A stretch of 32,000 bases of DNA from positions 60,001 to 92,000 of the forward strand of contig JBAZYK010000003.1 in NCBI GenBank assembly GCA_041659405.1, written 5' to 3'. Positions within the stretch are counted from its first letter, which is position 1; the number at the start of each line of letters is the position of its first letter. Source of the stretch: Candidatus Altimarinota bacterium (GTDB lineage Bacteria; Patescibacteriota; Gracilibacteria; UBA1369). Positions 1 to 32,000 of this stretch are shown in pieces. A model generated the notes under the pieces. The model did no database searches, was not told the DNA's origin, and saw only the letters and a list, made by a program, of their open reading frames with translations. Position numbers and translations under genes: made by a program.

Positions 1-92
1 TTATTCCTGCGGAACAAAAAGCAGCTGAAGCCGCTGCCGCTGCTGCCAAAAGAGATGCACCTATCGAAGCCCGCAAATTCGCGGTAGTCTAA
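1..92 (+). CDS. 3' end of a CDS entering from upstream (…AAEAAAAAAKRDAPIEARKFAVV*). Identity is not determinable; rpoC is only the syntenic expectation.
   Basis: The frame is open from the window edge to TAA at 90-92, and it lies directly upstream of the rpsL promoter. Confidence 0.3.
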   Translation, partial: IPAEQKAAEAAAAAAKRDAPIEARKFAVV

Positions 93-97
93 TCGAC

Positions 98-126
98 TTG
101 CATTTCAAAAAATTGCAGTGTAAAGT
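98..126 (+). promoter_or_regulatory. sigma70-like promoter of rpsL-rpsG (TTGCAT-17 nt-TAAAGT, with TG just upstream of the -10)
   Basis: TTGCAT at 98-103 and TAAAGT at 121-126. The same TTGCAT -35 recurs at the tuf and infA promoters. Confidence 0.55.
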
Positions 127-132
127 GGGCAA

Positions 133-161
133 GCCTCTGCCTAGAACAAGAGATCAGAGGC
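133..161 (+). other. 5'-UTR stem-loop of rpsL (7-bp stem GCCTCTG/CAGAGGC)
   Basis: Perfect inverted repeat read directly from the sequence. Confidence 0.5.
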
Positions 162-218
162 TCCAAATCCAATATTCCAAGCTATTAATTCTAAATCATT
201 AATCCTAAGTCATAAAAA

Positions 219-632
219 ATGCCAACAATTAATCAACTCATACGTCACCCACGCCGCAATAAAAGAAGCAAATCAAAATCACCGGCACTTCAAACCACAT
301 TCAATACTTTGAAGAACTCCAGCATCAATCTTCCATGTCCTCAAAAACGTGGCGTATGCATCAAGGTTGGTACTATGACTCCAAAAAAACCTAACTCCGC
401 TCTCCGCAAATTTGCCCGTGTTCGTTTAACAAACGGAATCGAGGTAAATGCCTATATCCCGGGTGAAGGACACAATTTACAGGAACATTCGGTTGTAATG
501 ATTCGTGGCGGAAGAGTTAAGGATTTACCAGGTGTACGTTACCACATCATCCGCGGTAAACTTGATACACAGGGTATCCAAACCCGCAGACAGGGACGTT
601 CCCGTTATGGTACTAAGAGACCAAAGAAATAA
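219..632 (+). CDS. rpsL: 30S ribosomal protein S12
   Basis: MPTINQLIR…[10 protein letters not shown]…[13 protein letters not shown] motifs, and the str operon position. Confidence 0.98.
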
Positions 633-679
633 CCACGCACAGCGGTACACAACAGTGAGGCCAGCCGGCCGAACTCACC

Positions 680-706
680 AATTACTAATTACTAATTATT
701 AATTAA
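680..706 (+). repeat. Tandem heptamer leader (AATTACT AATTACT AATTATT AATTAA) upstream of rpsG
   Basis: Direct 7-nt periodicity ending 6 nt before the ATG. Confidence 0.85.
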
Positions 707-712
707 AAGGAA

Positions 713-1168
713 ATGGCACAAAAAAGATCACTCTACATTCCAGAAAATTCAAACCCTCTTCAAGAAAAGTTCATCAACTATCTCATGAAGGATGGCAAGA
801 AAAATACAGCGCGCAAAATTTTCAAAGATATGCTCGAAATTTTGATTGAAAAAGGCAACAAAGAACCAGGCAAAGTATTTGAAAAAGCAATTGAATCCGT
901 AAAACCTACTCTGGAAATTAAAGCAAAACGTATTGGTGGCGCCGTTTACCAGATTCCAATCGAAGTAAAACCGGGTCGTCAACTTATGCTTGCTTTCCGT
1001 TGGTTGCTAGAAGGTGCACGTGGCAAAAAAGGCTCTCCAATGGCTCAAAAGCTTGCTGATGAACTTCTTGCCGCTTCCAATGGTGAAGGTCTGGCAATCA
1101 AGAAGAAAGAAGACACAATGAAGATGGCTCAAGCCAACAAAGCCTTCGCTCACTACGCAAAATACTAA
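713..1168 (+). CDS. rpsG: 30S ribosomal protein S7
   Basis: …KFINYLMKDGKKNTARKIF…AFAHYAKY C-terminus, and it follows rpsL. Confidence 0.97.
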   Translation: MAQKRSLYIPENSNPLQEKFINYLMKDGKKNTARKIFKDMLEILIEKGNKEPGKVFEKAIESVKPTLEIKAKRIGGAVYQIPIEVKPGRQLMLAFRWLLEGARGKKGSPMAQKLADELLAASNGEGLAIKKKEDTMKMAQANKAFAHYAKY

Positions 1169-1214
1169 AAGAGATCATCCGGCCCACGGGCCAAAATCCT
1201 ACAAGAATTCAAAA

Positions 1215-1243
1215 GAGTCCCACTCAACCGGGGCTCTTTTTTT
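1215..1243 (+). terminator. Rho-independent terminator after rpsG
   Basis: Stem GAGTCCC/GGGGCTC (one G-U pair), 8-nt loop, followed by T7. Confidence 0.75.
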
Positions 1244-1293
1244 GTGACGATTCTTAGCTATAAAATCCAGACATTTCCAAAACGTACTTTTTC

Positions 1294-1313
1294 TTGATAC
1301 AATCAAGCAGAAA
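1294..1313 (+). promoter_or_regulatory. Extended -10 promoter candidate (TGATACAAT) within the repeated 20-mer TTGATACAATCAAGCAGAAA
   Basis: TGnTACAAT at 1295-1303. A near-identical 20-mer occurs at 3031-3050. Confidence 0.45.
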
Positions 1314-1374
1314 GCATCGCAAGACATTAGGTGTGTGAAAACAATTTGAATTTTTAAAACTTAACAAAATACAG

Positions 1375-1569
1375 ATGAATGACAAAAAAAGACAGGCAGA
1401 AGCCGAAATTGTAAAAGAAGCGGTTTCTAAATTGGATGGTCATCCAACTAAAGATGATGATGTAGAGGCAATAAGAAAAAAAATGGCAAGAGCAGCGGAA
1501 TTATCTCCAAGTTCTGCAATCAGAATGGGGCGGAATTTTTTAAAAGAAACTGATCCTAAAAAACATTAA
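1375..1569 (+). CDS. Hypothetical small protein (64 aa, charged)
   Basis: ORF only; it lies downstream of the candidate promoter. Confidence 0.4.
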   Translation: MNDKKRQAEAEIVKEAVSKLDGHPTKDDDVEAIRKKMARAAELSPSSAIRMGRNFLKETDPKKH

Positions 1570-1585
1570 AAAATCAAATTGTCAT

Positions 1586-1608
1586 CACACAACAGCGCGT
1601 AACCGGTT
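1586..1608 (+). repeat. Left half of a split hairpin repeat (CACACAAC arm + AACAGCGCGTAACCGGTT)
   Basis: Matches the left half of the intact element at 2950-2991. It shares an 18-nt direct repeat with 1928-1945. Confidence 0.6.
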
Positions 1609-1662
1609 CACCTGCGGGCTCACTCAAATTTTTTCTTAACCTTAATTTAGAAATAAAATATT

Positions 1663-1917
1663 ATGAACAAAGTAGAATTTATAGGCTTTGTAGCAGGGAT
1701 ACTGGTAGCAATTTCTGTACTACCACAAGTTATTAAGTCGTGGAAAACCAGATCCACAAAAGATGTTTCAATAATGTGGAGTATCATTAATCTGGCCGGG
1801 CAAATGTTATGGATAGTTTATGGGGCTTACATTGGGAGTAACGCACTTGTAATCATGAGTAGTATTACATTGATAATGAATGTTTCAATGGTAATTCTAA
1901 AACTGAAGTTCGGCTAA
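1663..1917 (+). CDS. SemiSWEET / PQ-loop family small membrane transporter (84 aa, 3 predicted TM)
   Basis: Three hydrophobic segments, a PQ motif in TM1 (VLPQVIKSWKTRS), and a size typical of bacterial SemiSWEETs. Confidence 0.7.
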   Translation: MNKVEFIGFVAGILVAISVLPQVIKSWKTRSTKDVSIMWSIINLAGQMLWIVYGAYIGSNALVIMSSITLIMNVSMVILKLKFG

Positions 1918-1927
1918 GAAAAAATTT

Positions 1928-1963
1928 AACAGCGCCCAACCGGTTAGGCTCGAACGTTGTGTG
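1928..1963 (+). repeat. Right half of a split hairpin repeat (AACAGCGCCCAACCGGTT … GTTGTGTG arm)
   Basis: Matches the right half of the intact element at 2950-2991. Confidence 0.6.
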
Positions 1964-2016
1964 AATTTCTTGTTTTTACTTACTTCAATTAATCACTATT
2001 TTTTTATTTTCGAAAT

Positions 2017-2187
2017 ATGAAAAATAATTCAAATTACATCTGGAGTATTTTAGGAATTTTTGAATTCTGCTTAATTGGATTCATTCATTATTACTATTCA
2101 AGTTCCACTCCAATGTTTTGGATAAGTCTATTAGCACTTATGATTATCTTCCTTCTTGTAGGCAATATTCTTACGAAAAAGAAGTAG
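2017..2187 (+). CDS. Hypothetical small membrane protein (56 aa; below the ORF-track cutoff)
   Basis: ATG at 2017 and TAG at 2185-2187; two hydrophobic stretches (ILGIFEFCLIGF, ISLLALMIIFLLVG). Confidence 0.3.
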   Translation: MKNNSNYIWSILGIFEFCLIGFIHYYYSSSTPMFWISLLALMIIFLLVGNILTKKK

Positions 2188-2293
2188 GATCATTAAAAAA
2201 AACGCAACAAAAACATCGCACACGCACGAACGTGGTTTGCCATGGCAGAACCGCAAGAACAGAAATTTTGGGGATCTTTTGGAGATCTAGAAT

Positions 2294-2322
2294 TTGACCA
2301 AATTAGCTATCGATGTTATAGT
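2294..2322 (+). promoter_or_regulatory. sigma70-like promoter (TTGACC-17 nt-TATAGT)
   Basis: Hexamers at 2294-2299 and 2317-2322, 30 nt upstream of the 2353 ATG. Confidence 0.55.
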
Positions 2323-2352
2323 TAGCTTAGTTTAATTCTTAAAATTATTACT

Positions 2353-2634
2353 ATGCCAGATGAAGAAAAAAGGAAAGAACCTGAAACCGTTGACGAAGCT
2401 GCTAAATGGGTGGTAGATCTTTTTGATCAAGCAAATACTGGTGGCGCTATTGAAAACATGGGAAGTAGAGGTCAAGAAGTAAGTAACGCAATAGATGATC
2501 TAAGACGAGCTTTAAATCGGGACGGTAAAAAAACCGTAATTGACGATCAACAAATGGTTGAAATTAAAGCAGATCGCAATAAAACCAAAGAACGGGTCAA
2601 AAATTTATATAAAAAAAACAAAGACCATTTCTAA
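2353..2634 (+). CDS. Hypothetical protein (93 aa)
   Basis: ORF downstream of a good promoter match. Confidence 0.45.
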   Translation: MPDEEKRKEPETVDEAAKWVVDLFDQANTGGAIENMGSRGQEVSNAIDDLRRALNRDGKKTVIDDQQMVEIKADRNKTKERVKNLYKKNKDHF

Positions 2635-2686
2635 AAAGCCGCTAAAATTTCTGTTTGCCTTCGGCGGTGGTTCTGCCACAGCACCC

Positions 2687-2926
2687 ATGCGAACGTTATA
2701 TAATGGAATTCCCCTTCATTCATCACTTATGGAAAAAAGAAGAATAATATTCGATATACCAAATGGTGTTACCCCAGAGGATATCGATAGAATATATTTT
2801 ACATTTGACAGTAAAATCGGATTTATAACTGATTGGGTTTCAAACACTTTGGAGGCCAATGTAGCTATTGATCTAATAGATGCATTTAAAAAGCAAGCTT
2901 CCAAAGCAGGTTTAAAAGAAAAATAA
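2687..2926 (+). CDS. Hypothetical protein (79 aa; start trimmed to the first ATG after the upstream stop)
   Basis: ORF 2540-2926 overlaps the previous ORF, so the internal ATG at 2687 was chosen. The start is uncertain. Confidence 0.3.
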   Translation: MRTLYNGIPLHSSLMEKRRIIFDIPNGVTPEDIDRIYFTFDSKIGFITDWVSNTLEANVAIDLIDAFKKQASKAGLKEK

Positions 2927-2949
2927 TTTGTCTGTGTCGAACAATTCAT

Positions 2950-2991
2950 CACACAACCATGTCCAACCGGTTCAGACGCGGACGTTGTGTG
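2950..2991 (+). repeat. Intact hairpin repeat CACACAAC-N7-AACCGGTT-N11-GTTGTGTG
   Basis: 8-bp perfect arms plus inner GTCC/GGAC pairs and a central palindrome AACCGGTT. Confidence 0.7.
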
Positions 2992-3030
2992 CCATACTGC
3001 TCGGAGACACTTCCCAAAACACGCCCTTTA

Positions 3031-3050
3031 TTGATACAATCAGGCAGAAA
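3031..3050 (+). promoter_or_regulatory. Extended -10 promoter candidate (TGATACAAT) within the repeated 20-mer TTGATACAATCAGGCAGAAA
   Basis: 19/20 identical to 1294-1313, and 26 nt upstream of the 3076 ATG. Confidence 0.45.
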
Positions 3051-3075
3051 CAGCTAAACACTTAATCAATTTTAT

Positions 3076-3444
3076 ATGCCAAAAATAATTATCGATGGCG
3101 CAGAATGTGCCACTTATGAATCTCCTGAACATGATGCACTTAGTGAAGATCTGGCAAAATTAACAGTTGAAGATTTAGAAAGGGAATTAGCCGCCAGAGA
3201 AAGGACGATGGCAGAAGAAACAGAAGCTGCATTATTTCCAGCATGGGTTTTAGGCCTAACAAGGCTTACAGGGCCAATTGATGATCACGATAGAAAGCGC
3301 GCACAAAGATTGCTCGAAGTAACGGAAACAAGAGAAGCACTTCAAAAAGTATTTCCAAAACCAATAAGCGAGGCAGACTGGGAAATAGCAAGGGGCCGCA
3401 GAATAGTTGCCGAAAAAATACTTGAAGGTGTGTTGATAGAGTAA
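3076..3444 (+). CDS. Hypothetical protein (122 aa, acidic)
   Basis: ORF with promoter context, closely followed by the MFS gene. Confidence 0.5.
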   Translation: MPKIIIDGAECATYESPEHDALSEDLAKLTVEDLERELAARERTMAEETEAALFPAWVLGLTRLTGPIDDHDRKRAQRLLEVTETREALQKVFPKPISEADWEIARGRRIVAEKILEGVLIE

Positions 3445-3460
3445 AAATTTACCAGTTCCT

Positions 3461-4693
3461 ATGCCCAAATCCCCCGCCCATCCAAATCCTCCCAAAGCCC
3501 CCCAAGCTCAAACCATTTTCGGCGTCCAAAAGCCAATTTTTTGGCTTGGGATTGTCAGTTTTCTTACCGACGTCAGCTCCGAAATGATTTTTTCGATCCT
3601 TTCGGTTTTCTTAACTGTAGTTCTGGGCGCGTCCACAGTCATACTTGGAATCATGGAAGGTCTGGCCGATTTTGCAGCTTCCTCCCTGGATTTCATTTCC
3701 GGTTACCTCTCCGACAAAACCGGCAAACGCAAAATCTTCGCGCTTTTTGGTTATGGCTTTTCAACTCTGGCCAAATGCCTGCTGGTTGTTGTCAGCAACG
3801 TCGCCGGAGTTTTTAGTTTTAGAGTGATTGAACGCCTTGGTAAATCCATTCGCGGAGCCCCACGTGACGCCCTTATTTCTTCCCTCAGCGAAAAATCAAA
3901 ACTGGGTTTTTCATTCGGTTTTCACAAAATGTTGGATAAAACCGGTGCCGTTTTAGGGCCATTTATAGCCTACTTCCTGCTTTCAGCCTTTGGCCAAAAT
4001 CCCCAAACCTTCCAACTGCTTTTCATAGTTGCCGTAATCCCCGCTCTTCTTTCCGTCCTGATTCTTGGCATATTCGTAAAAGATAAACCGGCTCCATCCC
4101 GCACACGCCAAAACATTTTCACACTGTACAAAGAATCAACTCCCGCCTTCAAAAAATATCTCAAAGTTGCCGGATTTTTCTCGATAGCCTACTTCAGTTT
4201 TGCCTTTCTGATGCTCAAAGCCTATCAAGTCGGCTTCGAGATCAAAGATATCGTTTTGCTTTACGCGCTCTTCAACATCGCCTTCACAATTATTTCCATT
4301 CCGGTCGGCAAAATCGGCGACAAAATCGGCCGCCACAAAATCATCCTCGCCGAATTTATCATTTACGCTTTGATGTGTTTGGGTTTTATTTTCGCCACAA
4401 CCAAACTCACCGTCGGACTGCTTTTTCTGGTTTACGGAATTTTCTACGCGATCGACGAAGGCCAGACCAAAGCCTTTATCAGCGACATCTCCAGTGAAGA
4501 AACCCGCGCCAGCTCAATCGGCCTTTATAATTTTATCACCGGCATGATTTATCTGCCCGCCTCATTAATCGCCGGATTTCTCTGGAGCCAATACGGTTCC
4601 GCCGCCACATTTATATTTGCCGGAGCTATCGCTTTAATCTCGGCCGTTGCCTTCAAATTTAGCGCATATCACGAAGCATCTTCACATCGCTAA
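3461..4693 (+). CDS. MFS-type transporter (410 aa, ~12 hydrophobic segments)
   Basis: Repeated TM segments and an MFS-like loop motif (GYLSDKTGKRK, PVGKIGDKIGRHK). Confidence 0.85.
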   Translation: MPKSPAHPNPPKAPQAQTIFGVQKPIFWLGIVSFLTDVSSEMIFSILSVFLTVVLGASTVILGIMEGLADFAASSLDFISGYLSDKTGKRKIFALFGYGFSTLAKCLLVVVSNVAGVFSFRVIERLGKSIRGAPRDALISSLSEKSKLGFSFGFHKMLDKTGAVLGPFIAYFLLSAFGQNPQTFQLLFIVAVIPALLSVLILGIFVKDKPAPSRTRQNIFTLYKESTPAFKKYLKVAGFFSIAYFSFAFLMLKAYQVGFEIKDIVLLYALFNIAFTIISIPVGKIGDKIGRHKIILAEFIIYALMCLGFIFATTKLTVGLLFLVYGIFYAIDEGQTKAFISDISSEETRASSIGLYNFITGMIYLPASLIAGFLWSQYGSAATFIFAGAIALISAVAFKFSAYHEASSHR

Positions 4694-5135
4694 TCACCTC
4701 TTCGGCGTGTTCAGCCGGCTTCACTTTTTCGTAATGCTTCACAATTACGCCTTTTGGATCAATCAAAAACGACTCGCGTGAAATCCCCATAAATTTCTTT
4801 CCCATAAAGTTTTTCTCCTTCCAGACTCCATATTCTTGAATCACCTTTTTATCGACATCGGACAGCAAAGGAAAATTAAGACGTTCCTTTAACCTGAATT
4901 TTTTATGAGACTCGGAACTATCCGCGCTAACCCCTATAACCTGCACATTCAAAGCCTTTAAATCATTCATGCGATTACGCAAACACTGCGCTTCTTCCGT
5001 ACACCCCGGCGTCATATCCTTTGGATAAAAATACAAAAGAATATATTGCCCCTTAAAATCCGCAAGCGAAAGATCCCCGCCATTTTCATCCGGCAAATTA
5101 ACCGCCGGCGCCTTTTTGTTTAACAGGTTCGACAT
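4659..5135 (-). CDS. bcp: Peroxiredoxin, Bcp/AhpC-TSA family
   Basis: FYPKDMTPGCTEEA active-site motif and ~158 aa. It is convergent with the MFS gene, and the 3' ends overlap by 35 nt. Confidence 0.9.
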   Translation of the reverse strand: MSNLLNKKAPAVNLPDENGGDLSLADFKGQYILLYFYPKDMTPGCTEEAQCLRNRMNDLKALNVQVIGVSADSSESHKKFRLKERLNFPLLSDVDKKVIQEYGVWKEKNFMGKKFMGISRESFLIDPKGVIVKHYEKVKPAEHAEEVISDVKMLRDMR

Positions 5136-5294
5136 ACAACAAAATTAAAAATTATTGATCAGTGCCCCCAATCATAGCACGAAAAACTAACATTAATAAA
5201 CGACTTTTGTAGATATAAAAGCTCATTTTTTACTTGCAATAATTAGAATAGATATAGTACCATTGCGACCATTTTAAATTTTAAATTTTCAATT

Positions 5295-5906
5295 ATGCGA
5301 AAAGGCACACCAGCGGAACAATTTCTTGAAACAGCTGATCGACATTTCAAGTTTGATGGTAAAAACCGGTTAATTACCCCTCGAGTACAAGCACAAATAT
5401 TGAAAATAGGGCAGGCTTGCCAAGACGTTTTAGCAGTACACGGACAAATATCTACAGCCGATTATATTAAGATTGCCGAAAATTACGGAAAAGTAGAAGG
5501 AAATACTGCTAAACAAAGCTTATCGGTAACTTTAAGCAAACCAAAAGTTTATGAGTTTAGAGATTTTCCGCGCGGGTTTGTAGAATTTAGACATTTACCC
5601 AAAGGCCACCACACATCGCCGCAATTTTTTACTGAACCCAGAATACCACAAATTACTGCTACTTTTGATGGCAAGCTTTGGTTTGTTACTCCTGATGGCA
5701 AAATCGAAACTCATGGTAAAAATGATCCCCCAAGAATTCCCGGAGAAGATGATGATATCGAAATATCTATCCCTACTAGACGTAATTGGACAGGCCTTGT
5801 TGCCCAACCTAGAACAGCCAACCAAGAATCCACGAGTCGTCATGACTGGAAAGAGGTTGTTCAAAGAGTTATAACCGCCAGCACTTTTTCAGCGGGGAAA
5901 AAATAA
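5295..5906 (+). CDS. Hypothetical protein (203 aa)
   Basis: ORF only; no motif recognised. Confidence 0.5.
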   Translation: MRKGTPAEQFLETADRHFKFDGKNRLITPRVQAQILKIGQACQDVLAVHGQISTADYIKIAENYGKVEGNTAKQSLSVTLSKPKVYEFRDFPRGFVEFRHLPKGHHTSPQFFTEPRIPQITATFDGKLWFVTPDGKIETHGKNDPPRIPGEDDDIEISIPTRRNWTGLVAQPRTANQESTSRHDWKEVVQRVITASTFSAGKK

Positions 5907-5928
5907 ACATAATTAAATTTTCCTTTCC

Positions 5929-5956
5929 TTGACTTCACATCAGGAATAAATATAAT
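5929..5956 (+). promoter_or_regulatory. sigma70-like promoter of fusA (TTGACT-16 nt-TATAAT)
   Basis: Near-consensus hexamers at 5929-5934 and 5951-5956. Confidence 0.65.
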
Positions 5957-5998
5957 ACAAAAGCCCTCAAATGAGAGGGAAATTTAAGTAAAACTCGT

Positions 5999-6074
5999 GC
6001 TCAGGTTGTGAATACCTACTGAGCACATCCGGGGTAGGGGCCCTGTGTGCGAAGGAGGTATTCACAACCTGAGC
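5999..6074 (+). repeat. Long-stem hairpin element, copy 1 (fusA 5' UTR)
   Basis: 19-bp perfect arms GCTCAGGTTGTGAATACCT/AGGTATTCACAACCTGAGC, an A.G mismatch, tandem G.A, inner stem GCACA/TGTGC, and loop TCCGGGGTAGGGGCCCTG at 6028-6045. Confidence 0.9.
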
Positions 6075-6078
6075 CAAC

Positions 6079-6099
6079 TAATTACTAATTCTTAATTAA
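6079..6099 (+). repeat. Tandem heptamer leader (TAATTAC TAATTCT TAATTAA) upstream of fusA
   Basis: 7-nt periodicity ending 7 nt before the ATG. Confidence 0.85.
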
Positions 6100-6106
6100 A
6101 TAAACC

Positions 6107-8185
6107 ATGTCCGTCGACCTTAGTAAACTTCGCAACTTTGGTATTATCGCGCATATTGATGCCGGTAAAACCACTACCACCGAACGTATTCTTTTCTATA
6201 CCGGTAAAAATTACAAAATCGGTGAAGTGCATGAAGGTGCTGCCACAATGGACTGGATGGAACAGGAACGTGAACGCGGAATTACAATTACCTCCGCCGC
6301 TACAAGCTGCGCCTGGAAAGATTGCCGCTACAACATTATTGATACCCCCGGGCACGTAGACTTTACAGCCGAAGTAGAACGCTCACTCCGCGTACTTGAT
6401 GGAGGTGTTGTTGTTTTCGACGGCTCACAGGGTGTAGAACCTCAATCCGAAACAGTATGGCGCCAAGCTGATAAATACTCGGTTCCCCGCATGGCCTTTG
6501 TAAACAAAATGGACAAACTTGGTGCTGACTTTTACATGAGCTTACAATCTATTTTCGATCGTCTTAGTAAAGAAGCCGTTGCCATTCAACTTCCTATCGG
6601 TGAAGAATCAACTTTTATGGGTGTTATTGATCTCGTCCTTCAAAAAGCTTTCACCTTTGAAGGCAAACACGGTGAAATCATCAAAGAAATCCCAATTCCG
6701 GAAGACATGAAAGATAAGGTTCAGGAATATCGTCATCGTTTAATGGAAAAAGTGGCTGAATGTAATGACGACCTGACTGATAAATATCTCCGTGGAGAAG
6801 AATTAACAGTTGAAGAAATCAAGCGTGGTATGCGCAACGCAGTAGTGAAAAACCAACTTTACCCGGTATTTTGTGGATCCGCCCTTGCTAACAAAGGTGT
6901 TCAACTTGTATTGGATGGCGTAAATGAATATCTTCCTTCTCCTTTGGATATCGCCGCTGTTAAAGGAACAAATCCGGACACCGGACTGGAAGAAGAACGT
7001 AACATGGAAGAAAATCAACCATTCTCCGCTTTGATCTTTAAGATCATGACTGATCCTTTCGTTGGAAAACTCGCTTATTTCCGTGTTTACTCCGGCAAAC
7101 TAACTTCCGGAAGTTACGTTTTAAACAGTTCAACCGGCAACAAAGAACGTATTAGCCGTTTGATTCAGATGCATGCCAACTTACGTGAAGAAATCAAAGA
7201 AGTACACGCAGGTGATATTGCCGCAACCGTAGGTCTTAAAGGAACCTTCACCGGCCACACACTTTGCGACGAAGACAAGCCAATTATCCTTGAATCAATC
7301 ACCTTCCCTGAACCGGTTATCCAAATTGCGATTGAACCAAAGACTAAAGCCGATCAGGAAAAAATGGGTATCGCTCTGCAAAAACTTGCCGAAGAAGATC
7401 CAACCTTCCAGGTTAAAACTCATGAAGAAACCGGACAAACACTTATTGCCGGTATGGGAGAACTTCATCTGGATATTATCGTTGATCGTATGCGCCGTGA
7501 ATTTAAAGTGGAAGCCAACATCGGTCGTCCACAGGTAGCTTACCGTGAAACCATCACGACCGAAGTTAAGGCGGAAGAGAAATACGTTAAACAATCAGGT
7601 GGTCGTGGTCAATATGGTCACGTTATGATCCGCTTGATGCCAAATGAACCGGGCAAGGGTTACGAATTTGTGAATAAAGTCGTTGGAGGTAAAATTCCTC
7701 GTGAATTCATTCCGGCCGTAGATAAAGGTATTAAAGAAGCAACAACTCGTGGGATTTTGGCCGGATACCCTGTAGTAGACGTCAAAATTGAACTTTATGA
7801 TGGTTCTTACCATGATGTGGATTCCAACGAATTGGCATTTAAAATTGCCGGTTCTATGGCCTTCCAAAAAGGGGCAAGAGCTGCCGGTCCGGTTATTCTT
7901 GAACCAATCATGAAAGTGGAAGTTACTTCTCCTGAAGAATTTTTTGGAGATGTAATGGGTAACTTAAGTTCACGCCGTGGCCAAATTTACGAAACAACCA
8001 ACCGCGGTATGGCTAAAGTTATTCACTCCCGCGTTCCGCTTTCCGAAATGTTTGGTTACGCAACCGATCTTCGTTCTATGACTCAAGGCCGCGCCGCTTA
8101 CACCATGGAATTTGATCACTACGAAAAAGTTCCGGCAAACGTTGCCGAAAAGATCATCGCAGAAAGGACTGCAGGAAAGGCGTAA
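6107..8185 (+). CDS. fusA: Elongation factor G
   Basis: [13 protein letters not shown]1 motif, DTPGHVDF, 692 aa. Confidence 0.98.
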
Positions 8186-8222
8186 AAATTCCCTTGCATT
8201 GCTGATTTTTTTCCGATAATAT
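8184..8222 (+). promoter_or_regulatory. sigma70-like promoter of tuf (AAAAATTCCC-TTGCAT-17 nt-TAATAT)
   Basis: TTGCAT at 8194-8199 and TAATAT at 8217-8222. The 18-mer AAAAATTCCCTTGCATTG is identical to 23258-23275. Confidence 0.6.
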
Positions 8223-8247
8223 CCTTTCGCATTTCTTCAAAATGCAT

Positions 8248-8257
8248 TGCTCTTTAA
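8248..8257 (+). promoter_or_regulatory. boxA-like sequence TGCTCTTTAA in the tuf leader, flanked by hairpins at 8229-8245 and 8260-8275
   Basis: Matches the first 10 nt of the E. coli rrn boxA (TGCTCTTTAACAA). Confidence 0.4.
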
Positions 8258-8325
8258 TTGGCGGAAAGATCCGCCTAAGCACTTACTCTCAACTAATCTT
8301 AATTACTAATTCATAATTCTTTAAT

Positions 8326-9510
8326 ATGGCAGACGTATTTCAAAGAACAAAGACACACGTAAACGTTGGTACTATCGGCCACGTAGACCACGGCAAGACA
8401 ACTTTAACAGCTGCAATCACAATGTATTGCGCTACTAAAGGCCTGGCTAAAGCTCGCAAATATGATGAAATTGACAATGCTCCGGAAGAAAAGGCTCGTG
8501 GTATTACAATTGCTACATCCCATCAGGAATACGAAACTGAAAAACGTCATTATGCTCACGTTGATTGTCCGGGGCATGCCGATTACGTTAAGAACATGAT
8601 TACCGGTGCCGCTCAAATGGATGGCGCAATCCTCGTAGTTTCCGCTGCAGACGGTCCTATGCCACAAACTCGTGAACATATCCTTTTGGCTAAACAGGTT
8701 AACGTTCCTTATATCATCGTGTTCATGAACAAGATGGACATGGCTGATCCTGAAATTGCTGAACTTTCCGAAATGGAAGTTCGTGAACTTCTTAAGAAAT
8801 ATGGTTTCGACGGCGACAAGACTCCATTCATCAAAGGTTCTGCTCTTAAAGCTATGGAAAACCCAACTGATCCTGCTGCTACAAAATGCATCCAGGACCT
8901 TCTCGACGCATTAGATAGCTGGGTTCCTGATCCAGTACGTGAACTCGACAAACCATTCTTGATGTCAGTTGAAGATGTATTCTCCATCAAGGGTCGCGGT
9001 ACGGTAGCTACAGGTCGTATCGACAAAGGTATCGTTAAGATCAATGAAGAAGTTGAAATCGTTGGTATTCTCCCAACTCGCAAGGTAATTGTTACCGGCG
9101 TTGAAATGTTCAAGAAATTACTTGATCAGGGTCAAGCTGGTGATAACGTTGGTCTTCTCCTCCGTGGTGTTGAACGTGAAGAAATTGTTCGTGGACAGGT
9201 TGTCTGCAAACCGGGAACAATCAAACCACACACTAAATTCGAAGGACAAGTTTATATTTTGACTAAAGAAGAAGGTGGACGTCATACTCCATTCTTCAAA
9301 GGCTACAAACCACAATTCTATATCCGTACAACAGATGTAACTGGTGCGGTAGAACTTCCACCGGGTGTGGAAATGGTTATGCCGGGTGATGATATTAAGA
9401 TGGTTATTACACTTGGATCTCCAATCGCTCTTGATGAAAGCACTCGTTTTGCCATCCGTGAAGGTGGACGCACAGTTGGTGCCGGAGTTATCACAAAAAT
9501 CCTGGAGTAA
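8326..9510 (+). CDS. tuf: Elongation factor Tu
   Basis: [25 protein letters not shown] motifs; 394 aa. Confidence 0.98.
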
Positions 9511-9555
9511 GATCTCGCAAAGCGAGATCCGCGCCTGCCCCAAGCAGGCATAGCA
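9511..9555 (+). repeat. Two-hairpin module, copy a: GATCTCGC-AAA-GCGAGATC followed by CGCGCCTGCCCCAAGCAGGCATAGCA
   Basis: Begins directly after the tuf stop. The conserved second hairpin is GCCTGC/GCAGGC followed by ATAGCA. Confidence 0.8.
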
Positions 9556-9571
9556 AAAAAAATAACACAGT

Positions 9572-9649
9572 GTTCAGTTTGAGGAATATCTTCTGAACAC
9601 ATCCGGGGTAGGGGCCCTGTGTGTTCAGAAGATATTCCTCAAACTGAAC
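9572..9649 (+). repeat. Long-stem hairpin element, copy 2 (tuf|rpsJ)
   Basis: 30-bp perfect stem (GTTCAGTTTGAGGAATATCTTCTGAACACA and its complement); loop at 9602-9619. Confidence 0.92.
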
Positions 9650-9673
9650 TTATTACATTAATTCCTTGAAAAC

Positions 9674-9997
9674 ATGGCTAGTAAACAGAAAATCCGAATC
9701 AAGATTCAAGCGTATGATCACAAAGTGATCGATGATTCTGCAAAACTCATCATCGAAACTGCTGAACGCACCGGTGCTATCGTAGCAGGTCCGATTCCTC
9801 TGCCAACTAAAATTGAAAAGTTCACAGTGAATCGTTCAACTTTCGTTCATAAGACCGCCCGTGACCAGTTTGAAATGAGAACTCACAAGAGATTGATTGA
9901 TATTACCGAGAGTACACCTAAGACAATTGATTCGTTGACTAACCTAAGTTTACCAGCCGGTGTTGATATCGAAATTAAAATGTTGACAAGCGACTAA
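9674..9997 (+). CDS. rpsJ: 30S ribosomal protein S10
   Basis: [15 protein letters not shown]… pattern, and it is first in the S10 gene order. Confidence 0.97.
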
Positions 9998-10206
9998 AAG
10001 AACGCTAAAACTATTACGCTCACTTTTCAGAGCACAAGTCCCGAAAGGGCAAACAAAACAATATGTTATATCGGAGTCGAGGGCATGCGCGAGCGCAAGC
10101 GAGTGCATCTAAAAAGTTCGCCTAGCGAACACCTTATGAGGTCCAACCTTAAAGGTCGTCTTCACTTCACTGTCTCGAATTTACGAGACAATAACCTCTA
10201 AACACT

Positions 10207-10788
10207 ATGACCGGTATACTCGGAAGAAAATTAGGCATGACGAGAGTCATACAAGACGACGGCCGCGTGATCCCAATGACTGTGATCCAGTGTGAACCTA
10301 ATACAATCACACAGATCAAGACAGTCGAAAAAGATGGATATCCGGCGATAGTCCTGGGTTTTGACGCATTAAAAAATCCTTCCAAAAATCACAAATATCA
10401 TTTTTCCCGTGAATTCAGAATCAAAGGAGATGAGAGTCTGGAAAAAGGAACTCAGATTACAGTAGAAATATTTAAGGAAGGTGAAGAAGTTATCATTACC
10501 GGAACTTCAAAAGGTAAAGGTTTCCAGGGTGTAGTAAAAAGATGGCATATGGCAGGTGGTCCCGCATCACATGGTTCCCATTTCCATCGCGAACCGGGTT
10601 CTGTAGGTGCTCGTGCTAAACCGGGTAAAATCCTTCGTGGAAAACATTTACCGGGGCACATGGGTAATCAAACTAAAACCATTAAATCTTCTGTAGTATT
10701 CCTGGATCAAAAGAAAAATCTAATCGGTATAAAGGGCGCAGTTCCGGGAAGTATTAACACTATGATTACTCTACGCAAACTCGCTTAA
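10207..10788 (+). CDS. rplC: 50S ribosomal protein L3
   Basis: GILGRKLGMTRV… N-terminus and gene order. Confidence 0.96.
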   Translation: MTGILGRKLGMTRVIQDDGRVIPMTVIQCEPNTITQIKTVEKDGYPAIVLGFDALKNPSKNHKYHFSREFRIKGDESLEKGTQITVEIFKEGEEVIITGTSKGKGFQGVVKRWHMAGGPASHGSHFHREPGSVGARAKPGKILRGKHLPGHMGNQTKTIKSSVVFLDQKKNLIGIKGAVPGSINTMITLRKLA

Positions 10789-10816
10789 TCACAAATTCCA
10801 AAAAGTCCGAGATCAC

Positions 10817-10837
10817 TAATTACTAATTATTAATTGA
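10817..10837 (+). repeat. Tandem heptamer leader (TAATTAC TAATTAT TAATTGA) upstream of rplD
   Basis: 7-nt periodicity ending 7 nt before the GTG start. Confidence 0.85.
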
Positions 10838-10844
10838 ACTAAAG

Positions 10845-11588
10845 GTGGCTAATATTACTCTCTACAATCAGCAAGGTCAGAAAAAAGGCGATATTCAGGT
10901 TTCTGATGTGATCTTCGGTGCAAAATTCAATCAAGATCTCGTTCATCAGGCTTTAGTACGTCAGTTGGCAAACGCCCGCGTTTCTGTAATTGCCAATACG
11001 TTAACTAAATCCGAAGTTCGTGGTGGTGGACGTAAACCATGGAAACAAAAGGGAACCGGACGTGCTCGTCAGGGTTCAATCAGAAATCCACACTGGAAAG
11101 GTGGCGGTGTTGCCTTTGGACCAAAGAATAACCGCAACTATAAGCAGATGATGCCAAAGAAACAAAGACGTTTAGCTCTTTTCTCTGCTCTCTCTGCAAA
11201 ATTCCAGGATGGAAAGATTATGGCCGTTGATAATTTTGAAGCTCCGGCAGTTAAGACCAAAACTTTCGTAGAAATGCTCCACAAGTTGCCGATTGAAAAA
11301 GATGTATTGTTCTTGATTCCAAGTAAAAACGAACTCATTACTAAATCCACTCGAAATATTCCATTTGTAAAAACCATGTTGGTGAATTATCTGAACATTG
11401 CAGATTTACAACGCTATGATCAGGTAGTCTTTTTAGAAGAAGCTCTTGGTAAAATGGAACAACTTTTCTTATCAGAAAGAAGTTCCGAATCCGAGTCATC
11501 AGAAGAAGAAAGTGTTAAAGAACCCAAAAAAGCTAAGGAACCAAAGAAGGTTGCCAAGAAAAAGACGACAACTAAAAAGGTTGCCTAA
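10845..11588 (+). CDS. rplD: 50S ribosomal protein L4 (GTG start; Ser/Glu/Lys-rich C-terminal tail)
   Basis: …RGGGRKPWKQKGTGRARQGS… motif and gene order. Confidence 0.95.
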   Translation: MANITLYNQQGQKKGDIQVSDVIFGAKFNQDLVHQALVRQLANARVSVIANTLTKSEVRGGGRKPWKQKGTGRARQGSIRNPHWKGGGVAFGPKNNRNYKQMMPKKQRRLALFSALSAKFQDGKIMAVDNFEAPAVKTKTFVEMLHKLPIEKDVLFLIPSKNELITKSTRNIPFVKTMLVNYLNIADLQRYDQVVFLEEALGKMEQLFLSERSSESESSEEESVKEPKKAKEPKKVAKKKTTTKKVA

Positions 11589-11635
11589 TCCCCTCCTGAA
11601 AAAATCATAATTCTACATCATAAATCCTAATTTAA

Positions 11636-11941
11636 GTGAAAGCATTTAATACCATTATCAAGCCGGTTGTTACCGAGAAAAGTACCGCCCAAGGCGCAAA
11701 GCATAAGTATGCTTTCTGGGTTAATCGCAAAGCAACCAAAATCGATGTTAAAAATTCTATTAAAGAGATTTACGACGCTGATGTTGCTACAGTTCACATG
11801 ATCAATACTGCTCCAAAAACTCGTCAAATGAAGAGAATGATCGTTGATAAAAAACCTCCTATGAAAAAAGCTCTTGTTACCCTAAAAGGTGGCAAGAAAC
11901 TTGATGTCACCAAGGTAGGTAAGGAAACAGCTAAGAAATAA
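11636..11941 (+). CDS. rplW: 50S ribosomal protein L23 (GTG start)
   Basis: IIKPVVTEKS… N-terminus and gene order. Confidence 0.95.
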   Translation: MKAFNTIIKPVVTEKSTAQGAKHKYAFWVNRKATKIDVKNSIKEIYDADVATVHMINTAPKTRQMKRMIVDKKPPMKKALVTLKGGKKLDVTKVGKETAKK

Positions 11942-11970
11942 TCACGAAATAATTTATTAATTGCACTAAG

Positions 11971-12810
11971 ATGGGGTTCAAAAAATTTAAAGCAACTACG
12001 CCGGGAAGAAGATTCATGAGTGTCTTAACTTTTGAAGAAATCACCAAGACACATCCGGAAAAAAGCTTGTTAAAAAGCTTTAAAAAGCATGCCGGTCGTA
12101 ACAATCAGGGTAAATTGACTGTTCGTCATCAGGGTGGTGGCCACAAACAGCTCTATCGCATGATCGATTTCAAACAAAGAGACAAGATGGGCATTACCGG
12201 TAAAGTAATCGCAGTTGAATATGATCCAAACCGCACTGCCTTAATTATATTGGTTAACTACGCTGATGGTGAAAAGAGATATCACTTGGCTCCGGACCAA
12301 ATCAAGGTTGGAACAGTGATCGTTTCACAAGAAAAAGCGGAAATTATGATTGGAAACCGTATGGCACTCAAAAATATTCCAGTAGGTTATGATATCCACA
12401 ATATTGAATTGAATCCGGGCCGCGGAGGTCAAATCGTTCGTTCCGCCGGAGGAAAAGCTCACGTTGTTGGTGTTGAAGGAGCTTATGCTCAAATTCAACT
12501 CCCTTCAGGTGAAGTTAGATTGATTGATAAAAATTGTTTTGCATCTATTGGAATCGTTAGCAACATTGATCATGGTAATGTAAAACTTGGAAAAGCCGGC
12601 CGCAAACGTTGGTTGGGTAAAAGACCGGAAGTTCGTGGTAAAGCTATGAATCCGATTGATCATCCGCATGGTGGAGGTGAAGGTAATCAGCCAACCGGTA
12701 TGCCGGGACCAAAAACACCTTGGGGTATGCCTGCTCTTGGTTACAAAACCCGCAAGCGTAAGTACAGCGATCCATTGATTGTAAAAGATCGTCGTCGCGC
12801 AAAATCCTAA
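11971..12810 (+). CDS. rplB: 50S ribosomal protein L2
   Basis: …[13 protein letters not shown]… motif, 279 aa. Confidence 0.98.
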
Positions 12811-12837
12811 AACATGCGCACTGAAAATTAGTCCTGT

Positions 12838-12915
12838 GTCCAGATTGTGGCATGTCATCTGAGCACAGCCGGGGTAGGGGCCCTGTGTGCGAAGAGGATA
12901 TGCCACAATCTGGAC
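12838..12915 (+). repeat. Long-stem hairpin element, copy 3 (rplB|rpsS)
   Basis: Arms GTCCAGATTGTGGCAT…/…ATGCCACAATCTGGAC with one G-U pair, one A.G mismatch and tandem G.A; loop GCCGGGGTAGGGGCCCTG at 12868-12885. Confidence 0.9.
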
Positions 12916-12946
12916 AAACAACACTAATTATTAATTACTAACAGAC

Positions 12947-13273
12947 ATGGCACGAAGTACTAAAAAAGGACCATATATAGATGAAAAATTGATGAAGAAG
13001 ATCCAAACCGCCAACTCTAGTGGTCAGAAAAAGATCATTAAGACTTGGGCTCGCGGATCGATGATTGCGCCTGATTTTGTGGGTCATACTCTGGCAGTTC
13101 ACAATGGTAAACAACACATTCCGGTATTTGTTACTGAAAATATGGTTGGACACAGACTTGGTGAATTCTCTCCAACTCGTAAATTTAAAGGCCATGGTGG
13201 TAAATTGGCAAAGGCAGCTGAAGCTCCGGCAGCAAGTGCTCCAACAGCAGCAGCTCCAAAACCAAAAGCTTAA
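12947..13273 (+). CDS. rpsS: 30S ribosomal protein S19 (Ala/Pro-rich C-terminal tail)
   Basis: [12 protein letters not shown]… and …[23 protein letters not shown]. Confidence 0.97.
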
Positions 13274-13310
13274 TCTACAATTATAAATTCTAAATCCTGT
13301 TTATTAAATT

Positions 13311-13763
13311 ATGAAGTCTATAGCAAGATCATTACGAATCACCTCCAAGAAAATCAATTTGGTTGCAGGCCTGGTACGCCGCAAGGACGTTACCGAAGCC
13401 ATGAATATCTTGAAATTCACACCTAAAAAAGGAGCAAAAATCCTTAGCAAAATCATTCAAAGTGCTATTGCTAATGCAGAAAACAACTTCAAGCAGGAAA
13501 AACCAAGCCTATATATTCAAGAAATAGTTGTGACAGAGGCACCAACCATGAAACGCAGCATTCCGGTATCCCGTGGAAGATCAAACCCAATTTTAAAGAG
13601 AAACTCCCATGTATCAGTTTTCCTTGGTGTAAAAGGTGAAGAAGCTGAAACATCTACTAAAGGAGCCAAAGCAAAAACGACCGAAGAACCAAAGAAAACC
13701 ACCTCCAAAACAACCGTCACCGTAAAAAAGGCCACTCCAAAGAAAAAAATCACCAAAGAATAA
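13311..13763 (+). CDS. rplV: 50S ribosomal protein L22 (Lys/Thr-rich C-terminal tail)
   Basis: …RITSKKINLVAGLVRRKDV…AIANAENN… and gene order. Confidence 0.95.
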   Translation: MKSIARSLRITSKKINLVAGLVRRKDVTEAMNILKFTPKKGAKILSKIIQSAIANAENNFKQEKPSLYIQEIVVTEAPTMKRSIPVSRGRSNPILKRNSHVSVFLGVKGEEAETSTKGAKAKTTEEPKKTTSKTTVTVKKATPKKKITKE

Positions 13764-13783
13764 TAAAGTAATAAATAATGTAC

Positions 13784-13865
13784 GTGTTCAGTTTGTGGAA
13801 TGTTGGCTGAACATATCCGGGGTAGGGGCCCTGTATGTGAAGACAATATTCCACAAACTGAACAC
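13784..13865 (+). repeat. Long-stem hairpin element, copy 4 (rplV|rpsC)
   Basis: Arms GTGTTCAGTTTGTGGAATGTTG/CAATATTCCACAAACTGAACAC (one G-U pair), a G.A mismatch and tandem G.A; loop at 13816-13833. Confidence 0.9.
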
Positions 13866-13894
13866 ACCAATTATTAATCACTAAATCCAACCCC

Positions 13895-14536
13895 ATGGGT
13901 CAGAAAGTAAATCCAATCATTCTAAGAATCGGTATTATCAAAAGCTGGGACTCAAAATGGTTCGCTCCAAAGCGAAGTTATGCCAAGCTCCTGCATCAGG
14001 ATATAGAGATCCGCAAAATCATTGAAAAGAAATTGAGTGATGCTGCCATCTCCAGGATTGAGATTCAAAGAACTGCCAATAAGGTTCATGTTCACATCCA
14101 CTCCGCTAAGCCAGGTATAATTATTGGTCGCCAGGGAGCAGGAATTGAAGGACTCAAAGATGAACTTCAAAAGAAATTTCACGAAGAATTCACTCTAAAT
14201 ATTAAAGAAATTCAGAAACCGGCACTTGACGCTAAACTTTTGGCCGATAGCATCAAACAACAGATCGAAAAAAGAGTTTCTTATCGTCGTGCAGCTAAAA
14301 TGGCGATTGATAAGGCCCTTGAAACAGGCGCCCAGGGAGCCAAAATCTTCCTTGCCGGCCGTTTGAATGGTGTGGAAATTGCCCGTTCAGAATTCTTCTC
14401 CAAGGGAAAGATTCCTCTACATACTTTAAGAGCTGATATTGATTACTGCTGTGAACGCGCTCAAACAACCTACGGAGCAATTGGAATCAAGGTATGGATC
14501 TACAAAGGAGATATTTTTAAAAAAAGAAAAGAGTAA
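13895..14536 (+). CDS. rpsC: 30S ribosomal protein S3
   Basis: MGQKVNPIILRIGI… N-terminus and a KH-domain pattern. Confidence 0.97.
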   Translation: MGQKVNPIILRIGIIKSWDSKWFAPKRSYAKLLHQDIEIRKIIEKKLSDAAISRIEIQRTANKVHVHIHSAKPGIIIGRQGAGIEGLKDELQKKFHEEFTLNIKEIQKPALDAKLLADSIKQQIEKRVSYRRAAKMAIDKALETGAQGAKIFLAGRLNGVEIARSEFFSKGKIPLHTLRADIDYCCERAQTTYGAIGIKVWIYKGDIFKKRKE

Positions 14537-14547
14537 TAAACAATAAA

Positions 14548-14575
14548 CTTGATTTATAAAGAAAAAAAAGTATAA
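14548..14575 (+). promoter_or_regulatory. Candidate internal promoter before rplP (TTGATT-16 nt-TATAAT)
   Basis: Hexamers at 14548-14553 and 14570-14575 in the 102-nt rpsC-rplP spacer. Confidence 0.4.
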
Positions 14576-14611
14576 TCTTCGGGCCAAAAACAATTAAATA
14601 AACACAACCGT

Positions 14612-14632
14612 TAACTACTAATTACTAATTGA
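14612..14632 (+). repeat. Tandem heptamer leader (TAACTAC TAATTAC TAATTGA) upstream of rplP
   Basis: 7-nt periodicity ending 6 nt before the ATG. Confidence 0.85.
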
Positions 14633-14638
14633 ACCAAG

Positions 14639-15055
14639 ATGTTCGGACCAAGAAAATTAAAATATAGAAAGTCACATCGTTTACGAAATAGCACTGACGG
14701 TATTGCAACTGTTGGAACAAGAACCGCTTTCGGAGCTTACGGCCTTAAATGTATAGAAGGTGGAGAAATTTCCGGTCGCCAAATCGAAGCTGCACGTCGC
14801 GCTATGAGCCGTTATGTAAAACGTGGTGGTAAAATCTGGATTCGCATCTTCCCACACAAACCAGTAACTCAAAAAGCTGCTGAAGTTCCAATGGGAAGCG
14901 GAAAAGGAACCGTTGAAAAGTATGTAGCAGCTATCAGAGCAGGAACCGTTTTGTTTGAAATGGATGGTGTGGAGGAATCACTCGCTCGTGAAGCAATGCG
15001 CCTGGCATCACAAAAATTATCTCTCAAGTGCCGATTTGTTACTTCTAAAAATTAA
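14639..15055 (+). CDS. rplP: 50S ribosomal protein L16
   Basis: …LKYRKSHR…[25 protein letters not shown]…. Confidence 0.97.
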
Positions 15056-15060
15056 TTATT

Positions 15061-15273
15061 ATGTTATCACTACAAGAAATCAGACAGTTACAGGATGGTC
15101 AATGGCACGAAGAGCTAGCTCAGACCAGAAAAGATCTTCTCAAGGTTAAGTTCAGTATGAGGAGCGGACATTCTAAAGAGTCCAACAAAGTAAGACTTTT
15201 AAAAAAACACATTGCACAACTCCAAACTATTCGCAAGGAGCAAAGCGCAAAAGCACCAGTTCAAAAGTCTTAA
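15061..15273 (+). CDS. rpmC: 50S ribosomal protein L29
   Basis: Size, position, and the …ELAQTRKDLLKVKF… pattern. Confidence 0.92.
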   Translation: MLSLQEIRQLQDGQWHEELAQTRKDLLKVKFSMRSGHSKESNKVRLLKKHIAQLQTIRKEQSAKAPVQKS

Positions 15274-15304
15274 ATAACATATACTAAATCATTAATTATA
15301 AAAA

Positions 15305-15556
15305 ATGAGAACTAAAAAAGGTATTATCACTAGCGATAAAATGGATAAAACCCGTGTAATAACGGTTCATTCATACAAGGTTCATCCAAAATATAAGAAG
15401 AAGTACCGGGTTTCCAAGAAATATTATGCTCACGACGAAAAGAATACTACCAAAATGGGTGAAGAAATAACCATCTACGAAACAAGACCACTCAGCAAGT
15501 TAAAGCGCTGGACTGTTGATCGCCCAAGCGATCAAGCGCCTGCAAGACACGAGTAA
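15305..15556 (+). CDS. rpsQ: 30S ribosomal protein S17
   Basis: …GIITSDKMDKTRVITV…HPKYKK… and gene order. Confidence 0.95.
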   Translation: MRTKKGIITSDKMDKTRVITVHSYKVHPKYKKKYRVSKKYYAHDEKNTTKMGEEITIYETRPLSKLKRWTVDRPSDQAPARHE

Positions 15557-15574
15557 GCAAAGCGAACGAGTGTC

Positions 15575-15601
15575 CGCGCCTGCCACCAAGCAGGCATAGC
15601 A
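15575..15601 (+). repeat. Two-hairpin module, copy b: conserved part CGCGCCTGCCACCAAGCAGGCATAGCA
   Basis: Preceded by an irregular hairpin (GACAC…GTGTC, 15546-15574) that spans the rpsQ stop codon. Confidence 0.8.
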
Positions 15602-15647
15602 ATTAAACATTTCGTGAAGCGAAATAACCTTATCTATAAAATAATAT

Positions 15648-16016
15648 ATGATTCAATTAAGAAGCATGGTACAAGTAGCTGACAACACCGGGGCAAAGTT
15701 GGCTCAATGTATCAAAGTTATGGGAAGTACTGGTCGCCGCTATGCCGGCATAGGAGATGTAGTAGTAGTTACTATCAAGCTTGCTGCTCCTCGCGGAACA
15801 GTAAAAGCGCATTCCGTTGAACGCGGAGTGGTAGTACGCTGCCGCAAGGAAACCAGACGCAGAGATGGCAGTTATATCCGTTTTGATGAAAACGCTATCG
15901 TAATTATCACAAAAGAGAACGAACCAAAAGGAACTCGTGTATTTGGACCAATCGGTCGTGAACTTCGTGAAAAAGGTTTCCAGAAAATTATCAGTCAAGC
16001 TCCGGAAGTATTATAA
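15648..16016 (+). CDS. rplN: 50S ribosomal protein L14
   Basis: [17 protein letters not shown]… N-terminus. Confidence 0.98.
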
Positions 16017-16017
16017 C

Positions 16018-16061
16018 AGGCAAGCACAGCTTGCCCGCGCCTGCCACTAAGCAGGCATAGC
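16018..16061 (+). repeat. Two-hairpin module, copy c: GGCAAGC-ACA-GCTTGCC followed by CGCGCCTGCCACTAAGCAGGCATAGCA
   Basis: Begins 2 nt after the rplN stop; same architecture as copy a. Confidence 0.8.
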
Positions 16062-16116
16062 AGAAAACTATCCCGCAAGGGATATCAACCAAGAATTATT
16101 ATCAAAAAACTATTCT

Positions 16117-16488
16117 ATGAAAGTAAAACTTAACGACAAAGTGTTGGTTATAAGCGGAAAAGACAAGGGCAAACAAAGCCGTGTTACTCGCGTAATAACT
16201 AAAGCTTCAAAGATCATTGTGGAAAAGGTGAACATGAAAACCAAGCACATCAAGAAGACAGCGCAAGCTGCTGGTGAAAAGATCACTTTCGAAGGTCCTT
16301 TGGACGCCTCAAACGTAGCAATCATCTGCCCAAGTTGCAATAAACCAACTCGCGCAGGTTACAAAGTACTTGATAATGGTAAAAAAGATCGCATTTGCAA
16401 GAAATGCAAGCAGTCACTCGACGGCGCAGCTGCTGAAACTTCACCTACTAAGACTAAGAAAACTTCAAAAAAGACTAACGCTATCTAA
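16117..16488 (+). CDS. rplX: 50S ribosomal protein L24 (KOW domain; CxxC…CxxC pair; Lys/Thr-rich tail)
   Basis: …KVLVISGKDKGKQSRV… KOW motif and gene order. Confidence 0.95.
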   Translation: MKVKLNDKVLVISGKDKGKQSRVTRVITKASKIIVEKVNMKTKHIKKTAQAAGEKITFEGPLDASNVAIICPSCNKPTRAGYKVLDNGKKDRICKKCKQSLDGAAAETSPTKTKKTSKKTNAI

Positions 16489-16502
16489 TAGTTTAAACCC
16501 CA

Positions 16503-17063
16503 ATGACTACACAATTTACACTCAAAGATCATTATACCAAGAACGTTCTTCCTGAACTTCAGAAGGAATTGAAAATCAAGAACATTATGGCTGTTCCACG
16601 CGTTGTTAAGATTAACATCAACGTTGGAATTGGAAAGCTCACTGAAGGAGGAAAAGATTATTCTCATGTTGTTGATAACCTTGCAGCAATTTCCGGACAA
16701 AGACCGGTTGTTTCCAAGGCTAGCAAAGCTATTTCCAACTTTAAACTCAAACAAAACCAACCGGTTGGTGTGAGTGTAACTCTTCGTGGAAAGAGAATGT
16801 ATGACTTTATGAACAAACTCATCAATGTGACTTTCCCTCGCGTTCGTGATTTCCGTGGAATTTCTCCAAAAAGTTTTGATGGCCACGGTAACTATTCTGT
16901 AGCTATTAAAGAACACACTGTATTCCCGGAAATTAATGCTGATGATATTGCGAAATTACATGGACTTGAAATCACGGTAGTTACAACAGCCAGAAACAAT
17001 GATGAAGGATTTAAACTGTTGAAAGCTCTTGGATTCCCTTTCATCATCAAAAAAACGAAATAA
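16503..17063 (+). CDS. rplE: 50S ribosomal protein L5
   Basis: …NIMAVPRVVKININVGIG… and gene order. Confidence 0.97.
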   Translation: MTTQFTLKDHYTKNVLPELQKELKIKNIMAVPRVVKININVGIGKLTEGGKDYSHVVDNLAAISGQRPVVSKASKAISNFKLKQNQPVGVSVTLRGKRMYDFMNKLINVTFPRVRDFRGISPKSFDGHGNYSVAIKEHTVFPEINADDIAKLHGLEITVVTTARNNDEGFKLLKALGFPFIIKKTK

Positions 17064-17068
17064 TTTCA

Positions 17069-17095
17069 CAATTACTATTACTAATTATTAATTGA
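17069..17095 (+). repeat. Tandem heptamer leader (CAATTAC TATTAC TAATTAT TAATTGA) upstream of rpsN
   Basis: 7-nt periodicity (one 6-nt unit) ending 6 nt before the ATG. Confidence 0.85.
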
Positions 17096-17101
17096 AGTAA
17101 G

Positions 17102-17326
17102 ATGGCAAGAAAAGCTCTTAAAGTAAAAACGGAACGTAACAAACAGGCATATCTAAAAGCTCTTGCGGAAGGCAAAAAACCAGAGTTTTCAACTAAGGTT
17201 TACAATCGTTGCAAACTTTGCGGTCGCAAAGGCGGTTATATGAGAAGGTTTGAAATGTGCCGTATCTGCTTTAGAGAAAAAGCAATCAACGGACTTGTCA
17301 TGGGTATAAAGAAATCGTCTTGGTAA
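17102..17326 (+). CDS. rpsN: 30S ribosomal protein S14, zinc-ribbon (C+) type
   Basis: [23 protein letters not shown] motif. Confidence 0.95.
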
Positions 17327-17420
17327 GAAATTTGAGCACAGCTCAAATTTCCTTCCGGCCTGAGCGAAGCGAAGAAACGCCGGAATAAAAATTAACATTC
17401 TGCCCTAAGCAGGCATAGCA
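17327..17420 (+). repeat. Hairpin series after rpsN: an 11-bp stem (17327-17351), TTCCGGC…GCCGGAA (17353-17385), and two-hairpin-module conserved part copy d, CTGCCCTAAGCAGGCATAGCA (17400-17420)
   Basis: Inverted repeats read directly. Copy d lacks the CGCGC prefix. Confidence 0.7.
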
Positions 17421-17483
17421 ATAAAGAATTAAAGGAAATTAAATTTATCAATAAACCTAAGTCATAAATCCTAAATTAAAATT

Positions 17484-17870
17484 ATGTTGACCAACGATCC
17501 AATCGCAGATCTCTTAACTCGCATCAGAAATGCTACTATGGCCCGCAAGGAAATAGTAACAATTCCACACTCAAAGCTTAAAATAGCTGTACTTAAAGTG
17601 TTGATCAAAAAGGGATTCATTAAAGAATTTACCGAAGAAAAAAATGGAGATTTCCAGGAAATAAAGATCGTTTTAAATCCTGAAAAAGGCAAATTTCACC
17701 TTAAGAAAGTCAGCAAACTGGGTCAGAGAATCTATATTAGCGCTTCCAGAATTAAAAAAGTAAACGGAGGTCTTGGAGTATCGGTTATCTCTACATCAAA
17801 AGGCGTAATGAGTGGAGAAGAAGCTAAAAGACAAAAACTGGGCGGAGAATTTATCTGTGAAATCTACTAG
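17484..17870 (+). CDS. rpsH: 30S ribosomal protein S8
   Basis: MLTNDPIADLLTRIRNA… N-terminus. Confidence 0.97.
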   Translation: MLTNDPIADLLTRIRNATMARKEIVTIPHSKLKIAVLKVLIKKGFIKEFTEEKNGDFQEIKIVLNPEKGKFHLKKVSKLGQRIYISASRIKKVNGGLGVSVISTSKGVMSGEEAKRQKLGGEFICEIY

Positions 17871-17931
17871 CTTTGCTTCGCAAAGCAATCCGGCCTCTAC
17901 GCCGGATTAAAATAAAACATCGCGAAAGCGA
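17870..17931 (+). other. Three consecutive mini-hairpins after rpsH: GCTTTGC-TTC-GCAAAGC, AATCCGGC-CTCTAC-GCCGGATT, TCGC-GAAA-GCGA
   Basis: Perfect short inverted repeats. The last has a GNRA-type GAAA loop. Confidence 0.7.
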
Positions 17932-17983
17932 CACAATATCCAGCCAATTACACATTCAACTATTAATTACTAATTGAACCAAA

Positions 17984-18538
17984 ATGTCTCGAATCGGTAA
18001 ACAACCAGTCATAATCCCTGCCGGAGTAACAGTCGATAAGCGTGAAGGCAACATCATCCACGTTAAAGGACCTAAAGGCGAATTGACTTTCCCTCTTCAT
18101 GAAAGAGTAAAAGCTGAAATTGCTGATGGCAAAATCACTCTCATCCGCGCTTCCGAGGAAAAATTTGATAAAAGTCTTCATGGTTTAAGTCGAACACTAA
18201 TTTCAAACATGGTTGAAGGTGTAACCAAGGGATTCAGCAAACAACTGGAAATCCAGGGAGTTGGTTATCGTGCTTCTATACAAGGAACCAAACTTGTACT
18301 TACACTTGGATATTCCCATCCGGTTGAAGTTCAACCACCAAAAGGAATTACTATTACCGTTGATCCTGAAAAAAAGAATATCCTCACAGTTTCCGGTTGC
18401 GACAAACAACTTATTGGCGAAATAGCTGCAAAGATCAGAAGCTATCGAAAACCTGAACCTTATAAGGGCAAAGGTATCCGCTATGTTGGTGAATTCGTAC
18501 AACGTAAGGCCGGTAAAGCTGCCGCTAAAGAGAAATAA
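17984..18538 (+). CDS. rplF: 50S ribosomal protein L6
   Basis: MSRIGKQPVIIPAGV… N-terminus. Confidence 0.97.
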   Translation: MSRIGKQPVIIPAGVTVDKREGNIIHVKGPKGELTFPLHERVKAEIADGKITLIRASEEKFDKSLHGLSRTLISNMVEGVTKGFSKQLEIQGVGYRASIQGTKLVLTLGYSHPVEVQPPKGITITVDPEKKNILTVSGCDKQLIGEIAAKIRSYRKPEPYKGKGIRYVGEFVQRKAGKAAAKEK

Positions 18539-18668
18539 CAGAGGCGACTGATGAGCTCATTGGCCATAGCTAAGTGAGCGCATGCGAACGAAGCTAACAT
18601 GGCCAAGAGAGCGAAGAAGAAGACTCAAATCTAAAAACAATCTAAATCTACAAGCAAATTAAACCACT

Positions 18669-19019
18669 ATGAAAACTCCTACTAAAATCACCGCTCGTAA
18701 AAGTCGTCACAATCGTATTCGTGCTAAAGTTTCCGGCACTGCAGAAAAACCACGTCTTGTAGTTTTCCGCAGCTTGACCAATCATTATGCACAATTGATT
18801 GATGATGTCGCTGGAAAAACAGTTCTTACTGCTTCCGATCTTAAAGCAAAATCTAAAGATAAAAAAGCAGATCGAGCAAAGCAGGTTGGACTTGAAATTG
18901 CTAAATTGGCTCTCGATAAAAAAATCACCACTTGTGTTTTCGACCGTAACGGTTACAAATATCATGGCCGCGTTAAGGCAATTGCCGATGGCGCCCGTGA
19001 AGGTGGTCTCAAATTCTAA
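18669..19019 (+). CDS. rplR: 50S ribosomal protein L18
   Basis: …RHNRIRAKVSGTAEKPRLVVFRS… and a …GYKYHGRVKA…AREGGLKF end. Confidence 0.97.
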   Translation: MKTPTKITARKSRHNRIRAKVSGTAEKPRLVVFRSLTNHYAQLIDDVAGKTVLTASDLKAKSKDKKADRAKQVGLEIAKLALDKKITTCVFDRNGYKYHGRVKAIADGAREGGLKF

Positions 19020-19024
19020 ACCAA

Positions 19025-19059
19025 CAATTACTCATTATTAATTACTAATTACTAATTGA
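19025..19059 (+). repeat. Tandem heptamer leader, 5 units (CAATTAC TCATTAT TAATTAC TAATTAC TAATTGA), upstream of rpsE
   Basis: 7-nt periodicity ending 1 nt before the ATG. Confidence 0.9.
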
Positions 19060-19060
19060 A

Positions 19061-19804
19061 ATGGCAAAACCTCCATTTAACAGAAAAGGCCAAGCTCCAA
19101 TGCGCGAAGTAAAAGAGTTCGAAGAAGAGGTAATACAAATCGATCGTGTAACTCGCGTAGTTAAAGGAGGCCGCAGACTTCGTTTCCGCGCTACCGTTGT
19201 AATTGGTAACCGCAAAGGCAAAGTTGGCGTTGGTATCGGTAAATCAACTGAAGTTCAAGGCGCAATCAAAAAAGCTATCGCTCAAGCAAAGAAATCCCTG
19301 ATCGAAGTGCCAATGATTGGTCAAACCATTCCTCATCGTGTTGAGATGAAATTCAAGAGCGCTAAACTTATTATTATGCCAGCTCGTCCAGGTACTGGTA
19401 TCATTGCCGGTGGACCACTACGCAAGGTAATTGAACTTTCCGGAGTTAAAGATATTTTGAGCAAATGTTTAGGTGCAAAAAATCGTTTGAATAACAGCCA
19501 GGCGGCCATCAACGCTTTAGCGGAACTTAGAACAATGCCTTGGTTAAAGAAAAAAGTTGCTACTCCTGTTGCAGTCGCTCCAGGCGCACATGTCGCTCCA
19601 GTTGCACACGCTGTTCCAGGGACACACGTAAACACAGCTGCACACACAACTCCTGCACACGCCGCTCCGGTTGCACGCACTGCTCCAGTCGCACACACAA
19701 CTCCGGCACACGCTGCTCCAACTACACATCACGCTCCAGCTCCAGCTGCACATCCAGCTCCTAAAGCTCCTGTAGCTGATCCAGCTAAGAAAACTCAAGA
19801 GTAA
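19061..19804 (+). CDS. rpsE: 30S ribosomal protein S5 with a ~80-aa His/Ala/Pro/Thr repeat C-terminal extension
   Basis: …IDRVTRVVKGGRRLRFRATVVIGN… core. The tail starts around aa 165. Confidence 0.95.
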   Translation: MAKPPFNRKGQAPMREVKEFEEEVIQIDRVTRVVKGGRRLRFRATVVIGNRKGKVGVGIGKSTEVQGAIKKAIAQAKKSLIEVPMIGQTIPHRVEMKFKSAKLIIMPARPGTGIIAGGPLRKVIELSGVKDILSKCLGAKNRLNNSQAAINALAELRTMPWLKKKVATPVAVAPGAHVAPVAHAVPGTHVNTAAHTTPAHAAPVARTAPVAHTTPAHAAPTTHHAPAPAAHPAPKAPVADPAKKTQE

Positions 19805-19840
19805 TAAAATCTATTTAATCTAATGTAACGCATAATTCCA

Positions 19841-20326
19841 ATGGACAAATTACAAAATTTAAAAAGCAACCCAGGTGCCCGCAAGAAAAGGAAAACTGTC
19901 GGTCGCGGCAATGGATCCGGACATGGATCTTATTCAACTCGCGGTGGCAAAGGTCAAACTGCCCGCTCCGGTAGTGGCTACAAACCCGGCTTTGAAGGTG
20001 GTCAAACTCCACTTTATCGCAAGATGCCAAAATTGAAAGGCTTCAACAACATCAACCACGTTGAATATCAGGTGGTAAATGTTGAAAGTCTAAATCTTTT
20101 TGACGACAACGAAGAAATCAATGTAGTTAAACTCTACGAGAAAAAACTCATCAGCCACAAAGACCGACCTGTTAAAATTCTTGGTGATGGTGAACTTACT
20201 AAAAAACTTACAGTTAAAGTAGATCGTGTTTCCTCATCTGCAAAAGAAAAAATCGAAAAAGCAAAAGGCACGGTTCACGAACTTATGAAAAAAGAAGTAA
20301 AGGAAGATAAAGAAGAAAAAAAGTAA
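19841..20326 (+). CDS. rplO: 50S ribosomal protein L15
   Basis: …GRGNGSGHGSYSTRGGKGQTARSG… motif. Confidence 0.96.
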   Translation: MDKLQNLKSNPGARKKRKTVGRGNGSGHGSYSTRGGKGQTARSGSGYKPGFEGGQTPLYRKMPKLKGFNNINHVEYQVVNVESLNLFDDNEEINVVKLYEKKLISHKDRPVKILGDGELTKKLTVKVDRVSSSAKEKIEKAKGTVHELMKKEVKEDKEEKK

Positions 20327-20343
20327 AACAGGATTACGCCTCG

Positions 20344-20381
20344 CAAATCATTTCAAATCCTGCCTCCTAAATCCTAAATCC
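20344..20381 (+). repeat. Heptamer-type leader, second flavour (CAAATCA…CAAATCC TGCCTCC TAAATCC TAAATCC), upstream of secY
   Basis: 7-nt periodicity, followed by A7 and then the ATG. Confidence 0.7.
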
Positions 20382-20388
20382 AAAAAAA

Positions 20389-21687
20389 ATGTATAAGTAC
20401 TTCGAACAAATCTGGAATTCCAAGGATCTTCGTTCCAAGATCCTTTTTACGATATTAATTCTGGTTGGATACCGCCTGATGGGCCAAATCACAATTCCCG
20501 GAGCAAACATTGAAGCTTTGCAGGTAATCTTCGCCAAGAATCAACTTCTGGGTATGTTCAGCTTATTAACTGGTGGAAGTGCTCACAATTTCTCCATCCT
20601 ATTAATGGGTCTTTCTCCTTACATCAATGCTTCAATCATCATGCAGCTTTTGACAGTTATCATTCCAAAGCTGGAAACCATGAGTAAAGAAGGTCAACAG
20701 GGCTCACGTAAAATCGCCCAATATACACGTTGGCTCACTTTACCTTTAGCGTTCATCCAATCTTATGGAATGATTTTACTTTTGAACTCTCAATCCCCTG
20801 TTCCAATTTTACAAAATCTCACTAATCCGGCAGTCATTTTGCCGGTTATGTTAACGGTAACTACTGGAAGCTTGCTCTTAATGTGGATGAGCGAACTTAT
20901 TACAGAACATGGAATCAGCAACGGAAGCTCACTGATCATCTTTGCAGGTATCATTGCCGGTATCCCTGAAGTGATTGGTCAAAGCATGGCACTATCTCAA
21001 CAATCAGCAGACAAATTGATTCCTTTTGTAATTATGATTTTAATTACATTGGTATTAACAATAGCAGTTATCCTTATAACAGAAGGTCAGCGCAATATTC
21101 CTGTTAGTTATGCCGGAAGAGGCGTTCGTGGCGCAAGTGAACATTCCAGTTTGCCAATCCGCATCAATCAAGCCGGAATGGTTCCAATTATCTTTGCTGT
21201 TTCTTTGATCAGTTTCCCTGGAATCGTAGCTCAATTTTTACAAAATTCGACAGTTGGCTGGTTAAAAGACACGGCCAGCTTTATTAATCTTTATTTCCAA
21301 TCAAGTGGGATTCCTTATCTTATCGCCTATTTTGTTTTAGTAATCGCCTTCACTTTCTTCTATGTGGGCATTACCTTCAATCCTGAACAGGTCGCGGAAA
21401 ACATCCAAAAACGCGGTGGTTATATTCCGGGCATCAGACCGGGCAAACAAACTTCCGAATATCTTGGTAAAATTTCCAATCATCTTAATTTATTTGGAGG
21501 TCTATTCATCGCTTTCATTGCCATTTCTCCAATTTTGATTCAGCTCATGTCCAGTCGTCTTTCTTTTGGAAGCGTACCAACACTCATTACCGGTGCCGGA
21601 CTAATCATCATCGTTGGTGTTGTTCTGGAAATCATCCGTTCAGTCAACGCACAATTGGTAATGCATGATTACAATAAACTATACTAA
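20389..21687 (+). CDS. secY: Preprotein translocase subunit SecY
   Basis: 10-TM pattern, …LGMFSLLTGGS…LMGLSPYINASIIMQLL…. Confidence 0.97.
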   Translation: MYKYFEQIWNSKDLRSKILFTILILVGYRLMGQITIPGANIEALQVIFAKNQLLGMFSLLTGGSAHNFSILLMGLSPYINASIIMQLLTVIIPKLETMSKEGQQGSRKIAQYTRWLTLPLAFIQSYGMILLLNSQSPVPILQNLTNPAVILPVMLTVTTGSLLLMWMSELITEHGISNGSSLIIFAGIIAGIPEVIGQSMALSQQSADKLIPFVIMILITLVLTIAVILITEGQRNIPVSYAGRGVRGASEHSSLPIRINQAGMVPIIFAVSLISFPGIVAQFLQNSTVGWLKDTASFINLYFQSSGIPYLIAYFVLVIAFTFFYVGITFNPEQVAENIQKRGGYIPGIRPGKQTSEYLGKISNHLNLFGGLFIAFIAISPILIQLMSSRLSFGSVPTLITGAGLIIIVGVVLEIIRSVNAQLVMHDYNKLY

Positions 21688-21689
21688 TA

Positions 21690-21771
21690 GAATTTAGGTT
21701 GGAATGCATGCTCTTCATGCACAGGGCCCCTACCCCGGATGCATTCAGATCACACATTCCAACCTAAATTC
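21690..21771 (-). repeat. Long-stem hairpin element, copy 5 (secY|adk), inverted orientation
   Basis: The loop appears as its reverse complement CAGGGCCCCTACCCCGGA at 21722-21739. Outer stem is 17 bp perfect. G-U and G.A mismatches form only when the minus strand is read. Confidence 0.9.
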
Positions 21772-21791
21772 ATATCATTAACTCAATTAAG

Positions 21792-22430
21792 GTGGATTTA
21801 GTTTTATTTGGAATTCAGGGCTCAGGGAAGGGTACGCTCGGCAAAGTACTCGCTGAAAAATATAATCTGCAGATTTTTGAAACAGGTTCCGCTTTAAGAA
21901 AACTTTCCCAGGAAACTACGCCACTTGCCCAAAAAGTTAAAAGCATTATTGAAGCCGGACATCTTGTTCCGACTGAAGTTGTCATGGAAATTATTGAAGA
22001 TTTCATGAATCACCTTCAACCGGGATCAAATGTTTTATTTGATGGAATTCCCAGAAAAATGGATCAGGCTGAAGCTTTTGATCAGCTCATGCAAAAACAC
22101 AACCGTAACTTTCTTGGACTTTTAATTGATGTATCTGAAGAAGTTGCGATTAAAAGACTTTCAACTCGCCGACTTTGCAAAAATTGCAAAACGGTTTTTC
22201 CTGCAACATACACACAAAACACCTGTGAAAAATGTGGAGGAGAATTGATTACCAGAACCGATGACAACCCGGAAAGTATCAAAATTCGTCTAAAGGCCTA
22301 TTTTGAAGAAACCATGCCGGTGATTGAAAATTACAAGAAAGGCAGTAAAATGATTTCGATTGATGGCACCGAAAATATTGAAAAAGTTCAGATTTTGGCT
22401 TTTGAAGCCCTTCAAGGAAAATTTAATTAA
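21792..22430 (+). CDS. adk: Adenylate kinase (GTG start; Zn-type lid CxxC…CxxC)
   Basis: GIQGSGKGT P-loop and CKNCKTVF…CEKCGGEL lid. Confidence 0.95.
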   Translation: MDLVLFGIQGSGKGTLGKVLAEKYNLQIFETGSALRKLSQETTPLAQKVKSIIEAGHLVPTEVVMEIIEDFMNHLQPGSNVLFDGIPRKMDQAEAFDQLMQKHNRNFLGLLIDVSEEVAIKRLSTRRLCKNCKTVFPATYTQNTCEKCGGELITRTDDNPESIKIRLKAYFEETMPVIENYKKGSKMISIDGTENIEKVQILAFEALQGKFN

Positions 22431-22436
22431 TTTCTA

Positions 22437-23213
22437 ATGAAGATTTGGAAAGAAGGCAACCTGCGTATTGGCATTAAAGATTCACAGGAAATTCAAGCCA
22501 TGCGTGAAGGAGGCAAAATTTTAGGAATAATTTTACATGAACTTGAACAAATGGTGGTTCCCGGAATCACTCTTTTGGAGCTTGATAAAAAAGCCGCAGA
22601 GATGATGGCAAATCATCATGTTAAGCCATCTTTTTTAGGATATTACGGCTTTCCAAATGTACTTTGCATCAATGTAAATGATGTAGTCGTTCACGGAATC
22701 CCGGATAAAACCGAGTTACATGAAGGTGACATTGTAACAATCGATTGCGGCGTAATTCATAAGGATTTTCAGACCGATTCAGCAATTCAAAAAGGAGTTG
22801 GCAAAATCACTCCGGAACTCACCAAATTTTTAAACACCGCCCAAAAAGCTTTGGACAAAGCAATTGAAACTGCAAAACCGGGAATCCGCATTCGTACTAT
22901 TAGCGGAGTTATTCAGGATATTGTCGAAAAAAACGGTTATAGTGTTGTACGGGATTTAGTTGGTCATGGCATCGGACACAAAATGCACGAAGATCCACCG
23001 GTTCCAAATTTTCGTGATGAAGCTGGCCCAATGCTGCAAACCGGCATGACAATTGCCATTGAACCGATCATCTGCATGGGCAATCGCAAAGTTAAAACCT
23101 TGCGTGATGGCTGGACCATGGTAAGCGCAGACGGATCATATGCAACGCAGGTTGAGCACACCATTGCCATTACCCAAAAAGGAGCTGAAATTTTAACCAA
23201 AAGACCGGAATAA
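22437..23213 (+). CDS. map: Methionine aminopeptidase type I
   Basis: …VVHGIP…DIVTIDCG…GHGIGHKMHEDP…EPI…EHT… metal-ligand pattern. Confidence 0.96.
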   Translation: MKIWKEGNLRIGIKDSQEIQAMREGGKILGIILHELEQMVVPGITLLELDKKAAEMMANHHVKPSFLGYYGFPNVLCINVNDVVVHGIPDKTELHEGDIVTIDCGVIHKDFQTDSAIQKGVGKITPELTKFLNTAQKALDKAIETAKPGIRIRTISGVIQDIVEKNGYSVVRDLVGHGIGHKMHEDPPVPNFRDEAGPMLQTGMTIAIEPIICMGNRKVKTLRDGWTMVSADGSYATQVEHTIAITQKGAEILTKRPE

Positions 23214-23257
23214 AGAACAAGGCAAAAGGAACCTTCACAATCACTACAAAAAGCCCA

Positions 23258-23296
23258 AAAAATTCCCTTGCATTGTTAAAAAATGTCATGTAAAAT
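23258..23296 (+). promoter_or_regulatory. sigma70-like promoter of infA (AAAAATTCCC-TTGCAT-17 nt-TAAAAT)
   Basis: TTGCAT at 23268-23273 and TAAAAT at 23291-23296. The 18-mer is identical to the tuf promoter. Confidence 0.6.
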
Positions 23297-23416
23297 CCTA
23301 ACGCTCTTTTGAATTTTTTTAGAGAGAAAACAGCATACCCAAGGCACGAAACGTAACGGAGTGTCGCACTAAAAAGGAATCGCAAAAGCGAAACCAATCA
23401 TGCCTAATCTGTACTT

Positions 23417-23734
23417 ATGGCCAAAGAGGTAATCGAACTGATGGGTGTAGTGGTAGAGGCGCTTCCAAACGCCACCTTCCGCGTTAAACTCACGGACGAA
23501 AGGTACCCAAATCATATCGTACTCGCCCACGTTTCAGGCAGAATGAGAATCAATTATATTCGAATTCTACCGGGCGATAAGGTCACTATTGAATTGACAC
23601 CATACGATTTGAACAAAGGAAGAATCATTTTCCGTCACAAGGAAGGTTCAAGAATGGAACAAACACCAAGTGTCACTGCTGAAACGAAAGTTGAACCAAG
23701 TCCCGAAGCTGTAAAAGAGCCTGAAAAAAACTAA
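23417..23734 (+). CDS. infA: Translation initiation factor IF-1 with a ~30-aa C-terminal extension
   Basis: …[17 protein letters not shown]…[19 protein letters not shown]…. Confidence 0.95.
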
Positions 23735-23754
23735 ATATCGTTAATCCAACCATC

Positions 23755-23868
23755 ATGAAAGTTCGCTCATCTGTAAAAAAAATCTGTGATAAATGCAAAG
23801 TAATCCGCAGAAAAAACGTGGTTCGCGTGATCTGTATAACTAAAAAACATAAGCAACGACAGGGTTAA
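23755..23868 (+). CDS. rpmJ: 50S ribosomal protein L36 (37 aa; not in the ORF track)
   Basis: [37 protein letters not shown], translated by hand. Confidence 0.93.
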
Positions 23869-23885
23869 GAACTATAAAGGTAACT

Positions 23886-23965
23886 GTGTTCAGTTGTGGA
23901 ATGTTGGCTGAACATATCCGGGGCAGGGGCCCTGTGTGTGAAGACAATATCCCAGAACTGAACAC
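23886..23965 (+). repeat. Long-stem hairpin element, copy 6 (rpmJ|rpsM), partly decayed
   Basis: Same arms as copy 4 but with G.G and A.C mismatches. Loop variant TCCGGGGCAGGGGCCCTG at 23917-23934. Confidence 0.85.
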
Positions 23966-23968
23966 AAC

Positions 23969-23989
23969 TAATTACTAATTATTAATCAT
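23969..23989 (+). repeat. Tandem heptamer leader (TAATTAC TAATTAT TAATCAT) upstream of rpsM
   Basis: 7-nt periodicity ending 5 nt before the ATG. Confidence 0.85.
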
Positions 23990-23994
23990 AAAAA

Positions 23995-24378
23995 ATGGCA
24001 ACAGTAGCTCGTATCTCAGGCGTTACTCTCCCTCAACAAAAAAGAGTTGAAATCGGTTTGATGGCTATTTATGGGGTAGGAAGAAGCCTTAGCAAGAAAA
24101 TTGTAAAAGAGGCCAACGTTAACCCTGATACTAGAGTTAAAGACTTAACTGAAGAAGAAGTCAGCCGCATTCGTGAAATTATCTCCAAGACATCAACAGA
24201 AGGTGATCTTCGTCGTAAAATTCAAATGGACATCAAGCGTCTTCAGGAAATCGGTTCATACCGTGGTTTCCGTCATCGCAAGGGTTTACCTGTTCGCGGT
24301 CAACGCACACGTTCCAATGCCCGCACCAGAAAAGGCAAGAAGAAGACAGTGGCTAACAAGAAGGTTGTTACTAAGTAG
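23995..24378 (+). CDS. rpsM: 30S ribosomal protein S13
   Basis: …[25 protein letters not shown]…. Confidence 0.97.
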
Positions 24379-24404
24379 TAACAAATATTAAAATCAAAGT
24401 TTGT

Positions 24405-24482
24405 GTTCAGATTGTGGAATATTGGCTGAACACAGCCGGGGTAGGGGCCCTGTGTGTGAAGACAATATTCCACAATCTGAAC
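24405..24482 (+). repeat. Long-stem hairpin element, copy 7 (rpsM|rpsK)
   Basis: Arms GTTCAGATTGTGGAATATTG/CAATATTCCACAATCTGAAC, a G.A mismatch and tandem G.A; loop GCCGGGGTAGGGGCCCTG at 24435-24452. Confidence 0.9.
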
Positions 24483-24507
24483 CTACTAATTACTAATTAA
24501 CATAACC

Positions 24508-25002
24508 ATGGCAGACGAGAAGACCATAGACACAAAATCAGAGAAAGCAGAAAGCGCAAAAGCTTCCGAGGGTAAAGCTGAAACTAAAAAAACTGGTAAG
24601 CCGGAAGTAAAAGCTGTTAAATCCACCAAAGGCAAGAAAAAGGCAAAGCGTCGCCTTTTACAAGAAGGTAAAGCTTATATTCAGGCCAGTTATAACAACA
24701 CCATTGTTACAATTACAGATATGAATGGTGAAGTTATCGCTTGGAGCAGCGCCGGTTCAAATGGTTTTAAGGGTGCTAAAAAAGCGACTCCTTATGCAGC
24801 CCAGGTTTCTGCTGAAAATGCCATCACAAAAGCTAAAGTTTATGGTTTGGAACGAATTCATGTATTTATCAAAGGAGTAGGAACAGGCCGTGAACAATCC
24901 ATCCGTGGTTTACAAGCAGGTGGAGTGAATATTGAGTCAATAACTGATCTAACACCGGTTACACACAATGGTTGCCGTCCAAGAAAATCCCGAAGAGTAT
25001 AA
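24508..25002 (+). CDS. rpsK: 30S ribosomal protein S11 with a ~35-aa Lys-rich N-terminal extension
   Basis: …GKAYIQASYNNTIVTITDMNGEVIAWSSAG…. Confidence 0.96.
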   Translation: MADEKTIDTKSEKAESAKASEGKAETKKTGKPEVKAVKSTKGKKKAKRRLLQEGKAYIQASYNNTIVTITDMNGEVIAWSSAGSNGFKGAKKATPYAAQVSAENAITKAKVYGLERIHVFIKGVGTGREQSIRGLQAGGVNIESITDLTPVTHNGCRPRKSRRV

Positions 25003-25013
25003 CATTATCCCAC

Positions 25014-25048
25014 CAATCACTCATTACTAATTATTAATTACTAATTGA
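25014..25048 (+). repeat. Tandem heptamer leader, 5 units (CAATCAC TCATTAC TAATTAT TAATTAC TAATTGA), upstream of rpsD
   Basis: 7-nt periodicity ending 6 nt before the ATG. Confidence 0.9.
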
Positions 25049-25054
25049 AAAAAA

Positions 25055-25666
25055 ATGTCTAGATATACTGGTCCAAAATGTCGTTTATGCCGCCGCGAAG
25101 GAGTTTCCTTATGCGGGAAGGAAAAATGCGCTCTAAAAAAGAAGAATTATATTCCAGGTATGCATGGCCCAAAAGGCAGTTTTGCAAAGAAATCTGAATA
25201 TGCTCGTCAACTTCGTGAAAAACAAAAGTTGAAGAGACTTTTTGGTATTACGGAACGCCAACTTTCCAACTATTTTGAAAAAGCCGGAAAAATGAAAGAT
25301 ATCACCGGTGATGCACTTTTAAAACTACTTGAATATCGTCTTGATAACGTAATTTATCGCTCCGGTATTGCTAAAACAAGAAACCAGGCTCGCCAAATGG
25401 TAAATCATGGATTATTCAAGGTGAATAACATCAAGATTAATATTCCTTCCCTTCAAATGAAGGCTGGCGACAAATTCGAAGCAATTGCCCGCATTAAAAA
25501 ATCAAAACTTTTTGCTGAAGTTGAAAAGCAAAAATATGCTCCTGCTAAATGGATCAAGGTTGATTACAAAACTTTAATGGGCGAAGTAACTCGTCCAATC
25601 GAAAAGGAAGAACTTGAAAGTATCATCCAAAGCAACTTAATCGTTGAGTTCTACTCCAAAGCGTAA
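25055..25666 (+). CDS. rpsD: 30S ribosomal protein S4 (Cys-rich N-terminal Zn-type)
   Basis: MSRYTGPKCRLCRREG… N-terminus and an S4 domain pattern. Confidence 0.97.
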   Translation: MSRYTGPKCRLCRREGVSLCGKEKCALKKKNYIPGMHGPKGSFAKKSEYARQLREKQKLKRLFGITERQLSNYFEKAGKMKDITGDALLKLLEYRLDNVIYRSGIAKTRNQARQMVNHGLFKVNNIKINIPSLQMKAGDKFEAIARIKKSKLFAEVEKQKYAPAKWIKVDYKTLMGEVTRPIEKEELESIIQSNLIVEFYSKA

Positions 25667-25691
25667 ATTTTAATTAAAAATTATAAAAACT

Positions 25692-25773
25692 GTGTTCGGA
25701 TTTCTGTACGTTTTCTGAGCACATCCGGGGTAGGGGCCCTGTGTGCGAAGGAAATGTACAGAAATCTGGACAC
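25692..25773 (+). repeat. Long-stem hairpin element, copy 8 (rpsD|rpoA)
   Basis: Arms GTGTTCGGATTTCTGTACGTTTT/GAAATGTACAGAAATCTGGACAC with four G-U/U-G pairs on the + strand, plus tandem G.A; loop at 25724-25741. Confidence 0.9.
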
Positions 25774-25777
25774 TCAA

Positions 25778-25801
25778 CCATTACTAATTACTAATTACTA
25801 A
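25778..25801 (+). repeat. Tandem heptamer leader (CCATTAC TAATTAC TAATTAC TAA) upstream of rpoA
   Basis: 7-nt periodicity ending 13 nt before the ATG. Confidence 0.85.
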
Positions 25802-25814
25802 CCCCCTTTCTAGA

Positions 25815-26792
25815 ATGCATCAGATTCAAGAAGAAATCGGCATCCCAAAGATTAAAACTGAAAGAATCAGTAATAATCATGCGATTTTTACGGTTAGTCC
25901 ACTTCCACCCGGATATGGAATGACAGTTGGTAATTCTTTCCGCCGAGTACTTTTATCTTCTTTGCCTGGTTCATGTGTCACCGGGATCAAAATCGATGGT
26001 ATAAGTCATGAATATTCAACAATTAAAGGAGTAAAAGAAAGTGTATTGGATATCACTTTAAATTTGAAACTTTTACATATCAGAAAAACCACAAAAGAAC
26101 CTTCCATTTGCACATTACATATCACAAAAGAAGGTCCGGTTTATGCCAAAGATATCAAATGCCCAAGTGATGTTGAAGTTTTAAATGGCGATCAATATAT
26201 TACAACCGTTGAAAAGGGCTGCAAACTCAATGCGGAACTTCGTGTTGAAAAAGGTGTTGGTTATATTCCGGCTCATTACCGTGTAAAAGAAGAAGGCGCT
26301 GACCCTGCAATGATTGTTATTGATGCGATCTACTCACCGGTTAAAAAGGTTCGTTATGATGTGGAAGCAACTCGTGTAGGTCAAATGACCAACCTTGATA
26401 AATTGAGCATGGAAGTAATGACAGATGGCTCAATCACGCCAGAAGATGCTGTAAAATTCTCTTCCAATATTCTTCAATCTTACTTCAATCTTTTCAACCA
26501 GGAAAATGCCATGGTTGAAGCTGATTACATGTCAGATTTCAAGAAGATCGTTGAAAAAGAAAAAGCTGAAGAGAAAAACAAGCCGGCTCAGGAAAGTTAT
26601 ACTCCTATAGAAATCCTTGGTTTCTCACCAAGAACACTCAATGCTTTGATCAATGGTGGCATTGGTTCTATTGAACAATTATCAAAATGTACCGAAAGTA
26701 AATTGACTAATCTCCGTGGTTTTGGTAAAAAGGCACTCACAGAGGTAAAAAATGCCCTCAAAGCCAAAAATATGACTCTCTCTGAGGAATAA
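25815..26792 (+). CDS. rpoA: DNA-directed RNA polymerase subunit alpha
   Basis: …PLPPGYGMTVGNSFRRVLLSSLPG… N-terminal domain, a C-terminal HhH-like …LGFSPRTLNAL…, and gene order. Confidence 0.96.
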   Translation: MHQIQEEIGIPKIKTERISNNHAIFTVSPLPPGYGMTVGNSFRRVLLSSLPGSCVTGIKIDGISHEYSTIKGVKESVLDITLNLKLLHIRKTTKEPSICTLHITKEGPVYAKDIKCPSDVEVLNGDQYITTVEKGCKLNAELRVEKGVGYIPAHYRVKEEGADPAMIVIDAIYSPVKKVRYDVEATRVGQMTNLDKLSMEVMTDGSITPEDAVKFSSNILQSYFNLFNQENAMVEADYMSDFKKIVEKEKAEEKNKPAQESYTPIEILGFSPRTLNALINGGIGSIEQLSKCTESKLTNLRGFGKKALTEVKNALKAKNMTLSEE

Positions 26793-26806
26793 TAAGAAAT
26801 TACTGT

Positions 26807-26884
26807 GTTTGGATTGTGGAATGTTGGCTGAACACATCCGGGGTAGGGGCCCTGTGTGTGAAGACAATATTCCACAATCCAAAC
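26807..26884 (+). repeat. Long-stem hairpin element, copy 9 (rpoA|rplQ)
   Basis: Arms GTTTGGATTGTGGAATGTTG/CAATATTCCACAATCCAAAC. There is a compensatory CA>TG / TG>CA change relative to copies 4 and 7. Loop at 26837-26854. Confidence 0.9.
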
Positions 26885-26914
26885 TGAAAAATATTAATCA
26901 TTAATTAAACTAAA

Positions 26915-27268
26915 GTGAGACATCAGAATTCACAGCCGAAACTTAGCCGTCCACGAGATGCACGTCGTTTGCTCCTTGGAAACCTGGCAACTTCTCTCAT
27001 CACTCATGAGAAAATCCAGACAACCAGAGCAAAGGCAAAAGCTGTTCAACCAATCGTTGACCGCCTAATCACAATTGCTAAAACCAAGGACAAGATGATT
27101 GCAATCCGTGAACTTAACCGCACTCTTCAAAGCGAACTCAGTTCAAAAAAAGTTATGGAAGAACTAACAAAGCGCTATGCGGAAAGACCAAGTGGTTTTA
27201 CCAGAATTACTCAAATTAAATTCCGTCCCGGTGACGCCGCGTTAATCGTCCAAATCGAATTGGTGTAA
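26915..27268 (+). CDS. rplQ: 50S ribosomal protein L17 (GTG start)
   Basis: MRHQNSQPKLSRPRDARRLLLGNL… N-terminus. Confidence 0.95.
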   Translation: MRHQNSQPKLSRPRDARRLLLGNLATSLITHEKIQTTRAKAKAVQPIVDRLITIAKTKDKMIAIRELNRTLQSELSSKKVMEELTKRYAERPSGFTRITQIKFRPGDAALIVQIELV

Positions 27269-27293
27269 CAGCTTTGCTACGCAAAGCCAAAAC

Positions 27294-27321
27294 TCATTGC
27301 TTATTACTAATTATTAATTAC
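27294..27321 (+). repeat. Tandem heptamer leader (TCATTGC TTATTAC TAATTAT TAATTAC) upstream of rplM
   Basis: 7-nt periodicity ending 6 nt before GTG 27328. It is preceded by mini-hairpin GCTTTGC-TAC-GCAAAGC at 27271-27287. Confidence 0.85.
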
Positions 27322-27327
27322 TCAGTC

Positions 27328-27759
27328 GTGAAAACTTATTCTCCAAAAATTGAAGACATCAAGCGCCAATGGTTTGTAGCTGATGTAAAAGGCAAAACAC
27401 TCGGCAAGGTTGCCACTAAAGTTGCCGATATCATCCGTGGAAAAAATAAACCAACTTATTCTCCTCATCTTGATTGTGGTGATTTTGTAGTCATCGTGAA
27501 CGTAGAGGAAATCAAATTAACAGGTAATAAACTTAAAGATAAAGTTTATAATCATCATACCCGCTACGCAAATGGTTTACGTTCAACTACTCCGGATGAA
27601 TTAATCCGCGTTGGTAAGGCGGAACGAATTCTTTTCCATGCAGTTGCCGGAATGATTCCTCAATCCAAACTCAAGAAGGACATTTTAAGAAAACTAAAGA
27701 TTTTTACCGGAGCAGAACACAAACATTCCGCCCAGGAACCTAAAGTTTTAGATCTATAA
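27328..27759 (+). CDS. rplM: 50S ribosomal protein L13 (GTG start; the ORF-track start 27274 is rejected)
   Basis: (M)KTYSPKIEDIKRQWFVADVKGKTLG… matches the canonical L13 N-terminus. The upstream part of the ORF translates the heptamer leader. Confidence 0.93.
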   Translation: MKTYSPKIEDIKRQWFVADVKGKTLGKVATKVADIIRGKNKPTYSPHLDCGDFVVIVNVEEIKLTGNKLKDKVYNHHTRYANGLRSTTPDELIRVGKAERILFHAVAGMIPQSKLKKDILRKLKIFTGAEHKHSAQEPKVLDL

Positions 27760-27760
27760 A

Positions 27761-27788
27761 AAATTGCTAATTACTAATTGTTAATTGA
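27761..27788 (+). repeat. Tandem heptamer leader (AAATTGC TAATTAC TAATTGT TAATTGA) upstream of rpsI
   Basis: 7-nt periodicity ending 8 nt before ATG 27797. Confidence 0.85.
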
Positions 27789-27796
27789 ATATAAAA

Positions 27797-28234
27797 ATGG
27801 CTGACACAACAATCACAGCACCGGCTAAAGCAAAAAACCCAGGACAGGAATATTTTTACGCTTCCGGAAAACGCAAAACTGCAATCGCCCGCGTTCGTCT
27901 TTATCCAAAAGGCAAAGGCAGCGTAGTAATCAACGAAAAGCCGGTTGAAGAATACATTAAACTTCAAACCAGCAAAGGATTAATGCTTTCCCCTCTCCGT
28001 ATTACGGGATTGGCTAAAGAGTTCGATATTTCCGTAAAAGTTATTGGTGGTGGTGTTAGCGCACAAGCTGAAGCCATCCGCCATGGAATTGCCCGCGCAC
28101 TACTTGCATACAACGACGCTTTAAGAGCTACATTAAAAAAAGCCGGCTTCCTAACACGCGACGCCCGCATCAAAGAACGCAAGAAACCAGGTCTAAAACG
28201 TGCACGCCGAGCTCCACAGTTTAGCAAAAGATAA
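27797..28234 (+). CDS. rpsI: 30S ribosomal protein S9 (ATG 27797 preferred over TTG 27785)
   Basis: …YASGKRKTAIARVRL… and a …RRAPQFSKR C-terminus. Confidence 0.95.
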   Translation: MADTTITAPAKAKNPGQEYFYASGKRKTAIARVRLYPKGKGSVVINEKPVEEYIKLQTSKGLMLSPLRITGLAKEFDISVKVIGGGVSAQAEAIRHGIARALLAYNDALRATLKKAGFLTRDARIKERKKPGLKRARRAPQFSKR

Positions 28235-28295
28235 CCTTCGGTTATCTTTGCGCCGGCCCTACGCCGGCCTAGCAACCAAAGCATCCCGAAGGGAT
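28230..28295 (+). other. Three mini-hairpins in the rpsI 3' UTR: GATAACC-TTC-GGTTATC, GCCGGC-CCTAC-GCCGGC, ATCCC-GAA-GGGAT
   Basis: Perfect short inverted repeats. The first overlaps the stop codon. Confidence 0.7.
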
Positions 28296-28333
28296 ACCTT
28301 ATCCCAAAGTTGCACACAATTACTCCGAAATTC

Positions 28334-28360
28334 AAAAACCCCGCTCACGCGGGGTTTTTT
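28334..28360. terminator. Bidirectional Rho-independent terminator (A5-CCCCGC-TCAC-GCGGGG-T6)
   Basis: GC-rich 6-bp stem flanked by an A-run and a T-run. It lies between convergent rpsI and the minus-strand ORF 28392-28637. Confidence 0.85.
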
Positions 28361-28391
28361 AGTTGAATCTGTTAATTTATGGAATTGGGAT

Positions 28392-28637
28392 TTATTGTCT
28401 ATCGTCTTCTTCATCAACACCAATATCTTTTCCATCATCAAGATCAGTACCAGCAGCAGCTTTAACTTTTGCGCCAAAGCCTTTTAAACTTGCAGCAAAT
28501 GCCTCATCATCAAATTCTAAACCCTGTGATCGATCTGCCCCAACTACCGTCGTTTGACTAACCGCAGCACCTTCAACGGCATGAACCTTAGGAACTTCCC
28601 CATTATCCAATTTTCGACGATTTGAAACTCCACCCAT
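28392..28637 (-). CDS. Hypothetical acidic protein (81 aa)
   Basis: ORF with its own good promoter match upstream and a terminator downstream. Confidence 0.45.
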   Translation of the reverse strand: MGGVSNRRKLDNGEVPKVHAVEGAAVSQTTVVGADRSQGLEFDDEAFAASLKGFGAKVKAAAGTDLDDGKDIGVDEEDDRQ

Positions 28638-28663
28638 AATAAATTGATATTAAATACGACTAC

Positions 28664-28691
28664 ATCTTAACATATTCCAAGGAGATGTCAA
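28664..28691 (-). promoter_or_regulatory. sigma70-like promoter on the minus strand (TTGACA-16 nt-TAAGAT)
   Basis: Reverse complement reads TTGACA (28691-28686) and TAAGAT (28669-28664). Confidence 0.5.
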
Positions 28692-29049
28692 GAGGCTGCG
28701 CTAAAAATACGGTTATTTTGGCTTTCCAGTAAGCAAAGTGACAACTACTAAATTTTCTGTTTTAATGTCGGAATCCGGGACATCCCGAAAATCCATACTA
28801 AATAATATTTTACACAAAGGTGCAAGTTAGCAAGAGCAAGCCAAAATCCAGCCATAAATTCCGTCCCGTCCCAAAATTTCGAGTTATACAATGTGAATTA
28901 TATTTTGGCAAATTGGCAGAAACAAGGCTTGATATTCAATCACCTCCAACTTTTGCCAGGCACTACTGCCTTTGCCTCTGATCAAAAATCCTTGCAATCA
29001 AAGGTGGCTGTTTTCTAACAACGTCTACCATAAGATTTGCTTTAAATTT

Positions 29050-30414
29050 TTAGCCACCGATCGTAACTTTTTTATCAGGCAATTGAGGAATAGCCCGATT
29101 TATTCCTGGCAAAATCGAAGTCACTTTCACCACACTGCTCTCTCCTTTTCCTACAAATTCCACTTGAGTATTTACTCCATTAACAGAGTATGACCAGCTT
29201 TGGCCGGCTAAAACCTGCTTTTCCCTTGGACTTAGATGAGTAAAGGCATCATTTATATAATCATAGAAAACCTTGGCGTGAGTCTTTGGATCGCTCTTAC
29301 CACTTGAGTCAATTTGATCAAGAATAGCATTATATCTCTGTTCTCCAGGCAAAACTTTTGGCAAAACATCCTTTTCAGCATCAATAAACATAGGTTCATC
29401 AGGTGCTTTATCTGGAGCTTTTGGCTTATCAACACGTGAAAAATCCGCAGCAGAATGGAAAATAGTAACATTTTGAGCTCTTCCCATAATAGGGCTAATA
29501 AGTCCGTCCGGTTTATGAGAACTAACGCTTAAATTTAGTTGACCACGTTCTCCACGTGTAAAAACAATAGAAGTACTGATACCATTGAAATCAAAGTGCA
29601 TTGGATCGATCGGACGCCTTCTTTCATATGGGTCCTTAGGCATTTCAAACAACAAAGCTTTCTCTTCCTGTGTTAGCTGTCTCAATCTAGCACTAATATA
29701 ATCGTAAACAACCTGCGCATGAACATTTGCATTATCTTGCCCTTCAACATCAAGAATATGTTTACGCATATCCAAATATAATTGAGTCTGTTCATGATTT
29801 CCAAATTCCAATGTTATTTTAGCAAAAGCATCACCAAATTTTTGCTCCGGTGTGCGTTTATCAACCGATTCCGGTGGCTTTGGAGCCTCAGGCTTAGGGG
29901 GAGCATCTTTTTGTAGTTGACGTACATCACCACTAACATCAGGGAACTTACCATTATTCAAAAGTGCCAAATAAAGATCAGAGGCAGCCTTATTAACATT
30001 TCTTTTTTCAACTTCCGTCAAACCATTACCACGATCTATACCACCATTGCCATTCCAATCTGGCCAACCATTTGAATCAATGTAAGATTGATTACCTTTC
30101 TGTCTCCTAGCATCGATGCGATGGCCCTGCATTATATCAGTATAAAGTGACCTGATTTTCTCATAGGCAATTGGATTCTTTTTCTGAAACTGTTTATCTT
30201 TTAAAGCTAAAACTGCTGCATCAACTATATCCTGTCTTCTTTCTTTTAAATCTTCCACTTTAGGTAAAAAATTTTCATCGGTTCGACCGGCAATTTCCTG
30301 TGCTGTTTGTTTATCCGCTTTTGAAACTTCCTGCTGAGGTTTACCAGCTTCAGGTCCCTGCTGATAAGCAAAGCGAGGTGAACGATTGAATGTGAAACAT
30401 TTTAATAATTTCAT
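29050..30414 (-). CDS. Hypothetical protein (454 aa) with an internal tandem domain duplication and Pro/Lys/Ala linkers
   Basis: Long ORF. Two paralogous segments (…HAQVVYDYISARLRQLTQEEKALL… and …HAKVFYDYINDAFTHLSPREKQVL…). No family recognised. Confidence 0.7.
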   Translation of the reverse strand: MKLLKCFTFNRSPRFAYQQGPEAGKPQQEVSKADKQTAQEIAGRTDENFLPKVEDLKERRQDIVDAAVLALKDKQFQKKNPIAYEKIRSLYTDIMQGHRIDARRQKGNQSYIDSNGWPDWNGNGGIDRGNGLTEVEKRNVNKAASDLYLALLNNGKFPDVSGDVRQLQKDAPPKPEAPKPPESVDKRTPEQKFGDAFAKITLEFGNHEQTQLYLDMRKHILDVEGQDNANVHAQVVYDYISARLRQLTQEEKALLFEMPKDPYERRRPIDPMHFDFNGISTSIVFTRGERGQLNLSVSSHKPDGLISPIMGRAQNVTIFHSAADFSRVDKPKAPDKAPDEPMFIDAEKDVLPKVLPGEQRYNAILDQIDSSGKSDPKTHAKVFYDYINDAFTHLSPREKQVLAGQSWSYSVNGVNTQVEFVGKGESSVVKVTSILPGINRAIPQLPDKKVTIGG

Positions 30415-30432
30415 AAATTTTGTTGTTAATTT

Positions 30433-30792
30433 TTATGTTAATGAATTAAGTAAATTATTGGCTAGCATCTCCTCATTTTTTCTTTCAGAATTTTCTTTTT
30501 TTGAAATATTTTCCTTTGTTTCAAATTGATCAAACTCTTTTAGGGCTTTGGAAAGCAGATATAAAGTTTTGAGTTCGTCTTCTGAGTCAGTTGAATTTTG
30601 TTCTGAGTCTAAGGCAATATTTTGAACCGGAACACCAATATCAGCTTGCTTGATCGCCTTTATGGCATTTTCAATTTGCGCATCACTGTAATCGCTTATC
30701 TTACCCAGCAATTCAAAAATTTGCTCCTTTTTTAGAAGAGAAAGAAGCTTAGACTGAGCAATAGTTTTAAGAAGTAGCCTTGTGGATGACAT
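30433..30792 (-). CDS. Hypothetical protein (119 aa)
   Basis: The ORF ends 18 nt upstream of the 454-aa gene on the same strand, so it is probably co-transcribed. Confidence 0.5.
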   Translation of the reverse strand: MSSTRLLLKTIAQSKLLSLLKKEQIFELLGKISDYSDAQIENAIKAIKQADIGVPVQNIALDSEQNSTDSEDELKTLYLLSKALKEFDQFETKENISKKENSERKNEEMLANNLLNSLT

Positions 30793-30826
30793 TTTTATTT
30801 TTGTTTATTTTAAATGACTTCAGAGA

Positions 30827-30854
30827 ATGATAACATGAATCCCCCCCCCGTCAA
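30827..30854 (-). promoter_or_regulatory. Candidate minus-strand promoter (TTGACG-16 nt-TATCAT) whose -35/spacer is a G9 homopolymer (C9 on +, 30841-30849)
   Basis: Reverse complement reads TTGACGGGGGGGGATTCATGTTATCAT, about 35 nt upstream of the 30792 start. Confidence 0.45.
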
Positions 30855-30941
30855 GCAAGATTGCCAAAAATCCGCATAAGAACTCAAAGAAAAGAGCTAA
30901 AATACGCCCGATAACAAATCTCAAATAAATTATTGATTATC

Positions 30942-31024
30942 GTGTTCAGGATTTTAGGAATTTTCCTGAATACATCCGCCGTTGCGCCCTGTGTATTCAG
31001 AAAAATTCTCAAAATCCTGAACAC
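30942..31024 (+). repeat. Long-stem hairpin element, copy 10 (upstream of trmD), with a diverged loop
   Basis: Termini GTGTTCAGG…CCTGAACAC as in the other copies, and inner stem CTGAATACA/TGTATTCAG. The loop is TCCGCCGTTGCGCCCTG (30975-30991), not the consensus. Confidence 0.8.
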
Positions 31025-31043
31025 CCCTTAATAATTGAATCGC

Positions 31044-31784
31044 ATGCGTTTTGACCTCCTCACCATTTTCCCGGAAATTTTTGATTCTTACCTAAAAGAA
31101 AGCATCATTAAACGCGCTCTTGAAAGCCAGAAAATCAAGATTGTGGTTCATGACATTCGTAAATTCAGCAAAGATCGGCATCATAAAGTGGATAGTACAC
31201 CTTATGGCGGCGGCGCAGGCATGCTGATGGCTCCTCAGCCGATTTATGACTGCATTGAATATGTAAAAAAATTTAATCGGGGCCCTGTAATTTTTATGAG
31301 CCCCCGCGGAAAAATCCTCAACCAGCAAAAAGTTGAGCAATTAGCCAAAATCGGACTCAGCAAAAAAAATTATCCCTGCAAAATTTTGCAAACAGCCAAA
31401 CTGGCCGAAGAAAAATCCTCATCCCTAAAGTCAAAATCAGCCAAAGAAAACGGCCTTATTTTGCTTTGTGGCCGCTATGAAGGCATTGATCAGCGCATCA
31501 TTGATTTAGCCGTTGATGAAGAACTTTCGATTGGAAAATTCGTTCTAACCGGCGGAGAACTCGCAGCAATGATCGTTGTGGATGCGGTTAGTAGATTAGT
31601 TCCGGGCGTTCTGGGAGATGAAGCTTCACACGAAGAAGAAAGCTTTAGCAAAGCCCTAAAACGCAAAAAAGAATATCCCCATTATACCCGACCGGAAGTC
31701 TTTAAAGGCCTGGAAGTGCCGGAAGTTTTGCGTAGTGGCCATCATGCCAAAATCAAAAAATGGCGGGAAGAAAAATTGAGCTGA
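31044..31784 (+). CDS. trmD: tRNA (guanine37-N1)-methyltransferase (ATG 31044 preferred over TTG 31035); carries a ~25-aa insertion
   Basis: MRFDLLTIFPEIF…PYGGGAGMLM…LLCGRYEGIDQR… motifs. Confidence 0.93.
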   Translation: MRFDLLTIFPEIFDSYLKESIIKRALESQKIKIVVHDIRKFSKDRHHKVDSTPYGGGAGMLMAPQPIYDCIEYVKKFNRGPVIFMSPRGKILNQQKVEQLAKIGLSKKNYPCKILQTAKLAEEKSSSLKSKSAKENGLILLCGRYEGIDQRIIDLAVDEELSIGKFVLTGGELAAMIVVDAVSRLVPGVLGDEASHEEESFSKALKRKKEYPHYTRPEVFKGLEVPEVLRSGHHAKIKKWREEKLS

Positions 31785-31866
31785 TTTTAATAGAATCCAT
31801 CCCTGAAAAGCTTTCCTAAATCCCCCATCTGACATACAATTTGCACAATCATCTATCCAAAGAATT

Positions 31867-32000
31867 ATGAATGAGGCGCTCAAGTCGCTTTTGGCCCAAC
31901 ACCAATCTTCATTAGACGGTTTATCAAATGAGGAAGCCCAAAAACGACTAATCACTTTTGGTAAAAACGAACTTATCGCTGGCAAAAAAAAGTCTTATTT
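31867..32000 (+). CDS. 5' end of a P-type cation-transporting ATPase (partial; runs off the window)
   Basis: MNEALKSLLAQHQSSLDGLSNEEAQKRLITFGKNEL… is the typical N-terminal P-type ATPase signature. Confidence 0.6.
   Translation, partial: MNEALKSLLAQHQSSLDGLSNEEAQKRLITFGKNELIAGKKKSY

Follow-up and report, generated by a model that had tools for sequence, protein, structure and literature searches.

Ladders of tandem 7-nt units lie directly before the start codons of many translation genes in an uncultured member of the Peregrinibacteria (CPR), in leaders that are G-poor, nearly free of predicted structure and make essentially no use of Shine-Dalgarno (SD) sequences. These ladders are real and far beyond chance, and they represent an already described kind of leader, here in the variant TAATTNN. 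Each array consists of two to five copies head to tail, with a core TAATT followed by two variable bases and with G almost never present, and the AT and AC spacers alternate to give a 14-nt higher-order pattern. A ladder of two or more units stands directly 5' of the start in 28 of the 37 genes of the window (the whole 32,000-nucleotide stretch of DNA analysed), and in 15 genes it has three or more. Genome-wide, TAATT-N2-TAATT pairs (spacing 7) occur 186 times compared to 12-30 (about 20) at other spacings, the 76 pairs at spacing 14 being a harmonic of spacing 7. For 1193 genes defined by ORFs, the 50-nt upstream regions contain 357 5-mers that recur at lag 7, against 109 ± 15 in shuffles, and recurrence at lags 14 and 21 is raised as well.

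A genome-wide set of 52 arrays was defined by at least three AATT units spaced 7 nt. None of them lies inside an ORF, with ORFs covering 86% of the genome; all are intergenic, and 40 are oriented with their G-poor strand towards a start codon that lies no more than 25 nt further 3'. The leaders in the window are listed in Table 1. The coordinates and sequences of the initial annotation were found to be correct, with ladders located for instance at 8300-8316 (tuf), 12925-12941 (rpsS), 17964-17973 (rplF), 24487-24496 (rpsK) and 26895-26904 (rplQ), and its gene identities were confirmed by Pfam. Its statement that most leaders end with TAATTGA is overstated, as this is true of only seven of the 17 named leaders, and the distance of 1-13 nt that it gave between array and start does not apply to rpoA, whose array ends 13-18 nt before the start. 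A TTG at 27274 was considered as the rplM start and rejected for the GTG at 27328. The best promoter in Table 1 is positioned about 150 nt upstream of fusA, which places a hairpin and the heptads in the 5' UTR. Canonical promoters occur upstream of other arrays as well, such as the pair TTGCAT-17-TAATAT before tuf.

Table 1. Heptad leaders and promoter-like elements in the window.
Feature	Position	Strand	Units and remarks
rpsL leader	187..215	+	second flavour, TAAATC/TAATCC units; TAA at -33, -27, -19, -13, -6
rpsG leader	680..704	+	AATTACTAATTACTAATTATTAATT; 4 units, AATTAC TAATTAC TAATTAT TAATT; ends 8 nt before ATG 713
Leader of unnamed 203-aa gene	5277..5294	+	3 units, AATTTTA AATTTTC AATT; gene starts 5295
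Sigma-70-like promoter	5929..5956	+	TTGACT-16-TATAAT, 11/12; best in scanned stretch
fusA leader	6079..6097	+	3 units, TAATTAC TAATTCT TAATT
tuf leader	8294..8318	+	TAATCT TAATTAC TAATTCA TAATT
rplD leader	10817..10835	+	TAATTAC TAATTAT TAATTGA; GTG start 10845
rplW leader	11608..11630	+	second flavour, TAATTCTACATCATAAATCCTAA
rpsS leader	12925..12941	+	TAATTAT TAATTAC TAA
rplV leader	13272..13295	+	second flavour, AATCTAC AATTATA AATTCTA AAT
rpsC leader	13869..13884	+	AATTAT TAATCAC TAA
Promoter-like pair	14549-14576		TTGATT-16-TATAAT; upstream of rplP leader
rplP leader	14612..14630	+	TAACTAC TAATTAC TAATTGA
rpsN leader	17082..17093	+	TAATTAT TAATTGA
rpsH leader	17458..17474	+	second flavour, TAAGTCA TAAATCC TAA
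rplF leader	17964..17975	+	TAATTAC TAATTGA
rpsE leader	19039..19057	+	TAATTAC TAATTAC TAATTGA; takes up nearly all of 41-nt spacer
secY leader	20368..20377	+	second flavour, TAAATCC TAAATCC
rpsM leader	23969..23985	+	TAATTAC TAATTAT TAATCA
rpsK leader	24487..24498	+	TAATTAC TAATTAA; predicted fully unpaired, 3' of long hairpin
rpsD leader	25028..25046	+	TAATTAT TAATTAC TAATTGA
rpoA leader	25785..25801	+	TAATTAC TAATTAC TAA; congener's rpoA leader without array
rplQ leader	26895..26906	+	TAATCAT TAATTAA; GTG start 26915
rplM leader	27308..27319	+	TAATTAT TAATTAC; GTG start 27328
rpsI leader	27762..27786	+	AATTGC TAATTAC TAATTGT TAATT; ATG start 27797

The translation cluster shows an approximately 22-fold enrichment in arrays (Fisher p = 2.5e-11). 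About 40-50 genes carry the repeated motif, among them fusA, tuf and most genes of the window's ribosomal-protein cluster. Further carriers are seven purine-synthesis genes (PurL/H/B/E/C/A/F), a GlnA-like protein, Frr and HPF, while RpoC, GroEL, GlmS, GlyRS, FtsA and proteins resembling lactate/malate dehydrogenase and H+-pyrophosphatase were identified by eye from the sequence. Judged by gene function alone, many array genes are presumed to be highly expressed.

As the initial annotation had supposed for the window, the heptads occupy the position of an SD, which is essentially unused both genome-wide and across the order. GGAG at -22..-4 was found for 18 of 1193 genes (1.5%; as the gene starts were set by a crude ORF caller, genome-wide percentages are only approximate), and the 3' end of the 16S rRNA (GGATCACCTCCTTT) retains the anti-SD CCUCC. 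A TAA at -15..-12 precedes 551 of the 1193 genes (46%) and TAATT peaks at -13, -20/-21 and -28/-29. The G content drops to 7-10% over -14..-1, A is enriched at -3 (0.58), -6 and -11..-14, and ATG is depleted in the leaders (0.0081 vs 0.0147 expected). The positional TAA recurs at -16..-12 in 603 of 980 orthologous leaders of relatives across the order (~62%), whereas outgroup CPR lineages have SD-like sites in its place. The two flavours that had been separated at first share a phased TAA at about -13 that recurs at -20, -27 and often -6; they are one signal, with TAA at -15..-12, and the arrays are tandem copies of this single motif. The initiation regions (-30..+15) of array genes have a predicted folding energy of -1.75 kcal/mol compared to -5.75 in mid-ORF windows, and the arrays are unpaired in the predicted folds.

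The preference for exactly 7 nt is clade-wide. Strong tandem repeats at lag 7 were found in 3.5% of 945 orthologous leaders against 0.1-0.2% at lags 5, 6, 8 and 9, and 7 nt is the sole favoured period across relatives. Each related lineage has its own repeat unit, which argues against one repeat spreading horizontally. Four-unit TAA ladders number about 0-2 in most genomes of the order and dozens to ~190 in a few, and this patchiness indicates that multi-copy leaders are dispensable for an SD-less lifestyle. Copy numbers differ between congeners (rplE 0 vs 3, rpsM 2 vs 0), a free change that could equally be compatible with drift.

We give a probability of about 0.55 to SD-less initiation in which the TAA-bearing motif, when repeated, offers the 30S subunit several copies of a docking or standby site. 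Start codons are marked by a G-poor, AUG-poor and almost structure-free leader with a positioned UAA, usually UAAUU, whose U is at -15 to -12. The arrays, transcribed within the 5' UTR or inter-cistron spacer, would act at the RNA level as a site that cannot fold, offers ribosomes no spurious start codon and increases initiation at its genes, with more copies probably giving more translation. Their reader would most plausibly be a bS1-like four-domain protein together with the platform; this genome and 142 of the order's 151 genomes encode such a protein, with four S1 domains, and the leader of its gene here carries no array. The conservation of the core with variation at positions 6-7, and the strictly intergenic, start-facing placement, point to selection on RNA instead of fresh slippage. 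The unstructured, SD-independent landing pad envisaged in the initial annotation agrees with the G-poor, nearly structure-free leaders, whose motif would be read by the ribosome or S1. A/U-rich S1-dependent translational enhancers were reportedly described in E. coli leaders by Boni, Komarova and colleagues. Like the heptads, they are unstructured A/U-rich RNA 5' of the start, thought to recruit 30S independently of SD via S1, and S1 may bind the heptads here; unlike the heptads, the enhancers lack a set period or core and work in combination with an SD. The docking-site reading gives no reason for the period being 7.

The arrays could instead be largely non-adaptive, slippage-prone or copy-pasted microsatellite-like DNA in SD-less leaders, where any G-free unstructured filler with TAA near -13 is tolerated and extra copies are passengers. 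Their patchy distribution with lineage-specific units fits this explanation, as do the gains and losses of copies between congeners with 80-97% identical proteins, and copying is suggested by near-identical leaders of ~30 nt at three unlinked genes of the congener and by the variant order ACTCATT-NCTAATT-ATTAATT-ACTAATT shared by purA, purB, rpsD and rpsE here. We nevertheless consider it rather unlikely, since the core is kept while only positions 6-7 vary, exact recent duplications are few (as are exact lag-7 runs of at least 9 nt), the arrays cluster at genes for translation and purine synthesis, rpsM, rpsD, rplQ, rpsE and rplF bear arrays also in lineages with unrelated units, and slippage alone should also yield periods of 5, 6, 8 and 9 where only 7 is seen. 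The coherence of this gene set, with its seven pur genes, also suits a post-transcriptional translation/purine/chaperone regulon in which the heptads are sites for a trans-acting protein or small RNA, and a regulator-binding role was proposed by MacGregor for TAACTGA repeats (PMC4679880). The lineage-specific core, the fixed arrangement of a 5-nt core and 2-nt spacer and the 14-nt alternation of spacers agree with such a role. However, a regulator appears unlikely, as no candidate gene emerged: CsrA, Hfq and Rho were not found in the 98.5%-complete genome, cold-shock protein, which is present here, was found in 6 of 19 array-rich genomes, not in most of them, compared to 66 of 132 others (p = 0.15), and no stand-alone antisense arrays are evident genome-wide as a small-RNA source.

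The initial annotation also proposed a universal stop buffer terminating ribosomes that arrive in any frame, since three or more TAA-bearing units cover every frame. A co-directional gene does precede 31 of 38 arrays, 16 of which fill a spacer of 19-60 nt, but the other seven lie behind a divergent gene, where no ribosomes arrive from upstream. Moreover, the upstream gene's stop codon accounts for only 35 of the 551 positional TAAs, TAG and TGA have no positional peak, two-unit arrays are common, related lineages have heptads without any stop codon (CCTACAT, CCCTGTA and CTACTCC), and a 4-nt period would place stops in every frame at lower cost, whereas 7 nt is the sole enriched period; we find the stop buffer very improbable. 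The TAA or TAATT at -13 as the -10 box of leaderless or short-leader mRNA promoters (GeneMarkS-2 'group C') is disfavoured and hardly probable: a hexamer from -13/-12 sits where the -10 box of a leaderless gene would be, but the TAnnnT signature is missing (sixth-position T only 0.32), the motif is found before operon-internal genes with 5-60-nt spacers, and the arrays are preceded, at a distance of 55-150 nt, by good -35/-10 pairs, with no array itself scoring as promoter-like. Likewise disfavoured, with next to no likelihood, is pairing of the heptads as a substitute SD with ribosomal RNA, be it a changed or lengthened 16S 3' tail or some other part of the 16S. CUAAU could pair with AUAUUAG, which lies 14 nt 3' of CCUCC, and TTAATTGAA gives a 9-nt match to the apex of 16S helix 6; against this, relatives with other heptads conserve the 16S tail GGATCACCTCCTTTCTAGGAG but not the spacer that follows it, helix 6 varies, its region being short and devoid of a complement in the one genome with TAATTCG arrays that was examined, and control units give equally many 6-mer matches.

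The signal was not known as a described one to the initial annotation, but start-proximal heptamer direct repeats have precedents. TAACTGA repeats occur in marine Beggiatoaceae and some Cyanobacteria and Bacteroidetes, with a suspected translational role (MacGregor 2015, PMC4679880), and related heptamer repeats are found near start codons in Nostoc PCC 7120 (bioRxiv 10.1101/2022.06.06.494920). As here, the TAACTGA repeats are tandem 7-nt direct repeats of 2-6 copies with TAA in the unit, numbering from dozens to over 100 sets in a genome, nearly all of them between genes, and pointing at a start codon from which they stop a few nt short, in leaders without SD, and they occur within ribosomal-protein operons (fusA, S4, L3). 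The differences are the unit, which is TAATTNN with core TAATT here, the essentially absent SD use of this CPR host compared to SD at ~25% of genes in Beggiatoa, the identity of the arrays here as multiples of a genome-wide motif anchored at about -13, and the separate unit in each related lineage.

The single TAA likewise matches known signals, namely the GeneMarkS-2 'group B' non-SD motif of Bacteroidetes, TAAAAA ~7 nt before the start (10.1101/193490), and the A-rich -14..-11 region of Flavobacterium johnsoniae, where A-3 and A-6 are determinants and AUG is depleted (PMC6847099). Shared features are a retained anti-SD with unused SD, a T-A-A motif starting at about -13 before first and internal operon genes alike, raised A at -3 and -6, and G-poor, unstructured, AUG-depleted leaders. 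The motif is TAA(TT) here and an A-run there, and 7-nt tandem iteration is not described for Bacteroidetes initiation regions in the literature cited here. The anti-SD of Bacteroidia is masked by bS21, bS18 and bS6. The reason for SD disuse may differ in the present host, as its bS21 is a sub-threshold match (23 bits vs a cut-off of 27) and Peregrinibacteria are reported to be often without bS21 (PMC9297842).

The window spans G000:C3:60001-92000, and its plus strand carries the rpsL-rpsG, fusA-tuf and S10-spc-alpha ribosomal-protein cluster, in which S12, S7, EF-G, EF-Tu, L4, S19, S3, L6, S5, S13, S11, S4, L17, L13 and S9 were confirmed by Pfam. Ladders of at least two 7-nt units were found upstream of 28 of the 37 genes in the window, and ladders of at least three units upstream of 15. 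This bears out the heptad leaders that the initial annotation reported; they stand before almost every gene of the cluster, an example being CTAATTA-CTAATTA-TTAATTG, which ends a few bases before the start codon. Arrays contain two to five units, each made of TAATT followed by AC, AT, CT, TT or another pair, with TAAATCC as a minor type. The TAATT core is kept while the linker dinucleotide varies (AC 25, AT 18, TA 9 and CT 8 being the most common) and almost never contains G; few exact recent duplications were observed among the arrays.

The 7-nt period is a property of the whole source genome (1.51 Mb in 21 contigs, 40% G+C, 98.5% complete), where 186 TAATT pairs occur at a spacing of 7 nt and 76 at 14 nt, compared with 12-30 at other spacings between 5 and 19 nt. 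Within the 50 nt upstream of 1193 genes, whose starts were taken from a crude ORF caller, 357 recurrences of a 5-mer at lag 7 were counted against 109 +/- 15 in shuffled sequences, and lags 14 and 21 were likewise elevated. The 52 arrays that have three or more AATT units all lie outside ORFs, while ORFs cover 86% of the genome. Forty of the 52, read on their G-poor strand, are followed by a start codon within 25 nt, and 46 adjoin a start when either strand is counted.

Arrays are enriched about 22-fold in the translation cluster (p = 2.5e-11). Outside the window, arrays of at least three units were found at genes assigned by NCBIfam to PurL, PurH, PurB, PurE, PurC, PurA, PurF, a GlnA-like protein, Frr and HPF. 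Further array-bearing genes were identified by eye from their sequence, and we take these to encode RpoC, GroEL, GlmS, GlyRS, FtsA, a lactate/malate dehydrogenase-like protein and an H+-pyrophosphatase-like protein. The genes that carry arrays are presumably highly expressed. The purine-biosynthesis genes make up a striking share of the long arrays outside the translation cluster, as each of the seven has its own array of at least three units even when they are adjacent in one operon (purB-purE-purC). The order of unit variants ACTCATT / NCTAATT / ATTAATT / ACTAATT recurs at purA, purB, rpsD and rpsE, and in the congener (locus L006) the leaders of the unlinked rplQ, rplM and rpsD share near-identical strings of about 30 nt. 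Such sharing reflects either copying of arrays from one locus to another or selection on a longer site of about 28 nt.

The absence of Shine-Dalgarno (SD) sequences, also proposed initially for these leaders, extends to the genome, with GGAG at -22 to -4 in only 18 of the 1193 genes (1.5%), G reduced to 7-10% across -14 to -1, and arrays nearly free of G. The 3' end of the 16S rRNA is nevertheless canonical (GGATCACCTCCTTT) and retains the anti-SD. In the region from -30 to -1, TAATT (5.4-fold) is among the top 5-mers and CTAAT is enriched 5.6-fold. The sharpest feature is a TAA starting at -15 to -12, which was found in 551 of the 1193 genes, and TAATT peaks at -13, -20/-21 and -28/-29. This TAA also precedes operon-internal genes with spacers of 5-60 nt. 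Within the window it occurs at 30 of the 37 genes, including rpsL, rpsH, secY and rplW, whose TAAATCC / AATCCTA leaders had been set apart as a second flavour; the two flavours therefore merge into a single phased TAA ladder. The initiation regions are predicted to be weakly structured, with a minimum free energy of -2.95 kcal/mol overall and -1.75 kcal/mol at arrays versus -5.75 kcal/mol for mid-ORF windows, and no base of the array in the rpsM-rpsK spacer is predicted to pair, the array lying 3' of a hairpin of -50 kcal/mol. ATG triplets between -30 and -1 are about half as frequent as expected from local base composition (0.0081 versus 0.0147). The prfB gene is one open frame in which the usual programmed +1 frameshift is absent, and it therefore gives no positive sign of anti-SD use.

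The public genomes that match RpoA are all labelled Candidatus Peregrinibacteria, Peribacteria or Gracilibacteria, all within the candidate phyla radiation (CPR), with the congener as the closest relative at 91% identity. Orthologous starts were anchored by tblastn in 79 related loci, which are statistically non-independent. In every Peregrinibacteria locus the leaders are poor in G (about 5%) and lack SD-like sites, while such sites are present in the Saccharibacteria and Berkelbacteria outgroups. A TAA at -16 to -12 was found in 603 of 980 leaders of the relatives, and A is elevated at -3 (0.58), -6 and -11 to -14; no positional peak was found for TAG or TGA. Of 945 leaders, 3.5% contain a strong tandem repeat at lag 7 (self-identity of 12 of 14 or more), compared with 0.1-0.2% at lags 5, 6, 8 and 9. 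The unit differs by lineage, being CTAATTA in the source genome and the congener, CCTACAT/CCTAAAT in L073, TGATAAT in L053, CCATTGA in L033, CTACTAA in L046 and TAATTCG in L004. The congener shares the unit of the source genome, but copy numbers differ between the two at most genes (rplE 0 versus 3, rpsM 2 versus 0, rpsK 2 versus 4). Among 151 genomes of the order, most hold about 0-2 matches to four TAAs at 7-nt spacing and a scattered minority hold dozens to about 190, in a scan whose reversed-pattern comparison is itself a 7-nt pattern and so gives no control for the period. The array-rich minority has units of its own, namely TAATTCG, CCTAACA, TAAGAAC, TAAAGAC and TAATAGC.

Several other readings of the arrays were considered. 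A promoter or leaderless-mRNA element would call for a TAnnnT box about 6-7 nt before the start and only at first genes of operons. This was not observed: T stands at the fifth position after the T of the positional TAA in only 32% (0.32), which speaks against a TAnnnT box. Internal genes also carry the motif, and canonical promoters with good -35/-10 pairs, such as those ahead of fusA and rplP, lie further upstream than the arrays. The role of a universal stop buffer, suggested in the initial annotation, was rejected as well, since only 35 of the 551 positional TAAs double as the stop of the gene before them, a divergent gene precedes 7 of 38 arrays and the units of some lineages are free of stops; the same 35 of 551 rejects upstream stop codons as the source of the TAA peak. 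The arrays do not act as hairpin arms either, being predicted unpaired, with a single inverted pair seen (contig 19).

Pairing of the heptamers with the 3' tail or trailer of the 16S rRNA was rejected because the same tail occurs in relatives with different units; no complementarity to the 3' end was found and the tail does not co-vary with the units. Elsewhere in the 16S rRNA, matches to the unit do not exceed those of control units. A 9-nt complementarity between TTAATTGAA and helix 6 is a coincidence, as helix 6 varies, and no helix 6 complement was found in the stretch shown of one genome with TAATTCG arrays. The trailer directly after the anti-SD reads CCTCCTTTCTA(A)GGAG in the source genome and in loci L081-L137, with a GGAG that could pair with CUCC. 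Masking of the anti-SD by this GGAG, 6-7 nt after it (CCUCCUUUCUAGGAG), was rejected as the cause of SD non-use. The same feature, mostly as CTAAGGAG, is found throughout a phylum-wide sample, and therefore looks like a general pre-rRNA feature that leaves SD non-use unexplained; the GGAG is shared by the order and by most of that sample, and the remaining spacer is not conserved. As for protein readers, no CsrA, Hfq or Rho was found in the 98.5%-complete genome. It has one cold-shock protein, but the presence of such a protein shows no association with array-rich genomes. The genome also encodes a bS1-like protein with four S1 domains, as do 142 of the 151 genomes of the order; the presence of bS1, being near-universal, is uninformative and was dropped as a discriminator of arrays.

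The interpretation that fits the arrays best is a non-SD initiation signal like that of Bacteroidetes, a TAA near -13, repeated in tandem every 7 nt at genes that are presumably highly expressed. Genomes with a non-SD motif form 'group B' of GeneMarkS-2, in which Flavobacterium has TAAAAA with a spacer of about 7 nt (10.1101/193490). Work in F. johnsoniae with ribosome profiling and reporters established a stimulatory effect on initiation for A at -12/-13, -6 and -3, in regions of low structure depleted of AUG (PMC6847099). Here too, the 16S rRNA keeps the anti-SD while mRNAs lack SD sequences genome-wide, the TAA at -15 to -12 corresponds to the positioned A-rich, TAAAAA-like motif of that type (about -14 to -8) and likewise precedes internal operon genes, A-3 and A-6 are enriched, AUG is depleted and structure around the start is weak. 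In the Bacteroidetes type, however, bS21, bS18 and bS6 hide the anti-SD at the platform, whereas bS21 is represented here only by a sub-threshold match in a 69-aa ORF. bS21 is frequently missing in Peregrinibacteria (PMC9297842), and Peribacter riflensis has been listed as SD-scarce.

Start-proximal heptamer repeats have been published before, contrary to the first impression that the signal was undescribed. The TAACTGA repeats of marine Beggiatoaceae lie mostly right before start codons, including those of ribosomal-protein operons, seldom with an SD; they are shared with Cyanobacteria and Bacteroidetes, and S1, Csp and CsrA were suggested as binders (MacGregor 2015, PMC4679880). Heptamer repeats close to start codons are also known in Nostoc (bioRxiv 10.1101/2022.06.06.494920). 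Like the arrays described here (2-5 copies), the repeats of the MacGregor type are tandem 7-nt units in sets of about 2-6 copies, intergenic, pointing at the start and ending a few nt before it, in leaders without an SD. The unit differs (TAACTGA versus TAATTNN), making this the same kind of element with another repeat. No published description of heptamer leaders in CPR was found in a literature search. What is new is the unit, the host and the anchoring of an already described kind of element.

As to the role of the extra copies and the reason for a period of seven, one inferred reading, with a probability of only about one in five as a whole, is that the 7-nt spacing would work as a physical ruler when translation starts without an SD, with multivalent docking and lineage dialects. 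Each heptad would engage a single OB-fold (S1) domain of bS1 on the ribosome, or else a comparable repeated contact site of the 30S platform. An array of two to five units would thereby dock multivalently, its number of copies would set the translation rate, and every lineage would evolve its own unit. If true, the ruler would account for start-adjacent heptamers in the unrelated Beggiatoaceae, Cyanobacteria, Bacteroidetes and CPR.

The present finding bears on how start codons are found without SD pairing, which concerns large parts of the bacterial tree, among them Bacteroidetes, Cyanobacteria and much of the CPR. It connects the non-SD ribosome-binding motif with heptamer repeats that have stood unexplained in other phyla. 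It also offers a clean natural series, with a single TAA motif at about half of the genes, 2-5 phased copies at presumably the busiest genes, and sister lineages with other 7-nt units or none, so that motif copy number and 7-nt spacing are directly testable in reporters and cell-free systems. Gene finders that assume an SD will misplace starts in such genomes, as for rplM and rpsI here.

Locations of annotated features (positions without a prefix are those of the window; C numbers are contigs of the source genome, G000)
Feature	Location	Strand	Context
Split of the str operon	1169-5906		about 4.9 kb between rpsG and fusA
Stretch of 2.3 kb, short ORFs only	1169-3460		between rpsG and fusA
MFS transporter	3461-4693		between rpsG and fusA
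AhpC/TSA peroxiredoxin	4659-5135	minus	between rpsG and fusA
203-aa protein, no Pfam match	5295-5906		between rpsG and fusA
-35/-10 pair TTGACT-16-TATAAT	5929-5956		upstream of fusA array
-35/-10 pair TTGATT-16-TATAAT	14549-14576		upstream of rplP array
Long-hairpin repeat	~5990-26890, e.g. 24405-24482		9 ribosomal-cluster spacers and one inverted copy (secY-adk)
Short GCCTGCC hairpin	9511-9560, 15557-15600, 16017-16060, 17390-17420		right after stops of tuf, rpsQ, rplN, rpsN
rpsE (uS5)	19061-19804		247 aa
rpsK (uS11)	24508-25002		164 aa
purL, purH arrays	C1		
purA, purB, purE, purC arrays	C2		
purF array	C5		
16S rRNA	G000:C2:89093-90593		
69-aa ORF	C2:107037-107150		sub-threshold bS21 match
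prfB	G000:C9:57803-58858		

Two kinds of hairpin repeat were found in the window. A long hairpin of about 80 nt keeps the same 18-nt apex (CCGGGGTAGGGGCCCTGT) in all copies, while its lower stems vary from copy to copy and stay paired; its usual place is directly 5' of a heptad leader, and the rpsM-rpsK spacer that contains it folds at -50 kcal/mol with a z of -8. It matches no Rfam family, and 27-28 copies were found in the source genome, one in the congener and none in 39 other relatives. The second, a short hairpin GCCTGCC(N3-4)AAGCAGGCATAGCA, is often preceded by another small GC hairpin; it shows no U-tract and may act as a terminator-like or a processing element.

In this genome a transporter, a peroxiredoxin and further sequence divide the str operon. 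Lineage-specific extensions were observed on two small-subunit proteins, as the Pfam domains of uS5 stop at residue 159 and a Lys/Ala/Glu-rich N-terminal extension of about 53 residues precedes the S11 domain of uS11.

Follow-up and report, generated by a model that had tools for sequence, protein, structure and literature searches.

Hairpins at gene junctions

The window, by which we mean the whole 32,000-nt stretch analysed, spans a ribosomal-protein supercluster. The longest inverted repeats of the window, by a wide margin, are ten hairpins of ~80 nt (76-83 nt). They belong to a palindromic dispersed repeat family, lineage-specific, in one uncultured Peregrinibacteria/Gracilibacteria (CPR) species (NCBI MAG GCA_041664325.1), and copies are present in four independent assemblies. 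All ten were confirmed at the positions originally predicted, and the gene junctions that had been named were correct according to Pfam-annotated gene calls. Apex types A to C are described below.

Copy 1, 5999..6074, + strand: 32 nt 5′ of the fusA start codon, behind a 203-aa ORF of no assigned function; type A; -53.2 kcal/mol, z = -8.9; 91.5 bits; a conserved GT at 5997-5998 lies just 5′ of the stem
Copy 2, 9572..9649, + strand: tuf/rpsJ; type A; perfect 30-bp stem; -58.6 kcal/mol, z = -12.6
Copy 3, 12838..12915, + strand: rplB/rpsS; type A, first base G; -55.0 kcal/mol, z = -9.2
Copy 4, 13784..13865, + strand: rplV/rpsC; type A
Copy 5, 21690..21771, - strand: secY/adk; type A; the sole copy inverted relative to its flanking genes
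Copy 6, 23886..23965, + strand: rpmJ/rpsM; decaying; -42.1 kcal/mol, z = -6.3; 82.9 bits
Copy 7, 24405..24482, + strand: rpsM/rpsK; type A, first base G
Copy 8, 25692..25773, + strand: rpsD/rpoA; type A; -54.0 kcal/mol
Copy 9, 26807..26884, + strand: rpoA/rplQ; type A
Copy 10, 30942..31024, + strand: divergent region 5′ of trmD; type B loop, without tandem G.A; -41.7 kcal/mol, z = -11.5; 64 bits

Elsewhere in this genome, beyond the window, four further copies were found, giving 14 copies in 72.9 kb:

rpoB/ssb junction
rpmH 5′ UTR, type B loop
yidC/jag junction
upstream of a PHP gene

The sampled sequence (~73 kb) amounts to ~5-7% of the genome if its size is like that of published Peribacteria, 1.25 Mb (PMC4736985).

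No copy lies inside a gene (0/14), and 13 of the 14 read in the same direction as the downstream gene (p = 0.002). Placement is stereotyped, the hairpin standing between the upstream stop codon and the AT-rich leader of the next gene, with 2-41 nt (median 26) between the 3′ end of the hairpin and the start codon. The heptamer leader itself is independent of the hairpin, being found at many hairpin-free genes and in hairpin-less relatives. A promoter conserved with the related locus L099 lies upstream of copy 12. Hairpins precede 13 of 47 core information-processing gene starts and 1 of 35 others (Fisher p = 0.003; the categories were defined post hoc). Placement in the ribosomal-protein supercluster, as first described, is too narrow for the copies at rpoB/ssb, rpmH, yidC/jag and PHP; the preference is for core information-processing genes generally.

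That the hairpins are not intrinsic terminators was borne out. No U-tract follows any copy and a terminator scan called none of them, while the operon ends in a canonical terminator with a GC stem and T-run at 28329-28364. Within the 73 kb we saw no transposase, RAYT or other mobilising gene. The copies have neither consistent target-site duplications nor a common target tetranucleotide.

Fold and architecture

RNA folding of the ten window copies gave one long hairpin each, with energies of -42 to -59 kcal/mol and z = -6.3 to -12.6. Whether modelled as RNA or as DNA, the element strand gives a better fold than its complement; for copy 5 the energies are -49.2 kcal/mol on the - strand and -37.2 on the + strand. 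From base to tip, the stem consists of a conserved foot (GTGTTCAG...CTGAAC), a middle part of ~20 bp in which sequence varies freely while complementarity is kept, and a module of fixed order: a 1x1 purine mismatch, 2-3 bp, tandem G.A/A.G and a 5-bp ACAYA/URUGU helix. The folds reproduced the described distribution of the mismatches. The tandem G.A/A.G and the purine mismatch are present in copies 1, 3, 4, 5, 6, 7 and 9, in copy 8 a U-G takes the place of the single mismatch, and copies 2 and 10 are fully Watson-Crick in the module region, where in copy 2 such pairs replace both tandem G.A and single mismatch.

The apex is GC-rich and falls into three distinct types (A, 11 copies; B, 2; C, 1); it is invariant in 10 of the 14 copies. 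In the window there are eight exact occurrences of the core CCGGGGTAGGGGCCCTG and a ninth, in copy 6, with a single mismatch, where shuffled sequences lead one to expect 0.00. The exact 17-mer occurs about once per 5 kb with a strong strand bias, and in the sequence searched it was never found outside a hairpin. Its description as an 18-nt loop needs correction, since most of it is predicted to be paired, as a 2-nt bulge, a 6-bp stem and a 4-nt loop; this putative apical stem never varies. The divergent type C copy differs in apex and arms and retains the G.A/A.G, A.G and ACACA module. We considered copy 10 as a decayed copy and rejected this, because its loop TCCGCCGTTGCGCCCTG recurs exactly in the rpmH 5′ UTR copy; copy 10 therefore represents a second subtype.

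Covariation of the arms

An alignment of 13 copies had 95.8% of its stem cells paired, and 22 of 35 pairs changed on both sides, in agreement with the compensatory changes proposed earlier. None of 500 shuffles matched the real alignment, and slid controls reached at most 57% paired. When the near-identical copies 6, 7, 9 and 12 were dropped, the signal survived: 21 of 35 pairs changed on both sides, 95.0% of cells were paired and again 0/500 shuffles did as well. The stem cells comprise 327 Watson-Crick, 14 G.U, 3 A.C and 4 purine-purine combinations. As 8 of the 14 G.U pairs fall in one column, the G.U excess reflects few independent events. The single-strand structure of the element is under constraint.

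Arm identity among copies averages 65%, with a minimum of 38%. The arms of copies 1, 5 and 8, thought at first to be unrelated to the rest, proved to be diverged homologues (GTGTTCAG-NTT...), 38-75% identical to other copies. Those of copy 8 are 42-64% identical to other copies yet perfectly paired, with three G.U pairs, and the strongly diverged copies 0, 1, 5 and 8 all pair perfectly. Copy 4 is a member of the youngest subfamily, its arms being 85-95% identical to those of copies 6, 7, 9 and 12. The young copy 6, in contrast, is decaying: its loop has a T>C change, its 5′ arm has lost 1 nt, and it contains mismatches that are not compensated. Sense orientation of 13/14 copies, stereotyped spacing to the start codon, 14 G.U against 3 A.C and the invariant apex are consistent with an RNA or binding role.

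Distribution among relatives

A search of Rfam 15 found no family matching the hairpins. A covariance-model search of 79 related Peregrinibacteria ribosomal-protein loci (1.27 Mb) gave no match, and neither did a filters-off search of the closest relatives (L013, L009, L067 and L099). A structural descriptor scan found the architecture in this organism only. In the closest relative, L013 (RpoA 91% identical, ~78% nucleotide identity), five orthologous junctions are empty, with spacers of 3-69 nt where those of the window measure 93-132 nt including the hairpin. The sites of copies 7 and 9 are among those empty in L013, and at the copy 5 junction, secY/adk, the spacer of the closest relative is 3 nt. 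No RpoA with an identity between 91% and 100% was found among 5.8 billion proteins. L099 has no hairpin of the family at the rpmH 5′ UTR or yidC/jag; relatives do carry other small hairpins at rpmJ/rpsM, the rpmH 5′ UTR and yidC/jag. Absence from the 79 loci, together with the empty short spacers of the closest relative, indicates a recently spread dispersed repeat rather than an ancient regulator. The comparison shows that the copies were inserted into existing short spacers after the split from the closest sampled relative.

Copies at distant loci also resemble one another. In its arms, copy 12 matches copy 4, on another contig, at 95% identity, and its apex is the type B of copy 10; judged from its sequence, copy 12 is a chimera. 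Short-read contigs end within hairpins, Logan L089 in copy 7 and Logan L005 in copy 9.

Comparison with known repeats

Repeat families that form stem-loops are common and are often confined to one species (PMC2267715). ERIC/IRU (127 bp) is, like the present family, an imperfect palindrome in transcribed intergenic regions that is co-transcribed with the flanking genes and forms a long RNA hairpin; it alters mRNA stability, and the effect depends on its orientation (PMC2229807). The hairpins described here differ from ERIC in length (~80 nt, not 127), share no sequence similarity with it, lack TA ends and target-site duplications, are restricted to a single species and are invariant in the apex, not the arms. 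Correia/NEMIS/CREE elements of Neisseria are likewise short palindromic repeats inserted beside genes, and their transcribed hairpins are RNase III substrates, bound or cut by the enzyme with changed expression of neighbouring genes (PMC2229807, PMC2649163). Their conserved 24-26-bp terminal inverted repeats, TA duplication, IHF site and promoter-generating ends have no counterpart here. REPINs, which are associated with RAYTs and are thought to be recognised as ssDNA, share with our family an extragenic ~70-110 nt hairpin of inverted halves, compensatory changes on both sides and the absence of target-site duplications (PMC3116915). In REPINs, however, it is the end 16-mers that do not change and the central spacer that does, the reverse of what we observed; moreover, our family has no GTAG/CGTC tag, the available sequence holds no RAYT and the host is a CPR bacterium. 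The stem-loop families of Cozzuto et al. 2008 are also intergenic repeats that share a predicted secondary structure, many of them previously undescribed and possibly active as RNA (PMC2267715); that catalogue covers 40 cultivated genomes and does not contain the present family. Among small palindromic repeats the family is unusual because its tip is invariant while the stem varies but stays paired. In tests for membership of REP, REPIN, classical MITE and terminator classes, the family fell outside each.

Interpretation

Three roles had been suggested for the hairpins, and the mobile, REP/MITE-like one is the best supported. It is favoured by the 79 loci lacking the family, the empty sites at five junctions, the 95% arm identity of distant copies, the chimeric copy and the breaks of short-read assemblies inside hairpins. 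The other two, an RNA processing or stabiliser structure and a protein-binding loop, are plausible. We somewhat favour a palindromic element like ERIC, Correia and REPINs that is co-transcribed into mRNA and is recognised in its folded single-stranded form; in the mRNA it probably serves as a hairpin for RNase III-type processing or for stability. Counting against this reading are the absence of any mobilising gene from the 73 kb, the lack of consistent target-site duplications or a shared target tetranucleotide, and an invariant apex with varying arms, which reverses the conservation of REPINs and MITEs; perfectly paired diverged copies beside a decaying young copy 6 fit selection on each copy at least as well as selfish spread. 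It is possible, though we hold it only tentatively, that the hairpins are host-selected cis-acting RNA punctuation, in which a dedicated RNA-binding or processing protein recognises the invariant G-rich apex and tandem G.A and either cleaves or shields the polycistronic transcript at selected junctions or insulates the following cistron's translation, and selection keeps every copy, the mode of spread being secondary. Such a role would suit the sense bias (13/14) and stereotyped place between stop codon and leader, the enrichment at core, highly expressed genes, perfect stems even at 38-60% arm identity under an unchanging apex, the predominance of G.U over A.C, the module kept by the type C copy and the other small hairpins of relatives. 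Against it, all relatives express the same operons with spacers of 3-30 nt and without the element, and the G.U excess shrinks to few events. The inverted copy 5 keeps on its own strand the exact loop, tandem G.A, A.G mismatch and G.U pairs though the mRNA carries the complement, copy 6 is decaying, and the orientation bias is inseparable from replication-strand bias.

The persistence of these features in copy 5 whatever the direction of transcription would also be expected of a purely selfish DNA element, moved as ssDNA by an HUH/Y1 (RAYT or IS200/IS605-like) transposase that recognises hairpin and apex on the lagging-strand template, the RNA hairpin being a by-product. The structured strand is the sense strand of genes co-oriented with most others, and would be the lagging-strand template if genes are co-directional with replication (Ton-Hoang 2010, as far as it is related in PMC3116915); target-site duplications are absent, the element strand folds better as ssDNA, and REPIN hairpins show compensatory changes too. 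We nevertheless consider it improbable, as the left flanks lack the shared target tetra- or pentanucleotide on which transposases of this family depend, the 5′ end has no GTAG/CGTC tag, the element is twice as long as a REP, conservation is lower at the ends than in the apex and no Y1 transposase was seen within 73 kb. A DNA signal in the apex, such as an uptake sequence, a Chi-like signal or the site of a binding or modification protein, with the hairpin incidental, could account for the frequency and strand bias of the 17-mer, for an apex that is GC-rich in a 40% GC genome and includes CCGG, GGCC and GGGCCC, and for its conservation in copy 5. It leaves the 35-bp covarying stem, the fixed G.A module and three apex types unexplained, and the motif never occurs outside the hairpin, making this very improbable. 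Terminators or attenuators setting transcript levels along the operon would be stable and intergenic, as the hairpins are, but ten within an essential operon, with neither U-tracts nor calls in the terminator scan and with a canonical terminator in use at the operon end, are scarcely credible.

On the favoured reading of a co-transcribed palindromic element, copies would have spread by copy-and-paste or gene conversion and would still recombine with each other. A sequence-specific factor would read the apex and G.A module of the folded single strand, the stem serving only as a helix of fixed length. Because nearly all copies lie sense in transcribed spacers, each would place a ~35-bp hairpin in the mRNA, after the stop codon and ahead of the next leader. 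By analogy with ERIC, Correia and REP elements, the likeliest effect would be an RNase III-type cleavage site and/or an exonuclease barrier, through which segments of the polycistronic mRNA would come to differ in stability.

Existence and folding of the hairpin family

The window corresponds to positions 61,300-93,299 of ENA contig ERZ27249449:k141_700304 and is identical to contig JBAYLB010000001.1 of the NCBI MAG GCA_041664325.1. On inspection, its sequence matched the ten hairpins of the original prediction, and the gene junctions named for them agreed with Pfam-annotated gene calls. The 17-nt core CCGGGGTAGGGGCCCTG occurred eight times exactly and once with one mismatch in the window, against 0.00 expected, and the ten longest inverted repeats of the window are the ten hairpin copies. 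Folded as RNA, every window copy gave a single long hairpin; energies ranged from -42 to -59 kcal/mol and z-scores from -6.3 to -12.6.

To find extra copies, a covariance model of the hairpin family (R1) was run with filters off. Four matches were obtained beyond the window in the same organism.

Copies of the hairpin beyond the window
L006 5170-5251, rpoB/ssb junction, R1 match
JGI contig L002, yidC/jag junction (copy 11), R1 match
JGI contig L002, rpmH 5' UTR (copy 12), R1 match
L093 11842-11925, in another 10 kb of the second ENA contig, upstream of a PHP-domain gene, divergent copy, R1 match of 27 bits

The total is thus 14 copies in 72.9 kb of this genome. None of the 14 lies inside a gene, as predicted for an intergenic element; placement in the ribosomal protein supercluster alone was too narrow a description, since copies also lie at rpoB/ssb, the rpmH 5' UTR, yidC/jag and the PHP gene. 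The motif had not been placed in any RNA family, and no Rfam 15 family matched the window at gathering thresholds. A permissive Rfam 15 scan of the window returned only generic miRNA-precursor-like hairpins; none of these scored above 22 bits, far short of their gathering scores of at least 90. ARAGORN recognised neither tRNA nor tmRNA.

Anatomy of the element

In alignment the copies are homologous over their entire length, with a size of 76-83 nt and a stem of about 35 bp. The foot, GTGTTCAG...CTGAAC, is moderately conserved, and so are the terminal 8 nt; its 5' GT is present in all of 13 copies but copy 5, and the matching 3' AC in five only. Above the foot come about 20 bp of freely varying stem, a 1x1 purine-purine mismatch, 2-3 bp, the G.A loop, a 5-bp helix and a GC-rich apex. 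The tandem G.A/A.G is a symmetric 2x2 loop, 5'-YUGAR/YGAAG-3', and the helix next to the apex reads ACAYA/URUGU. Three discrete apex types were found.

Apex types
Type A, KCCGGGGTAGGGGCCCTG, 11 copies, 10 of them exact
Type B, TCCGCCGTTGCGCCCTG, 2 copies (copy 10 and the rpmH copy)
Type C, TCCCGCAGCAAAGCGAGGACTG, 1 copy

The apex is invariant in 10 of the 14 copies; arms average 65% identity between copies, with a minimum of 38%. What had been described as an 18-nt loop is invariant in type A, but most of it is predicted to pair, forming a 2-nt bulge, a 6-bp stem and a tetraloop. The type C copy has its own arms and its own apex, but retains the ACACA helix, the tandem G.A and the A.G mismatch. 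Because this module is kept despite other arms and another apex, it marks the conserved core of the element.

Covariation and strand polarity

In a 13-copy alignment 95.8% of the cells are paired, and 22 of the 35 pairs show two-sided changes. None of 500 shuffles matched this, and slid registers gave at most 57% pairing. The stem cells comprise 327 Watson-Crick pairs, 14 G.U, 3 A.C and 4 purine-purine combinations. Covariation survived the removal of the near-identical copies 6, 7, 9 and 12, with 21 of 35 pairs still changed on both sides, 95% of cells paired and again 0/500 shuffles matching. The RNA fold of copy 5 was -49.2 kcal/mol for the element strand against -37.2 kcal/mol for the complement, and DNA folds of element strand and complement gave -28.6 and -23.2, -27.6 and -22.4, and -24.5 and -16.9 kcal/mol. 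The stem covaries and the element strand folds better; the constraint therefore acts on a single strand that folds and has a defined polarity, either as RNA or as DNA.

Distribution among related genomes

RpoA placed the organism in Candidatus Peregrinibacteria/Peribacteria ('Gracilibacteria' for some depositors), the nearest genome having 91% RpoA identity. CPR genomes are very small and gene-dense, and repeats are expected to be rare in them. R1 found no match over 1.27 Mb comprising 79 related ribosomal protein loci, nor in the closest relatives with filters off. A descriptor that ignores sequence and asks for the tandem G.A, a 5-bp helix and a long outer stem detected the architecture in the window's organism only. 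A clade-wide conserved element was rejected, as the exact loop pattern was absent from 185,579 species-representative genomes; in JGI metagenomes it was found only in a same-organism contig and as two chance matches in 70% GC contigs. A phage or plasmid origin was rejected, as no similarity was found in phage, plasmid or viral collections.

Contig L002 was considered as a second species and rejected, its YidC being 100% identical to a protein on another contig of the window's ENA assembly. Exact-protein look-ups of RpsM, RpmJ, RpsS and RpsJ for sister-species copies, in which compensation in place might be seen, returned the same strain only. Because a collection of 5.8 billion proteins contains no RpoA with an identity between 91% and 100%, the hairpin family is known from one species-level lineage only. 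The related species L008 (90-98% nucleotide identity) is represented by a contig spanning hairpin-free junctions only. Strain SNPs in contig L091, 18 in 5.9 kb, all fall outside hairpins.

The closest relative, L013, has about 78% nucleotide identity to the window. Its secY/adk spacer is 3 nt, compared with 105 nt in the window; rpsM/rpsK and rpoA/rplQ have short spacers consisting of the AT-rich leader alone, and the rpsD/rpoA and rpmJ/rpsM spacers contain unrelated sequence. In a second relative, L099 (YidC 75% identical), the hairpin is absent at the rpmH 5' UTR and yidC/jag. Filled sites are thus matched by empty ones at five junctions in L013 and two in L099, a feature shared with classical bacterial MITEs and a sign of insertion. 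This shows the insertion history of the hairpins, which are recent and lineage-specific insertions.

Position and orientation relative to genes

Thirteen of the 14 copies in the 72.9 kb lie in sense orientation to the gene that follows (binomial p = 0.002). The distance from hairpin 3' end to the next start codon is 2-41 nt (median 26), and from the upstream stop codon to the hairpin start the median is 25 nt. A copy precedes 13 of 47 starts of core information-processing genes and 1 of 35 others (Fisher p = 0.003, with categories picked post hoc). Density in the ribosomal protein operon is about one per 2 kb; about 27 kb of sampled metabolic or unknown genes contain the PHP copy only.

On both contigs the hairpin strand coincides with the sense strand of the genes beside it, is C-rich by GC3 skew and carries the majority of genes. 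The 13:1 bias is therefore ambiguous, and fits an RNA-level role or replication-coupled ssDNA transposition alike, the latter since genes co-directional with replication have the lagging-strand template as their sense strand. GC3 skew is -0.28 to -0.30 on the ribosomal protein (majority gene) strand in the window and L093, whatever the gene orientation. Provided that replication runs in the direction of these genes, the leading strand is C-rich, a skew of the reverse sign to the usual one. In copy 5, the sole inverted copy, the exact apex is retained along with the G.A module and the G.U pairs on its own strand, although the mRNA carries the complement. This single case speaks for constraints on the element itself and not on the host mRNA.

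A promoter carried by the hairpin was rejected, promoter-like sites not being enriched (44, with 43 expected). Arms acting as guides, in the manner of guide RNA or shRNA, were likewise rejected: apart from AT-rich chance matches, no arm match of at least 13 nt was found elsewhere in 73 kb.

Leaders, other repeats and gene order

A tandem heptamer leader, (TAATTAC)n, lies directly upstream of many start codons that have no Shine-Dalgarno sequence (62 matches against 1.7 expected). It is found at genes with and without a hairpin, and also in the hairpin-free relatives L013 and L099; L008 has CATAAAT-like heptamers in its place.

(TAATTAC)n leaders in the window
679-705
6079-6098
8300-8312
10817-10836
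12925-12937
14612-14631
17075-17094
17964-17976
19025-19058
23969-23988
24487-24499
25021-25047
25778-25797
27301-27320
27761-27780

The leader resembles the intergenic TAACTGA heptamer repeats described for Beggiatoaceae (PMC4679880).

The window also has an intergenic repeat of smaller size, CCGCGCCTGCC(A/C)C(C/T)AAGCAGGCATAGCA, which forms a 6-bp GC hairpin with an ATAGCA tail. Another small variable hairpin precedes three of its four copies, and its exact 14-mer was absent from every relative fetched.

Smaller intergenic repeat in the window, all on the + strand, 20-90 nt past the stops of tuf, rpsQ, rplN and rpsN
9525-9555
15571-15601
16032-16062
17395-17420

At rpmJ/rpsM many related Peregrinibacteria carry a different conserved hairpin, GGTAGTCAGTATTCT-CCCCCC-AGAATRCTGACTACC, whose loop is C-rich and which overlaps the end of rpmJ at its stop codon; it may be an alpha-operon leader. 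The window's organism has the decaying copy 6 in its place.

C-rich-loop rpmJ/rpsM hairpins in related contigs
L033 1726-1797
L034 1906-1970
L036 2893-2965
L041 636-715
L044 8412-8483
L051 8440-8496
L058 6533-6592
L064 8462-8533

L099, the nearest relative with data, contains a small hairpin repeat not shared with the window, AGCGAGGCC-N3-4-GGCCGAGCT, at 3381-3399 and 5279-5298, in the rpmH 5' UTR and at yidC/jag, the sites of copies 12 and 11 in the window's organism. At secY/adk, the junction of copy 5, contig L067, from another relative, has an unrelated imperfect hairpin of about 150 nt (6175-6338, z = -6.0). The 209-nt rpsJ/rplC spacer of the window (9998-10206) is GC-rich and folds into several short hairpins (-62 kcal/mol, z = -5.1) with no R1 match.

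Gene order is unusual in two places: ssb lies between rpoB and rpoC (L006 5264-5911), and the rpsG-fusA interval (window 1375-5906) holds seven non-core genes, among them small ORFs of no known function, a PQ-loop protein, an MFS transporter, an opposite-strand AhpC and a 203-aa ORF. There is no rpmD (L30) between rpsE and rplO (window 19061-20326), and S5 is long, at 247 aa; L30 loss is usual in CPR bacteria. IF-1 (window 23417-23734) is 105 aa long, of which about 30 aa form a C-terminal extension. Between rpsI and trmD there are about 2.8 kb in the window and about 1 kb in L013. A 454-aa ORF beside copy 10 (window 29050-30414, - strand) resembles sigma-70/ECF factors only weakly and below threshold (E = 9e-4; 18.9 bits, the cutoff being 42.9). 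Adjoining proteins of no assigned function gave no informative Pfam or NCBIfam matches, and were rejected as candidates for a mobilising or binding factor.

Signs of recombination and ongoing copying

Copy 12 (rpmH, contig 2) shares 95% arm identity with copy 4 (rplV/rpsC, contig 1). The type B apex and 3' core of copy 12 are as in copy 10, whose arms match its own at 57% only; copy 12 is a chimera. Copy 6 is young, with arms 90% identical to copy 4, but it is decaying: it has an indel, a mutated loop and mismatches that lack compensation. In copies 2, 10 and 12 Watson-Crick pairs replace the tandem G.A, and the entire 30-bp stem of copy 2 is perfect; quasipalindrome correction by template switching would give this outcome.

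No consistent target-site duplication was found at the copies (0-4 nt, different in each), nor TA ends or a common target tetranucleotide, the left flanks ending in differing sequences. Without a transposase, the hairpins might spread by ectopic gene conversion, for which the (TAATTAC)n leader shared by most copies on their 3' side would be the seed. This would explain the constant site 5' of the leader, the orientation, the duplication-free insertion and the chimeras.

Discussion

Among the options first proposed, a REP/MITE-like hairpin is best supported, by lineage-specific insertion and empty sites, but the defining features of REPs, REPINs and MITEs are lacking. REPs are imperfect palindromes of 20-40 nt, exceeded here at 76-83 nt, and they have a conserved terminal GTAG or CGTC (PMC3733652), whereas the hairpin 5' end is GTGTTCAG; GTAG occurs within the type A apex only, and not in types B and C. 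REPINs are likewise long hairpins with compensatory changes and no duplications, but consist of a pair of inverted REPs in which the ends are invariant and the central spacer is less conserved (PMC3116915), whereas here the apex is invariant and the arms vary. Classical MITEs (Correia, ERIC, RUP) have conserved terminal inverted repeats and a target-site duplication, usually TA, which this family lacks. IS200/IS605-type ssDNA elements (PATE-like) insert 3' of a fixed tetra- or pentanucleotide, and the left flanks share none. A kink-turn has a 3-nt bulge beside its tandem G.A; the symmetric 2x2 loop has no bulge. Because the REP size and GTAG, the REPIN conservation pattern and the MITE inverted repeats, duplication and TA are all missing, the family falls outside the named classes: it is closest to ERIC and Correia elements in its probable working and to REPINs in appearance, and a member of none. 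The effect of ERIC on mRNA stability depends on orientation, and the hairpins of Correia elements serve as RNase III substrates (PMC2229807, PMC2649163). One-species stem-loop repeat families are common among cultivated bacteria (PMC2267715). A full-text literature search including CPR-group terms found no such family described in CPR or Peregrinibacteria genomes.

On balance we favour a palindromic repeat, dispersed within one lineage and of the ERIC/Correia/REPIN kind, that is recognised when folded as a single strand and is co-transcribed with its neighbours. The apex and module of the folded strand would be the recognition feature; co-transcription would place a hairpin of about 35 bp between cistrons, where it would most likely act as an RNase III-type site and/or exonuclease barrier. 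An RNA punctuation element selected by the host would also give a covarying stem and a sense bias at core genes; with the recent insertions and the evidence of copy 5, we consider it possible but less likely. Less likely still is the specific form of operon punctuation in which a sequence-specific protein reads the apex and G.A module and cuts or caps the giant ribosomal protein mRNA at chosen junctions.

A purely selfish ssDNA element moved by a Y1 transposase shares the strand polarity and orientation bias, and no transposase or RAYT (Y1 transposase) gene was found in the 72.9 kb; we regard it as improbable. A DNA sequence signal carried in the apex would account for the fixed apex, but the constraint acts on a folded strand, and such a signal is very improbable. 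Least credible of all is a terminator or attenuator, despite the long stems. Intrinsic terminators have a GC-rich stem followed by a U-tract; as originally predicted, no T-run follows any copy, and a terminator scan called none of them. This organism does have a canonical bidirectional intrinsic terminator, AAAAACCCCGC-N4-GCGGGGTTTTTT, at window 28329-28364, after rpsI and facing a convergent gene.

If punctuation is true, each mRNA segment would have its own stability and translation, in a bacterium with leaders lacking Shine-Dalgarno sequences. Such a system would be the bacterial counterpart of mitochondrial tRNA punctuation or of the protein-defined intercistronic processing of chloroplasts, with a cis element recently spread by copy-and-paste and apex types A, B and C as separate regulons.

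Short-read contigs of other samples terminate within copies 1, 7, 9 and 11. The hairpins thus break short-read assemblies inside the ribosomal protein cluster, a region used in CPR phylogenomics and binning. Ribosomal protein genes are reportedly missing from MAGs in published work, and the family is relevant to such reports. Its fixed apex, fixed non-canonical module and co-varying stem of set length separate a recognition module from a purely structural helix, and this pattern provides a concrete bait for the factor that reads the apex. An essential operon full of 80-nt hairpins that are absent in the closest relatives is a clean natural experiment on repeat invasion, tolerance and co-option.

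Follow-up and report, generated by a model that had tools for sequence, protein, structure and literature searches.

The stretch of DNA analysed here (the window, 32,000 nucleotides) lies in a genome of 1.51 Mb with 40% GC and 98.5% completeness, referred to below as G000, and carries the fusA-tuf-S10-spc-alpha ribosomal-protein supercluster, with gene identities assigned by Pfam. Judged by the relatives of its SecY, the genome belongs to Candidatus Peregrinibacteria/Peribacteria of the CPR. An inverted-repeat scan found hairpins of about 80 nt, with arms of 29-33 nt around a common 18-nt centre, at nine gene junctions of the window, and a tenth copy with one base of the centre changed was found at 23885-23965. 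Nine of these ten copies are sense relative to their genes; in the remaining one, between secY and adk, the centre is present as its reverse complement, as had been read from the letters in the original prediction. The features are listed below, where the strand given for a hairpin is its loop-sense strand and G001 is a second genome of the same genus.

5999-6074, + strand: family copy upstream of fusA
9572-9649, + strand: family copy at the tuf/rpsJ junction; stem perfectly paired, no tandem G.A
12837-12916, + strand: family copy at the rplB/rpsS junction; not in G001
13784-13865, + strand: family copy at the rplV/rpsC junction; not in G001
20389-21687, + strand: secY (Pfam SecY, E = 2e-96)
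21690-21771, - strand (loop-sense strand is the window minus strand): hairpin copy in the secY-adk spacer (inverted repeat I6, RNAfold, covariance model)
21722-21739, - strand: apical module (tip) of the secY-adk copy; UC bulge, 6-bp helix CGGGGU/GCCCUG, AGGG tetraloop
21772-21791, + strand: 20-nt A/T-rich tail from the hairpin to the adk start; no counterpart in G001
21792-22430, + strand: adk (Pfam ADK); start codon GTG, ATG in relatives
23885-23965, + strand: family copy at the rpmJ/rpsM junction; tip closing pair C-G, stem with one A.C and one G.G
24405-24482, + strand: family copy at the rpsM/rpsK junction; not in G001
25692-25773, + strand: family copy at the rpsD/rpoA junction; four stem G.U; not in G001
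26807-26884, + strand: family copy at the rpoA/rplQ junction; not in G001
30942-31024, + strand: family copy before trmD; variant 17-nt tip, two A.C mismatches (A.C, C.A)

The whole of G000 holds about 32 intergenic copies, comprising 28 matches to the tip with at most one mismatch and the variant-tip copies. Chimeric or truncated tandem copies, and tips exchanged on common stems, were found within the family. Two tandem pairs on contig C6 (C6:59032-59126 and C6:77315-77426) each have a second copy without most of the 5' arm, and their first copies are near-duplicates lying 18 kb apart; one of the truncated copies carries the main tip on the stem of the variant-tip copy at 30942, which implies that copies recombine or exchange tips. 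Alternative tips (CCGCCGUUGCGCCC, or CCGCAGC(A/G)AAGCGAGG) stand on a CUGA/GAAG scaffold at 30942-31024 of the window, at C18:4762-4843, C7:46389-46474 and C6:96178-96262 of G000 and at L111 and L119 of the relative G042, so that the scaffold is more widely common than any single tip.

Strand-specific folding of the hairpins

RNAfold, applied to the exact coordinates of the secY-adk copy, put the minus strand at -49.2 kcal/mol and the plus strand at -37.2 kcal/mol (-52.5 and -38.7 kcal/mol, respectively, with flanks included). In the minus-strand fold the stem has two G.U pairs, an isolated A.G and a G.A/A.G tandem, and the equivalent positions of the plus-strand fold are C.U, C.A/A.C and U.C/C.U. 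These are the imperfect positions that had been listed for the two strands by hand pairing, which was therefore right, and the energies do differ between strands under a formal fold. The same copy scored 86.9 bits on the minus strand with a covariance model, and its tip-proximal helix contains two compensated pairs.

The centre had been described as an 18-nt loop, and in this the description did not stand, as the nominal loop is itself structured, with a bulge of 2 nt and a helix of 6 bp, two of whose pairs are G.U, capped by an AGGG tetraloop. Together with its flanking bases this tip makes up 22 nt that are identical in most copies. Among relatives the closing pair of the tip covaries between U.G, U-A and C-G, which supports the 6-bp helix, and a tip G.U becomes G-C. 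In each copy the basal stem is variable and a box in the mid-stem is semi-conserved; a tandem G.A box of the sheared type (YUGA/GAAG) and the near-invariant apical mini-hairpin complete the structure. A 14-mer from the tip gave 62 exact matches in viral contigs, with only about five of them capping hairpins; these matches are weak evidence that the tip caps unrelated hairpins in phages, because it contains the self-complementary GGGGCCCC.

The strand preference was not confined to the secY-adk copy. The loop-sense strand was the more stable in 27 of 29 G000 copies with RNA parameters (mean -52.2 versus -43.2) and in 28 of 29 with DNA parameters, the copy at 30942-31024 being one of just two whose loop-sense strand is not more stable. 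The same held for 32 of 35 copies in ten related genomes belonging to nine other genera. As the invariant core is common by descent and contributes part of this energy asymmetry, only counts from the variable stems are independent evidence. When the arms of the G000 copies were paired without gaps, the stems contained 41 G.U cells against 6 A.C cells (binomial 2e-7); counted as distinct position/pair classes, which allows for shared descent, the figures were 23 and 6 (p = 0.002). Similarly, G.A cells numbered 60 against 5 C.U cells, and the stems of the 35 related-genome copies gave about 40 G.U against about 7 A.C. The stems were 96% paired, with double-sided changes in 24 of 31 pairs; none of 500 shuffles matched these pairing and double-change values, and slid controls were also far off. 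The proposal that the structure is kept on one specific strand, and not merely as a dsDNA palindrome, is thus supported by G.U far outnumbering A.C, in other genera too. The accompanying statement, that every non-Watson-Crick position in the nine plus-oriented window copies is G-U or G.A, was slightly overstated: it held for most copies, including the four wobble pairs at 25692-25773, with exceptions at 23885-23965 (A.C and G.G) and 30942-31024 (A.C and C.A).

These counts also bear on a DNA-level explanation, in which the tip or an extruded cruciform would serve as a docking site for a host or selfish DNA-binding protein or nuclease and the strand asymmetry would be a by-product of an asymmetric core sequence. 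Such a site would fit a tip identical over 22 nt beside varying stems, and would fit the two-base "palindrome-correcting" changes found in stems (GAAG to TCAG opposite CTGA), which look like the result of hairpin templating at the DNA level. However, the excess of G.U over A.C extends to the variable stems, where a duplex-binding site would not select it, the tip is not palindromic as a duplex and no associated gene was found, and we regard this explanation as improbable.

Gain and turnover of copies

G001 is collinear with G000 over the ribosomal-protein cluster, and comparison of the two genomes showed that the insertion at secY-adk (21688-21794) parted genes that lie 2 nt apart in the congener. 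The spacer measures 104 nt in G000, and its median is 19 nt over 69 relatives. No hairpin was present in G001 at any of the eight orthologous ribosomal-protein spacers compared that hold one in G000, and the site in G000 orthologous to the single copy of G001 is empty. No orthologous copy common to the two genomes exists, so all copies post-date the split of the congeners, by gain and turnover. A covariance model built from 26 copies and run against the genomes of relatives found no copy at the secY-adk junction in any of 80 secY loci, and only one of the 80 held a copy at all, at another junction. The same model found the family in 12 of 36 genomes of the GTDB family to which G000 belongs (16 copies in G017, 7 in G006 and 1-3 in the others) and gave no match among 128 genomes that represent 18 further families in the same order; within the GTDB family the distribution is patchy, at 0-32 copies per genome.

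The secY-adk hairpin is genuine, a flipped copy, specific to this species, of a small repeated hairpin, and these comparisons showed it to be an insertion, opposite in orientation to its neighbours in the ribosomal-protein cluster, that split the formerly adjacent secY and adk. Of the origins first proposed, a recent inverted insertion of a mobile copy was borne out as regards an inverted mobile insertion, given the 2-nt spacer in G001 and the lack of a copy at the junction across the 80 secY loci; "recent" applies only in the sense of later than the divergence from the congener. This copy is no fresh duplicate of another: its stem is unique, and just 42 nt round its tip resemble another copy, that after rpoC. 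As adk now starts at a GTG behind the 20-nt A/T-rich tail and the genes are separated, translational coupling of secY and adk was probably lost after the insertion. The same junction has been independently invaded by unrelated hairpins or palindromes in other Peregrinibacteria (L007, L014, L015, L036 and L045), that in L007 being a (CCAAATT)n palindrome.

At their borders, 0 of 27 copies had direct repeats of at least 3 nt that could represent a target-site duplication. Strain polymorphism was not seen, as three other contigs encoding an identical SecY have the same 104-nt spacer. We also considered that the stems might be made from target sequence at insertion; this was rejected, as a family consensus is common to the stems and the spacers of G001 are unlike them. 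The hairpins lie directly after stop codons and upstream of A/U-rich leaders, and since the A/T-rich (ACTAATT)n leaders downstream of them occur in both G000 and G001, these are native and lie outside the element.

Other features of the spacers were noted. Shine-Dalgarno motifs are almost absent from G000 (3.7% of genes), many genes being preceded instead by (ACTAATT)n leaders, for example at 19023-19063, 24483-24507 and 25774-25810, that recur at many loci of G001. Further multi-hairpin modules, none of them in G001, lie in ribosomal-protein spacers at 9511-9555, 15557-15647, 16017-16116, 17327-17483, 17871-17983 and 18539-18668; a GCCTGCC...AAGCAGGCATAGCA unit is common to several of them, and mini-hairpins of the GCGAAGC or GCAAAGC type occur in several. 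On its minus strand the module at 17871-17983 has a hairpin of the CCGGC-GTAG type, relatives of which lie on contigs C2, C5 and C10.

Orientation of copies relative to genes

With SecY and ADK confirmed by Pfam, the better-folding strand of the secY-adk copy is antisense to its operon, as originally predicted. The neighbours of the other G000 copies were taken from crude gene calls, with critical ones checked by Pfam. Of some 25 copies that lie between co-directional genes, about 9, or about a third, are antisense, and these are found at atpA-atpG, behind atpD, behind ftsA and again one gene beyond it, at ftsH-hsp20, in the recR/folE region, beside an M16 peptidase gene and between glycerate-kinase-like and dehydrogenase genes; two further copies face each other between convergent genes. 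The secY-adk copy is therefore unexceptional in being antisense. Copies that are antisense to genes keep the stem bias (18 G.U versus 1 A.C), so that the folded strand is set by the element and not by host transcription. Among 24 mapped copies in relatives, about 6 were sense and about 6 antisense between co-directional genes, and others lay between convergent genes.

Antisense transcription had been suggested as one possible meaning of this arrangement, and a dedicated antisense RNA running across 21771-21690 and regulating secY or adk would place the better-folding strand in the transcript. Nothing pointed to such a transcript: the three promoter-like matches in the region were not above shuffled sequence (mean 1.4), about ten other copies have the same orientation at unrelated loci, and the secY-adk copy is absent from all relatives examined. 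We consider a regulator of this kind very improbable.

The main rival is instead a host RNA function of the sense copies, in which the hairpin, with its tip and G.A box, would benefit the cell when transcribed in sense, by directing RNase III-type processing of the polycistronic mRNA, stabilising 3' ends or binding a protein, and antisense copies such as that at secY-adk would be by-products acting only as plain hairpins. The predominance of sense copies in the window is matched by that of most copies in ribosomal-protein, tuf, fusA and rpoC contexts, the position of copies just after stops and ahead of the native leaders would suit such a role, tolerance of G.U is typical of RNA, and the tip is invariant in nearly all copies. 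This rival must be set against the third of G000 copies that are antisense and still loop-sense-biased, the roughly 1:1 orientation in relatives, the lack of an orthologous copy even within the genus and the fact that most genomes of the GTDB family have no copy. Intrinsic terminators consist of a short GC-rich hairpin followed by a U-tract; the family was rejected as such, as it has no U-tract, its 3' flanks are not T-rich and no terminator-like sites were found. A search of Rfam gave no match at the gathering threshold, only miRNA-precursor noise far below it. On balance we judge a host RNA function unlikely, though the strongest of the competing explanations.

Known ssDNA transposons show an orientation bias relative to GC skew. 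In G000 the C-rich strand carries 24 of 32 copies; the copies are clustered, however, and the bias is not significant when clusters are counted (11 versus 6), so that a replication-strand bias was rejected. The ribosomal-protein supercluster itself is on the negative-GC-skew strand of its contig, C3, which is unusual if G-richness marks the leading strand.

Search for a mobilising enzyme and comparison with known elements

The original prediction had raised single-stranded DNA activity of the REP/RAYT or IS200 type. No Y1/RAYT, TnpB, IS110 or reverse transcriptase gene was found in G000, at its 98.5% completeness, and across 36 relatives the Y1 genes did not correlate with hairpin copy number: they occur in 8-9 of the 36 genomes but not in the copy-rich G017 and G006. 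A RAYT- or IS200-type activity was therefore not borne out, there being no TnpA gene in G000 and the Y1 transposases of relatives not tracking the hairpins. Hairpin copies were also seen on both flanks of a 627-aa ORF located 3' of ftsA (C5:74764-76647), which gave no Pfam match even at E = 1.

In behaviour the closest elements are the REP/REPIN sequences mobilised by RAYT in Pseudomonas, E. coli and others. Like these, the hairpins are short intergenic imperfect palindromes present in tens of copies that fold as single strands, make no target duplication, insert in either orientation, often just after stops, and are lineage-specific with high turnover. Yet two defining features fail. RAYT genes (Y1_Tnp, PF01797) are usually flanked by REPs and none is present in G000, and REPINs have conserved REP arms with a varying spacer, a pattern reversed here, where variable arms carry an invariant tip. 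The GTAG motif also lies inside the apical loop here and at the 5' foot in REPs. The subterminal hairpins of IS200/IS605 elements and PATEs are likewise strand-specific ssDNA hairpins without target duplication, recognised in that case by a transposase; unlike them, the present family has no TnpA or TnpB gene, shows no clear lagging-strand-template bias and consists of a single hairpin and not of two element ends.

Integron attC sites resemble the family in being folded single-strand sites in which asymmetric unpaired features choose the strand, and in which pairing is conserved while sequence varies. They differ in conserving basal R and L boxes and varying at the top, the opposite of these hairpins, and in forming the ends of cassettes served by an adjacent tyrosine recombinase, whereas the hairpins are dispersed singly and bound no cassettes. 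The two tyrosine recombinase genes of G000 lie on contigs C11 and C4, next to repeats that share nothing with the hairpin, and a link to the attC-like sites on C11 was rejected as they have no motif in common with it. Correia elements (CREE/NEMIS) and other DDE-type MITEs are also small, non-autonomous intergenic repeats that are co-transcribed as hairpins, but they have conserved terminal inverted repeats and a target-site duplication, whereas the present family makes no duplication and varies most at its termini.

Two further candidates were rejected. TIGR-Tas systems have tandem hairpin arrays in which the loops contain two variable spacers of 8-12 nt with box C/D motifs as their flanks (PMC12045711); the present copies are dispersed, with an invariant loop and no spacers. 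The CUGA/GAAG box resembles box D/C pairing but is without the 3-nt bulge of a K-turn. A full-text search of the literature returned no account of repeats like these from Patescibacteria or Peregrinibacteria.

Discussion

We interpret 21690-21771 as one copy of a lineage-restricted, non-autonomous mobile hairpin family of about 80 nt that acts in single-stranded form, probably as ssDNA, and give this reading a probability of roughly 0.6. Propagation of the family would proceed through one defined strand in single-stranded form, most likely as ssDNA; new copies would arise only from those that have kept the tip and have a good fold on this strand, and the tip would be a putative recognition site for a trans-acting factor. 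Propagation of this kind would explain why the stems tolerate G.U and G.A and are purged of A.C and C.U, why stem changes compensate one another, why the tip is identical and why copies may point either way with respect to genes. The lack of a reverse transcriptase gene in G000 favours ssDNA over RNA, and the palindrome-correcting changes argue in the same direction.

Several observations weigh against this reading. Selection by the host on each copy could account just as well for a 22-nt tip that is identical where the stems have diverged so far, and the enrichment of copies in highly expressed operons, where they are mostly sense, would also be explained by an RNA-level role. No mobilising enzyme was found in G000, no insertion or excision polymorphism was seen, and the orientation bias relative to GC skew was not significant. 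More tentatively, and less probably than mobility as such, the family may represent a previously undescribed kind of CPR mobile hairpin that uses a single DNA strand and is marked by a long stem, an invariant mini-hairpin and a tandem G.A box, with a mover that is not HUH/Y1, TnpB-associated, IS110 or reverse transcriptase.

If the single-strand reading is true, a REP-like selfish repeat spreads in ultra-small genomes that have no recognisable RAYT or IS200-type enzyme, which would point to a new mobilisation route and would make the 22-nt tip hairpin a bait for the enzyme. The insertions split tightly coupled essential genes, the secY-adk spacer having grown from 2 nt to 104 nt, and have put 80-nt hairpins into most gene junctions within the ribosomal-protein cluster, which makes them relevant to annotation and to models of how operons are expressed in CPR bacteria. 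The repeat behaves like selfish mobile DNA and not like an antisense regulator, and an "antisense" copy such as that between secY and adk should not be read as a regulator of the genes that it separates.
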